A DNA stretch of 64,000 nt from positions 620,001-684,000 of the forward strand of contig OX597836.1 in NCBI GenBank assembly GCA_951406725.2, in the 5' to 3' direction. Positions 1 through 64,000 of the stretch are shown piece after piece; the stretch's first letter is position 1; every line of letters begins with the position of its first letter. The DNA is from Octopus vulgaris. Taxonomy: Eukaryota. The position numbers and the translations under genes are program-made. The notes beneath the pieces are model-generated. The model saw only the letters and a list, made by a program, of their open reading frames with translations, was not told where the DNA came from and did not search any database.

Positions 1-319
1 GGCCCACCATATTTGTATGGAAGGAGTACGGCTGATTTAATCAACCATAAAACATGTCTGGTTCTTCTTTCATCATCATCTTATTCTTTTCAATGGAATG
101 CAGCAACATCTTGAAAGTTAAAGAAGTGAGAAAAACAAGACTTTGTGATGTTCATGTTTTGTCCTCAAGAACACTAGTTAAAAATGTGAAAGTTGTGAAA
201 CCAGGACTCAGCCAGACAAGATTTTGCCTTCTACTCTGCTTCAATTACTACCACAACCGCCACCACCACTACCAATAATAATAACGATAATAATAATAAT
301 AATCAATAATAATAACAAT

Positions 320-619
320 AATGGTTTCAAATTTTGACACAAGACCAGGGAGGGATTAAGTTGTTGCATTGATCCCAGTACTCAACTGCTACTTATTTTA
401 TCCTTTCCTACTCTAGGCACAAGGCACAAAATTTGGGGGGAAGGGGCCAGTCAATTAGATCGACCCAGTATGCAACTGGTACTTATTTTATTGATCTTGA
501 AAGGATGAAAGGCAAAGTCAAACAGGGCGGAATTTGAACTCAGAATGTAAGGATGGACAAAATGCTGCTAAGCATTTTACCTGGCTTGCTAACAGTTCTG
601 CCAGCTTGCTGCTCTGATA

Positions 620-672
<53 letters not shown>

Positions 673-676
673 GATA

Positions 677-738
<62 letters not shown>

Positions 739-742
739 GATA

Positions 743-794
<52 letters not shown>

Positions 795-1365
795 TAATAA
801 TAATAATAATAATCCTTTCTACTATAGGCACAGGTCTGAAATTTGAGGGAGGGGGTGGTCAGTTACATTGATCCTAGTACTTAACTAGGATTTACCCCAA
901 AAGGACAAAAAGCAAAGTCAATCTTGGCAGAATTTGAACTCTGAATGTGAAGGCAGATGAAATATTGCTAAGCATTTTGCCTGGCATGCAAACAATTCTC
1001 CCAGCTCACCTGAATAATAGTAAAAACAGTTTTTTAATTAGGCTCCTAAAACAGTCATTTTAAAGGGAGAAGTTAGACAATTACTTCAATCTTCCTCAGT
1101 ACTTGACTAGTTACTTTATTTTTAGCAACCCCCAAATAGATGAAAGATAAAGTTAACCTTGGTGGGATTTGAACTCACACTGTAAAGAGCCAGAAGAAAT
1201 GCTACTGGGTATTTTATTTGATGTACTAATGATTCTGCCAGCTCATCAACTCTGAAAGGATGAGAGGTAAGGTTAATCTGAGCAGGATTTGAACACAGAA
1301 TATTCAGAACCAGAAGAAATGCTGCTAAGCAATTGGCCTGATATCCAAAAGATTCTGCCAATAAT
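320..1365 (-). mobile_element. Head-to-tail array of tRNA-derived SINEs (Meta-domain type) separated by (AAT)n tails
   Basis: Repeated ctggtactt..ttatt..gaaaggatgaaaggcaaagt..gaatttgaactcagaa..ttctgccagctc; the reverse complement has an A box, a GAGTTCAAAT B box and a gcctttcatcctttc core. Confidence 0.85.
616..813. repeat. (AAT/GAT)n microsatellite, representative of many trinucleotide tracts (also 2755-2910, 3150-3315, 5209-5280)
   Basis: Direct reading; source of the poly-N/poly-I ORFs. Confidence 0.98.
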
Positions 1366-2288
1366 CGAACAGCAAAACAATTTTAAGAAAAAATATTTGA
1401 AAATGTAGAGTACATTTAGCTAGATAAGTTTCTAAAAATATTAATGGAAACCCAACAAAATTATGAGAATGAATATCTGGTAATAATTTTCTGTTTTTGT
1501 ATGTTATATATATTTCTTTATTTTCCAACGGTTTAAATTTTTAGGACATCATTTTTGAGATGTCAAAATGAAAAACAGAACTTGCTGGCTGCTTTAGGGA
1601 TTCTCTTTAAGTAGCAAACAAAATATAATGACTTCATATAAAGTAATAAAGAGCACTGGAAAACAGAGTGGACATAGAGAAGGGTGTATGTGTTTTATAT
1701 ATATATATATACACACACTCACACATACATATGTGCACTCATATTCATCCAAGTTATCCTTATTATTAGGCAGAAATTTCCACAAGCCTATGTGAGCTGT
1801 ACATTCCAGAAAAATGCAGTTGGTTAAAAGGATAGGTTATATATTGAAGGGAGACCAGGTCATGCCATACTGTCCTGGCCAATCCCGCCTAGTTGTCATG
1901 AGTTATTACTGCATAAGCAGTAAAAGTACTGAGCAGAGCATTGATAAAAAAAGAGTCCTAGTCCTAGTCATGACCTTTGTGTCTTTTTTGTCTTACATAA
2001 ATCTAATGTATTCTTTCATTTTTTTTATGGTAAGGTGTAATTTGATGAAGATTAAGCTGTTTCTAGCAGAGCAAGCAACTATACAGAAGCTGCCTTTATT
2101 ACACTGCAGTACAGAGTAAAATTCCTCTCACAAGGTATGAGGTCAGTGATAAATATATATATATATATATGAAAGGTTTGATAAGTGCCAACACACAAAA
2201 CCCTTTGCCTTTTTGTCACTCTGTTGCTTCTGCTATATATATATATATATATATATATACGAGAAAGAAGCAACAAGAATGGATTAGT

Positions 2289-2379
2289 TTTTAGTACAAT
2301 TGTTTCATACAAAGACAGGCTTTATTACAAGTTGCAAAAATTGCAGCAGATAAAAGTGTCCCGTACTCATCAGCTAAAA
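2289..2379 (-). ncRNA. Type I hammerhead ribozyme motif, canonical core, long helix II, palindromic minimal helix III
   Basis: Minus strand: UUUUAG-CUGAUGA-GUACGGGACA...UGUCUUUGUAU-GAAA-C-AAUU-GUA^CUAAAA. Helix I is a perfect 6 bp and ACAAUUGU is self-complementary. Predicted cleavage between 2295 and 2294. Confidence 0.85.
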
Positions 2380-2754
2380 TACATATGAGTTCTCTAGACA
2401 TCTTAGTGGGTGAGGTTATACTCATGAAATATTGGAGATAATTCCATTAAAGGCAGATATAGGTTGTAAACAGCTTTCCAAAGTTCCTTAATGATGATGC
2501 ACAGTCTTATCACAGATTTTTAAAAACTTATTAGTTTCGAAGAGAAGATGAATTAATCCATGAATTAATCCATATATATATATATATATATATATAGTAG
2601 CATTGAATGTTGAAGTAGCAGAGGTAGTCATGGTAACAACATGAACAAGAGCAACAACAATAGCTACACTCATAGTATAAATAATAATCATTATAATTCC
2701 TATTCATGGTAATAATATAGTAATAATACTACCATTAGTAGTAAGTCTAATAGT

Positions 2755-2796
<42 letters not shown>

Positions 2797-3169
2797 GCTG
2801 TGGCAGCAGTTACAACAGTGTGGTGTAGTAGTAGTGGTGATGGTGCTAGTGGCAATAGTGCTAGTAGTAGTAGTAGTAATTGTAGTAGTAGTAGTAGTAG
2901 TAGTAATAGTAATAAATCTATGCATTAAATTCAATGATGAATTTATTTAAATTACTTTCCTTCATTGCTGTTTTTGATTTGATTTTCTTCCTGTTTATGT
3001 TTTTTTTTTTCTGCTGGGTATGGGCTGGTTTAATGTTCTGCTTAAATATGTTCTATGATACTTGTAGAAGAATATGAACATAGGAGTTATGATCCAGGAG
3101 AGGAGACAGGGCCTACTCTCACCATCTACACTAATCTATTTACTTCTCTATGATGATGATGATGATGAC

Positions 3170-3201
<32 letters not shown>

Positions 3202-3212
3202 TAATAATAATG

Positions 3213-3245
<33 letters not shown>

Positions 3246-3263
3246 TCTTTTATTATATTATTA

Positions 3264-3319
<56 letters not shown>

Positions 3320-3525
3320 TGGCTTAAAATCTGGGCTCAAGGCCAGCAATTTTAGGGAGGGGAAAGTTGATATAATCAACCTCAATGTTCAACTGGTACT
3401 TATTTTACCAACCCTGAAAGTATGAAAGGTAAAGTTAACCTCAGCAGAATTTGAACTCAGAATGCACAGACAGACGAAATGCCACTATCTTGTCCAGCAT
3501 GCTAACGATCCTGCCAGCTCATAAT

Positions 3526-3570
<45 letters not shown>

Positions 3571-5065
3571 CCTTTCTATTCTAGGTAAAAAGTCTGAAAT
3601 TTCTGTATCGTGTGGGGGAGCTAATTGCTGACATGTACCATAGTGTCCAAATGATCCTTACTTTGTTAACCCTGAAAGGATGAAAGGCAGGCTTTGAACT
3701 CAGAAGATAAAAAGCCAGAAGAAATGCCTGTTGTGCTCCCCATTATGATAAAAATGATAATTTTGGTACAAGGCTTGCAATTTTGAAGGGAGGGGACAAA
3801 TTGAAAACAGTGACACTGTTTCTTGACTGGTACCATATATTTTTTTGTCCTTTTATCCAAAAAACAATGTCAACCCTTGTGAGATTTGAACTCAGAAGGT
3901 TAAGAGCTAGAAATATGCCACTAAACATTTTGTCAAATGCACTAATGATTCTGCCATCTGAATAATAATAATAATAATAATAATGATAATAATAACAAGG
4001 GTTTCTGATTTTGGCACAGGGCCAGCAAATTTGAGGGGAGGGATTTAATAGATTACATTGTAGCAAGGGCCATAAGGACTAAAAGGAATAGGGCAGAGTT
4101 ATGCTTCCTCATTCTGTTGTCACTAGGTGGCGCTGCAATGGCACTTCTGCTAGGGAGGTATAAAAACCCTAGAGGGACAACGAATCTTTCTCTTGTTTGC
4201 TGCTGCCCCTTCTAGGCAGGGCTGCTTGTCAACAAACCCAGCCAGTGGGGACAACCAGCTGCTTCGCCTTTGGCCATTACTGATGCTGCATTATGTTGCA
4301 GGCACATTTCTTACTCTCTAATGTTTCAGCTTCAATCACATCAGATGTAACTATGTTCGTACAACTCTTGTTTGTTCACATTCACTTTTCTATGAACACT
4401 GTTATAAAAACTTGGCTGTTTAACTTCAACTTGATGTTGTTTGTCACACCACTACATGCACCTTAACACAAACAGGGACACAGGATTCATGTTGACTCTT
4501 CACTAAAACATCAATCCCCAGTACTCAACTGGTACTTTATTTATCAAAAAGTTGAAACGCATGGTCAACCTTGATTGGATACAAATTCAGAATCAAAGGG
4601 TCATAACTAAACAGAACTAAGCATTTGTTCAATGCTTGGATGGTTTTGCCAATCCACTTCTTTTATAGACCACAAGGACCTGGATTACTTTTGAGGCATA
4701 AAATCATGCTATTTCAGGGATTAGGTACTATCAATTTAGTTAACCCTTATACTTCCTTGGAACTACATCTTTTATTAACTTCAGAGAGGACAAAAGTCAA
4801 GGTTCACCTTGGGTGGATTGGTTCTCTGAATGTTAAGAGATTTAACTAAATACCATTCAGCCAGTCAGCATTGAGGTTGACCATCTACTGCTTCCATCAC
4901 ATCACCAGCATTAATAAGAATAATATCTAAGAGAGACACAAGGTCACACACTTTTCAAGATAGAATACAGTTGATTAAATTTGCTCTGTACCAGACTGCT
5001 ACTTTGATTTATTGATCCTAGAAAGATGAAAGGGAAAGCCAACACTTGTGAAATTCAAACTCAAA
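3320..5065 (-). mobile_element. Second head-to-tail array of the same SINE family (about 6 copies, one interrupted by the LTR)
   Basis: Same consensus as 320-1365. Further decayed minus copies at about 8940-9280, 16560-16900, 28180-28600 and 42880-43030. Confidence 0.8.
4059..4456 (+). mobile_element. Probable solo LTR inserted into a SINE
   Basis: Begins TGTAG and ends CTACA (5-bp terminal inverted repeat), 398 bp, with a TATAAAAA box near 4159. The SINE to the left (...atagattacat) resumes at about 4509 (catcaatccccagtactc). TSD is ambiguous. Confidence 0.6.
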
Positions 5066-5207
5066 ATATTTATCTTAATATTAGATCATGTAAGAGGTGG
5101 GGGTAGAAACAAAGAAAAAACAATAATTATCTTTTAAATTGCACAAGGTAAAAAAAAGGAAATATATATTTTTAAAGTAACTGTTGTATTATTAAAATCA
5201 TCATCAC

Positions 5208-5282
<75 letters not shown>

Positions 5283-6839
5283 ACAGAACATCTTTGCCGG
5301 GGGATGTAATAGGTGTTGTCAACCTTCAACAACCAGTGGACTAAAGCAAGGCTCTTCATTCAGATTTCAATAACTTTGTTAACAATTTATGTGGTTCCAA
5401 GCAATGCAAATTTTCTATATTTGCTCTGCTTTCACATTTACTCCTATCATTTCGATTTGGTTTGTTTGTGAGCTTCATACTTTCTAGGGTTCAACAACAA
5501 GAAATACAGTTCTCTCCTTCAATGGCCAAAATCTTTTCATTTCTCACTTTAAATTATATTTTATTATTATTATTATTATTGTCATCATCGTCATCATCAT
5601 AATTATAATTATTCCACTTTCTATGTCATCTTCTAAAAATATATATTTAAAATATAAGATTTGGTGGGGGAGAGGGTAGGTCACCATTTTCCCAATTTCA
5701 GTTGTTGGGCTGCTCTGGCAAATAAGCTTACTGGTATAGAAACTTTATGGAACAACGTTAAAAAGCCAATAATGAGTTTCAATAATGCTGACCATATTGT
5801 TTCTTCAGGTGGACTGAAAAATAACAAGAGAAAATAGATGTATAAAATCCATACTGAATGAATATTATTGGGTGGGGGTGTGTTGAGTTTTTGTGTTTTG
5901 ATTCTTATTACTTTTTTGTTAACTTTTATTAATGAAGTAGTAAATTATTTTGTAATTAGTAAAACACATACACATATACACAAACAATGCAAAATCATAC
6001 ATTTACATATATATGTTGAAATATTTTTAATACACACTCATACACGTTACAACTGAAAGTCTAGAAATATCCCATGCCCTAAGTTTCACATTCCTGCTCT
6101 TTCAGTTGGTAATCTGAGCTTGTTTTCTCTCGACTTATTGATGTTTCAATAAATTTTTGAATATTGAACAGAGGCTATCAGAAAAACTTTGGATAATTAA
6201 AGAGAAAAATGGATCAGACTACAAGCTGAAAGAGTAGAAATGTAAAATTCAGAGCTCTGGCAATTTAGAGCCTTTCACTTTTAATGTATTACTGAATACT
6301 TTATATGTTTGCATTGAGTTCTATAAGTAATCACTTCTAGGTAAATGAACAGAAATGTTTAAATAACAAAAATGTGATGCTAACTTTCTAGAACACCAAC
6401 ATGATAAAATGAAATGTATCATTGAAGGAACAATGCAAAGGATATGAAAACAACATATGGTTTTGTGTTATTTTTAAGCTAGTTCCCAAGGAAGATCCTA
6501 TATAGCACAAGCTCCACCATATTCTCAAACACCAACAATAGGAAATTTATCCGAGAGAAAATACCTTAGGGAAAAGTTCTGCATACCAATTACACATAGA
6601 AAAGAATCTCACATTTTAACATGAGTTGAAAAATTATGATTTTTTAATTGAAATTATTAGTTCAGTTAGTACACAAATCATCCAGATAAGGGAGTTATGG
6701 CTGATAAATTAAATAGTTGTAATTGTTCAAAAATAAAGCTGATTCAGATGAGAGTGGATTTTGTTTTTAAAATCAACAGGTGAAAGTAGCAGACAGATTT
6801 CCTCAGCAAAGCATATTCTGTTCATTTTGGAAGAATTAT

Positions 6840-6896
<57 letters not shown>

Positions 6897-6993
6897 ACAG
6901 ACTAAGGAAAGAAATTCCTTCAAAGGAGTGTGTAAAACATCATATACTATGAATATAATATAATATGAGATAACATTAAAAAAATCATTAAAA

Positions 6994-7089
6994 AACCAAA
7001 AAAGCCAACAATTTGTTTTGACTTATATACATTATTTGATTTATAAACAATTCATATCCATGTATATAAGTCTCTTCAAGGTTTTGGTT
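6994..7089 (-). ncRNA. Decayed hammerhead motif (C3U, G12A)
   Basis: Minus strand: AACCAAAACC-UUGAAGA-GACUUAUAUACAU...AUGUAUAUAAGUC-AAAA-CAAAUUGUU-GGCUUUUUUGGUU. Helix II is a perfect 13 bp. Adjacent to (TA)n at 6844-6890. Confidence 0.55.
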
Positions 7090-7948
7090 CAAAAGACAGA
7101 CAAAATTCCATGTGAAAAGACGGCCAGATTGCAAAAAAAAAATTGATTCAAATACTAATCTTTAGGAGTGTGAGTGTTAAGTACAATTAAAAAAAAAATA
7201 TAATGGACAAAATAATTAAGTAAATCTACAACTATTGAAATATATTTGTATATATCTCAAATACTATAAATCCATATTTATTTAGTTTGAAGATAATCTT
7301 TGGCTATTTTAATAGCAAACAACAATAATATTATATATGTATATAAATGAATTAAGTGTCAGGGTCTTACTTAATCTAGAGATGGTAATAAACCATGTAA
7401 ATAAATACTTATTCTCTAAATGTGCTGATGCATATTCGAAAAAAAAAACCTACTTCTAGTATTACAGCTAATGATTTATTTATATGCAATACTTTGCATT
7501 TTTTTATAATTACACAAAAAAAATTACATAAATGATAATATAGTATTATATTAATATAATGAGTCTTCTCTTTTATTTAAAGTTATTGATATAGAGTAAC
7601 TAACAAATGTTCTATATTCAAGTAGTTTATCAGAGGAAGAATTCTGTAAAAAATATGAGCAAAGACTTAGAACTCTGATAACTACAACCCACATTATCCC
7701 ATAGATATAGTAATGGATATCAAAATATTACTAAGTTTTTTTAGAAGTAGCCAAATTTGAAGTTACTTAAATAAGGATTATTCACAGTAACTAACAAGTA
7801 AATGTCGTTATTTACATATATCATGAAAGGAAGAACTCGGGAAATAAAATAAAATAAGATAAACAAAAGCATAAGGATTGAGTATCGATCCATGATAAAT
7901 ATAATCAATATTATTTTTTAGATAAAGGACTATAAATAGTATATAACC

Positions 7949-8003
<55 letters not shown>

Positions 8004-9530
8004 CATACACACATGCACCTATATAAACACAAGAAGGAAGAGAGAAAGAATTTTTTTCAGTTAATTGAAGACTTTCAACTCATCATATAACATATGTAAG
8101 ACCCTACAAGATTTGTATTTAATACGAAGAAAGCCTCTCAGAGATTCTCCACCCAACCAACCAGCCATATTGTTGAAAGTCTTAATCTGTGTCACTGTAT
8201 TCTCTCCATTTTTATATCTATGCTGATCACTTCTAAGTTTTGTTATCTGAGTAGAATTTTTTTCTCTGAGGAAATGTAATATTACAGAAATAAGTTTGTT
8301 GCATCTACCATTTGGCTTTAAAGACAAGCGCCTCTCCAATTTGCATTGTCTTTATTTAAAAAAAATTTTGACAAGCTGACCCCATTGAATTCAAATACTG
8401 AATGTTATCTGAGGTAATTTTAAAAAGATGTTTGCAACCTCTCGACAAATTATTTCTATTAGAAGCTGATGAAAGTGTAGTAATCTAAGCTTAATTGATA
8501 TATGTTAAGTTGATTCCACAAGAGCTCTATGTATATTTTACATAAGCACACACAAACACATACACACATGTACATACGTGCACACACACACACACACACA
8601 CACTTTAATTCAATGAAATGCAATATTACCTTTAGCAGCAGAACTTAGAACATGAGGGTGTTAATAAAAGTAGAAACTAACTAAAGGTAATTTAGTTTAT
8701 AGAATCGATACCTGACATTGGTACAATGCTACACACTTGTTGAAAGGAAAAACAGTTGAAAAGAATTCTAGTACAATACTGGTACATAATGTATAAACTT
8801 CTCGGATGAATGAGGGATAAAAAGCAAAAACCTCTGGTGGGTTTGAAACACAAGACATAAAAAGGGTGTAATAAAATGGTATAAAGTAATAATCTAGTTC
8901 TTTAACATTTCTGCTGATCATTACCTCCATTAATTTTATAATAATTCCTAACAGAGGGAAAAGGCCACAGATTTGAAGGTGAAGTTCAGTCAGTTAAACT
9001 AGCTCTAGTACTAAACTGGTTGTTATTTAATCAACCCAGTAATGATTAAAAATAAAGTTTACCTTGGCAAGAATTGAAATCAGGACATAAGAGAATGCAG
9101 TTAATTACCACATGACATTTATTCAATGCTCAACCAACTCTGCCATCTGCAGGACTTATTTTGTAATAATGATTTTGAATATTTGCACAAAGCCACAAGT
9201 TTGAGCTGAACAAATTCACTCCAGTATTTGACTGGTACTATTTTTTGGATCCAAGAAAATTAAAGGTAAATTCAACAATGTCACAATTTCACAATTTGCA
9301 TGATAATCTATTTTCCATTATTAAATAAGCACACTTTAAAGATGAAATGTAAGCAAGAAAGAAAGGCCAAAATGAAAAATAAGAAATAATTGTTAATAGA
9401 GATTTAAAAAAACTACAACAAAAATCATAAGTAAAATATAAATTAAGAGAAAACAAGAAAATTAATTATAAGAAAGTAAATTTTAAAAAACGAATTGAAA
9501 AAAAAAATCAACAGGCTGCACTGTTGTTAC

Positions 9531-9593
9531 CTGTAAATCTTGTTTAGCTGCCTCTGCTTCAACTCTTGAATTAAAGGTGACAAACCCCACAGG
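9531..9593 (-). CDS. cpo: Coding exon C (63 bp, phase 0/0): PVGFVTFNSRVEAEAAKQDLQ
   Basis: Minus strand reads ttctcctcctttag|CCTGTGGGG...GATTTACAG|gtaaca. It contains RNP1 (PVGFVTF) and alpha2. Intron B-C is 5,941 bp. I did not find the expected next exon (GVRFDP...LRLEFAK) in 1-9530, so it probably lies left of the window. Confidence 0.96.
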
Positions 9594-10689
9594 CTAAAGG
9601 AGGAGAAGAGAAAAAAAAAACACAAAAAGAAAAAACAGAATATAAATGAGTTTAAAAAATAAATAACATTAAAAAAATTATTTTGATAAAAATAATTTAA
9701 TCGGAAATTGTGAGGTGTTGTTTAAAATTAACAAATACTATGCTTGAAGATATTAATCACTTTTCACCATCCATACTGATTTAATAAGTTGTGATTACTT
9801 AGAGAACATTGGAGAATATATACCCACTCAAATGTCTTTTTACTCAAAATCTATAGACATTAAAATAAAGTCATGTACTACAGCTATTTTGACAAGTATC
9901 AGAAGCTGATATAATCTTGTCATAACCATTCTATCAATGAAACAATAAGGCAGTATGGAAATAATGGTTGTATCATCAAATCTGATTTTGGGTTTTATCT
10001 CATCTAACTTCAAGCACTTCACTTGTATCATTGAATTTCTGGCTGCATTTTCTTACAAAAGTATGATACATAGATACATGTTAAATTTGAAAATATAATG
10101 TCATGATATTCATGCCTTTCCCACAAGTATTAAAAATCATGATAAAAGTTGCTTAACTCTAACACAATTCCTTACATTTTCCAGTATAATGACAGTTGAT
10201 TGAATACTTATTTCTTTTAACTTGATTAAAAGGTAATTTCTGGAATTTGCTTTATCACAACAATTTATTCAATTTAAAGGTTATCAATTACTGATCCAAA
10301 ATTAACAAGATAGCTTAGTAAGACAAATTTGACAGGCCAACAGATTTTCAGTGTAGTCAGAAATTTAAGTTATTTATATGCTAAAGTTTTCAAGTATTTC
10401 TAAGCAACTATTAAGCTTGACCTTAATCCTAACAAGCTCAAACATTTATTCTTAAATAATGGACACAAAGCAGTAAACATCATACAAGATTGTACAACTT
10501 TTGATAATGATATAAAGGTGGTAGAAGTTTATGTGAAGATACATAATTAAATATAGAGATGAATTTCTATAGAAATTTAATTGTAGTAGCTAAAGACTAA
10601 AGGTTTATATTTTAAGGCTAAAATAGCTGAATAAAATGAATTATCATTTATAAAATATCCTTTTATATGTAGAATATGTTTGAGTATTA

Positions 10690-12700
10690 TCAGAACTTGA
10701 TTAATAAAAATAAACAAAAAATCTTTAACATTAAATAGTGCTCTTCATCAATCTGGATCTTTGAAAGTAAATCTAAAGCAGAATTAAACCAATTACATGT
10801 TGCTTCAATGGGACCCTCTGGCATTAAATGAGACAAATGTAAATGGAAAATTAGGGCAATCTGCCACAGTAAATCCTTAAATTTGTAGAATGTGCTCTTC
10901 CTGAGGCAACTCAGAGATCCATTTTTGTACTTCATGCCCAGGTAAAAATTGCCATTTGTTCAAATTGTAAAACAGTACGCACTGGGATATTGTCTGCTAT
11001 TCTGGTACTTGTAACTCTTCTTCCGTACAGTCTAAAGTATTGTCATATGCTGTCCAATCTAAATATTTCTCAGGCAATTGTATGCTTTGTTTTGGGGTCC
11101 CTTAGACTTTCTATGGTAAAGGTAAAGTAACTGAAACTCTCATAAATACAAGCTCATCAGAAAATTTCATCTCTCAAAAATTAATCAACTCAACTTGGAA
11201 ATATATCATAAAGCATATTCTGTGGGATAATTCCTAATTAACAAAATAATTTAATAGATTTTGTATGGCTAAAGTACCTATAAAAGATAAATTATATAAA
11301 AGCATAACATTTTCCATAACTTTGTGCAGATGGGATTCTCATTTATATCTGTTTTGAAATTACATAAAGAATTCGTAATTACTTATGGATCAGAGCTCTT
11401 TTTTTAATTTGTGATCCAGTTCAACTACAATGAGCCAGAAAACCTGCTAAATGTTTTCGAAACTTCATGTTAAACTGCAAACCTGTTTCAACTAGACCTG
11501 GCCTATGCACTGTGGAAGATAGACTTTATAGATTCAGGAATTTCAAACCTTTTAAGAGTGGGGTATTATAGAAACCAAATACTTCACTAAGGCATTTCAG
11601 ATTTTATTTGCTGCTGGCAATTGCTGTAGGAGAAGGCTTGGAGTAGATTTTTCTCTATCCCTTGTTATCTAGTTCTCTACATTGATGTTCTTATAAATGT
11701 TATAGCCAAACATGAGTATTATAGCAAAAATGATCAAGTAGTACTTATGAGGTTGGTATAATAACTGTGGAAAGACCATACACATTTTTTAAAGTACCTG
11801 GAAAGGAGTTTGTATCAGGTTTTTGAGTTTAAATGGTATATCAGTGTTTCATCAAGTCGTTAAGGAATTTATCAAGTAATCTTAAAGATACCTACACATA
11901 TTTGGATAATCTTTTAAGTTTGTGATGAAACAAAACAGAACATGATACCGACACTTTGAATTGCTTTCAAAACTGACACAATGACCTAGCCTTGAACAAA
12001 AATAATGAGAATATAATCTGATATCTATTAATTTCTTAAGCTATTTAATTTCACATTGTGAATTATATCCTAATCCAAAACCATTTAACCTCTTGAAGAG
12101 CTATCTATGCTATAAAATGCAAAGTATTATATCAGAAGCCAGGGTATTTCATAAACTACATCAACGGTCTTTTCCTATTTCTAAGTCTTTAGTCACATCA
12201 AATTTTTACTTTTCTCTGAGAGCACTATAAAAAGTATCAGTTTTGTCAAAAATGATATTAAATGGGTGGCAATTATTGATGGTGATTGCCTTGAACTTTA
12301 GGTCTTTAAATAATTCTGAAAGGAAATTGCTTTCACCACATTAACAAAAGTTAAGTCTATGTAGCCTGCAAGCCATGAGAAATTAAAGCATTTCATCATA
12401 AAATTAGTGTCAAATGAAAACCAATGATGTTTTCCCTATAAAGCTGCTTGTTTACTTGTACCTTTGTCAATAGGCCTTAAAAGCATCTCCTTCATTCCAC
12501 TAATTCTACAAATGAATTTTCTCATTTTCTGTTCCCCTGTCATTGCTGTGATACAAGTGTTTCTATTAGAAAGGGCCTAACTTATCTCTCCTATTTTTGG
12601 AATTCCTCTGTTTATTCCTTTACATGGTGGCTCCTCTGCATCAACTAAGTTGCAACAATTCTTATACAGCCATGTAATTTCTACAAGGTGTACAAAGATA
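10690..12700 (-). mobile_element. Possible very old non-LTR retrotransposon relic
   Basis: Non-microsatellite, coding-like composition with fragments such as LSEVFG-SI and KYLD on minus in RT-like order; heavily decayed and family uncertain. Confidence 0.25.
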
Positions 12701-13709
12701 TATAATCTCTTAAGGAAATTGTAGTGCAGAACCATAAACAGTCAACCCTTGAAAATAAAAAGAAATAAATATTTCATTATGGGAGACCATGTTTTTTGGG
12801 TACTCTACATGATTTATGACCATTGTGTTGTACTACAGCTTCATGAGACATCTTATGAAAGGCTCTTTGAATTTTGTAGGAAGACTCCTAACGAATCAAT
12901 TTTTAACAACTTGACTCTCTGAATCTGGTACAGTTTATCTCTGTATTGTGTATGTAATTCAAGATTTGACTCCAGAGGCTAATCTCAATCACATTCATAT
13001 CATAGTATAGAAGAAATGGTTTCTTCTCAAGATCTTGTTCACTGCAGACACAATAAATATCAACCGATGCCAGTTATTCATGAGGTATAACCAGTCCAAA
13101 TTAAGATGGTAAATAATCAGCTGTAGTCCAAGAAAATCAAATAACAAATCCAAACCACTTTTATTCTACTCATCTGCCCATGCCCTAACAAAAATCTCTA
13201 ACTCAGAATGTGTAGCCTTTCAGAGATCAACAAGAGTTTGTAAATTGGTTGAGTATTTAAATTCATAAATTGTACTTTTAAAAAGTTGTAATTAGAATTT
13301 TTTGATTAGTTGACTTACGTCACTTATGATTAATAACCAATTTGAACTTTGAAATGGAAATATTTAATAATATTTAGTGTAAGAGTAAACAAATAAGTTT
13401 AATATTTTAATATAGTAGATAAAGAAAAATGCATTATATATATTTTGATATACATACACAGGCAGTAAGAATTTAATAAAAAGGGGGAAATATGAAAAAA
13501 ACTGCCTTACAATAAAACTGTTACATCACTTCTAGCATCATGCCAGCTAATGTAGCTAAAGCCATTTGTCTCTCTTAAATTGATTGAGAACAATATCTGG
13601 GATTATTTCTATCATATCATTAGTAAAATAAATTGAAGCAGTATCAAATAGGAATTGTAATGGTCGAACAAACTTACAATGTTTGTATTGTTGTAACCCA
13701 ATGTTAACA

Positions 13710-13767
<58 letters not shown>

Positions 13768-14033
13768 ACATATATACACTCATATATGTATGTGTATTTG
13801 TGTGTGTGTGTGTATAACTGTATGTATGCCTACATATTTAAAAATTATACACACACACACACACACATATACATACATACATACACACATACACAACTTT
13901 TCTGCTTTATATTTTTTAATTGGAAAATAAAATTAGTAAAGAAATTGAAAAATATTAAAATTAAAAGAAATAATATAGAATATCAATATAATTAAAGGAA
14001 AATTTATAATCTGGTTACCAGACATTAATTCCT

Positions 14034-14092
<59 letters not shown>

Positions 14093-15534
14093 CAAACACA
14101 CACACACATGATTTCTTTCATTTTTTTACCCAGTTTTTCTCTTCAGTTTTACTCTCCTTTTGCTGTCGTTTTCCATTCAATGATCCCATGTCCAGTCATA
14201 ATTACTATATTTGAGACAAGCAAATTGGGTTGGTCCAGGTTTACTGATTTAATATTATCTTTTGGGGAGAAGGGTAAGGAATTTTGGGTAGGAAAAGAAA
14301 ATGCATGGTTCAGAAAATAATAATAATTCATGCATCAGTCATGCAAAAGTGAATCCTGTGAAGGAGGAAAGAAAAAGAAGCAAAAACAAACCTGGCAAAC
14401 TGCAAAAAGGAAAAGGCTAAATGTGCAAGTAAACAAGAAATAATTAATCTGACTTAATTAACCTCATGTACATTATTAGTTTCTACTAAATGTTATACAT
14501 TTATGGGAGAGTAGGTATTGATGATTGAATCAACTCCAAAGATATGCTTGGAGAAGGATAAAAATTATTATGTGATTTTTAACTCTAGATAACTAGAAAA
14601 ATTTTAAGGAAAAGCTTGATAGCTGCTTTGTGCAGATCAAAGAGCAAAACAGAATTTCTATCTCACTGGGTATGTAATTTTAAAAACCATCAAGAATTTG
14701 TAGAGGAGGATATCTGATTACTATACTGAGCATGTTAGGCTACTTCACAGTCTCATGTAGATCTTGCTTTAATGACAACAGGGTATTTATTGTGGAGAGA
14801 TTTAAATGCTACATTGAACAAGCCAAGCAACAACAGAAATGTTTTTGCCACTGACTGATGTAGACCTTATTTTAAAGACATTTGGAAGTTTGTTAAAAGA
14901 GAGACTCAATCTTTATTCAGAAGTTAAATGACTTCCCAGAAACTGGAGTATATGGAAGATGTCATCAATATCAGCAATGTAAAGAAAATGGTCTAAAAAT
15001 ATATGGGAGTCAAGTTACAGAATGTTGTAGAAGTGGTCAAGGAATTGCAAAACTGAAACTGTGCAGAAACACACATGCAATCCCACCACAGCAGGTAACT
15101 GGGTGTGCATTTGGGAAGTATAAGTAAATAAAGGATAAACATTTATTCCTTATACTAGTGTATTTTAAACAGGGTTTACATGTTTAAAATTTTGTGATTA
15201 ACAAGGGATCAGCTCCAGTAACTTGAACGAGGTACAGAAATAGATGCTGTAGTAGCATTAATGCCTTTCAATCCCCACCTCCAATGATAACGACAGAGTA
15301 GAATGCTCCATGAAAAGGAAACCATTTTTTGCTGACTCACTTCACAGAAAACTTTATCCTCCCTCTAATATGGGTTTATCTGAATGGTTGCGGTGGTGAT
15401 GGTGGTGGAAACATAATTGCCAGGAAGGAAAAAAAGAGGTTAATTAATTCAGTCTTGATTTAATTAATTACTTCTTGTTGTAATCCCACATCTCAGAGTT
15501 ACCGAAATGTTAATGTGCAAGTAACTGTACTTAC

Positions 15535-15588
15535 AGAAGTGTTTTTGCCATTTTTGTTGGTGACCTTTAACAGTGACCCTTCATAACC
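15535..15588 (-). CDS. cpo: Coding exon B (54 bp, phase 0/0): GYEGSLLKVTNKNGKNTS
   Basis: Minus strand reads ctttctttccag|GGTTATGAAGGG...AACACTTCT|gtaagt. It continues exon A in frame and matches the cpo GYEGSLLKVT segment. Too short for the ORF track. Intron A-B is 27,554 bp. Confidence 0.95.
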
Positions 15589-17964
15589 CTGGAAAGAAAG
15601 GTAAGAAATCTAGTCTCATCACCCAGGTGAACGGTGCAAGAAACACATTGAATACTCATGCTGGCTTTTTCTTTAATTTTATGTCTTTTTTTAATCATTT
15701 ATTTTTCTTTTAATAAAAAAAATGTGTTATAAAAAAAAAGAAATAAGAATATATATATATATATAATTAGAAATAAAACATAACAAAAAGTGAGAAAAAT
15801 TAAAATAATGATAGATGATATATAAGAAGAGAAGAAGAATGGGAAGAGATTAAAGCTGTAACATGCATTTTCCTACATTCTAAGAGTATAATTCAGCATA
15901 CAGGGTGTGCAGATGATGGGAAGCTTCAGGTCCACCCTGACTGAGAAAACCTATAATCAATGATATTCTAGCTATTCCCATCTTGTCTTTTTAGGAATGT
16001 GTAAGACTGCATTACATAATGTCCTTTCTTTAAGACAATGTGGTATGATTTGAGGGAGAACTGGCTATTATTTCTAACAAGTTGCATGACCATTTGTTAC
16101 CTCAATGTTCTTAATGGTAGCAATAATGTAAAGAACAATGAAAAGACAAGCAAATAGCAGGTTCAATTTCATATGTAGCTGGTGAAGTTGCATACTTGAA
16201 GATAAGCAGAAGTGTAGACTTGATACTTTCTACCAATTACTAATTGAACTGATTACTGGTATTCTGTTATAGAACCAGAAAAAAACAATTCATTACCTCA
16301 TTTGTATTATTGATGCAACTTATCAGTGCACCCTCTTACTGTGCTGCTTTCCCTATTATCGTGTTAAGGCATACTGGTGAACTTGAAATCACCATGCAAA
16401 TTTAAACTAAATACTCATCAATATGATAGTGGGGCCACTGATTATAACTTTAATACAGTGTAGTAGCAACATAAAGATTGCCTATTGATAAGTGTGTCTA
16501 GGGCCACAGGCATTGACCAGTTTGCTGGGCATCTTATTGATTTACCTATCTTGCCTACTTAACAGACAAACTAAGATGGCTGCAAGTGTGAAAGATTTGA
16601 ACTCAGACTATAAAGAGAATTTGCTAATTGCCATGTGACATTCTGTATAGAATTCACAACCTTTTTTAAGAATAATGATTTCTTATATAACTACAGGGCT
16701 ACAAGTGTTGATGGCAATGTGGTACAGTATAGTAGATTAGATCAAACCCAGTAATTGACCAAGACATAATTTCATTGAGCCCTGAAGGATGAAATGTAAT
16801 TTTTTTTTTATTCTGGTAGTGTTTAAATTAGAACTAAGACACAAAACTAAATATCACAAGACATTCTGTCCAGTGTCCCATCAGTTCTACCATTTGCTAC
16901 CATAATAATAATGATTTTTTTTAAAACCATGAGTAAAACTATGCCAATGAAAAATGAAGCAAAAAAAAAGAAATAAATAAAAAATTGAAAACACACATAA
17001 GTAGGTGTGTACGCACATATGTTCATACATATGTGAGCACACACTCAGTAGTCATAAAATAAATTACAAACAAAATAAATTAAAAGGAAATTAAATAATA
17101 AAATAAAAGCAAATTTTTTTTCTCAATTCCTTAGTTATTTCGTCCCATTTCTTTTTCATACACATTATTTATTTGCAAGGTGTGAACAAACGTGACTTGT
17201 GCATGTGAGGTGTGAAATGTGAGGTGCAACTCTATATGGAAAAACAAATGAAAAAACAAACAAACAAAACAGCAACAAAAAAGACACACTGGCAGTCCTA
17301 TTTTACACACACACACACACACACAAACACACACGCATACATACATACACACACACAAACACACACACGACCACCCGTGTGCATGCATGTGTGTGATAGT
17401 AAATAAATACGTATATATTGGTATGCAGATATGTGTGTATATATTCATTTATATATTACACACATACACGATTTTATATCTGTATTTGAATGTGTATTTC
17501 TCTCTCTCTATATATATATGAGAGAGTACATGCATACATACATGCACACGTGTGTGCATGTGTGTGTGTGTTTGTATGTGTATGTGTGTGCTGTGTATAT
17601 ATATATATAGACACAAAACACTCAAATCCAAGAAGACTAGTGTTGGGCTGGATTGGAAAAAATTGCTTCTATTAACCAAGTTTAGAATTTGCCTCAGTAT
17701 TAGTGCCAATGGAAATGAAGTTTCTGAAATTGCTAAAACAGTCCTTCTTTAAAAATAGTAGAAAGTTTTCTTTCAGCCTAGAAGAGCACTGACCAACTCA
17801 ACGTGTTCAGATATTAAAACATGAAGATTGGAAAATTTTTCTCTGCTTGCAAAGATCCTTGCCTAAGATATCACAAACTACTTGCAGAACAGAAGAAATT
17901 TCAATATTATTTATGTATATATACATATGCATATATATATGTGTATATATATGCATATATATAT

Positions 17965-19662
17965 GTTGACATCACTGTATCAGTGATGTCAACCCCAACA
18001 CACTATATCGGACATAACGTTTGGTGCCCCTGATGTCTTAGCGGCAATAACCGAAATAAAACACAATTCAGCAGTAGGCCCCGATAGGTTCCCTGCTTGT
18101 GTCCTGAAGGTGTGTCGACACCAACTTGCATCTCCCCTTGCTAATCTGTGGAGAAACTCACTGGATGCTGGCTATATTCCAAAAAACCTTCTGTCCCAGT
18201 TTTCAAAAAAGGAAACAAGTCCCTTGCAGTGAACTACCGTCCGATCTCACTCACCTCTCATATCATCAAGGTATTTGAGAGGGTGGTGAGATCTCGAATA
18301 ACCCAATTTCTGGAAAGCAACAGACGGCTGATCTCTAACCAACATGGGTTCCGTAATGGAAGGGACTGCCTAACGCATCTCCTGCATCACTTTGATGACA
18401 TTTTGAGAACTTTGGGAGAGGGCTCCAACACCGATGTCATCTACCTTGATTTCAGCAAGGCCTTCGACAGGGTTGATCACAAGATCCTATTGAAAAACTA
18501 TCCAACATTGGTGTCTCTGGAAAGTTACTGAAATGGATCAAGTGTTTCCTGACAGACAGATCTCAACATGTTGTAGTTGAAGGGGTAAAATCAAGCCCAG
18601 CCAAAGTCAGTAGTGGCGTTCCACAAGGCACTGTGCTGGGCCCACTTCTTTTCATCATCTACATTAATGACATTAATGACATCATCAAGCACAGCAACAT
18701 AAAAATCTTTGCAGATGATTCCAAGCTACAGAAGGTCATAAATGAGGCGAGTGACCGGACATGCCTTCAGTCAGATCTACTGGCTGTTATCCAATGGGCA
18801 GAAAAAAACAATATGCTGCTGAACGAAGATAAATTTGAGTTAATCCACTTTGGAAAAGAGGATGCCCTGAAACTCCCATACTCCCTTCCTTCAGGTGAAA
18901 CTCTCGAGGCATCCAACAACATCAGAGACTTGGGAGTAATTGTGGACAACAACATAAGCTGGGCCACTCATATAAACACCAAAGTTGACATGGCCCGCAG
19001 AATGTGTTCTTGGATTCTCAGAACTTTCCAGTCGAGAGATATCCACACCATTATCCTTCTCTTCTCCACTTTTGCCCGACCCCACCTTGAATACTGTTGT
19101 CCACTGTGGTCTCCCCACACAAAACAAAGTATCATAAAAGTTGAAGCACCTCAAAGGGCAATCACAAAAAAGATAGATGGCATGACAGGCCTCGACTATT
19201 GGGGTCGACTAGAAAAGCTAAAACTTTATTCTCTCCAACGTCGCCGTGAGCGCTACATCATCTGCATGATGTGGAAAATATTCCATCAGCATTGCCCAAA
19301 TGATGTTGGCATCACCTTTAAGGTGCATCCAAGGCTTGGGCCCCGTGCCATCTGCCCAAAACAAAAATCGCACTCTCATCTCATAACAACAATACGGCAC
19401 AATTATTTCACCTCAATTGGCCCCGCTCTCTTTAACATTACACCAAAACACATTAAAACAGAAACAGACCCTATAGGGTTCAAGAAGTCTTTGGACAGAT
19501 TCCTTCAAGAAATCCCGGATAAACCCCCTACACCCGGATATGTCTCTGTAAACAATAACTCTCTACTTGAGTGGGCCATAGTGCCCAAATTCTGACTTGA
19601 AAGACTTCACCAGGTGGTGCTATTAAGTTAGACATGGCCTGGGCCAATAATGGCCGAATCAA
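17965..19662 (+). mobile_element. 5'-truncated CR1/L2-group LINE (ORF2 reverse transcriptase and 3' UTR), two frameshifts
   Basis: Motifs GPD, YRPISLTS, QHGFR, YLDFSKAFD, SGVPQGTVLGPLLF, FADD, RDLGV, RPHLEYC, LQRRR (ORFs 18148-18531 and 18633-19595). Frameshifts near 18190 and 18495; stop at 19595; GGCCA-ATAA-TGGCC stem-loop in the 3' UTR. Confidence 0.95.
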
Positions 19663-19757
19663 AATAAGCAACAAGAATAACTTCGGTAATTTGGTACGAT
19701 CGTTTCATACTACATCATTTTATTAAATGTTGTACATATTACGACAGTTTTAAAATG

Positions 19758-19759
<2 letters not shown>

Positions 19760-19809
<50 letters not shown>

Positions 19810-19826
19810 TATATATGTAAATACAT

Positions 19827-19919
<93 letters not shown>

Positions 19920-19959
19920 ATATATATATATATATATATATACATATATGCATATATAT

Positions 19960-19991
<32 letters not shown>
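19760..19991. repeat. Long (TA)n microsatellite, representative of dozens of TA/CA/TACA/GATA tracts (e.g. 20400-20748, 48865-48935, 49360-49495, 62257-62555)
   Basis: Direct reading; source of the [12 protein letters not shown] ORFs. Confidence 0.98.
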
Positions 19992-19993
<2 letters not shown>

Positions 19994-20169
19994 CGTTTAT
20001 ATATTTGTTTTGCAAGATTTTTGATGTGAAATCCTGTGTTGAAACAGATATTGTTGTATTTAGGAATGGTCATATTGCCAGTTTAGCCAATAAAAACACA
20101 CGCACTATATATTTGGTGTTACTTTGCTTCAGCGTTATTTATTTTTTACATTAATCTCAATCTTATTTC

Positions 20170-20214
20170 GGCCAGAGTTCTTTCATCACACTCCTGTGAC
20201 CTCATCAGTGGTCC
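20170..20214 (-). ncRNA. Minimal hammerhead-like motif with one extra nucleotide after A9
   Basis: Minus strand: GGACCA-CUGAUGA-G-GUCAC-AGGAGU-GUGAU-GAAA-G-AA-CUC^UGGCC. It lies in a ~340-bp element between TA tracts (about 19991-20330). Confidence 0.5.
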
Positions 20215-20747
20215 TTTGCTTTCTTCTTTCTTATTTGTGTGTCCCTCCTTACTAACAGTCAGCCATTTTGTATTTTGTATTTCTATTGTATGTGTCTTCT
20301 CTATGTGTGTCTATGTTTAGTTAGTGTGTGTGTGTGTGGGGGGAAGTGCCTGTAATATTTGTATGTCCTGTTTATATATGTTCGTGTAATTTGTTTTTGT
20401 TTATATATACATACATATATATATACATATATATACGTACATACATATATATTCATATATATATATCTACATACACATATATATATACATACACACACAT
20501 ACATGTAGATATATACATACATGTATACATATACACATATATGCATGCATACATATACACATACATGCATGCAAATGTATACATATATATACATACATAC
20601 ATATACATATATATATATACATACATATACATATATATACATACATATACATATATATACATACATATACATACATACATATACATACATACATACATAT
20701 ACATACATACATATACATATATATACATACATACATATACATATATA

Positions 20748-21532
20748 TTGCTATAAAACAAGAAATCATTTTATCTTGTACTTATTCTCAGTGTAAGTTT
20801 TGCAGAGTGCAGTTTGATTTTCACAGTTATTTTTCAAAGCTATAATGGAAGAGACGTAGGAACATATTCAGCATATTTTGTTTTATGAGTTCAATAAAGG
20901 CAAGAACATTACGAAAAGAGCGAGGAATATTAATGCGGTATATAGAAATCTATCAACAAGCATAAGCCAGTGTCAACAGTGGTTCCAGACATTTCTAGCA
21001 GATCCTAGCAGATGAGCCTTGTCCTGGAAGATCTGTAGAGCTTAGCAAGGACATCCTGCAAACCCTGGTGGAACAAAATCATTCAACCTGTCATTCAAGT
21101 CAGCCCTAGAAGAAAAACGATCATCATTGGTTTAAAGATGAAAAGTCTTCTTCCATCAGGATAATGCTTGGTCACATACAGCGAAGATGACATTCCAAAG
21201 GGTGGAGCAGTTTGAATGGGAAATGATGCCCGACCCACTATATTTGCTGGAAATTGCCTTATCTGATTATCATTTATTCTGAAGTCTTCAAAATCATTTG
21301 GACAGAAAAAATATGAATTCTGTAGATGAGGTCAGAAGAGTACTGGAGGATATTTTTCATCCCAGACAAGTGAAATTTGGAAGAGGGACCTTGCGAATCT
21401 ATGAGATAGATGGAAGAGCATTGTAGAAAATGAAGGAGAGTGCAATTTAGATTAAAAAAAGAAATTTGTTTATCTCAATTTTGAAAAATAAAAGATGCAT
21501 TAAAAAAATCACATTATCCATGGGATGACCCA

Positions 21533-21535
<3 letters not shown>
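20748..21535 (+). mobile_element. Internally deleted mariner relic
   Basis: ATG at 20845 gives MEET*EHIQHILFYEFNKGKN (mariner HTH start); later HQDNAWSH and IALSDYHLF (D34D region). Right-TIR-like cattatccatgggatgacccaat precedes (TA)n. Confidence 0.85.
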
Positions 21536-21593
<58 letters not shown>

Positions 21594-21601
21594 CATACAT
21601 A

Positions 21602-22440
21602 TAGGGTGCAATGGGTAAATTGTCACCATTATTTATTTTTAATTTCACACATGCACATTGTTGTTTTTGATTTTGTGCAACTATACAGTATAGTAGTGTG
21701 AGTTGGGCCCCATCTATGAGAAAAACAACACCATGACACAATTCACTCTGTCAGAAATTTGGAAACGATATGCTGTACTGCTTGGCATTCATGCCCGAAG
21801 CTCCAATACGAAAATATCAGTGTTTGGGACTCAATCTGAGGAAAGTGCAGACGACTCAGAAAAAGTTGTATGAGTCTAATGATGATTACGAAGGTACGGC
21901 AACTCAGAATACTCATTCAGATCGTTTTGATGAGAAAAAACTCCTGAATTTGTTGGTGAGATCCAGGCCATGACTGACAACGATCCAACCAAGTCAATCA
22001 GGTCAATCTCCAAGGACATGGGAGTATCTGAGTTTCTTATCAGGCAGGTGGTGCATGAAGACATTCAGTATTCCTCATACAAGAAGAGAAAGGACTAATT
22101 TTTAGCCCAAGCTATCAAGCATGAGAGGAAAGACTGTGCTGGAAAGCTTTTGAATAAATTCATGCATCTTCTCTAATCAAACATTTCTTGGTTTTTCTCA
22201 GATGAGAAAAATTTCTGCCAGGATCAGATGGTGAACACACAGAACAACCATTGGTTGGCTGTGACCCTAAAATATGTACATCAAGTGATAAAAATCAAAC
22301 ATCCAGTCAATATCATGGTGTTTGGAGTGATCACCAGTGATGGTGATGTTATGCCTCCATTCATCTTCCCACATGGCCTCAGAGTCAACACAGGCCTACA
22401 TTAAGTGCCCGGAGGAGGTAGTGCTGCCCTGGGTCAAAAG
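21602..22440 (+). mobile_element. Tc1/mariner-superfamily (maT/DD37D-like) transposase relic, 3' truncated at a SINE
   Basis: FFSDEKNFCQDQ and KHPVNIMVFGVITSDGDVMPPFIFPHGLRVNT are readable at about 22190-22395; the element starts right after a TA tract. Confidence 0.8.
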
Positions 22441-23235
22441 GAGGTAGTGCTGGTTCTCATGCTGGTGAAAAGCACCATCCAAACATGGTCGATGTCAGCC
22501 CCCTCTGGTTCCCATGTTGGTGGAGTGTAAAAAGCACTCACTACACTCTCAGAGTGGTTGGCATTAGGAAGGGCATCCGGCTGTTGAAAACACTTCCTGA
22601 TCAGATTGGAGCCTGGTGCAGCCTCCTGGCTTCCCAGACACCTAGCCGAATCGTCCAACCCATGCCAGCATGGAAAAGGGACTTTAAACGATGATGATGA
22701 TGATATACATATATAATTAAATAAATAGATAAATAAAGTATTAGGAAAATATGGGCGTACGCAATATTTTAATCCAACATGCATACATATATATATATAT
22801 GGATCATGCTAGCAGTTCTACCCATGCTAGCATGGAAGACAGACGTTAAATGATGATGATGATGATATGCATATATATATACTGTAGGTGGTTTGCAAGA
22901 TTCTGTGAATTCGTGTGTTGAAGTATATTTTATTGTATATGGGGAGAGTCATTCTATTTTAATACCTTATTAACTAACACACTCAATGTTTTCATCTCCA
23001 CTGATTTACTTATTGAACTTCAGCGATTGAAGCAGTGGTAAGAAGCAACAAAAATACATGTTAATGCAATTGAAACAATTGTTGGATTTATGAGGTGAGA
23101 TCTAAAGTACGGATATAATTTTTTTCTGTACATAATTTTAGTTGTTATATATTTATATATATATATATGCATACACACACATAATATAAATATGCATATA
23201 TGGATATATATATATATACATAAATACACACACAC

Positions 23236-23276
<41 letters not shown>

Positions 23277-23419
23277 ACCTCAAACCCACAAGAGTAAAGA
23301 AGAGAGACAGAGACAGGCAGAAAGAAGGAAAATGCCACTTGTATTTGAACACTATGCAAATATTCTTTCAAAAAATCTTTTCTTTTAATTTTTCCAAATT
23401 TAATTGTTTTCCATACTCA

Positions 23420-23455
23420 CAGTTGAAAAAGTCTCAATGACTGAAACCGGTACTG
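23420..23455 (+). ncRNA. Variant minimal hammerhead (U3-A8 core)
   Basis: CAG-UUGAAAA-AGUC-UCAAU-GACU-GAAA-CCG-GUA^CUG. The C3-G8 pair is replaced by U3-A8 and ACCGGU is a palindrome. Confidence 0.65.
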
Positions 23456-23506
23456 AAATGTTTTTTATAAAATTGTTTTAACATTTTCTATCTTGACCTT
23501 TTTTCC

Positions 23507-23561
<55 letters not shown>

Positions 23562-23747
23562 AGTAGTTGAATGAATTATCTTATTAAGGATAATTCGGTT
23601 AACCGATACCTGGGTAGCAAATTCACGTCAGAAAAACACAGTTGAAGCTACATGCCAAGGGCAGAGATCACGTGCTTTCGTGTGGAAATTTGTGTGTTTT
23701 TTTAATACAAATAAATGAAAGAATGGAGTTGAACGACGAATTAACAA

Positions 23748-23850
23748 AATTCCTTTATTCTCGACATATGTTTCGAAGGCTGCATATTCCTAATTTCGAA
23801 GGAATAAGGGGTGCATTATGCCGCCTTCTCATCAGGAAAAACAAGGAACT
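23748..23850 (-). ncRNA. Type I hammerhead ribozyme motif, canonical core with GUC cleavage triplet
   Basis: Minus strand: AGUUCCUUGUUUUUC-CUGAUGA-GAAGGCGGCAUA...UAUGCAGCCUUC-GAAA-C-AUAU-GUC^GAGAAUAAAGGAAUU. Helix I is 13 bp with a 2x2 internal loop, helix II is closed by GAAGGC/GCCUUC, and ACAUAUGU is a palindrome. Predicted cleavage between 23763 and 23762. Confidence 0.9.
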
Positions 23851-23968
23851 TATGTCAGCATCAAGATGAACAAAAAATAAAGGAATTTTGTTAATTCTTT
23901 CATTTATTTATTTATATATATATATATATGTATATATATTTATATATGCATATATATTTATATGCATA

Positions 23969-24011
<43 letters not shown>

Positions 24012-24329
24012 ACATATATGTTTATCTATCTATCTGTCTATCTATCTATCTATCAATCTATCTATCTATCTATCTAGATATTATCCACCACATTATCTGC
24101 ACTCCATGCTTTTAAGCTAGCTCCTGCAGAGGTCTAATTGTACCTGCAGCCCAAAACTAAGGAGACCAATAATAATAAACTATTTATTGCTCCCCTACCA
24201 TCTCAGATTTATATCACAGAGTATCACATTCGGAGACTTTTGTATCACAGTGACAACTGGAGATCACTGTAAAGCAGCAAGATAAAGGAACTCTTGATTT
24301 TACTATTTCGTATGAGTATGAAGAGATTG

Positions 24330-24686
24330 TTGCTATTTCCAGCTTTGGAACCAACATAGAATTGACTATGGGAAAAGTACTGCTGCATGAGGAGAAGTCC
24401 AACAATTTTCAGTAAAATGTTCTTAACTCGTGTTAACTGACATTGCAAAACTAATTCTTACTGGAAATTGAGTCACTTGAATTCAAAGCTCATGTCTGCT
24501 GGAATCAGTGGAATTTTTGGGATAAACACATTTTCTCCCTTTCCTTTTCCAGTGAGGATTATTGTTTCCAAAAGATGTGGACACATTTGCCTTAGAATAA
24601 GTCTTGTTCCATTGCACAACTTTGTAGGATCCAGATTTCTCAAAAGCATGACTGGAACTCCTTTCTTCAATTTCAGTTTTTGAGAA

Positions 24687-24691
<5 letters not shown>
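24330..24691 (-). mobile_element. Helitron Pif1-like helicase C-terminal fragment
   Basis: PSQKLKLKKGVPVMLLRNLDPTKLCNGTRL...FIPKIPLIP, then frameshifted SFAMSVN and FSHSQFYVG (helicase motifs IV-VI). Confidence 0.9.
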
Positions 24692-24727
<36 letters not shown>

Positions 24728-24763
24728 ACACATACATGCATACTTATATCTATGTATATGCAT

Positions 24764-24794
<31 letters not shown>

Positions 24795-24795
<1 letters not shown>

Positions 24796-25180
24796 CATCA
24801 TCATCATCATCATTTAGCGTCCGCTTTCCATGCTAGCATGGGTTGGACGGTTCAACTGGGTTCTGGGAAGCCAGAAGGCTGCACCAGGCCCAGTCTGATC
24901 TGGCAATGTTTCTACAGCTGGATGCCCTTCCTAACGCCAACCACTCCGTGAGTGTAGTGGGTGCTTTTTACGTGCCACCGGCACAGGTACCAGATGAGGC
25001 TGGCAAATGGCCACAATCGGATGGTGCTTTTTACGTACCACCGGCACGGGGGCCAGGCGTGGCTGGCAACAGCCACGATCGGATGGTGCTTTTTACGTGC
25101 CACCGGCACGAGGTCAGTTGGGGCGGTGCTGGCAACGGCTATGTTCGGATGGTTCTCTTACGTACCACAGACACTGGTAT
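24795..25180 (-). mobile_element. SINE-like repeat with a (GAT)n RTE-like tail and internal ~61-bp tandem units
   Basis: gtggttggcgttaggaagggcatccagctgtagaaac...ccaacccatgctagcatggaaagcggacgctaaatgatgatg on minus. Family copies at about 22445-22703, 25240-25400, 30430-30670, 32975-33115, 38915-39140, 48585-48700 and 54270-54450. Confidence 0.8.
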
Positions 25181-25466
25181 ATATGCATTTGGAAGGGCAT
25201 CCTGCTGTAAAAATCATGCCAAAACTAACTTTACCTGTGCTAGTGTCACATAAAATGTGCTGAGCCCACTCTGCAGGGTGGTGGTGTTAGGAAGGGCATC
25301 TAGCTGTAAAAACCCTGCCAAAGTAGTTTTCTACCTGGCTGGCTCCTGTGAACCATCCAACCCATGCATGTATGGAAAACTGATGTTAAACAATGATGTT
25401 TCTATATATGCATATATATATATATATATATCTATATATGTATATATATGCACATATGTATGAATA

Positions 25467-25505
<39 letters not shown>

Positions 25506-25583
25506 ACTATTCAACTATGAAATAACTATATATAATCAATTTGTATTGTTCTCTCTCTCTCTATATATATATATATATACATG

Positions 25584-25649
<66 letters not shown>

Positions 25650-25786
25650 TATATTAATAAATATATTAATAAATATATTAATAAATATAAGGGTAGCAAA
25701 ATTCTAGAAAATTCTAGAAAAAATTCTCCGCTACCAGTGGTCTAGTGAGAAAGAAAAGATAGTCAAAGACTATATAATATACATTC

Positions 25787-25918
25787 AACAATATAAGGAA
25801 TGGCCCTGATAGGCCATTCGACTTACTAGAAAGAGCAGCCAAACTCAAACCGCTAAATAGTTTAGCGGTTTGAGTTTGGCTGCTCTTCCTACAGGGCCAT
25901 TCCTTATATTATTGAATA
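25787..25918. repeat. Fold-back element: 27-bp perfect inner arms (3-nt loop) plus outer arms, between TA tracts
   Basis: aagagcagccaaactcaaaccgctaaa-tag-tttagcggtttgagtttggctgctctt; outer arms attcaacaatataaggaatggccctg / cagggccattccttatattattgaat. Confidence 0.85.
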
Positions 25919-26725
25919 TATATATATATCAGTAGCAACTCCAGCAGGTGGGCTGTTTAGGCGTAGCCCAAGTATAAATTTAATGAAGTGAACATATATT
26001 TGCTAACTGATTTAATTTCTGCCAACACTGACTTCAAATATGTTATTTCAGCCAATAAATCTGGCTCCTTCTATTGAGTCTGGTTGCAGTTCATATATTT
26101 TGGTTCAGTGTCTGGTGAATGTCTTAGCAGTGCCCTGTTTCAAAAAAAATATTTGTAGCAGATGTTCTCTTGACATCATTCACACAAGCCTGACTTGGGC
26201 TCAGAAGTTATTGCCGTAGTTGTTATCTATAATCATAAAAATTAAAATATTATTCAAATTCAATGTTTTCTGGAAACAACAAATTTTTATAGGATTTAAA
26301 TTCCAATCTATATAAATTTTCTGTTCTATAATATCACAGGATCAAAAATTATCTAGCAGCTTGGACTAATTAGAACGAGTATGGTAGATGAAAAAGACTA
26401 ACTGGCATCTCTTGTCAAGAGTACAGGCGAGAGTCAGATCACTGATGTTTGTTGTGCACTCAGCTGTCGTTATTTCATTGCTGATCGTCTGTGTGTAAAA
26501 ATCAGTTGTGTTTTGCAGGGTTGCCTAAGTTTTACCCTTAACTTTGAAATGGAGAAAGACATAGTGCTAGATATAAAAAATAAGCCATTTGGGGCTAGAA
26601 ATATTGCGGGAAAGCGTGAAATTCTTCGAACAGGCATGTGTCTTATGTGAAATCTGTGATCAACCCTAGTGACTAAATCTGTGATAAGCCTGAGTGATAC
26701 TGATGACCTGGAGTCACCTCTAATA

Positions 26726-26770
<45 letters not shown>

Positions 26771-27218
26771 TCTTGAGCATCTCACCAATGCTGTTGTCAG
26801 TTGTAGTCCTAATTCTGAATGTTCAGTTAAGTGACAAGGTTTATTTGAGTTGCTCCTTTTGATTTTTTGGATTCTATGTTTTATATGTATCTTACATCTA
26901 AGAGGATGTTAACCAATGTTTTACAGCATTATTTGAATCAATTCATGCAGAAGTTAGTGAAAACAGAATTTAATTTGCTATGCATCAATTAGTAATTGCA
27001 TTATGTAAGATTTTAACACACACACATTTATGCATATATTCAGACACACATACTTTGATTGATATATATATATATATACACACACACATACACACACATC
27101 CATATATATATATACAAACACATTGTATGTATAAATTTATACAATATCCTAATACATACATACAATCATGCACATATGTATATGTGTGTGTATATATGGC
27201 TATATATAACAAATCACA

Positions 27219-27264
<46 letters not shown>

Positions 27265-27725
27265 AATGCATACAGTTCAAGTGCAGATTTGATTGATTTT
27301 TTTTAATTATATTCTTTTGATTTTTATCAATATATACGTATACTTATGTGTATATATATCTATTGATAAGGTGAAACACTGTCCCTCAGGCAATGAAGCT
27401 AGGTGTTCATACTTTTCATTGTTGCTAGGAGGGCTACTTACACAATTTTTGCCTGGTTTTCCCATCACTTTTAACAAAGCATTTTGATATCCCTGTAAAA
27501 ACATGCCGGAGAAAAATCAAAATGCCCCCTGTTTTAATAACTTCATAGTAAAAATAACAAAAGTACATGGCTGCAAATTTTATGGGAGTGGATAATAAAT
27601 TTCACTGATGCTGGTCCTCACTATGATTGAATGAAAGTAACATTTGAGTTCAGTAGGATTTTAATAATAATAATAATGATAATAACTGTTTCTAGCTCCA
27701 CCTCCACCACCACCACCACAATAAA

Positions 27726-27758
<33 letters not shown>

Positions 27759-30133
27759 GTAATAAATTTGAATATTTCAAAATACAGTTGTTGATATCTA
27801 TGCACACACACACACGCGCGTGTGTGTATGTGTGTGTGTATCTTGGATGTTGTGCTGTTTTAGTGCTAAGAACCTTGCTGAACATATTTTTGAGAATATT
27901 GTATTTATTTATCTTGTTGTTGCTTTTCCTTCAATGATGATGATGATGATGATGATGATGATAAGAAGAGTGGAACTATCAGTGCAAATATTCTTTTCTT
28001 ATTTTTGCACAAGGCCAGAAATTTCAATGAATGATTCTGCCAGCTCACCACCTTAAACAATGCAAATATTACAACACTTTAGTTTTCTTTACAGTTTCTC
28101 TCAATTCCCTGTTGACTGAAATAAATTATTAATGATGGTGATGATGTTAATTGAAGTGATGAGTAGAATTATGATTTTCTTATAATTAAGCTCAAAGCCA
28201 ACTTGGCAGGGAATACAGTTGACTGAAGGGGAACAACTTTATCACTGATATTTATTCTGGTAAAGCATTCTGTTTGTAACTTGACTTGTTCTGTCCTTGG
28301 AAAATGATTTGACAACAAATTATAGGAACAAAAAAAAATGAGTTGTTGAGAATAATTTCTAACAAGAATTAATTTCTAACATCAGTTAAACTGATTCCTG
28401 TAATTGATCTCTGAAGAATAAAAAACAAAATTGACTATGGTGTGATTTGAACTCAGAAAGTACTAAAAAAGCCTACAAATCACTTCATCAGGGGTGCTAC
28501 CAATTCTATCTTGTCCCACAAATTAACAATAGTTTCTAACAGGACCAAAATATGTGGGGAGTATATGGTCAATGAGACTGACTCCAGCATTTGACTGCAA
28601 ATTTTCTAGTCACAACTCCCAAAGTCACTAAGTGACCTAGAGGAATTAAAATAGTTCAAGTTGGAAACAAAAGAAAACGTTTTGGGTTCAGCTCACCAGC
28701 GAACTACATCTTTGTCTATAGTGATGAATGTCAAAATATATCATCCTCCTCACCTCAGCATAGAGGTCTGGGCAATTATGTTAAGTCAGATTTCAGGAAT
28801 AGTCTGAGGAGACAGGGTGCTATGTTAAGTTTCAGGAGAAATAACTAAATGAGCAGTTGTTCATATCCTGTCACCAGCAATTATATATCTGTCAAAAAGC
28901 AATCAATTCTCAAATGCCACTGAGGAGGCCTCTTCATGGTCACTGGCTTACCTTAAAATAGTAGCAAAATATCTCTAAACTTACAGTTATTGATAAATTA
29001 CTGTTTGATTTAAGTGTAATTGATAAATTGAAAATTAGATAACAGGACAAAATGGTTACAATAGGATTGTCCCACTCCCTTTTTTAAATAATTTCTTCAT
29101 GGTCTTAGCCAGATATGATGTTGTATAACGGATAGCAGTATACTGATGGCATCTATTTTAGTTTACTGACTTAAAAAGGATTTGGGTTTCAAATGTAAAA
29201 AAATAAGACTAAAACAAGGTATTAAAAATTTACATGAATGAGGTATTAAAAATGGTTTTACAAATACCAATTACCAAATTTACACCATCAGGTGATTTAA
29301 TACCAAATCTACACCATCAGGTGATTTATTACATGTAATGACTCAGAAAAATTCAGTCTGAGAGAACAAGTTTGAATCTGATTGTACTGATGCTGGAAGA
29401 GACCAAACTATGTTGAAATAATTGTCCTTTGCTTATTACAACAATATATTCTCTGCAGGGACTATAATTCCAAAATTATTTTATAGTTATGTAAGAAATA
29501 GTCCAACAGTAGTGATTTTTCAAATTTTACACTCTAACTATAAATAATAATTCCTATTAGAAAAAAGATTCCCATCACAAAAGATCAGTTACTGAAACTG
29601 TTATTTGAGGTCTGTCTAATCATATGGATGTCGCAATAAGTTCATTGACCAATTCATATTTTCTCTCTCTTGTATTTGTTCCGTGCTTCAAGTTTCTGCA
29701 ATTCCCTTCCCTACTTCTGTCACATCTTATTGCATTCTAGGGAATAGGCAGGAATTCATATTTTAGTATAATATTGAGAAATGAAAGAAAGAAAACAAGA
29801 AAGAAAAAAAACCCATTTATATTTTCTTGTTTTACTTGCTGAGTCTGGATGAAAGAGTAGAGTCTATCAGGCTTTTTGGCCCCGAGACTTGCACGGCTGA
29901 GACAATTAATGCTCTCATTAAATTGCTGCTGGTCAACATCCACAGCAAAGACAAAGTAAAGAGAAAGGAGCTGGATGCACCAAGAGGGTGAAAGGGGAAG
30001 AGTCAAGTAGGTTGGCAGTGCCCGAGTGGAGGTATGAGATAAGTCAACTTCAAGGAGCAGAGTCCATTATAGTATCTTTCACACACACACACACACAAAT
30101 TTTATTGTATACATTTTTCCTATTTTGTAGTAA

Positions 30134-30167
<34 letters not shown>

Positions 30168-31161
30168 CATATAAGCAAACTAGTATAGGATGTTGACAGC
30201 TCCATAAGGAAGTGCTGATTACTGAATGTGGATGGAACTCATAGAGGGAGACCCAGGAAGATATGGGATGAAGTACTGAAGTACTGGATACTGGACCTTT
30301 TGGGGGAGATGACAAACAACTGTGCTATCTGGCACCTAGCTGTACTCAAGAAAACTTGTTGTCCACAGCAGAAGCATTAAGGCCACTGCCTCTGATAAAG
30401 AGGACTGGCCTACAAGAGCTCTGTGTCAGTTTTATGTAAAAAGCACTCATATCAGTGCCATGTAAGAGCACTTGTACTGGTGCCACATTAAAAACAGCAA
30501 GTGTACAGTGTAAAGTGGTTGACATTAGGAAGGGCATCATCCATAGAAACCAAGCCAAATCAGACTGGAACCTAGTACATCTCTTGGGCTTACCAGCTCT
30601 AGATGAACTGTCCAACTTGTGCCAGCATGGGAAATGGACGTTATAGGATGAGGATAATGATGATGATGATGTTATACATATATATATACGTGTGTGTGTG
30701 TGTGTGTGTATTGGTTTATGAATTTGAGAAAAATGTCATTATCAAAAAATGAGTGAATAGTCATTGTTGTAGAAGGTACAGTATCAGTCCATCCATGTTT
30801 TCAAGTAGTGCTTGAGATTTATTGCCGTTAAAAGAGAGATGATTGATAGAGTAACACAGGAAGATACTCTTAAGTTCTTTCTTTATGTAAGTCAATGCAA
30901 ATTTAATGTGTGGTGTGCAGATTGCATACGAATGATACACAGTCCAAGAAAGTTGAGTCATACTATTAATATAAAACTTGGCATAGTTGAATGTATCAGC
31001 AAGTAGATCGTTTATGCAATGAAAGAAGAGAACTGGCAACAAAATCTAGCTTTTGCATACATATACTGCATATATATACGTATACACACACACACACACA
31101 CACACATATATACATACACATATTATGTATACATAATATACATATATTGCATATATACGCA

Positions 31162-31212
<51 letters not shown>

Positions 31213-31325
31213 CACACACACACACACATATATATATATACATACACATATTATATATACATAATATACGTATATTGCATATATACACATATATATTATA
31301 TATATATATATTCATACACACTCAC

Positions 31326-32560
31326 ACACAAAGGGAAGTCAAAAATTATCTGCACCATAACATATCTTTGTTATTGTCACACTGCTTTCTGCGCATGCAT
31401 GATTATAGTTGGTACTATTGTGGTCATGTGATCGAAGTTCGAGCCTGATCATGCCATTTTTCTTTCTGGCTTTACAGTGTAATCATGGCCACTTCTCTAG
31501 CAATGTGCACCAAAGAGGAACAAAGCACAGTGATCCGATTTCTCTGGTTGAAAGGTATGTCAGGTGCTGAAATTCATCAGAGGCTTTTAGTACTATTCAG
31601 AGGACAGTGCAGTACTATGTAGAATTGTGTGTGAGTGGATCACAAAGCTTCAAAGTGGCTGGACAAACGTAACACACGAAGAATGGAGCAGGATGCCCGG
31701 CAACCTCCACCACTGATGAGAAGATTCAGCAAGCTTGATTGATGGTAATGGTGAACCAGTGAGTTATCATCGATGAGGTAGCTCGTTCTCTGCAGATTAG
31801 TCATGATTCTGCCTATCAAATCATCCATGATGAGCTTGGCTTCAATAAAGTCTGTGCAAGATGAATACCAAGAGAGCTCACTGCAGAGCACAAGTGCAAA
31901 CATCTTGAGGTCTGCCAACATTTACTCAATCACTACAACAATAAGAGCAAGGAACTTTTGAGCAGAATAGTCACAGGAAATGAAACGTGTGCCCATCATT
32001 ATGAGGCAGAATCCAGGAGAGAGAGTATGTAATGGAAACATCCTGTCTCATGAGCAACGAAGAAATTCAAGACTCAGTCTTCTGTGAGAAAAGTGATGCT
32101 AACCTTTTTTGGGGGACTCAAAAGGGCCTATACTACCAAGAAAAGGGGTGTACAATCAACAGTGCTTTGCTGGCCAACAAACTGAAGCCAGCAATTTGTA
32201 CCAAATGCTGAAGCCTATTGTCGAAGAAAGTTTTGTTGTTGCATGACAATGTATGCCCACACATGGACACCCAGACTGTTGAAACCATTAACCAATTGGG
32301 TTTTGAGGTGCTGTATCACCTGCCTACAGCCTACATCTCGCCCTTTGGACTGCTCAAAGATGGTTTACGAGGTTGTTCATTTCCTATGGATGAAGATGTG
32401 AATGAAGAGGGTGCATAAATAGTTGCATGACCAACTGAAAACCTTCTTCTTGGAGGAAATACACAAACTTGTGGACCGTTGGACCAAGTGCATCAAAAAG
32501 GAAGGAGACTATACGGAAAAATGACGTACTTGTTTCTCCCCTGCTTTTGTGTAAATACAT
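31326..32560 (+). mobile_element. Near-full-length decayed mariner
   Basis: ATG at 31485 gives MATSLAMCTKEEQSTVIRFLWLKG; further IVTGNETCAHHYE, VLLLHDNVCPH and a C-terminal KLVDRWTKCIKKEGDYTEK* ending at 32523; multiple stops and frameshifts. Confidence 0.9.
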
Positions 32561-32579
32561 CGTGAAGACAAGAAAAAAA

Positions 32580-32900
32580 CTGGCATATTGCTAGTTATGA
32601 CAATGAGGGTTACAGTTGATGCAGTCAATGGAACATCCTGCCTGTGAAATTAACATGCAAATGGCTGAGTACACCACAGACAGGTGTACCTTAAATGTAG
32701 TTCTCAGGGAGATTCAGCAGGAGACAGAATGTGACAAGTTCGACTCTTTGAATTACAGGTACTACCCATTTTTGCCAGCTGAGTGGACTGGAGCAATAAA
32801 GTGAAATAAAGTGTCCTGCTCAAGGTCACAATGCACCTCAGGGAATCGAACTTATGACCTTAAGGTCATGAGACAATTACCCTAACCATTAAGCCTAACA
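32580..32900 (-). mobile_element. tRNA-derived SINE with a V/CORE-like domain
   Basis: Minus strand: B box gttcgattcc followed by ttgtgaccttgagcaggacactt. Confidence 0.65.
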
Positions 32901-33124
32901 ACTATATATGTATGTGTGTGTATGTATCTCTTGCTCTCTCTTTCTCTCTCTCTATATATATAATAAATCAACATCATCATCGTTTAACATCCGCTTTCCA
33001 TGCTGTCATGGGTTGGATGGTTTGACTGAGGATTGGCAAGCCAGATGGCTGCATCAGGCTCCAGTCTGACCTGGCAGAGTTTCTACAGCTGGATGCCCTT
33101 CCTAACGCCAACCACTAATATAAA

Positions 33125-33545
33125 TATGATGGAGTACTCAAATGAAACTGGAATTTTGCAATATTATTTATTCACTTAATTTTACCTTTATCGTTTTGAA
33201 AGTATTCTCCAGTTGCAGTCCAGATACATTTTCCATTGTTTGAAGCAATCTTGGAACCCTTGTGAAGTGATTGTCTTTTAACACTTCTGTCATTTTTTCT
33301 TCACCTCTGCCTCATCTACAAAACGTTTCCCTTTAAGGACTTTCTGCATCAAAAAATGTTGCAGGAAGCAAGATCAGGTGAACAGGGAGGGTGGGTAAGT
33401 AGGGGGTCATGTTATTTTTAGTAAACAACTGTCTTACACCCACCCAAGGCGATGGGCACAGATGCATTGTCATGATGAAACCATCACTTTCCACTTTTCC
33501 ACAGGTTGGGGTGTTTTCATCTCACTGCATCTCACAAAATGTTTC
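33125..33545 (-). mobile_element. Mariner C-terminal fragment
   Basis: Minus strand gives HHDNASV and THPPCSPDLASCNIF-like motifs and GEYFQ near the end. Confidence 0.7.
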
Positions 33546-33649
33546 AGAACTGGAGCCTGGTGCAGCCTTCCAGTAGGTCATCCCAGTCTAACCATCCAAC
33601 CCATGCCAGCATGGATAATGGTCGTTAAATGATGATAAGGATATATAAA

Positions 33650-34110
33650 TATATATTATTAAATACTAACGTATTTGCTTTGTGTATTTTCCAGTGACTG
33701 CAATAGTGTAGAGGAGTATATAACTCTCATGTTGCCTTAGTTAAAACACCTTAGATTCATGGATAGTTGAGGTATCTCACCCTCAATCCTAATTGGGTGT
33801 GATGGACATTGATGTTTCACAATCTCTGTGGCTTTTCAACATCATGTACCCACCTGGGTTAAAGGCGAGTCACCTAGCCATTCCAATGACTTATATGCTC
33901 ATGGCTTGGAAAATCATGAGCTGGTATGCCTGGATTTTACAAGCCATGAGCATATGTCATTGAACTGGCCAGGTGACTTGCTTTCAACCCAAGTGAGGTA
34001 TTTTAACACTGATGTCATAAGAGTCATATACTCTGCTATGCTATTGCAGCTACCAGAAAATACACAAAGCATATACTTTAGTATATGTATTCAATAATAT
34101 TTATTATACT
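33650..34110. mobile_element. Older imperfect fold-back element with a hammerhead-like motif in the unpaired part of the left arm
   Basis: 33851-33918 is inverted at about 33933-33995, and 33673-33760 is inverted at about 33995-34075. Centre near 33926; (TA)n on the right. Confidence 0.7.
33800..33844 (-). ncRNA. Variant hammerhead-like motif (U3-A8 core), weak helix II
   Basis: Minus strand: UGAUG-UUGAAAA-GCCACAGAGAUUGU-GAAA-CAU-CA-AUGUC^CAUCA. Helix I is a perfect 5 bp, helix III is 4 bp, helix II is poorly paired. Confidence 0.5.
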
Positions 34111-34132
34111 ATAGTTGCCTTTAATTCTTGTA

Positions 34133-34213
<81 letters not shown>

Positions 34214-34214
34214 C

Positions 34215-35395
34215 CAAACCAAGAGAAAAATATAATTTTCTGTGATAGGAGGATTCTAATGAGATGACAAGCAAAAAGTCTCAAGCCATCTAAATGGGTC
34301 ACTAAGGGATAACAAACAATCCTATCTCAAACAAACATTGCTTGAGATGGAAAATAAGTCAAACACATGAAAAGGAGAGGGCACAAAAAGAAGCCAGGGC
34401 TGTCAAAAACATTAAGACAAACCACAAAGATTTGTATAGATATGCAAAAGAGTCTGCTTCAGTATGGTACAAAATAGGGCCCCTATTCAGAGAAAATGGC
34501 TCACTGGCTGCAGACTCCCAGAAGGTCAGCGAAATACTGAATGTGCAATACAAGAGTTTTCACCACTGCACTGGGGCACTTGCAAGTAGCTATGCCTGAT
34601 GAGTTCTTTGGCACCACAGCTCTACACAAAGAAATGGCAATTATTGTTGGCATCCAAATAGAGAAAACTGATGTGATATCAGCCATTGATAAAATGAGCT
34701 CAAATTCAGCTACAGGCCCTGATGGATTCCCAGTAATCATCCTAAAGAAATGTAAAGGGGTCTATTGAGACCACTTCAGATTCTCTCCAGAGCTTCCTTG
34801 CAACTGGGAGACTTCCCAAAAAGTTAAAGGATGCATGATATGCTTGTCCATAAAAGAGGTAGCAGAGCAGATGCTAAAAATTATAGAACTGTCTCTCTAA
34901 CCTCCCATGTCAGCAAAGTCATGGAATGCATTGTCAGGAAGAAACTCATTGCATTCCTTGAAGACAATGACTTGCTCCCTGACACCCAGCATGGCTTCCA
35001 CTCAGGCAGAAGCTACCTTACACAGCTTTTGTAGCATTATGACTGATTGTTGAAACAATTAATGAATCGCTCAAAAGTGGATGTAATATATCTTGACTTT
35101 GCAAAGGCCTTTGATAAAGTTGATCATAGGATGATATGTAACAAGCTATGGAAACTCAGCATAGCCAGGAAACTTGGAGAAAGGTTGTATGACTTCTTAA
35201 AAGACAGAAGCCAGGCTGTGACAGCCAATGGAGCCCTCTCAAAGGAGACAATAATAGAGGTGAAGTTTCTCAGGGAACTGTATTGGGGCTGCTGCTGTTC
35301 ATCGGGGCTCTTTCAGACAAGCCATCAGTTACACAGGCAGCCACACTTACTAGCTATGCCAACAACACAAAAGTAGTACAAGTAGTCAAAAATGT
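34215..35395 (+). mobile_element. Decayed CR1/L2-group LINE RT fragment related to the 18-19.6 kb element
   Basis: ATGPDGFP, YRTVSLTSH, QHGFHSGRS and YLDFAKAFDKVDH lie in shifting frames with stops; both ends run into microsatellites. Confidence 0.9.
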
Positions 35396-35418
35396 TTGCA
35401 TATTCTTAACATGTGTGC

Positions 35419-35468
<50 letters not shown>

Positions 35469-36108
35469 ATAGGCATACATATAAATATATGTCTGTTTTG
35501 CTATTTTATCTATCAACCATTTGTTAACTTATATATCTCATCCATCCATCCACCACTGCATAAATTTGGGGTTTTCATGTTTTTTTCTTTTGCTGTTGAA
35601 AGCGAGCAGGTTAGCAGGACTCCACTGGTAGATGCTCTCGAGGTCTTTGTTTATGTAAATCAATGCATGTTTAGTATGTGGTGTGTAAATTGCATGTGAC
35701 TGATACATAGTCAAGGAAAGTTAGGATGGCATCAATAAAAGGAAAGGAAAGAAAGGAGAGAAGAAAAGGAAAAAAAAATTACATCCACTGGCACATACAC
35801 ACACATACTCATGAACATGCAAACATAGATATGAATACATGCACTCACATGGATACATAAACGAAGCACTGTAGCAGAATCAAGGGTAGGAGGATCAAGT
35901 CTAGGGGAGCGGTAGCAGGAAAAGCAACAACTACAATAACAAGGAGGAGGATGATAATGACAACAACAATAATTGCAGCAATAAAAAGGAGGATTTCTGA
36001 CAATACGTAGCATTATAGAAATAAAAAGGTTTGTTCAGGCAAGGTTTGAAGGATACAGAAAAGACTGAAAATGGGTATAAATGCACAACATACAAGTATG
36101 TGTGTATA

Positions 36109-36155
<47 letters not shown>

Positions 36156-36852
36156 ATACGTACACTGACTGAAGACAAATATTAAAGGGAGAGGTTTTAA
36201 AATAAGCAGCCATGCACATAACAACTTGGTTGGGAAAAACAAAAACAAAATAAAAAACATTAAAAGCAGCAATAGCAAAAGAAAAAAAAATTAAACAATT
36301 AAACAACAATAGAGTTTTAAAAAAGCATTAACAATAGCAACAATGACAACAACAATGGCAAAAGAAAAATAAATACAAATATTTGATAATTTTTGTTGTA
36401 ACTAATTTTGTTAATATTGTATTAATGAATATAATCAATATATTATGAACAAATAAATCAAGATTAGCTAGATGTAATATATGAAACAGAGAAATTTTCA
36501 TTCAAAAACAAATAATTACTAAAGAATATTTTAATGATCTGAATATGTAAAAACAGGTAAAAATTGAATTTTTTTTTAAATGACAGAAAGGAACAGAAAA
36601 CTGAAATTGCAAGTAAAAATAAAATTTGAAAAACAGAACTTAAAGATTTTCATAATTGTTTTCAATTGTCTAAGCTTTTGCAAGGATTAAAGAATGTATA
36701 TCAAGAAATCTAAAGATTATATATGTACAGGGGTGAGTGTGTGTGTCTGCGTGAGCAAGTATCTATATGCATGCGTATGTATGCATACATGCATATATAT
36801 ATATATGTGTGTGTGTGTGTACATACAGACATCATACATACATACATACATT

Positions 36853-36897
<45 letters not shown>

Positions 36898-37083
36898 CAT
36901 ATACATACATACATACACACACACACATAGGTGAGGCATGGCTGTGTGGTAAGAAGGCTCTGAGTTCAGTTCCACTGTGTGGTACCTTGAACAAGTGACC
37001 TCTACTATAGCCCTGATCCTTGTGAGTGGATTTCTTAGATGGAAACTGAAGGAAGCCAGTTATATATATATATATATATATAT

Positions 37084-37556
37084 GAAAAAACAAGTCAAGA
37101 TAGAAAATGCTAAAATAATTTTATAAAGAACATTTCAGTACTGGTTTCAGTCATTTTGAGACCTTTTTAACTGTAACGATTAAATAATTAAATTTAGAAA
37201 AATTAAAAGAAAAGTTTTTTTAAAAGAATATTTGTATAGTGTTCAAATATAAGTGGCATTTTCTTTGTTTCTGCCTTTCTCTGTCTCTCTTGTTTACACT
37301 TGTGGGTTCGAGGTCGTTATGAATTCACAACGACCTCGAACCCACAAGTGTAAACAAGAGCGACAGAGAAAGGCAGAATGCCACTTATATTTGAACACTA
37401 TACAAATATTCTTTTAAAAACTTTTCTTTTAATTTTTCTAAATTTAATTATTTAATCGTTACAGTTGAAAAGGTCTCAAAATGACTGAAACCAGTACTGA
37501 AATGTTCTTTATAAAATTATTTTAGCATTTTCTATCTTGACTTGTTTTTCCATATA
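37084..37556. mobile_element. ~470-bp near-perfect palindromic (fold-back) element, probable Penelope-like pseudo-LTR hairpin
   Basis: Arms of ~235 bp are centred on GAATTC at 37321-37326, with only a few mismatches and one ~10-bp indel. Flanked by (TA)n. A single-arm relative lies at about 23275-23510. Confidence 0.85.
37457..37504 (+). ncRNA. Variant minimal hammerhead (U3-A8 core), right arm of the 470-bp palindrome
   Basis: CGUUACAG-UUGAAAA-GGUC-UCAAAAU-GACU-GAAA-CCA-GUA^CUGAAAUG; same family as 23420-23455. The left-arm copy (37131-37178, minus) has UUAAAAA, i.e. a G5A change. Confidence 0.6.
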
Positions 37557-37587
37557 TATCAACTCGTGTGTTCCTTTTTATCCTAAT

Positions 37588-37631
<44 letters not shown>

Positions 37632-39539
37632 GATGTATATATAAATGCATATATAGTATGTAGATAGGATTAAAATCCAGCTATGTTTTCATGAAGCATA
37701 TCTGCATATTTCAGTATTCCAAAATTGCATGTAGAAGTTAAAATTGTGTGAGGTGTGCATAAGAGCTGAAAAATGCAGGAAAATAGTTTTTATAGAGTAA
37801 TTACATGTAAAAAGCAGGTGATTGGAAAAACTAATAAATAACATAAAAAAATGTTTCTGTTCTGCTGTTTTGTTATATAAATATATTACACAAGCCTGAA
37901 ACATACATGCTAAAGGATTTCAAAAGATCCCTATTTGGTTTGACTTCATTATTACAACGAATGCAACTTGATGCCAGTACAAATTGGTCGGTCTTGACTC
38001 CACCTATGTGAATACTCTAACAACAATTTGGAGTAGTTTGTTATATTTGACTCAATTTGAAAAAATTCTGGTACCATGCAATGCTTCCTAGTGTAACATG
38101 AATAAAAAAAAAAATTGTGCTTGTGTTTCTCCTCCACCACTGCTTGATAACTAGTGTTGGTTTGTTTATGTCTCTGTTTGTTGGCAAAGGAGACTAATAG
38201 AAGTATAAGGCTTTAAAAAATTACTGAGGTTGATTTATTCAACTGAACCCTTTAAGGTGATGCCCCAGCATTGCTGCAGTCCAATGAGTGAAACTACATA
38301 GTTGCAAAGAAAGCATCTTAGCCACACAGCCATTTCTGCACCTATTTTACAATACAATGCACAAACATAATACACATATTTACATACATATACAAACACA
38401 CACACACACATATATATTATATATATATACATACATATATATGTATATTTATAAATACATACACAAATCTGTGTGTGTGTGCAAAATTATTGTCTTGATT
38501 CTTAAACCAGTAGAGTACATTGTGTTCTTAGTAAAGCTCTTCATTTTATGTTGTTCCAATTCAGTCCTTTGTTAAAAGGTAACCCTGTAACAGACTAGCA
38601 TTCTATTTAGTAGTGAATGTTGGCCTGCTCTTCAAACCAGCAAGGCGGCATCATTTGAAAGCTAAAACGATGCAAGGAAGTGCATTGTGACTAGCAGAAT
38701 ATAAGAACAGCCAATAGCCTGGGCAATACAGGCACACATAGATACATATGCATAGATTGTTTGAATTGGTGTATAAATTTTATATAGTAAGAATAAGAAG
38801 GTTGTTAGGATTTATTTTGTGAGAGACAACAATGCCAGATAAATAGTTTTTATTCAAATTCTAACTACCTTCTTTATCTGAATATATGTGTTTGTGTATG
38901 TGTGTGTGTGTGTGATGTCATCCAGTTGTAAAAATCAAGCCAAAGCAGACCTCACCAGTGCTGATGTCATGTAAAAAGCACTCATGCTACTCTGTAAAGT
39001 GGTTGGCATTAGGAAAGGCATCCAGCTGTAAAAACCATGGCAAAAGAGAGAGTAAAGCCTGGTGCAGCCCTCTGGCTTGCCGGTTTCTGTCAAGCTATCG
39101 AACCTATGTCAGCATGGAAAGTGGACATTAAATGATGATCTCACACACACACACATTACAGATAGACAGACAGATAACGCTAGAAAATCTGTTGCATCTT
39201 TGGCAAGAATAAAAGGTCCTTCCAAGCCTACCCTTAATAGAGAGTAACACAATGAGAGAATGAAGAGGTGAGAAAGTGAGTAACACGGACCAAGTACTAG
39301 AGACATGAGTAAAGGTAACAGAGACCTGGGTGACAGCAGGATGAATAACAGACACTTGAATGATAAGAACAATTGGAGAAGAATGAGATGCTATCAAGGG
39401 GGTCAAAGATATAGCCCTGGCAGTGTGTGTTTGTGTGTGTACACACACACATCTACATATATGTATTTACATAGAAATACATACATGTACATACATTTTA
39501 ACATTTGTTTTATCCTGCCTGGATAGGCAGGTAAGTCTT

Positions 39540-39770
39540 CTCTCCTACAGAATGCTATCAATCAACAATGTTCTTTTGTCACCTCCTCTGTGAGTGTCAC
39601 CAACTTCAGATTGTCTTTATTAATTTGCTCCAAGTCTTTCTTGATATCTCACTTTTTCAGGTTGTAAATACTTTGAGCATGCAGCACCTCATTATACAGC
39701 TGTCCTTCTCCATACACATCTCATGCTCATACCAACACAGTCTTCTCTTTTGCACACTACATCTGTCAGT
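39540..39770 (-). mobile_element. RTE-clade LINE 3' remnant
   Basis: Minus strand gives VQKRRLCWYEHEMCMEKDSC, resembling the RTE RRLRWxGHVxRM motif. Confidence 0.55.
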
Positions 39771-41035
39771 TAATTAGTGCTCCATTATATATACACTCTA
39801 TCATTACAAATGAAGTAAGCCTGCAGTGGAACATTTCTTTCTCATCTTCAAAGATTCATGAATCATCTCTCACTATAATACAGCATCATACCATCTGCCA
39901 TTTGCTTTGAGGGATGGAAAAGTCCTCTGTTGCCAGTTCACTATTCATTTTTGACTAGTTCATACTCTGGCTACTATGCTGCTAGGCAGAAGCTATAAAC
40001 TCTTCTAGGGAGCTACATGGGCACTGCAGGTGGCCAGGCAACTCTCTAGAATTTCTAGTATTTCACATGTGCTCTTAGTAGTTATTGTTTCTGCATAACT
40101 GCTACATGTAAATTCTACCTTCTCTGTTTTCCTGCCTGTAATCCATACACAGAGAGAGAGAGAGAGAAGGGGAACAGGGAAAGAGGAGAGGAAGAACATG
40201 AAATGACAAAAAGCTAGATTAACAGAGAGAAAAAGAGACAAACAAAATAAAAATGGAGATAAATTCAGTGATTCCTGACTGAGAGGATATTGGGTTAGGG
40301 TAGGGTGTAGATGTTGTGATGGAGATCAGATTAGCTAGCCACAAATTAATTAACACAAATATTTAATGTTTTAACACAAAGCTAACATATGTTTAATAAC
40401 ACCCTAACATACATCCTATTTATAAAATTATACACATATACTATACACTCGCATATTCATACATCCTCAACACATAATTAAACACATTTACCCCATAAAC
40501 CTCCTCATATTTACTCTCTCTTCATGCACATAGCTACACATGTTGACACACACAAACATGCACTTAGATACACAAGCATCACGTATACATAAACATGCTC
40601 ACTCACACAGACATGCACATAGGTAGAAGCATCATGTACACATACACAGAAACATATGTAAACACAAAGACATACACAGATATGAACATGCAGATACACA
40701 CACTCACCTACACACGCACACACACACCTACACACACCCACACCTCTGCATATACAAGGTTAACTGTACTTGTTAAGTGATTAGTGGTTGGCTTAACATC
40801 CAAGGATTAATGCTGCAATTGCCAATCTGACTTAATCCCTAGATAAAGAAGGATTATTTCAAAAAGCTGAACAAAGCAAAACAAAAACAAGCAACTATGA
40901 AAATTATATTTATTTTTATATATATTCATGAGCTGATAAGAGGCTTGATAAGGATGAGGATTGCAGCAACAGCAGCAGCAGCTCCCTTCCACATTCTATC
41001 CAACACAATAACCAAGTATTGTGAGGTAGATAAAT

Positions 41036-41208
41036 CAGGGCTGTCTTAACATCAATACAGGCCCCTGGGAAAACCAATGCCTTGAACCCTTTAATATTTA
41101 TTTATTTATTGACATCAAGTCATAACACACATAGATTAGAATTGGGCCCCTAGGTAAGTGAGGCCCCCAAGTGACAGCCCATGGTGTGCATGCCTTAAGT
41201 TGGCACTG
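41036..41208. mobile_element. hAT-like MITE
   Basis: Imperfect TIRs cagggctgtcttaa / ttaagttggcactg with subterminal ggcccc motifs. Confidence 0.45.
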
Positions 41209-43142
41209 GTGGGGATTATCTTGGTTTTCATGATGGTGAACAGTTGTTCATATATAGGATACTAGTTGTATTACTGGTTGTGTTTACCATTATATCCTTT
41301 CTTTACATTGTAATGGTAGAGAAAAGTTCAACTTGGCATTACAAATTAATGGAACCCTCAACAGTTTCAGCATTTTGTTTGGATGACTATAGGATAAAGT
41401 GTACCATCCTGTGATATCTATCTGTAGCTAAGTAGTTTGAATGCAACGGTGAAATATGCCACCCTATGTTTTGTATTCGAATCCATCAAGACAAAGGAAC
41501 AACAGTGAAATGTAACTTCATACGATTTTGATTCTTAACCAAATGGACTGGACTCTCATAATGAAAATGACTTACCATTTCAATTTATTTACAATCAGTT
41601 CAATTAGAAAATAACATCCTAGTAGACTCAAGAACAACAGAGAACTGTAGTCCACAGAACTGACAGTCTCAGGAATTTCAAATAACCAAGGAGGCAGATG
41701 CATCTCTACAATAAAATCCTCAAGGAAATGGTTTCTGAATCTGAAAGACACTATTGAAGCTAGATGGAGTTGCTCATTAGCAACAATTTCTCTCCATATT
41801 CGCATTGGGATTGATGTAGAGTTGATCAAACATTTAAAACACTAATCCACTCTGGTTCCTTTCCAAGTAAAACAGGGAGCACAATAAGGTTCAGGTCACT
41901 CCTACAGATGGCAAGATATTCTAAATACAAACTGTGCTTTGTTGACCTTACATAAAGATCAAGAAGTCTTAAATTAGAATTGTTCATGTTGTTACTTAGC
42001 AATAGGTCAACTCTGATTGAGCAGATTTTAGCATCAATGACATTATGTCAGTCAGCTCATCTTTTCAGAAGTATACTGAATCATATTATGCAGTGTGTCC
42101 TTTCTTTCCCAAGATAGTAGAATGCAATTTAAGGGAGGTTTGGCTGCAAATTTTAGCAGCTTGAGTGACATGTAGAGGCAGATTTACCTTTAATCAGGTA
42201 TGACTGAACAATCATATGAGGCAAAAGTGTTGCTTCTTATACTGTTGTTTTGTATATATATTTAAGACTACATTCTCCAAAGTTTTCTTTTTTTTAATAT
42301 GGCAGAGTGTTATTTTAAACTATATTTTACTCCTGTTTCTAGCAAGCTAAGCAACTGCTTAGGCTTCTTTGTTGGTCTATATGTGAACTGATTTGTGAGT
42401 AGGTGTATATAAGTGGGTGGGATGGGTGGATGGACAAAACAAAATTCTACTTTCAAACAAAAAATTCATTCTTCAATTCTGATGTCATATCAAAAAATAA
42501 TGTGAAAATGAAACCAGAAATGACAAGTCTGATAATTATAAGAGGAAAAACATTCTACTGGAGTCTGATTTATAGACTTTGTGGTTATATAGTTAGTTCA
42601 GCTGAAGAAGACCTTGCGATAGCTAAGTAAAATAGTTTGGTATTGAGTACACCAAAACAATACAGTAAAGTAAGGTTCAATTATAGAAGTATTCCAAGAA
42701 TTAATTCAGAAAAAGTCAGTTTTTGCTTTCAATATCTTGAATCATGAAAAAGCAAAACAAAACAACAAAACTATCAGAATGAAACAAAAAAAAAAGGCAC
42801 AAGAAATAAAAGAAATTACCAACACCAAACTGTAACACAAACACGAACATTAAAATGTTAAATCGATTTTAATATAGGCAAGCCACTGACTAGTACTTGA
42901 CTGGTATTTATTCTATCAACATGAGAAGGGTTAAAGTCTAAAAATAACCCCTGTATATTTGGAAGACAGAACATTAGATAAGGGACATAACCACCGAATG
43001 CAATGCATTTTGTCTGACATCAAATGCTAAATGAAATTCTATGAAATTACTTTTATTTTACATGTGGTGATACTGCTTTTCTTTGAGAGAATAAAAATCA
43101 ATCAGTTCACCAATAAAGCTAGACAAGACAGTTTCAAATTAC

Positions 43143-43220
43143 CTTGTATGCCCTAAAAAGTAGATACAGTTCTCTGGGCTTTGCATCCATGGGCAAACCA
43201 CTGACAAAGAGTGTACGGAC
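43143..43220 (-). CDS. cpo: Coding exon A (78 bp, phase 0/0) of an RBPMS/couch potato-family RRM protein: [26 protein letters not shown]
   Basis: Minus strand reads ctattttcag|GTCCGTACA...GCATACAAG|gtaatt. The peptide is the RNP2/alpha1 start of the cpo/RBPMS/MEC-8 RRM and is visible inside ORF 43134..43325. Confidence 0.96.
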
Positions 43221-43589
43221 CTGAAAATAGACAAGACATACATAAGATATGCAGCATATTTGAATTATATACATATCAAAATACATATAAAATTTACAAT
43301 TAATTAAGCAATTAAACACTTTCAAATAGAATAAAAGGTCCTTTAATGTGAGTGGTGCAATATATACATGTGATTACATGAGAAAATATATATGTGCATG
43401 CATATATTTTAAGTGTTGGGTCTGTTCCTAGCAGTAGGCTGATAAAGCCCAGTTTCTGCCTATGGATACCTGATGTCAGCCATGGTAATTACATAGTTGT
43501 CACTGGATCTACCTCAGGAATTCCTCAGTGTACATTGAGTATAAAACAAATGATAGAGGCAGAAAATGGAATACATGGGAAACTTTATT

Positions 43590-43733
43590 GCTCACAACAA
43601 TTGTTTCGATATATCCTGCATTGATCCCTTGCAGCGGGAATACTACGACTACTATATGACTACTTGCGGTGCGTCCCTTGGTGTGGAAGCATCTTTTTAG
43701 GTGATGTAATAAGAAATATCACATTAAATGAAC
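43590..43733 (-). ncRNA. Relic hammerhead motif with a very long helix II region
   Basis: Minus strand: GUUCAU-UUAAUGU-GAUAUUUC...GAUAUAUC-GAAA-C-AAUU-GUU^GUGAGC. All three helices can form, but the 5' core has 3 substitutions. Confidence 0.35.
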
Positions 43734-43918
43734 TCTGTTTTGCTCAAATTTGATACAGCCTGTTGTTTGTGACTGTAAGTTTGAACTGATGGGCAGGAAT
43801 GACACAGGACAGATTCTGCTGCAAATTTATAGATACAGACAGGGAGTAAATAACAAAAATAAGACGAATAAGAATACGACTGTGTATATATGTATGTGGG
43901 TGTGTATATGTTTGTTTG

Positions 43919-43966
<48 letters not shown>

Positions 43967-44909
43967 CATACACATATATACACACACACACATACACACA
44001 CACACACACACACAGGCCTTTAATCCTTTATCCTTTACTTGCTTAAGTCATTAACTGCAGATATGCTGGGGTTACTGCCTTGAAGGGTTTTAGCCAAATG
44101 TATTAACCCTTGTACTTATTTTTTTAAAGCCTGGTACTTATTCTATCAGCTGCTTTTGCCAAACCTGTAAGTGGTGGTGGTGGGACAAAGGCAAAGACAT
44201 ACACACACACACACACAACAAAATTACTTCAGTTTTCATTTACCAAATCCACTGACAAAGCTTTGGTAGCTGGAGGCAATCATAAAAGACATTTATTTGC
44301 CCAAGGGGCCACACAGTAGGACTGAACTTGGAAACAAGTCTTTCAACAATCAGATATCCCCACCCTGACGACCCATCTAGAATTGATTAAGCTCCAGCTT
44401 GTGTCCGAATAGCACTAACCCCTGTACTATTGCTCCTTCTGGATTGCTTACCTCCTGATCAACTGGCAGTTATAGGCAGCCTCTTAATTATGTCCCTTGG
44501 CCTCAAAGTGTCTCTCAGATGGTATAAGGTTTCAAGAATTTTCAGGAAATGTGTGCTGTCTACCTCCATAAAAGACCTATACATAAAATACTTCTACACC
44601 ATTGCCAACCTGTAATCCCTGCACATGTTTCCAGACAACTTTTGCTACCTTACAATGTTACACCATCTCAGAAACACTCTGGGGCCAAGGGACATAACTC
44701 TTGATATCATTCTTATAGCTTCATTCCATTGCTTTAAACAGCACCCACGAACAGGAGAGCAGACACAATATTTTTTCATACCCACCAGCTCTGAAGAATG
44801 TGCAGTATTATTCAACTGTGCTGTTACCTAACATCCACTGTTAATAACCACTCAGAAACCGATTTATAAGATTGCCCATAATGGATTTATAATACTGTAT
44901 ACTTCTTTA

Positions 44910-45148
44910 CAGTGGTTCTCAACTGGGGTTCATACAAGATTTTGTTAAAATTGGTGTGAAATAAACTGGATCTGCTTCAACAAATAAAAAAAAAATATCT
45001 TAGTCATTTTTTAAATACAATTCCTTATAATATTTAATTAAAAAAATATAATGGGACTTTTTTTAAAACATTGAACAGCTATGGGGGGCCACTTGAGTAA
45101 AATATGAATCAAAAGGGTCCGTGAGTAAAAAGTGGTTGAAAACCATTG
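44910..45148. mobile_element. hAT (Charlie-like) MITE
   Basis: TIRs cagtggttctcaac / gttgaaaaccattg; 239 bp; non-coding. Confidence 0.7.
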
Positions 45149-45654
45149 CTTTGATATATGCATATAAAGTTCTGGGTTTGGCTTTAAACTGCATTTGACA
45201 GTGGGGTTTTGGTTCAGGAGATTCAGGGTTCTGAGCAGTGTGGAACCACATCTTAGCCATTCTTGTTTCAGGTCAATTTTTGACCTAAGAGCAATAGCAT
45301 TTGTCATGGTCCTACACATATTAGCAATGGGATATAGAAATATTTGGGTTGTTGCCTGAGGATGCAGTAAACCCACTAGGAGTGGAGGACCCTTGGTTTT
45401 TGTTAAGACATCTCTCTAGGAGAAGGCTAACTTGTATATAAAACCTACTGAGTTGATATCTTGCACTTTGCTAGTCTCTGGATTTCTTGGTATTGCTAGT
45501 GGTGTTGTGCAAACTGCACTTGACTTAAAAACTCTTTCATGGGCATAACTGACACTTATCTGTCAACAATGGTCATACTCATATGAGTAGACAGCCATCA
45601 TTTATATCTGCCTGTCTGTCTGTCTATTTATCTATCTAATTACCTATCTCTCAC

Positions 45655-45732
<78 letters not shown>

Positions 45733-47718
45733 TATGCACACACATGCACAACATACACATTAAATAAGGCCCTGATCTTGCAAGAAAATTTTCTCCTCTC
45801 TTGGTTGGACATTGACATTGCTTAAGCAGCTAGAAAAATGATCTTTTAATACCAAGTATTGGTCCCATATTTTCTATGTAGACCTCTTCAGTATCACCAG
45901 GGATTCCTCAAGCTCTGCTCAGATTACAGACCTTGTTGGTCATTTTCTTCTCCCTCAAATAAACCAGCACTTTCCTAGCCTAACTGGAGGTTTATACAGG
46001 AATGATGGTCTTCTCACAACCACTAGTATATCTTGGCCATCCATTGAATGTATCAGGAAGGCCTTTCACAAGTTATTTAAAAATTTTAATCTATCTCATT
46101 CAAAAACTGTACTAAAGTAGCTAACCTCTTTATCTAAGTTTATATCTTTATAATCATCTATATATTTCTTCACTAGAGCTCATGATAAATGTGAATGTTT
46201 GTAAGCATGCCTTTACATGCTTGCATGTATGGACATATACACTTATGGGTATATATGTATGTGTGTATGTACAAACGTATGTATGTAGATACAATCACTG
46301 TATTTGAAATTGAAACAAATAGGTCATTATGCTGTTTGTCCTCTGTTTTCTGTTTTGGGATATAGAATATAGCCCAGGGTTATAATACAAAACACTATAC
46401 AGCCCAAGATGTCATACAATGGCACTGAAATTGAAACCCTGCTTGCAATGCAAACTTCTTAAGCATACAACCGTGTCTGTACATAATATGTGTGTGTGTG
46501 TGTGCGTGCACGTGCATGCCACACACACACACACACACATGCACTCACACATATCATATAGCGGTGGAAGGAGGTAAACTGATTAAGACAGTAACGGAGC
46601 ATCAGTTGGTGTTAATCTGAGATGGCCAAACCCCACATCACCCAACATTACACCATGTCATTTTATATCACCTGTACAGTTAATCAGCTTAAATAAGATA
46701 TATATCTTTCTCGTTTAATACTTTAACAATATTAATTACACTCACACACCTTAAAGCAATGTCACATTGTGTTGTTATTGCATTATTGGCGTTATGAATG
46801 GTTTGGCTTGAAGGTATAGCAGATAGATGGTGTTGGTAGAATCCATTGACAAGTTAGAGGATCAATTCTTGTCAGTGGTATCGTAATCTTCAATGACTCT
46901 CTGGATATATGAGTGTAAATAGGCAACACATGGTGCTTTTGTTCATTGCTAATCAACAACCTGCTCAATATAGTATCCAATCAAGTATCTTTTGGTAAGC
47001 TCATTATTGTCTTAGACATAGAAACTGCATTAATAGTTAAAGAACTGTGTACTCAGTCAATCTGCTTAATAAAACAGCAAACATTTCCCACAACAATGTA
47101 ACTTTCCTGTGGTTGCATGACCTGCAGAATGCCACAGCCATAAACTTTCTACTTTATCTAAAGCAGAAGCAATATGAACTACTCTGGATATGAGATAATC
47201 ATAGATAGCCATGAATGGATGACAGCAACTCGGAACACAAACCAGTAGAGAAAACCATTCTACTTTTGATACTATGAATCTTTATTTTACTGCTGGTGAA
47301 TTATTAGTGACTATCAATGAACCACTTATGATGATAACCCTATGATATTTGCAACTGTATAGTTACTCATCCTTACTTGATGTGTCTAGCAGCTACATTG
47401 CCCTAAACAGACATCCAACAAGCTTTAAAATAGGGAGCGAGATATGGAATATCTACATTGTCAGTTTAACTGTGTAATTATTAACAATATCTTTTACTAT
47501 CTCTAAACTAGTAAAATAGGAAGTATGTGAGCCAGCAAGGCAGTTTCCATGCTGCATAGTTGGCTCCTCATCTGAAAATACATTCTAACAATCTTTTACA
47601 ATTTGAACTAAATAATCACTGAGGTCACTGAGAGAAGTTCGTAGAGTTGCAACAGCACTTTCAGCATACAATCTTCTATTCATGTACACATCTCTCTCTC
47701 TCTCTCCACACACACACA

Positions 47719-47766
<48 letters not shown>

Positions 47767-48354
47767 AGGTAAGGTATAAATAATGTCCATTACATATTTT
47801 TTATTTATTAGAATAAATTTGGTTTACAGCTGTTTCCAGTAGTCAGTATGGGTATGTTACTGATAGGTTTACTCAATTGGTCCATTGAGCAATTGAGAAA
47901 AATTGAACGACCTAAGAAATTAATGCTACTTTCATCAGAACCATTTCTGGTTATAACAAAGCAGAACACTGAAGGAATGGTACGTGCATGGGTGAGGGAA
48001 GAAGAGAGAAGGAAATAGGCGAGTGGAATAAAGATAAATAGGAAAGGGGAAGACAAGTTATGCTTTGGAAGGGAAGTATTAACATGGAGGAAAGAAAAGA
48101 AAAGAGGAGGGAATAGAAAGACTAAAGAAATGTCTGGAAGTCCTGGGTATTCGACCTTAATTCACACATCTCAGTCCGAAGAATCAAGCAAAGTTTCTTC
48201 ATGCACAGCGCTGGTCTCTACCATACCCCTCCTCCTGCAACACACTGTCCCTTTGTCAGCTCTCTCTCTCCTGCCAATTACTAGCCTGCACTCCCCTGGT
48301 TTTAAAGGTATCATGAAAGGCCTGGTTGGAGGCCCAGCCCTCCAACTTCTTTTA

Positions 48355-48490
48355 CAGGGCTTAGAAAAACTGAAGGACCACTGCAATAAGCGTGTAAATC
48401 TGAGAGGGGAATATATTGAATAAAATCATAATTGACTGATCCTCATGTAGTTTCTTTTACCCAAAGTTCGGAACTTTTCAGCACCTCATC
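48355..48490 (+). mobile_element. Mariner 3' end remnant
   Basis: GLEKLKDHCNKRVNLRGEYIE* followed by a TIR-like cggaacttttcagcacctc. Confidence 0.6.
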
Positions 48491-48827
48491 ATATATGTGT
48501 ACATACATACATACACACATGTATACATACATACACATTCATACATACCTGTACACACACACACACACACACACATATATATTTCATTAGTCCATTTTAT
48601 ATCTGTGTTTCCCTGCTAGCATGGGTTAGATGAGTATGTTATTGAGGTATTGTCTTGTAGCTGGATGCCTTTCCTGCCACTAACTCTTATCTGTTTTCCA
48701 AGTAAGGGGACTCTTATTTCATGTGTCTCTGAAGTGAGCAGATGATTTGTTGACAAGAAAAGTGCCAATAACACAGCTCATAATGAGCAAATTTCATAAT
48801 GCACAAATGTCACCAAACACACATGCA

Positions 48828-48863
<36 letters not shown>

Positions 48864-48864
48864 G

Positions 48865-48937
<73 letters not shown>

Positions 48938-49165
48938 CATATATACACACACACATTATGTAATATAATTTCAATTGTTTTTTATAACTGAAATTTTAGT
49001 GAAATGACTTTCTACATCGAGGGTGGAAATGGTGCTAGTTTTGTCTGTTTCTTTCAAAATATCTAGAAATACTTCCAGTTATATAATGGTCTCATGTTTT
49101 CTCTATCTATATTTGTAAATATATGAGAGTATAAATATGTGTGTGTGTGTGTGTGTGTGTGTACA

Positions 49166-49243
<78 letters not shown>

Positions 49244-49362
49244 TATTGGCATCCTTTCTGTCTCGGGAGACAATGGAGTTGCGCATGAAGTAGTCTAGTC
49301 TGGCTTTTATATTTCATGTCCTGATACATTTCCTGCTGTAGCTGTGTAGTCCTATAAATTCA

Positions 49363-49394
<32 letters not shown>

Positions 49395-49411
49395 TATATA
49401 TATATATATAA

Positions 49412-49498
<87 letters not shown>

Positions 49499-50534
49499 AA
49501 TTTATAAATACCTTAATGCAGTTACACATAGATACACACATGTTTGTTGGTATGTTTATGCATATGTATGCACATACACACACATACATGTGTGTGTGTG
49601 CATTTATGTGCAAAAGTGTTGATGTATTCATAAATTCAAAATTTCATAGACAATATCAAGGAAATTGGGAGAGTAGTGGAGGTGAGAGGGTGTGTGTGTG
49701 TGTGATAAGACGTGTGTATGTATGTGTGAGAGTGAGAGATGGGGAATATTCTGCAATAGGGGTGGTAGTGACTTAATCCTTAATGATTTTTCTATGATTC
49801 ACATTTAAGACCTTTTGATCCACTTTTCAACCCTCACACATAACACACACACACACACACACGCACGCACACACACACACATACACACACACACAAACAC
49901 AACTCAATTTCAAACAACCATTACAGCAACAGCAACCACAACTATCACAACAATAAAGACCAGCCAATCTTGTTGGCAGCTAGTTACATCTTGACAGGAT
50001 ACTGTCAGTATTAATCTCTTAATCCTCTTTTCACCTTTGGCAGTCAAAAAAGAAAATGTTATTTTTATTAATATTATTATTATTATTATCATCATCATCA
50101 TCATTACTATAAGGATGGTGTCTTGTAGTACTGTTGCTGACAAATGCTTTGCAGTATTTAGTTATGTCCCAAATTGAAATCCTACAGGGACTTGATAAAA
50201 TTAGGATCAATATATTTGGTTGTTCCCTCTTTAAAAAATTTCTGTCCTGATAAGAAACAATGACTTAGTATTAAGCTAGCAAACTGGAGAATTGTTAGCA
50301 TGTTGGGTAAAGTGCTTAACAGTATTTTCCTTGTCTTATGTTCTGAGTTCAAATTTCCACTGAGGTTGACTTTGTCTTTCATCCTTTGGGGCTTGATAAA
50401 ATAAATGCAAGTGAACACTGGGGCCAGTGTAACCCACTTATCCCCTTAATGTTCCTCTCTCTAGTGGCTATGGTGCAAGAAGTTGCATGGTGAATGGGCT
50501 GAAAGGATTGAGGAAAAATACCCTCCTCTTCAAC

Positions 50535-50879
50535 CAAGCTCTCATTGATTCTTTGAAGTTCCACTTGGAAAGAAAAGTCGGGGTGGGGAGGAGAGTACTA
50601 TCTCCCAGTGAGTTTGCAAAATGATTGGTGACTGCATCAGAAATGGTTAGAGTGAACTGACCTGCTTTAAGTATGTACCTATAAATTGGAGAGCAGGTGG
50701 GAGAGCTTGTATCTTTACTGGTTAGGATAATTCTGGATCTGCAGTTTCCTTGATTGGCCCTAGTTGGAGTTTCTCCTTTATCAGGAGGACTCTATCATTC
50801 ATGTTATCACATACTTTGTATATTGTTTCCTGTCCATGTGATGCCCACCTCATCTATACTACTGTGACTAATAAAAGAA

Positions 50880-50948
<69 letters not shown>
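50535..50948 (+). mobile_element. Probable LINE 3' end with AATAAA and (ATT)n tail
   Basis: Unique sequence ending in ctaataaaagaaattatcattatcatt(att)n; no clear protein motif. Confidence 0.35.
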
Positions 50949-52883
50949 TCTTATGTCTCTTTATGTTCTGTGTTCAAATTCTGGTAAAGTTTTGTCTTTC
51001 ATTCTTTCAAGTCAATAAGAACCAGTCAGGTTCTGGGGGTTCATTGAATATATATCTTTCCTACAAATGTATGGAGCGATATATAAGAAAATCATTACTG
51101 CTGTTATAGCTTTGACAGTTTCTACTGCAATACTAGGCACATCTGTGTATGGGTGGGGAGAGGTGAGTGTGTAGCATTGTCTTTTGGAGAAGCAGAATTG
51201 TATCTGCATGCTACACCAGTTTTATTTGAATGTAGGAGTGCTAGATAGTTTTATCTCCTGGTCAATTTGGAATATATTTATTACACTACTCCTGAAATAC
51301 TTTCTCATCAAAGTATTGGCCTTTTGCCTAGCAGACTACACTGCTAACTTCCTTGTGACTGTAAATATACTTGGATTTAACAAAGATTGGGCTTTTAGAA
51401 TGATGCAGTCAACTGTCTCATAGTACTGAGTGTATCGTCTGTATTTGACATTAAACCCCCACTTTTTTTTTTACCTTATTTTGACTTTGTAGTTATTTCT
51501 GGCTAGATTGTTCCTGTGTAGCTGGAATAAAACATTCTAATTCTGCTTATGGTTTAAAGTTTTGACTCATTGTAGGCTTCCACTCTCTTTTATTTCATAT
51601 CTGTTAAATTTTGTGGCCATGGAGTAGTTTTTCTATCTTTTTCTTTAGTTTCTTTTTTCTATTCATGTACTTTGGAGATTGTTATTATTGTCATCAAGTT
51701 TTGGCAGAACTGTTAGAAGGTTGGACAAAATACTTGATGAGATTCTGTTCTGTTCCCTTAACATTTTGAGTTTAAATATCTCAGTCATGGTAATGCTTCG
51801 ACAATGGTGAGTGTAGGATCAGTTGGTTGATATTTGCGGATGACATGGCACTGCTTGACTCATCATAAGGTGATCTTCAGCATGCCTTGAATGGGTTCAC
51901 TGCAGACGACTGCAAGGCAAAGATAAGAATTAACCTTGGGAAAAATGAGACCTCGGTTACTCAAGAAAGTCCCCAAAATTTCTGGCCTTGTGCCTAAATC
52001 ATCATCACCACCCTCATCATCATCATCGTTGTTGTCGTCGTCCTCATCATTATCACCATTATTATTGAAGCTCAAACATTACAAGTGAATTCAGATAATT
52101 AAAATTCCTTGCACTATTCTTTCTGATGGAGAGTGAATGCTTTAGAAATTTAGACATATGAGGCATTTAGATACAGAAATGTTCATCTGAAACTCCTATA
52201 GGTTGATAAGTGTAGAGAAGGTTAGAGTAGAGCTAGATTAATAGGGAGATACTGTTCTAAGAAGGAAATAGTCAGGAAAGTGTTTGATATGAGGTTTGAG
52301 AGGATGCAACAAAGCATGGAGAAGAGAGGAAAGAGGTCTCCATTGGTGAGTGAAAGTGCACGAGATTGAAAGCTAAAGAGACAAGACAATACATGAAGTG
52401 GAACATTTGACCCAATGTTCTGATGAAGAAAGTGTACATGTCCATGGTTTACTGGTACCATCGATATCAAATAGCATGTTTACACATGTAATAAAGAACT
52501 GTCAACTGATTCCATTATGAAGAGGTTGTATTGATATTGAAAAGAGATCTGTTGAGAAGGATGGGTGTTGATGAAGTAAACAATGTATAAGAGAGGATGT
52601 GTGCGTATGTGTATATTTGTGTGTGTGTGTCTGTATGAGCATGTGTGTGCTTGTAGTGCTAAGAGGGATGACAGCTTAACCAGACACAACTGTTTTTCCT
52701 TCATACAACATGAACGTACACAAATGTATATAACCTAATCCCCTCACCTATGTATATAACACTATCTTTACACACACACATACCTCAACAGAGCAACAAC
52801 CCCTAACAGTTACTTATCTCCTAATTTGTGTGCACACATACACACATTTCTTATCTCTCTACCTCTATCTCTGTCTGTCTGCC

Positions 52884-52956
<73 letters not shown>

Positions 52957-55687
52957 AACACAGACACACCATCACACAAAAACACACACATAGACACACC
53001 ATCAATTTCTCTCTCATTCTCTCATCCTCCAACCACTACTTTAGCTCTCACATAATTTGGGAACTGACAAATTGATCGTGAACTGTTTTAACACCAAGAT
53101 CAATAAATAATTTAGTCCAGCCAAGTAACATTTTCCTGATAAACTTACAAAAATTACTGACTACAAACACACACTCACTTGCAAAATCATGTATGTACAT
53201 GCAAAATAACTGCATGTTCGTATGTGTGTATATATGAACATATTCATGTACTTTGTATATCGGGAAGATATGAATTAATTTGATCGGAAATTCATTGAGT
53301 AAATTGATTCCAACATATTACTTGCATTTATTTTAGCAAATTTTTGAGTATATAAAGCAGTATCAAATCAAATAGGATTTAAATTCAGGTGATCAAAGGG
53401 CAAAATTGAACTCTGGAAAATTTTAACATGAACAATTTAGCATTTCATGTTACACACACACAGACTTGTTGTGCACACACACACACACACACATACACAC
53501 TCGTGTGCACACACACACACACATACATGCACACACACACACACACACACACACACAATACAAAATATACATTTTTATAATATAGGTGTAAACATTTCTT
53601 CTGACATTTTGAACTTGGTTGTTCACCTAAGTATCATGAAGCTATAAAGTGCAAAGAATTTGTGTTCATGCCAGAAAATTAAAAACACAGAGTTAAAAGG
53701 GATAGGTAATGAAGAAAGTGCTCTCCCTTATCCCATGTGTCCCCTATATCACTTTCATGTACCTGTTTCCCCAATTCTCTCTCAGTGCATACAAATGTCA
53801 ATCTCTCAACATTTAATGGGAAACTATTTAGATACAATCAGACTATTTTCCTCTTTTCATTTCTGAACATTATAGATTTTATACAGGAAATATTTAATAA
53901 TCATACAAATATTTTTGATTAATTGCCATCAGTTTCTTCAGTTGATGAACTAATTAAGAGTATTCCTAAACTTCCAAGGTCACCAACAAAAATACAAGTG
54001 TTGTATGAAAGGACAATATGTGTACCAAAAATTACCACTGTCAACAGCATAAACAATAAGTAACTGAATTTTATTTTCAGGAGATTCACAAACTTATAAG
54101 CCTCTAGATTTAGTTTCTGTAGTTTCTGTAGTCACACTCTGAAGTGGCTGTCAAGTATTCTCTTTGATTCTGAAATTCTTTCTACTACAAAGAAGTCAAC
54201 TAAAAGTCAGGGGCACCATTATACTACTGAGGCATCTTGATTAACCTGGGTTATTTGAGAGTATCACATCATCATCCTCATTTGATACCCTTTTTTCCAT
54301 GCTAGCATGTGTTGGATGGTTTGACATGAACTGATGAGCCAAAGGCCTGCACCAAGTTCCAATGTCTGCTTTGGCATGGTTTTTACAGCTGAAGGCCCTT
54401 CCTGAAGCCAACAACTTCATAGAATATACTGGGTGCTTTTTTACATGGCCCCAGTGCTGGGGAGGTCCCCAAGTACCTACAAGACAAGGCCCCCTAAACT
54501 GAATGGGCTATAGTGAGGTATAGTGATATGAAATTATAATAGAGGGTCAGGAGCCAATCTAACTACATTGCTAGTTACAAAACATGTATGCCTCATATTA
54601 TTCAAGCTACTTTTCTGAATGGTAGCTCAGCTAGTGGAGGATGTTTTTATTCTTTGTGATATCATCTGGCATTAGAATAGGAGTTTATAGACACAAGTTA
54701 TAGTTTCCAGTAAAATTCAGCTTTACTACATGTACAAACAAATCAGGTGGAGAAACTATATCTGTTGCTGGATTATAAGTGGAAGAACAATGCTCCTTCC
54801 AAAGTTGATCCCCTGAAGGGACAGCTTTATGCTAAGAGAAGAAAGAGCAGCAGAAGAGATTTCTTGTTACAGAGGAGCTTTATGACTACTTACATTTCAG
54901 AAGGGAGTGGGAGTGATTGGGTAGAGCTAGAAAGAGATAAAAAAATAGTGATGATGAGGTGTCATTGTGAATGAATGAGGCACAAGTTGGAGACAGAAGT
55001 CAGTAGGATAGAGGGACCAGGAGTGTGTGTGTGTGTGTGTAGGTGGAGATTGTAAGAAAGAATGGGGAAGTGAGAGATGGAGAATGGGTGATGAAAGGAG
55101 AAGTAGGCAACCACTGTAAAGATTGGGCAGGGTTGAAGGGTGGAAGTAGGGAATAGCTGATGATCAATGATTCAAGTGTTGAGGGAGGAAAGGGGAAGTA
55201 GGAGATGACAGACATTGGCAGAAGAGTGATGATGATACTATAGACAGGAGAAGGATGCCATATGATTGGGTAGCATACAGGTGTGGGTGGGGAAAAGAGG
55301 CAAGTGTAGCACATGAGGAAAGTGAGAGCTGTGTGATGGCAGAGAAGTAATTTGGCAGGTCAGTGGCAGTGGTGGTGGTGGTGGTGGTGGACTGATCAAT
55401 GAAAGTGAGGGTAGAAAGAACAGTATTAAAAGGTGAAGGATGGGTAACAGGTGAAATGAATCCAAGTAGTAAGAAAAGAAAGTAATACCAAGTTAGAAAG
55501 ATCCTGAATGGTGGCGGTGTTTTGAGGGGGAGAAAGAGAACTGGCTGAAGGCTCCAATTGTGCAAATGTATACACACATACAGTGCTACTAGAATTCAGG
55601 TTGATCAAGGTGGCCAGGTCTTCTCAAGAACTGCATATCACCAATCATACAGCAATAAGTGTGTGTGTGTGTGTGTGAGTGTCTGTA

Positions 55688-55735
<48 letters not shown>

Positions 55736-56869
55736 TACTTGGAGGAAAGAAACGAAACGACGCGAGGGCGCTCAGTCATGTATACACACATATAAAAAGA
55801 GAGGGAGACAGCGACCGTGTGTGTGTAAGCATGACTGTGGGGTTAAGATGTTCATTACACAACTACATGATTTCAGGTTGAGAGCTACTGCTACACAAGA
55901 GTGAAGGAGGCAAGTGACTTTTACAATAGCCTTGCATTGACCGGTCTCTTGTATTTATAAAAAATTAAAACAAAAATACAAAGATGAGGTAAAAACAAAA
56001 CAAACAGGGTGCGTTAAGTTGTAACTCAGGGAAAACTGGAAGAAGCCTTTAACATTTCAAGCATAAGTTCTGGATACAGCAGGAAGTGGCTCTTGCTGTA
56101 GAAAATCTGCCTCAACGAGTTCCATCCAACCCATGTTAGAATTGAAAAGTGGATATTAAAACGATAATGATATAATATATATGTATAGAGCATTATATAT
56201 ATATTTAAGTGGTTTTGTGTTCTCACATTACTCCAGTCAAAAGCTTGTCTACAAACTTCCTAATTTTTTTTATAAGAGTAAAGAAAGGAATCTAGCAATA
56301 AAAGAACCCCATTAATTATACCAAAGATTTGCTAATGTATGTTATATGCATATATAACATTAATGCATAAAATAAATACATCATATCATGCATATAATAT
56401 ACAAATATATATAATGTATATCTAATGTACAAGCATTTTATATAATACATAAATATATATTTTCATACAATATGTATCATATATACCATCTTATGTGTTT
56501 ACATATAAGCTTAATAAGTATATCATATATCATCCATATATTCATACATAAAAGCACATACATATTATTTATAATATATACTAGCTGCATATATATGCAT
56601 AGTATACCTAAAAAATATATCTATTAAATACAATATAAATAGTATATACAAGAACAATATATTTTTTATACTTAATGTATATACGTATATAATATATAAA
56701 TATGTATATATATATCTAAAATATATCTGTATATTTTAAATATGTAAGGTGTGTGTGTGTGTGTGTGTATGCACAAATATGTTAACATAATCTTATACAT
56801 TTATCACTATGTATGTATATATATATATATATATAACAGTATCAATAAAATAGATGGAAGGAGAAAAGA

Positions 56870-56930
56870 TTTTATTGGGTACAACACATGTTTTGACCTG
56901 TTCTAAGTCTCTTCGGGTACATGAACAAAA
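56870..56930 (-). ncRNA. Decayed hammerhead motif (U4C, G12A)
   Basis: Minus strand: UUUUGUU-CAU-GUAC-CCGAAGA-GACUU-AGAAC-AGGUC-AAAA-C-AUGU-GUU^GUAC-CC-AAUAAAA. The interrupted helix I has the same architecture as 23748-23850. Located between TA tracts. Confidence 0.55.
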
Positions 56931-57421
56931 AGTTTTACAAGAGATTTTCTCATTCAGTTTTACGTACCGCTATATGTCCATCATATGAAGTTCCTGCAAT
57001 TATCTACGGATAACAATAGGTAATCGAAACTGTGCTGGTGCTTTACTCATCATCTATTTATACATTTTGTATAATTTCTCCACTGTATATATATATATAT
57101 ATACATATACACACACATATATATACACACACAAACACACACACATACATACATACTTACATACATACATACATACATGCATGCATGCATACATACATAC
57201 GCACAAAACTCACAGGCCTGGAGTCACTCTGTTACTTCTACTAAATATTGATATATATATATATACATATATATTAAATCTGTACATACTTGTATTTGTA
57301 TGGATATATAACTATATGTATACATATGCTTATATATATATATATGTATGTATGTATACACACACATATATCGAGGTATATATATATATATGTATATATA
57401 TGTATACACACACATATAGCG

Positions 57422-57469
<48 letters not shown>

Positions 57470-57536
57470 ACACACACATATATCGAGGTATATATATATA
57501 TATGTTAATTTATGTATACACACACATATATCGATG

Positions 57537-57581
<45 letters not shown>

Positions 57582-57995
57582 ATTAGATGAAAATAATAAA
57601 GGCTGGTCTATGGGGTTTCCCTGGGCTTCATGTCCATAAAGTGCCTAGCTTTACAGCATTTCGTCGGACCTTAACAACCTTCAGCCTTAACTATCATTAT
57701 CTAAATACTCTACTGCTTCTCTTTTGGATTTATGATTTACTGACTACATATATATATATAAATATATATATATACATACATGGGTGAGTATGTATACACA
57801 GAAACACAGAGACACATATGTAGATTTATATAGATATCATGATGATGATTATCATCATCATTCCCATCCTGCTTCCCATGCAGAACAGCTTTTCTTTTAT
57901 CCAATTAATTATATTTTTCATATTGTTTTATTAACTTCGCATAGCTGGTTTGGAACTATAGAGATAAAATTTGAAAATAGTTGCATATGAAATGA

Positions 57996-58054
<59 letters not shown>

Positions 58055-58318
58055 ACGAATGAGAGAGAGAGAGAGAGGGAGGGAGGGATACAAAAGTATT
58101 ATAGATACATGTGTGATTGTATTCATATATATACATCTATGTACATGTAAAGATATATGCATACATAAATTTAGGAATAGACAAGCTCACACAATCATCT
58201 GCCTTTGTATTTACACATATTGGTACATTTGTATACACACAAATATAACAAATATCTATCTGTCTATCTATACATAAACATGCATACACACATATGCATA
58301 TATATATATACATTTGTT

Positions 58319-58520
58319 GAGCTGGCAGAATTGTAAAAACACCATACAAAATGCTTAGGGCATGTCTTCCTGCCAAACATTCTGAGTTCAAATTCAGCCA
58401 AGTCAACTTCGCTTTCCTCCTATTGGAGATGAAATAAATACCAGTATATCAATGGGGCCAATATAATTAATTTACCCCACTCATAAAATATTAAGCCTTG
58501 GACCTATTGTACAAAAATAA
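58319..58520 (+). mobile_element. Meta-type tRNA-derived SINE, plus orientation
   Basis: gagctggcagaattg...ttctgagttcaaattcagccaagtcaacttcgctttcctcc...aaataaataccag. Other plus copies at about 50275-50470 and 51700-51780. Confidence 0.8.
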
Positions 58521-58556
58521 TGTATATGATATATATACTATCTATGCCCACAAGTT

Positions 58557-58623
<67 letters not shown>

Positions 58624-58777
58624 TAATTATACAAACACACACACTGACTGTGGTCATGCTGGTGCATTGCCTATACATTATATATATGTATATATATATA
58701 TATTTATACATCAATATGTTAAATATATATAAATATTTTTATGTATATATTTATCATTCTTTAATAAGAATAGTATT

Positions 58778-58824
58778 GACTGTGACTTCGAAGTTTCATC
58801 CAACTCAGCGATTACCAGATAGTC
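58778..58824 (-). ncRNA. Relic hammerhead motif
   Basis: Minus strand: GACUAU-CUGGUAA-UCGCUGAGUUGGAU-GAAA-CUU-CG-AAGUC^ACAGUC. ACUUCGAAGU is a palindrome; the 5' core and helix II are degenerate. Confidence 0.3.
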
Positions 58825-59633
58825 TGATGGCAAAACTTCAAAATTCCTTGTCAATACTATTCCTGCTAAAGGATAAATTTATACTTTACCAAATGCATTT
58901 CGTAATTATTCAATTTAAAGTAAAATTGTTTTCGTTATAACATTAAAAAAAAATCATTAATATATTTATATATATGTCAATATGTATGTATAAACATATA
59001 AAATATATATACGCATATTTATATGTACATATATTTATGTGTGTGTATGTATGTCTATGTATGTATGTATGTATGTATGTATGTATGTATGTACGTATGT
59101 ATCTATCTATCTATATGCATGCACGCACACACACACACACACACACATACATGTTTGTATACGTATCTGTTTATATTTATATCTACATATATTTCATACA
59201 TCTGAAATAAATATTGCATTTTACATATATCTATTGACATAAACAAAAGGATGCATCTACCCATATGTAAACCTATACACATAGGTGCTTACATGCACAC
59301 ACTTGCACATATGTACACCATATGCAACATATTAGTATAATTTTTTAAATTGAAAGCTTTTGAAATAAATTATATGACATGGGATATTTTGTGTATCCCT
59401 ACGAATGAAAGATAACTCATGCCCATGTGTTTTCGCATTGTTTTCAATGTAACTTATTCACCTAAGTATAGTATACCTATAAACACACAAACACACACAT
59501 ACACTGAGATAAAGTTATAAAATAAATAAATTACATATGTACTTAATTAAAAATTAAAATAAATGGTAAAGTAATTGAAAACAAAAAGAAAAAAAAAATT
59601 CATACAGTGAGAAACAGAAATGTTAAGATTTAC

Positions 59634-59666
59634 CCAGAATGCACTTGGTAGATTTTCTTCCACCAT
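59634..59666 (-). CDS. Candidate alternative first coding exon MVEENLPSAFW (phase-0 donor, compatible with exon A)
   Basis: Minus strand reads caaATGGTGGAAGAAAATCTACCAAGTGCATTCTGG|gtaaat, in a unique island within low-complexity DNA. No homology recognised. Confidence 0.25.
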
Positions 59667-59755
59667 TTGTAATCCGAAATTGGGATAACTTGTTAATGAA
59701 GATGCTGATGTGTATATGTTCAATATATATATAGATGTATATATATATATATATA

Positions 59756-59800
<45 letters not shown>

Positions 59801-60594
59801 TTGTATATATGTAAATATATATATATATATATATGCTTTTCTTAAATCTAGTTTTAACTTTATTATTTTATACGTACATAAATTTTATTATTAATTCTTA
59901 TATATTTATTTATAAAATTGTATATGTGTGTTTGTGCATGTGCATGTGTGTGTTTGTGCATGTGTGGTTGTATGCGTGTGTGCGTATATATATACACATA
60001 TATAAATATATATGTGTGTATATATATATATATTTTTATCTACATATATCATATAAATAGATATATATTAAATTATTCAACTATTATAGTCCATCATGAA
60101 GCACTCGTATAAAAATATATATCTTAAATGCTAATTTAAAACTGGTGGGGTATGCTGTGAAGTGGTGTGGTGTTTGAAATATGGATTGGTGCAGTGATGT
60201 GAGAGGAGTGGATTCGTCTGTTAAGGTTGCTTACTTTGGTTTAATGTATTGTTTTTGTTGTGTGCTTGTTAATTGTTTTGGTAGTTTTTGTTGTCTTTCT
60301 CTAACTGATCACACTGAAAATGGGGAACGGATTATGTTGAACAGGTTGGTGGGAAGAGACAGGTAATACTCGAAACAAATTAACTATTTAGCATACATTA
60401 ATTATGTGTTTGCGCACACATGTATATGTACAATGCACATATGTGCAAATAATATTTTAATATGTACCTGTGTGTTTGTATGTTTACGTGAATGTGTGTA
60501 TTATGTATACATAGTATATAATATGTATCTATATATATATTCATATATAATGTGTATGTGTATATATAAATTTATAACTATATATAAAAATATG

Positions 60595-60639
<45 letters not shown>

Positions 60640-61434
60640 ACATGTAGGTGTATATATCAACGAGTGTAAATTTATATGAATATATTTATCTTTCTCTAAA
60701 AATATATATGTAATATATATATATATATATTGATGTGTATACATTTTTAAAGCATGCCTACCGAATAAGAATGAATATGGAGTGAAATGCTGAATGTAAT
60801 TTGATGTTTAAAATTTGAGCCTATTCTTAACTGAAAACCAAAAGGGAAAGCTCACACAGCTATCATGAGACTTAGGATAGCTATTTTATTACAAGAAACT
60901 ACACCCACCCCCATCAGCATCACAACTGGCAATATTACTGCCATTGCCAATGGCTGCAATCTACAATGGCAATAACACTATTATTGCTAATAAAATTACC
61001 AAACAATATACCTTCACTACCACAGTTACTCAAAGCATAAGACTATATTTACCACCAGAGCTGGAACACAAGAGACCTCAAACCCTGCAGACATGATGGG
61101 AATTAGCTGACCAGTTTCCACTAGTTGACTAATATATGCATCTATTGTTCAAAGTATTTTCTATGCAGTATATACACCTACCTGTGTACATATCTTACTA
61201 CCTGCCTACAAATTTACCAACATAACTACCTCACCCACTAAAATATATATCTATCTACCTCCAGGTTTCCTCAATAGGACATCAATAAAGAATATGAGAA
61301 GTTTAGTTCACTGATGATCTAAACCAATAGAAATGCTGTGTGAGTGCTATAATTTTGGTCATCCGTTTGGTTCCATTTTCAGAGCTGAGGCTGGAGCTAA
61401 GGATCCATAGCAGTGGGCTTCTGAGTCAGCAGGT

Positions 61435-61637
61435 ATATATTAAAGGGAAATGGAAAACAAAACCAAGGCAGAACAAGTATCTCAGGTCATTTAGAATATT
61501 TAATTAGGGTAAGATGAATAAAAAATGGAGAAATAGAATTCTCCTTTTTTGATTTACCTTACTCTAATTAAATATTCTACATGACCTGAGATACTTGTTC
61601 TGCCTTGGTTTTGTTTTCCAATTTGCTTTAATATATA
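61435..61637. repeat. Inverted repeat with ~80-bp arms and ~45-nt spacer
   Basis: ggaaaacaaaaccaaggcagaacaagtatctcaggtcat... is mirrored by ...atgacctgagatacttgttctgccttggttttgttttcc. Confidence 0.85.
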
Positions 61638-61794
61638 TATGTATATATATATATCAAGGGTATGAGAAGTAATGGCGTCAGGAAGACCCAACGGTCTCAA
61701 GTAATACTGAGTAAGTGTTATGGACAGACTATAGTTAAGCTCCAGGTTCGATAATGATACGAATGAGGAGTCCAACGTAGGCCATGTATTAGCA

Positions 61795-61844
<50 letters not shown>

Positions 61845-61846
<2 letters not shown>

Positions 61847-62256
61847 TGCAGGAGTGGCTGTGTGGTAAGTAGCTTGCTTACCAACCACATGGTTCCGGGT
61901 TCAGTCCCACTGCGTGGCACCTTGGGCAAGTGTCTTCGACTATAGCCTCAGGCCGACCAAAGCCTTGTGAGTGGATTTGGTAGACGGAAACTGAAACAAG
62001 CCCGTTGTATATATGTATATATATATATACATGTGTGCGTGTATGTTTGTGTGTCTGTGTTTGTCCCCCTAGCATCGCTTGACAACCGATGCTGGTGTGT
62101 TTATGTCCCCGTCACTTAGCGGTTCGGCAAAAGAGACCGATAGAATAAGTACTGGGCTTACAAAGAATAAGTTCTGGGGTCGAGTTGCCCGATTAAAGGC
62201 GGTGCTCCAGCATGGCCGCAGTCAAATGACTGAAACAAGTAAAAGAGTAAAAGAGT
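61845..62256 (+). mobile_element. Young, full-length tRNA-derived SINE with a CORE-like domain (Octopus OR-type)
   Basis: A box tggctgtgtgg, B box ggttcagtccc, ccttgggcaagt, internal TA/GT tract, (gtaaaaga) tail, CpGs retained. Partial or decayed copies at about 36930-37060 (+), 38120-38345 and 44015-44345 (-). Confidence 0.85.
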
Positions 62257-62259
62257 ATA

Positions 62260-62326
<67 letters not shown>

Positions 62327-62417
62327 TTATATATGTATGTATATATATGTATATATATATGTATATATGTATATATATATATGTATATATATGTATATAT
62401 ATATATGTATATATATG

Positions 62418-62490
<73 letters not shown>

Positions 62491-62517
62491 ATATATATAT
62501 ATATGTGTGTGTGTGTG

Positions 62518-62554
<37 letters not shown>

Positions 62555-62899
62555 CACACGAGAAGACTCATCAAGCTAAGTCAAATTGTAGTCATGACTG
62601 TTGCCAGTGTCACGTGAATGGCACCTATGAATTTGTAGAACCTCCTGCTTTCTGTTGCTTGAACTTCCTTTTATGGTTTTACAAGCTTCTTCTCATTCTC
62701 TCCTTTTCTCTCTCTTTCCCTCTTTCTCTCTCATGCTTTGGTTTTAAAAGCACCATCACCTTGTTTCTACTTGGAGAGCTTGGTCATTTGCATAACAGGG
62801 TAAGAGTAAACCTATCTGGAGCTTCAGCATAGACTGTTGTATTTATGGCAGGATACTGAAGAGGTGAAATGCACAATTGCAGGTTTCCAAATCTGAGCA

Positions 62900-63279
62900 C
62901 TGAACTGTTAATCATTTGTTAATGAAGTTAACATTTTCATTAACAATGTATCTTTTAAGATAACTTTGGAAATCATAGTCGGATTAATTAACTTTTGTTA
63001 CATTTAACTTCCATTAACTCAAGTCAACTTGAGTTAACTTCTGTTAACTTCAATTCAATTGAAATTAATGGATTTTATAGTTTTGGTACTTTTTAAAAGT
63101 GTTTTTAGAGCAAAAACTTTTTTTTTTTTCTATAATAAAAATTAACGTTAATGGTTTATTGATAACTTCTGTTACATTTTTAAAGAATTAACTGGTTAAT
63201 GGCTATTGCAGCTAACTTTTTGGTTAACGGATTAATGGTTAACAAAGTTAGCTATTCTATTAATGGTGCCCACCCTTGC
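62900..63279. mobile_element. Non-autonomous hAT-like element with reiterated TTAAC/GTTAA subterminal motifs
   Basis: Many gttaa/ttaac motifs in both orientations, ending in a TIR-like tgcccacccttg. Confidence 0.5.
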
Positions 63280-63559
63280 CTGTTTCTACCATTGTTATAT
63301 AATAATTTCAGCATTTTTCTGAAACAAGTAAATGCCTTATAAAGCTTTAAATACCACACCTGTTTTCTGCTTCTTATTTTCATATGTATATCTATAAATA
63401 GCTATATTTTATAACTGTTACATGGACAATAATATTTCATGCAGAAAAGTGTTTAATATTTAATGACATATATAAGTGATAATCATGAAGTGAAACCAAA
63501 TGTGGCACTCTGCACTGCTTCTGAACATAATGCACACAATCTATGTATATATATATATA

Positions 63560-63718
63560 TATGTATGGATCAAAACAGTTAGTACTCTTGAGTTTCAAGC
63601 ATGATGCTAGTTGTCAGCCATTTTGAATTTAAATTCAAAATGGCTGACGACTAGTATCATACTTGAAATTCAAGATTACTAACGAATTTGAATCAAAGTG
63701 TTTTAATCCATACATATA
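63560..63718. mobile_element. Palindromic MITE-like element next to a TA tract
   Basis: Loopless palindrome centred at 63630/63631 (gaattt|aaattc) with ~53-bp arms and 5 mismatches; outer repeats atatgtatggatcaaaac / gttttaatccatacatat. Confidence 0.75.
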
Positions 63719-63738
63719 ATTCCCAATAAATTGTCTAC

Positions 63739-63782
<44 letters not shown>

Positions 63783-64000
63783 TTTATATATTTAACCACA
63801 CACACATATATACATATCTATATGCATATATTACACACATATATATGTATATATATATATATATATACATGTATTTGCACACACACACACATACACACAA
63901 ACACACAATATATAAATATACAAACTAGCCAGTCCCCTTATGCAGATTATCTAACAATTTGTAGTAGTTTGTTATACTTTACACAAGTCAAAAATTGTAT

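Follow-up and report, generated by a model that had tools for sequence, protein, structure and literature searches.

Type I hammerhead motifs in a 64-kb stretch of the Octopus vulgaris genome very probably lie in pseudo-LTRs of Penelope-like elements

The window analyzed here comprises 64,000 nt of Octopus vulgaris contig OX597836.1 (positions 620,001–684,000, assembly GCA_951406725.2), in which 12 hammerhead sites sort into ten repeat families (A–J). Hammerhead-like sequence is present at every position where the initial annotation had placed a motif. Its statement that no RT open reading frame of a Penelope-like element (PLE) occurs in the window does not hold, as there is an 85-codon Hydra-type RT fragment. 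The features are given below, with clades assigned by motif and by eye.

2260..2562, minus strand: family A, 5'-truncated 3' pseudo-LTR of a young PLE assigned to the Hydra clade, between two TA runs
6893..7460, minus strand: family G, older element with a decayed hammerhead at 7001–7085
19657..19759, minus strand: family J, 3' half of a hammerhead (19689–19706), at the end of a LINE
19995..20400, minus strand: family D, 3' end of a PLE with a C-terminal CCHH-type GIY-YIG and a short CxxC linker
23277..23507, plus strand: family C, 3' end of a Neptune-type PLE, with a U3-A8 hammerhead at 23420–23455
23559..23900, minus strand: family B, 3' end of another young PLE, Hydra-type, accompanied by a short inverted 5' piece
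33644..34105, minus strand: family E, old retrozyme-type element with inverted 5' pieces and a hammerhead at 33800–33844
37065..37560, both strands: family C fold-back pair, with a decayed copy (G5A) at about 37136–37173 on the minus strand and a copy at 37462–37499 on the plus strand
43410..43860, minus strand: family I, older element with a decayed hammerhead at 43592–43704 and a helix II domain of 77 nt
45842..46096, plus strand: Hydra-type RT fragment beside a TA run (tblastn 43.5% over 85 aa to the family-A protein P0001, E 1e-14)
56835..57090, minus strand: family F, inverted tail, with a hammerhead at 56879–56920 (U4C core; G12A in the window copy)
58740..58980, minus strand: family H, old fold-back element with a decayed hammerhead at 58778–58824

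With a strict type I descriptor, two motifs were found in the window (2295–2373 and 23763–23835, both on the minus strand) against a mean of 0.0 over 60 local dinucleotide shuffles, while a wider descriptor returned three against a mean of 0.05 and a maximum of one over 40 shuffles. The claim of a genuine hammerhead population thus withstood comparison with shuffled DNA (2–3 motifs vs 0–0.05 per shuffled window). Unselected DNA (600 kb) contained 18 descriptor matches, compared with 0–1 in five shuffles. The idea that the window is exceptionally hammerhead-rich was rejected, since three descriptor matches in its 64 kb compare with the 18 in 600 kb of unselected DNA, and its density is ordinary for the O. 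vulgaris genome. Copies of the window families gave 10 true matches in the unselected DNA, after 15 family-G matches were dropped as TA low-complexity artefacts; a weak family-G match at window position 60621 was likewise discarded as such an artefact. Extrapolation from this unselected sampling suggests roughly 20,000–80,000 loci with an intact-looking hammerhead genome-wide, mostly missed by Rfam, with family A missed by Pfam too.

Both core halves are intact in six of the 12 window copies (2289, 20170, 23420, 23748, 33800, and 37457); the copies at 6994, 37131, 43590, 56870, and 58778 have core mutations, and that at 19700 is without the 5' core. Half of the window copies are therefore decayed or truncated, and the others besides the strict matches are degenerate or have short helices. 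Rfam gave no match in the window at gathering score, and an E-value scan gave microsatellite-driven miRNA noise only among the 150 of 352 matches listed, with RF00163 matching related motifs elsewhere in the genome in 6 of 73 scored cases. That half of the window copies fail the strict descriptor and that Rfam is silent could point to mere chance resemblance in DNA that is rich in AT and in microsatellites. The type I core is, however, complete in all nine family majorities that were built, with both core halves, the cleavage dinucleotide, and paired helices I–III, and the helix pairs are kept by differing sequences across the nine families (compensatory changes). The 3-8 pair is C3-G8 in seven of these majorities and U3-A8 in two. 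The shuffles, the counts in unselected DNA, and the family majorities refute chance, to which we attach practically no probability, and the hammerhead motifs of the window are confirmed as real.

The nine sites searched genome-wide are all multi-copy, none single-copy, with at least 219 to at least 1770 first-look candidates each; these and the family counts below are lower bounds. Several element families of differing ages with a connection to Penelope had been proposed, and this description was borne out, as were the fold-back or inverted ends, with inverted partners in all nine families (5/15 to 17/25 loci). Two further proposals stood in part. A palindromic helix III is found in six of nine family majorities and is missing from those of 20170, 6994, and 56870. 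TA flanks are near-universal in three families (30/30 loci for the (TA)n insertion of family A, and 25/25 and 23/25) and only partial in families D–I (5/15–11/20), the TA background within 25 nt being 5%.

Family A is the most complete of the ten. Its window hammerhead (2289–2379, helix II domain 60 nt) is intact, and the window copy is 97.6% identical to the 3' pseudo-LTR of a full-length copy, L119. There are at least 1173 candidates, those scored having 99–100% identity, and the core is intact in 34 of 36 copies. The full unit consists of a pseudo-LTR with hammerhead, a 957-aa ORF, a 1.6-kb 3' UTR, and a second pseudo-LTR with hammerhead, with a period of 4650 nt; same-strand hammerheads lie on both sides of the ORF in six of eight long copies. 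Copies have a 3' end fixed at the TA run, a variable 5' end, and frequently an inverted partner. Two 3' ends occur downstream of the ribozyme, at +35 or at +140–156 nt, and the predicted upstream cut is 210 nt before the start codon.

The protein of family A, P0001, is a single intact ORF with RT and, at its C terminus, a GIY-YIG domain. It possesses RWK (residue 37), DKT (residue 124), and YRDD motifs, a CxCX5C linker, and C-terminal CxxC and CxH with no CCHH, matching the definition of Hydra, and it shares 36% identity over 484 aa with an RT-bearing database protein. A Pfam search of P0001 returned no family. By these motifs, judged by eye, family A is assigned to the Hydra clade. A genome search with the EN gave 16449 candidates, with many open frames of 947–984 aa among the 150 scored, and dN/dS between two intact copies is 0.08 for the RT and 0.16 for the EN; family A has many intact copies of ~950 aa under purifying selection. 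In public sequencing contig sets, part of family A was found in 19 of 23 rows (the kind of run is a guess, and no RNA set is listed), and four sets cover 25–29 of 30 bins of a full copy, in contigs from which ends, strand, and level are not readable. Family J shares 92–93% identity with an inverted pair in one locus (L036) and 72–78% with family-A pseudo-LTRs, and on this identity the motif at 19700 is placed as a relative of family A.

Family B, with an intact window hammerhead (23758–23840, helix II domain 54 nt), has at least 1463 candidates of 97–100% identity and 3' ends at +49–55 or about +200 nt downstream of the ribozyme. EN coding sequence lies upstream in three loci (L053, L055, and L213), where only a thumb-side segment was seen besides the EN. 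Three divergent ENs within the lineage (L213, the upstream part of L119, and L154) have no CxCX5C linker. The EN is otherwise Hydra-type, at 35–46% identity to that of family A, and its nearest database matches carry the linker. A search for full-length linker-less relatives gave two distant proteins, both with the linker, a result that carries little weight. Family B works in the manner of Hydra and is filed as a Hydra-like variant.

Family C (at least 1740 candidates, 40 of 53 copies core-intact) has broken copies of RT, a CX4CxxC linker, and a CCHH EN upstream in loci L228–L251, and in one copy, L232, hammerhead pseudo-LTRs flank the ORF on either side. A visual comparison with Fig. S2 of PMC8557442 shows the linker and EN to agree with the Neptune features, a CX2-5CxxC linker with a long spacer and a CCHH EN. 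Family D (at least 1770 candidates), with RT and EN upstream in L133 and L212, has a hammerhead (20170–20214) with an extra base before helix II and a non-palindromic helix III of one pair. One frameshifted copy has a CCHH EN and a reduced CxxC linker that look Nematis-like by eye (Fig. S2, PMC8557442), and family D may accordingly be Nematis-like or may belong to another lineage; short family-D peptides had no match in the supplement text of PMC8557442. For families B, C, and D, only frameshifted or truncated copies were seen, with no intact full-length ORF.

Four families, A–D, are thus traced in longer copies to their own RT and/or GIY-YIG genes. Because these copies run upstream into their own coding sequence, the window pieces are 5'-truncated autonomous PLEs, and the initial view of mostly non-autonomous retrozymes with an unseen partner proved mainly wrong, with family E alone behaving as a retrozyme and four families linked neither way. 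The elements show the features of EN+ PLEs, with 5' truncation, an inverted 5' copy, and an optional 3' tail. A Naiad origin was rejected, since the EN is C-terminal in A–D.

Family E has at least 219 candidates of 76–85% identity, and its hammerhead has a U3-A8 core with canonical helix sizes. The unit of ~337 nt is arranged head-to-tail, with 8 of 20 loci exceeding one unit and one dimer with two hammerheads; most copies are of 1–1.6 units, old, and dispersed. No ORF is shared among 20 loci, and no PLE protein lies upstream in them. Family E is likely a retrozyme, the sole window family behaving so, and it shows PLE-type integration marks (fixed 3' end, 5' truncation, and inversion), being likely moved by PLE enzymes. 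Separately, a young array of a 359-nt unit with seven hammerheads (L272) was seen in unselected DNA.

The unlinked families are F (at least 686 candidates; 12/15 copies core-intact), G (at least 882; 13/19), H (at least 262; 4/18), and I (at least 890; 4/13). The window hammerhead of family G has C3U without A8, G12A, and a helix II domain of 53 nt; the core is complete in the majorities of G and I. No RT or EN ORF was found for F, G, H, or I in 15–20 loci each, nor in upstream extensions for F and G, whose walks ended in truncations. This absence is weak evidence either way, because the query that selected the loci was a short 3' piece and most of these loci are truncated. The alternative that the elements are for the most part stand-alone, non-autonomous retrozymes, mobilized in trans by a partner not seen here, would agree with these four families, with family E, with the array at L272, and with the view in a 2026 preprint that animal retrozymes are non-autonomous PLE derivatives. 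We nevertheless consider this improbable, as A, B, C, and D lead into their own coding sequence, J is related to A, and copies of F and of G share unique sequence upstream, over 1.1 kb and 0.8 kb, respectively, rather than short-unit repeats. Families F, G, H, and I are likely truncated PLEs as well. The motifs as a whole are very probably type I hammerheads in the pseudo-LTRs of PLEs, with four families being 5'-truncated ends of coding elements, one a likely retrozyme, and four unlinked families likely truncated PLEs.

Four window families have helix II domains of 53–77 nt (A, 60; B, 54; G, 53; I, 77). Whether hammerheads contribute to transposition is a question of function, and the proposal that they are pseudo-LTR passengers irrelevant to it, with long helix II a neutral insertion, is compatible with their identity as parts of PLE pseudo-LTRs. 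The cut is upstream of every 3' end, catalytic mutants of an anole PLE left insertion in vitro unaffected, the hammerhead being dispensable there (PMC11167929), Naiads thrive without canonical hammerheads, and the long domain of family A folds modestly (z −1.6 vs mononucleotide shuffles). On the other hand, the cores and helices persist, with compensatory changes, in nine unrelated families and three PLE clades, nearly all family-A copies are core-intact, and folding is good for several of the long domains (z −2.2 to −4.4). These kept cores, helices, and well-folding domains imply that something selects for the hammerhead fold, even if not integration, and the passenger proposal appears rather doubtful.

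For PLE pseudo-LTRs, the structure of family A and in vitro work on the anole PLE (PMC11167929) suggest that RNA of more than unit length would be made. The GIY-YIG domain would nick (TA)n DNA, and the RT would start within the RNA at one of the two sites downstream of the ribozyme, usually stopping early so that only the ribozyme-bearing end is left. Given that every 3' end falls downstream of where the cut is predicted, the RNA that is copied would be uncut or re-ligated at the cut site. The ribozyme most likely cuts weakly, putatively as a dimer via the palindromic helix III or helped by the protein of the element, and such cleavage would free unit RNAs from read-through transcripts.

The Hydra clade has so far been known from few, short elements and, to our knowledge, has never been assayed in vitro. 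Family A is a ready system for such work, as intact copies occur naturally in large number, its (TA)n target is sharp, and its two 3' ends are mapped. Family B offers a way to test whether TA targeting is driven by the cysteine linker, as is currently held, and retrozymes with PLE-type ends support PLE-driven mobilization. A broader picture, which we put forward tentatively and would not expect to hold in full, is that a mass expansion of Hydra-clade PLEs is now under way, that structured helix II domains of 43–85 nt are a protein-binding or regulatory module missed by descriptors and Rfam, that linker-less Hydra elements in (TA)n indicate a cysteine linker that does not aim at TA, and that retrozymes with the same marks are moved by these enzymes.

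The window elements do not constitute a novel class of system. Published examples exist of PLE hammerheads, of U3-A8 cores, of inverted pairs, and of TA targeting (PMC4209133, PMC8557442, PMC7229834), and a Hydra element from an octopus has been described too (Hydra-1_Obim, Octopus bimaculoides; Craig et al., 2021, PMC8557442). Family A shares with the Hydra clade a C-terminal GIY-YIG without CCHH, RWK, DKT, the CxCX5C linker, CxxC, CxH, (TA)n insertion, and a type I hammerhead near the 3' end (PMC8557442). It differs in its 4.65-kb unit, its 957-aa ORF with an Asn-rich insert, and its 1.6-kb 3' UTR, Hydra elements being "generally <3 kb", and in its thousands of copies with many intact ORFs. 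Its helix II domain and that of family B are 54–60 nt, compared with ~26 nt at most in 26 published Hydra rows (PMC8557442), tails are 110–150 nt vs 30–40 bp, and the family-B lineage, unlike the Hydra clade, is without the cysteine linker. By eye only, family C resembles the Neptune clade in its long CX4CxxC linker and CCHH EN, but carries a U3-A8 hammerhead, and family D may resemble the Nematis clade in its CCHH-type EN and short CxxC linker.

Minimal PLE hammerheads (Cervera and de la Pena, 2014, PMC4209133) have in common with those of the window a short helix I, a palindromic helix III, an extra base before helix II, the U3-A8 variant, opposite-strand pairs 100–700 bp apart, mostly single motifs from truncated PLEs, and many families per genome; their helix II is of 7–8 bp, whereas four window families have domains of 53–77 nt. 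Non-LTR retrozymes (Cervera and de la Pena, 2020, PMC7229834; Li et al., 2026, 10.64898/2026.07.22.740005) are like family E in the head-to-tail unit of ~337 nt, canonical helices, and lack of an ORF, while family E differs in its U3-A8 core, its mostly 1–1.6 units, its age, and its PLE-type ends. The Poseidon element PAc of Anolis (Frangieh et al., 2024, PMC11167929) also has two 3' ends downstream of the hammerhead and AT-rich targets, but belongs to another clade and has a tail of 30–40 bp inside the ORF start, as opposed to 110–150 nt before the ORF here. New here are the helix II domains of 53–77 nt, the tails of 110–150 nt, and the TA-inserted, apparently Hydra-like lineage without a cysteine linker.

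Hammerhead-like sequence is present at all of the sites listed in the initial annotation, and the motifs exceed chance, with a strict type I descriptor giving two matches in the window against a mean of 0.0 in 60 local dinucleotide shuffles. A wider descriptor, admitting a U3-A8 core pair, U4C, an extra base and a helix II of up to 95 nt, gave three matches against a mean of 0.05 in 40 shuffles, and an Rfam scan of the window returned none at the gathering score. Nine sites were searched against the 2.8-Gb assembly (227 contigs; the window is G000:C23:620001-684000), and all proved multi-copy, with 219 to 1770 first-look candidates per family as lower bounds; per family, 40 candidates were scored and 15–30 retained as loci.

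Table. Families A–I (window site): first-look candidates; core-intact copies (sets chosen as the closest matches to the window copy rather than at random); TA run starting at or ≤25 nt from the 3′ end of homology (a rough measure for old families); inverted upstream partner.
A (2289): at least 1173; 34/36; 30/30; 9/30
B (23748): at least 1463; 21/25; 25/25; 17/25
C (23420): at least 1740; 40/53; 23/25; 12/25
D (20170): at least 1770; 14/24; 11/20; 10/20
E (33800): at least 219; 11/24; 8/20; 12/20
F (56870): at least 686; 12/15; 9/15; 5/15
G (6994): at least 882; 13/19; 8/15; 9/15
H (58778): at least 262; 4/18; 5/15; 8/15
I (43590): at least 890; 4/13; 8/20; 12/20

Best non-self identity is 100% in A and B, 95–98% in C and D, and 85–91% in E–I, so the families differ in age, as had been proposed. 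All nine majority sequences retain a complete core and paired helices (helix I of 3–7 bp, closing stem of helix II of 4–10 bp; C3-G8 in seven, U3-A8 in two), the pairing being preserved by differing sequences, and both core halves are kept in 6 of the 12 window copies. The self-complementary helix III described previously applies to six majorities, which are palindromic, but not to the other three. A 62-nt tandem repeat also lies at window 24960-25177, with a longer array of it at locus L124.

Family A is assigned, by motifs and by eye, to the Hydra clade of Penelope-like elements (PLEs). Among its copies the 3′ end is constant and lies at a TA run, the upstream breakpoint varies, and in two long copies the hammerhead end is preceded by 1.6 kb of non-coding DNA and, further upstream, a C-terminal GIY-YIG domain, for which there are 16449 candidates in the genome; open frames of 947–984 aa surround many of the 150 scored. 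The eight long-ORF copies examined all possess a downstream hammerhead, and six also carry one on the same strand just upstream of the ORF. The unit period is 4650–4659 nt, with predicted cleavage sites 210 nt upstream of the start codon and 1567 nt downstream of the stop. Window 2234-2562 matches the 3′ repeat of copy L119 at 97.6% identity. The 957-aa protein (P0001, from L120) has RWK, DKT, YRDD, CxCX5C, CxxC and CxH and lacks CCHH, the set of traits by which PMC8557442 (section 11) delimits the Hydra clade. A Pfam search with this protein found no family, and its alignment over 484 aa with a database protein carrying reverse transcriptase (RT) families shows 36% identity. A comparison of two intact copies gives dN/dS values of 0.08 for the RT, 0.16 for the GIY-YIG endonuclease (EN) and 0.86 for an Asn-rich insert; the ORF is under selection. 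This low-complexity insert (residues ~480–815, 28% Asn), near-neutral in its evolution, separates RT from EN, and family B carries a comparable one. Site 19700 is a truncated family-A relative, inserted at the 3′ end of a LINE RT region (window 18145-19650, plus strand; two overlapping frames of 128 and 372 aa).

Families B–D are likewise ends of coding elements. A second Hydra-type EN lies ~0.5 kb upstream of the family-B end. The sequence upstream of C encodes an RT and a CCHH EN together with a CX4CxxC linker, judged by eye to be of Neptune type; upstream of D, the RT is accompanied by a short-linker EN of CCHH type, which by eye resembles Nematis. The suggested Penelope link therefore holds, A–D running upstream into their own RT and/or EN, but non-autonomous retrozymes with an unseen partner do not describe these four. 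In the family-B lineage the cysteine linker CxCX5C is missing from three divergent ENs, where a conserved non-cysteine peptide takes its place:
L154:2415-3140, linker-less Hydra-type EN
L119:950-1400, linker-less Hydra-type EN
L213:1288-1500, linker-less Hydra-type EN
Family B is nevertheless TA-flanked in every locus (25/25), and may be mobilised in trans by the A-type protein, since no intact B ORF occurs among the loci examined. EN remnants at L119:203-472 and L151:2626-2814 are close to the Hydra-1_Obim rows published in the PMC8557442 supplement.

The retrozyme reading is borne out only for family E, whose 3′ end runs into its own start to give a head-to-tail unit of ~337 nt; more than one unit occurs in 8/20 loci, including one two-hammerhead dimer, and its loci have no PLE protein upstream. 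The loci examined for F, G, H and I contain no coding sequence, and copies share unique upstream DNA before truncation (1.1 kb in F, 0.8 kb in G). Retrozymes here bear PLE-type integration marks: a young array at L272:2097-4770 (G000:C1, 20.00 Mb), with 359-nt units at 97–99% identity and seven canonical hammerheads, is inverted in its 5′ part and has TA runs on either side, its two ends lying 44 nt apart, resembling a PLE tail. A further retrozyme-type family (L308:9560-10000 and L324:7380-8420; also in L283 and L032), with a U3-A8 core and canonical helix II, shows inversions and is TA-flanked.

TA flanks, against 5% at random positions, are near-universal in A, B and C and only partial in D–I (5/15 to 9/15), and the fold-backs noted initially recur as inverted upstream partners in all nine families. 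Measured 3′ ends of A, B and C all fall downstream of the predicted cut: +35 to +45 (22/30) or +140 to +156 (8/30) in A, +199 to +217 in B sense copies (23/25) and +49 to +55 in all eight inverted B partners detected, and +52 to +61 in C (18/22).

In an unselected sample (60 stretches of 10 kb, chosen beforehand; 600 kb), the descriptor gave 18 matches in nine stretches, seven in one array, against 0–1 in five shuffles. This corresponds to ~15 loci per Mb, or roughly 20,000–80,000 genome-wide (Poisson range for a count of nine), making the window, with three matches, ordinary. The stretches held ten true copies of window families; 15 further matches were dropped as low-complexity.

The anatomy, targets, two 3′ ends and selection on the ORF are established here. 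The anole PLE protein nicks AT-rich DNA, reverse transcription starts at two internal RNA sites, giving the "tail," and the hammerhead cleaves only with protein and is dispensable for insertion in vitro (PMC11167929); PLE-type hammerheads were reported to be inactive as monomers and of low activity as dimers (PMC4209133). By analogy, octopus PLEs may follow the same cycle of nicking and internal RT start, in which early termination would leave ends that carry the ribozyme, and the ribozyme itself, weak and dependent on dimer formation or protein, would trim read-through RNA or form circles.

The window motifs are of a known kind and are well explained: they belong to new PLE families that carry hammerheads and, in one case, to a likely retrozyme. 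In the literature searched, whose coverage leaves out most subscription journals, neither octopus hammerheads nor long helix II domains of PLEs are the subject of any paper found. Hammerheads in pseudo-LTRs, U3-A8, the extra base, opposite-strand pairs and truncated singles have been reported (PMC4209133), as have (TA)n insertion and a hammerhead for Hydra-1_Obim of Octopus bimaculoides (PMC8557442). Non-LTR retrozymes have been defined (PMC7229834) and argued to derive from PLEs, in a main text from which octopus is absent (10.64898/2026.07.22.740005). For O. vulgaris, 31 recently active Penelope-like families have been counted, ribozymes and Hydra going unmentioned in the accessible part of that paper (PMC13282606), whose repeat library may already contain the window families. 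Rfam RF00163 matches at L032, L033 and L036 have a 77-nt multibranch helix II domain and flanks akin to F and I; the genome's best Rfam hammerhead match (L031, 45.5 bits) is canonical, with no TA flank in the 300 nt viewed. Helix II measures 53–77 nt in A, B, G and I, compared with a maximum of ~26 nt among the 26 Hydra rows in File S2 of PMC8557442, and 43–94 nt in 18/31 descriptor clusters over all DNA sampled, some being chance matches or split families; the evidence from folding is mixed (z between +1.0 and −4.4), and two plant PLE-X elements offer a precedent for a long loop 2 (PMC8557442). Four points differ from print: the long helix II of A, B, G and I, the linker-less family-B ENs, tails of 110–150 nt, and retrozymes with PLE marks.

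Follow-up and report, generated by a model that had tools for sequence, protein, structure and literature searches.

U3-A8 hammerhead motifs in two short, non-coding repeat families of Octopus vulgaris

Two families of short non-coding repeats in Octopus vulgaris carry motifs that are likely (probability about 0.7) to be genuine type I hammerheads, the repeats themselves deriving from Penelope-like retroelements, either as 3' stubs or as non-autonomous forms, with family B possibly a non-LTR retrozyme. The observed basis, taken from 64,000 nt of contig OX597836.1 (positions 620,001 to 684,000; the window), consists of the anatomy of the motifs, the family-level retention of U3 and A8, the multi-copy status, the inverted layout and the TA-rich flanks; from these we infer the Penelope origin, cleavage and dimer use. 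In the parent elements, U3 would pair with A8 instead of C3 with G8, and the parent RNA would cut itself after an NUH triplet so that tandem transcripts are processed. Cutting would probably take place in a dimer formed through the short palindromic helix III, possibly with the help of a protein. The window copies (Table 1) are probably inert, because A1 has no tandem partner, A2 has lost its palindrome and, if read through, would have its RNA buried within a long hairpin, A3 carries the G5A change, and helix II of the B copy is broken.

Table 1. Repeat elements and hammerhead motifs in the window
Feature	Positions	Strand	Description
A1, solitary family A element	23275..23508	+	flanked on both sides by (TA)n tracts
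Hammerhead A1	23420..23455	+	core UUGAAAA 23423-23429; GAAA 23443-23446; proximal helix I 3 bp; helix II 4 bp with 5-nt loop; helix III palindrome ACCGGU
Family B, hammerhead-bearing arm	33648..33925	-	multi-copy family
Hammerhead B	33794..33852	-	core UUGAAAA 33839-33833; GUC triplet; predicted cut after C33805; helix I of 4-bp distal and 5-bp proximal parts around a UAC bulge; helix III 4 bp
Family B, inverted arm	33926..34105	+	lacks a 99-nt segment (equivalent to 33752-33850) containing the entire hammerhead
A3, family A left arm of inverted pair	37082..37323	-	terminates in (TA)n
Hammerhead A3	37136..37173	-	UUAAAAA at 37170-37164; U3 and A8 retained, G5A
A2, family A right arm of head-to-head inverted pair	37324..37553	+	
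Hammerhead A2	37462..37499	+	core UUGAAAA 37465-37471; helix II 4 bp with 7-nt loop

The initial annotation had read three UUGAAAA words, those of A1, A2 and B, as hammerhead cores, and all three do lie within hammerhead folds by descriptor. UUGANAA occurs 84 times in the window, counting both strands, and precisely the three claimed sites pass a three-helix descriptor. When the window was shuffled block-wise with preservation of dinucleotides, the relaxed descriptor (3 observed) gave a mean of 0.44 and at least 3 matches in 2 of 100 shuffles, and the strict descriptor (2 observed) gave 0.02, with no shuffle of 100 reaching the observed number. Descriptors modelled on each family, with thresholds set post hoc, matched twice for A (at least one match in 14/1000 shuffles) and once for B (6/1000); the two A matches belong to one family and were counted as a single event. 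The scan and the nulls thus support hammerhead-type motifs, including the minus-strand site, which passes the descriptor even though its helix II is just 2 bp in the window copy.

The core letters of A1, A2 and B are those of a type I hammerhead (a Watson-Crick 3-8 pair, here U3-A8; U4, G5 and A6; A9; G12, A13 and A14; A15.1-U16.1; H17), while A3 departs from them at G5. No site is called as a hammerhead by Rfam at the gathering score. The best match for A2 is Hammerhead_HH9 at 37451-37516 (12.3 bits vs a gathering score of 52, E 2.1), site B (33740-33900) has no hammerhead match, and for the whole window none reaches the gathering score among the 150 of 314 matches listed. The hammerhead is not the minimum-energy fold in any window copy (A1, -4.9 vs -7.0 kcal/mol; A2, -5.8 vs -8.2 kcal/mol).

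The family A unit is about 235 bp long; one copy stands alone at 23.3 kb, and two more, between 37.1 and 37.55 kb, are joined head to head. The two related copies described initially are where they were placed, but a third at 37173-37136 (minus strand), with UUAAAAA, had been overlooked, as had the head-to-head layout of both families. The arms at 37 kb are 98.2% identical to each other and 89-91% identical to A1, and U3 and A8 are retained in all three copies. Helices I/II/III of A1 and A2 measure 3/4/2-3 bp. Helix II does read AGUC/GACU in one and GGUC/GACU in the other, with loops of 5 and 7 nt; however, this is a one-sided change of A-U to G-U, not a compensatory one. The helix III palindrome, the feature relevant to dimer folding, is intact in A1 and broken in A2 (ACCAGU) and A3. 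Hammerhead numbering predicts cuts after A23452 (A1) and A37496 (A2). The G5A change is lethal to hammerheads, and hammerhead A3 is probably dead. Elements for a loop I-loop II contact are not evident in family A. All family A copies begin at nearly one point (to within about 10 nt); random 5' truncation does not predict this, and it counts against a Penelope origin. No open reading frame for a reverse transcriptase or GIY-YIG domain adjoins any copy in the window. Both family A peptides, which are short queries, are blank in Pfam and found no homologue; the three profile matches obtained were all to repeat-inflated proteins of no relevant family, and none was to a Penelope protein.

Family B has no BLAST match to family A and aligns with it only in a gappy, low-scoring way, in agreement with the initial view that the two are unrelated. 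Contigs matching it were found in four public runs: 222 in X4, 166 in X8, 243 in X9 and 4 in X1, the last being RNA by guess only. The common letters of the family, given here as depth-weighted shares in X4/X8/X9, differ from the window copy at the places where that copy is defective. In the window, helix II is interrupted by C33830 opposite U33821; G at 33821 (81/81/87%) restores the third pair and with it a 4-bp helix II. A candidate explanation of the loss, a 3-nt deletion, was rejected, since the contigs differ there by a single letter and have no indel of that kind. Common A residues at 33826 (86/83/85%) and 33824 (96/97/96%) yield a loop II of CAAAAA, as in the Rfam HH9 consensus, provided that 33825 is unchanged. 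Position N7 is variable, with U in 67/61/67%, so that the common core is UUGAUAA. The 10.1-11.1 pair is G-C in 25/16/24% and G-U in most, and just 25/45/25% of the aligned depth has a sixth pair in proximal helix I. The helix III palindrome, broken in the window copy, is present in 26/31/21%. No variant at positions 3 or 8 (33839, 33834) occurs among the best-supported 40 of 90 family B variant rows, and a minority of the family with C3-G8 may still exist.

Contigs matching 33801-33844 alone represent a diverged subfamily with the same hammerhead. One X1 record (record 4), read by hand, changes two distal helix I pairs, 33851-33795 from G-C to A-U and 33852-33794 from U-A to C-G. Taken together, these letters give family B the appearance of a canonical type I hammerhead, its core being UUGAUAA, in which two of the distal helix I pairs have changed in a compensatory way; the loop I-loop II elements come from the common letters and from loose ends, and the contact itself would follow from them. 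Joints between opposite strands fall at several differing points, and three X9 contigs go back 258-263 nt as expected of head-to-tail copies, with the intervening letters unread. Read depth peaks over the hammerhead (about 1350 in X4 vs 300-560 alongside), but it does so at both ends of the stretch as well, so the peak was not counted as demonstrating selection. Because U3 and A8 are retained in the A copies, and because B is multi-copy with common letters that restore helix II, the U3-A8 pair is best regarded as a family trait rather than as decay, as had been proposed.

The novelty implied for this pair does not stand. Natural covariation of the 3-8 pair to U3-A8, in "several" examples, was described by Perreault et al. 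(2011; PMC3088659), and the window families share it; the text of 11 supplement files of that paper holds no matching core words, the hosts and topologies being given in figures. Cervera and De la Pena (2014; PMC4209133) reported about 1,300 U3-A8 matches in Penelope-like elements of Schistosoma mansoni, a variant discovered since the C3-G8 descriptor had missed it, and their supplement lists the UUGAAAA core for S. mansoni (4). The Schistosoma Cercyon hammerheads resemble those of the window in being type I with U3-A8, in having the short palindromic helix III that A1 and part of family B show, in occurring mainly as single dispersed copies, and in forming opposite-strand pairs with spacings of 100-700 bp. 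Penelope-like elements with inverted adjacent copies and a (TA)n bias are also known (PMC8557442), and the window elements have this layout, with an inverted copy adjoining the 5' end and (TA)n-type flanks. However, Penelope minimal hammerheads typically have an extra base after position 9 and a G10.1-C11.1 pair (PMC4209133). Family A has no such base, an A-U or G-U pair at 10.1-11.1, and a helix II of 4 bp, where the Schistosoma forms have 7-8 bp; family B, being of the canonical and not the minimal type, also lacks the extra base and has G-C in 16-25%. The departures of family A, the minor share of the sixth helix I pair in B, the missing linked reading frame, the low Rfam scores and the non-minimum-energy folds were all counted against the favoured explanation.

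Family B also resembles the animal non-LTR retrozymes with canonical type I hammerheads (Cervera and De la Pena 2020; PMC7229834), with which it shares a short non-coding unit, a helix II of 4 bp capped by an A-rich hexaloop, a bulged extended helix I and, in some members, a palindromic helix III and apparent head-to-tail joints. It differs in its U3-A8 core, of which no mention was found in the available part of PMC7229834, and in the head-to-head arrangement of the window copy, the yardstick being head-to-tail tandem units of 170-400 nt. Hammerhead_HH9 (RF02275) likewise shares loop II CAAAAA and a UAC-containing helix I bulge with the common letters of family B but has a C3-G8 core. A Penelope origin of non-LTR retrozymes has been argued (bioRxiv 10.64898/2026.07.22.740005).

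In wider scans, a pattern search of metagenomes for family A gave 12 loci, 10 of them in stop-free frames of more than 100 codons and none with homologous flanks; the family B motif gave 45 loci in genome collections and 3 in viral ones. Two of the 60 pooled loci have a helix I of at least 3 bp and a closable helix III, and were judged chance. Elsewhere in the window, a YRNDG fragment at 45842-46117 has no match in searches, Pfam included, and no tRNA genes were found. Repeat-finder output is dominated by microsatellites, and Rfam microRNA matches over foldbacks and microsatellites, far under gathering scores, are hairpins only.

The motifs could descend from hammerheads yet be unable to cut on their own any longer: an element protein might bind or recognise the retained fold, or cutting might require that protein. 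We consider this rather unlikely. The hammerhead of an Anolis Penelope element cut only with protein, in vitro insertion did not need it, and the data described in the available part of PMC11167929 contain no RNA-seq ends at its cut site; in vitro cleavage by minimal Penelope hammerheads is poor (PMC4209133), and the family A helices are weak. However, even in its diverged subfamilies family B retains all catalytic positions, together with the loop II and bulge characters of hammerheads that are stabilised by tertiary contacts, and U3-A8 ribozymes are described in PMC3088659, from a cited study, as active in vitro. Somewhat less probable still, the units may be MITE-like foldback DNA elements of about 460-470 bp, TA-flanked and copied whole, with a hammerhead-derived passenger. 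Both families do form foldbacks with TA-rich ends, nearly one 5' point is common to the family A copies, and loose ends behind 33923 in five X8 and seven X9 contigs match the central hairpin of the window at 15/22 bases by hand. Yet A1 is a single arm, the inversion at 37 kb looks local, given the greater likeness of its arms to each other than to A1, the opposite-strand joints of family B are scattered, three X9 contigs have the spacing expected of head-to-tail copies, and compensatory RNA pairs are unexplained by a DNA element.

Chance resemblance in AT-rich repeats, or copy-by-copy decay of C3-G8 cores, appears very improbable. UUGANAA is a common word, the thresholds were partly post hoc, Rfam is negative, and 58 of the 60 pattern matches in microbial and viral collections lack helix I and a closable helix III and the other two look like chance, so such patterns do arise randomly. 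Against this stand the family-specific shuffle nulls, the absence from the window of any C3-A8 or U3-G8 single-mismatch core that passes the strict descriptor, and the common family B letters, which mend exactly the broken pairs; for family B, the contig letters largely refute it.

A bolder possibility, held tentatively, is that family B represents an active lineage, retrozyme-like and common to related species: a tertiary-stabilised canonical type I hammerhead with U3-A8 fixed across subfamilies of diverged flanks, a natural and efficient U3-A8 ribozyme making circular RNAs that C3-G8 surveys miss. Head-to-head insertion might then silence copies by burial in double-stranded RNA.

The core variant itself, published in 2011 and linked to Penelope-like elements in 2014, changes nothing; the addition here is two further U3-A8 families. 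The remaining interest is U3-A8 inside a canonical, retrozyme-like scaffold. We found no published report of this combination, although figures and the PMC4209133 supplements may list canonical or cephalopod cases, and no octopod hammerhead survey was found in the literature. Family B offers a natural set with U3-A8 in such a scaffold and a covarying helix I, suited to testing how far peripheral contacts tolerate the 3-8 swap, and it suggests that CUGANGA descriptors undercount the retrozymes of animals.

At 25-41% GC per 2 kb the window is AT-rich; it carries 142 microsatellite tracts and abounds in decayed mobile elements. The initial annotation, made from the sequence alone, had placed hammerheads with the core UUGAAAA, in which a U3-A8 pair (hammerhead numbering) replaces the C3-G8 pair of standard CUGANGA, at 23423-23429, 37465-37471 and 33839-33833 (minus strand), and the word is present at all three positions. 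When helices I-III, GAAA and UH were required around UUGANAA on both strands, 3 of the 84 such words in the window satisfied the descriptor, and these are the same three sites. With shuffles preserving local dinucleotides as the null, three matches to the relaxed descriptor were reached by 2 of 100, and two matches to the strict descriptor by none of 100; under thresholds fitted afterwards to each site, a motif like that of family A arose in 14 of 1000 shuffles and one like that of family B in 6 of 1000. The Rfam model HH9 aligned in register to the 37.46 kb site at 12.3 bits versus a gathering score of 52, leaving the site unrecognised, and no Rfam hammerhead model matches the site of family B (site B). 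The initial observation stands for three UUGAAAA sites in hammerhead folds, with the correction that helix II of site B has only two pairs.

The 23.3 kb and 37.46 kb sites lie in a repeat unit of about 235 bp (family A). Copy A1 (23.3 kb) is solitary, with (TA)n tracts on both sides; A2 (37.3 kb) belongs to a head-to-head pair spanning 37082-37553, in which it forms the right arm. These are the two related copies already claimed; the left arm, A3, is a third that had been overlooked. The arms are 98.2% identical to each other and 89-91% identical to A1, and U3 and A8 are kept in 3 of 3 copies, the evidence being these window copies rather than a family-wide consensus. A3 carries G5 to A, a change that kills hammerheads. 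Helix II is paired in the related copies as described, but their difference, A-U versus G-U, is a one-sided change. The helix III palindrome ACCGGU of A1 is broken to ACCAGU in the 37 kb pair, a substitution presumably of the CpG-decay type. A read-through transcript of the two arms is predicted to form a single long hairpin (about -345 kcal/mol, either strand), so that the hammerhead motif would be buried; for A1 and A2 alone, the predicted hammerhead fold lies 2-2.5 kcal/mol above the minimum-energy fold. The starts of A1 (23275) and of both arms (37323) fall on one point to within about 10 nt, and no spacer separates the two arms where they join; random 5' truncation leaves this unexplained. 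The 5' part of the unit can be read as a short open peptide (23273-23374, plus; 37223-37321, minus) that we take to resemble the end of a GIY-YIG domain; Pfam, homologue and profile searches gave this likeness no support.

Site B also sits in a foldback (33648-34105); a stretch of 99 nt, containing the entire hammerhead, is absent from the opposite arm. The window copy has a proximal helix I of 5 bp, a helix III of 4 bp and a GUC triplet. The surrounding region is present in 20 of the 24 public runs listed (five organisms). Contigs from four runs were aligned to 33660-33925 (X4, n=222; X8, n=166; X9, n=243; X1, n=4); most are less than 90% alike, and two organisms are represented. The multi-copy consensus letters (depth-weighted shares, X4/X8/X9 throughout) restore helix II to four pairs: G at 33821 restores the third pair (81/81/87%), A is found at 33826 (86/83/85%) and 33824 (96/97/96%), and the loop of this common form is like the CAAAAA of HH9 if 33825 is unchanged. 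Position 7 is U in 67/61/67% of the depth, G-C occupies pair 10.1-11.1 in 25/16/24%, a complete helix III palindrome is present in 26/31/21%, and a sixth proximal helix I pair occurs in 25/45/25%. No variant at position 3 or 8 is among the best 40 of 90 variant rows; since these extend down to variants in 2-5 contigs per run, a C3-G8 majority would have appeared, and a minority C3-G8 subfamily may exist.

Loose contig ends (33799/33801 and 33844/33850) belong to a diverged sister subfamily of B. It matches at 80% over the hammerhead only, and its flanks, compared by hand, are still homologous to B (19 of 30 bases downstream). In X1 record 4, the only sister record whose two ends can be tied together, two distal helix I pairs, read by hand, are changed on both sides relative to the window (G-C to A-U, U-A to C-G). 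These two-sided changes, with few sequences behind them, are the best structural evidence here. Three X9 contigs jump back 258-263 nt, the pattern expected of head-to-tail copies, and among the 15 of 19 joints listed, those to the opposite strand fall at several different places.

Reverse transcriptase and other fragments, repeats and short foldbacks in the window
Feature	Coordinates	Strand	Detail
Frameshifted LINE-type reverse transcriptase	17987-19595	+	RVT_1
Decayed reverse transcriptase fragments	34306-35376	+	RVT_1, under the cutoff (E 0.001)
Pif1 helicase 2B domain fragment	24476-24700	-	E 4.6e-15
YRNDG-motif fragment	45842-46117	+	
Abundant short dispersed repeat, SINE-like	22465-22689, 24813-25398, 30476-30677, 32954-33116, 33544-33656, 38919-39139, 54261-54467		
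Second repeat family	400-1360, 3330-3959, 50278-50423, 58318-58445		
Short foldback	61434-61637		TA-rich ends
Short foldback	25772-25929		TA-rich ends
Short foldback	6044-6287		

Among named relatives of the frameshifted reverse transcriptase, the one with the highest identity (63%, covering 74% of the query) comes from an octopod, Argonauta hians, which as weak evidence suggests an octopod host. The decayed fragments directly to the right of element B are apparently LINE-type and unconnected to it, and the Pif1 fragment is probably a Helitron remnant. The YRNDG motif, which we take to resemble Penelope-type reverse transcriptases, gave no Pfam match and no homologue. One copy of the SINE-like repeat, presumably an octopus repeat, abuts element B. 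A standard C3-G8 minimal hammerhead at 20170-20211 (minus; core at 20208) has the typical Penelope form, its helix II being 6 bp long and position 9 being followed by an extra base; the relaxed descriptor for this type gives one match versus a null mean of 0.11, and 11 of 100 shuffles reach one. A third head-to-head pair (63570-63691) has a hammerhead-like motif in each arm, CUGACGA with a damaged helix III in one and CUGACAA with a mismatched 3-8 in the other. Each of the three head-to-head pairs in the window thus has a damaged or missing hammerhead in one arm or more. A permissive scan found no hammerhead in the three short foldbacks.

Families A and B give no BLAST match to each other and align only with gaps, so treating them as two families is fair. 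Published work describes inverted adjacent copies and microsatellite targets for Penelope-like elements (PMC8557442), hammerheads dispersed as single copies and pairs lying 100-700 bp from each other on opposite strands (PMC4209133), non-LTR retrozymes defined by canonical type I hammerheads in tandem units of 170-400 nt (PMC7229834), and, in a 2026 preprint, a derivation of such retrozymes from Penelope terminal repeats (10.64898/2026.07.22.740005). No coding element was linked to either family, Pfam, homologue and profile searches of the family A peptides giving no Penelope protein, and two features of Penelope minimal hammerheads, the extra base after position 9 and the G10.1-C11.1 pair, are absent from family A; it is therefore better supported that the two families work like these known elements than that they belong among them.

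The favored reading, with a probability of roughly 0.7, is that U3-A8 takes the place of C3-G8 in the core of parent RNAs, which would cut themselves after position 17 and so process tandem transcripts, with dimers cleaving wherever helix III forms a short palindrome. The copies found here are themselves probably inert, because A1 has no tandem partner, A2 has lost its palindrome and would be buried, A3 carries the G5 change and B has a broken helix II. It is unlikely that the fold is instead retained so that a protein can bind it or assist its cutting; one Penelope hammerhead needs protein for cutting and was not required for in vitro insertion (PMC11167929). That families A and B are foldback DNA elements carrying the motif as a passenger is less likely still, and chance resemblance or decay is very improbable. 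The most far-reaching view, in which family B is an active retrozyme-like family of the canonical type whose U3-A8 core is fixed, is tentative and rather doubtful.

A literature search found no octopus or cephalopod hammerhead survey, a weak absence, since subscription papers and figures lay largely outside its coverage, and, equally weakly, no canonical retrozyme with U3-A8. The initial interpretation was right about 3-8 covariation but not new: two earlier papers report natural U3-A8 hammerheads (PMC3088659) and Schistosoma Cercyon elements in which U3-A8 was found, with about 1,300 matches, after a C3-G8 descriptor had missed it (PMC4209133, whose supplement lists UUGAAAA and UUGAUAA cores). 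Families A and B thus add members to the already published U3-A8 hammerheads.
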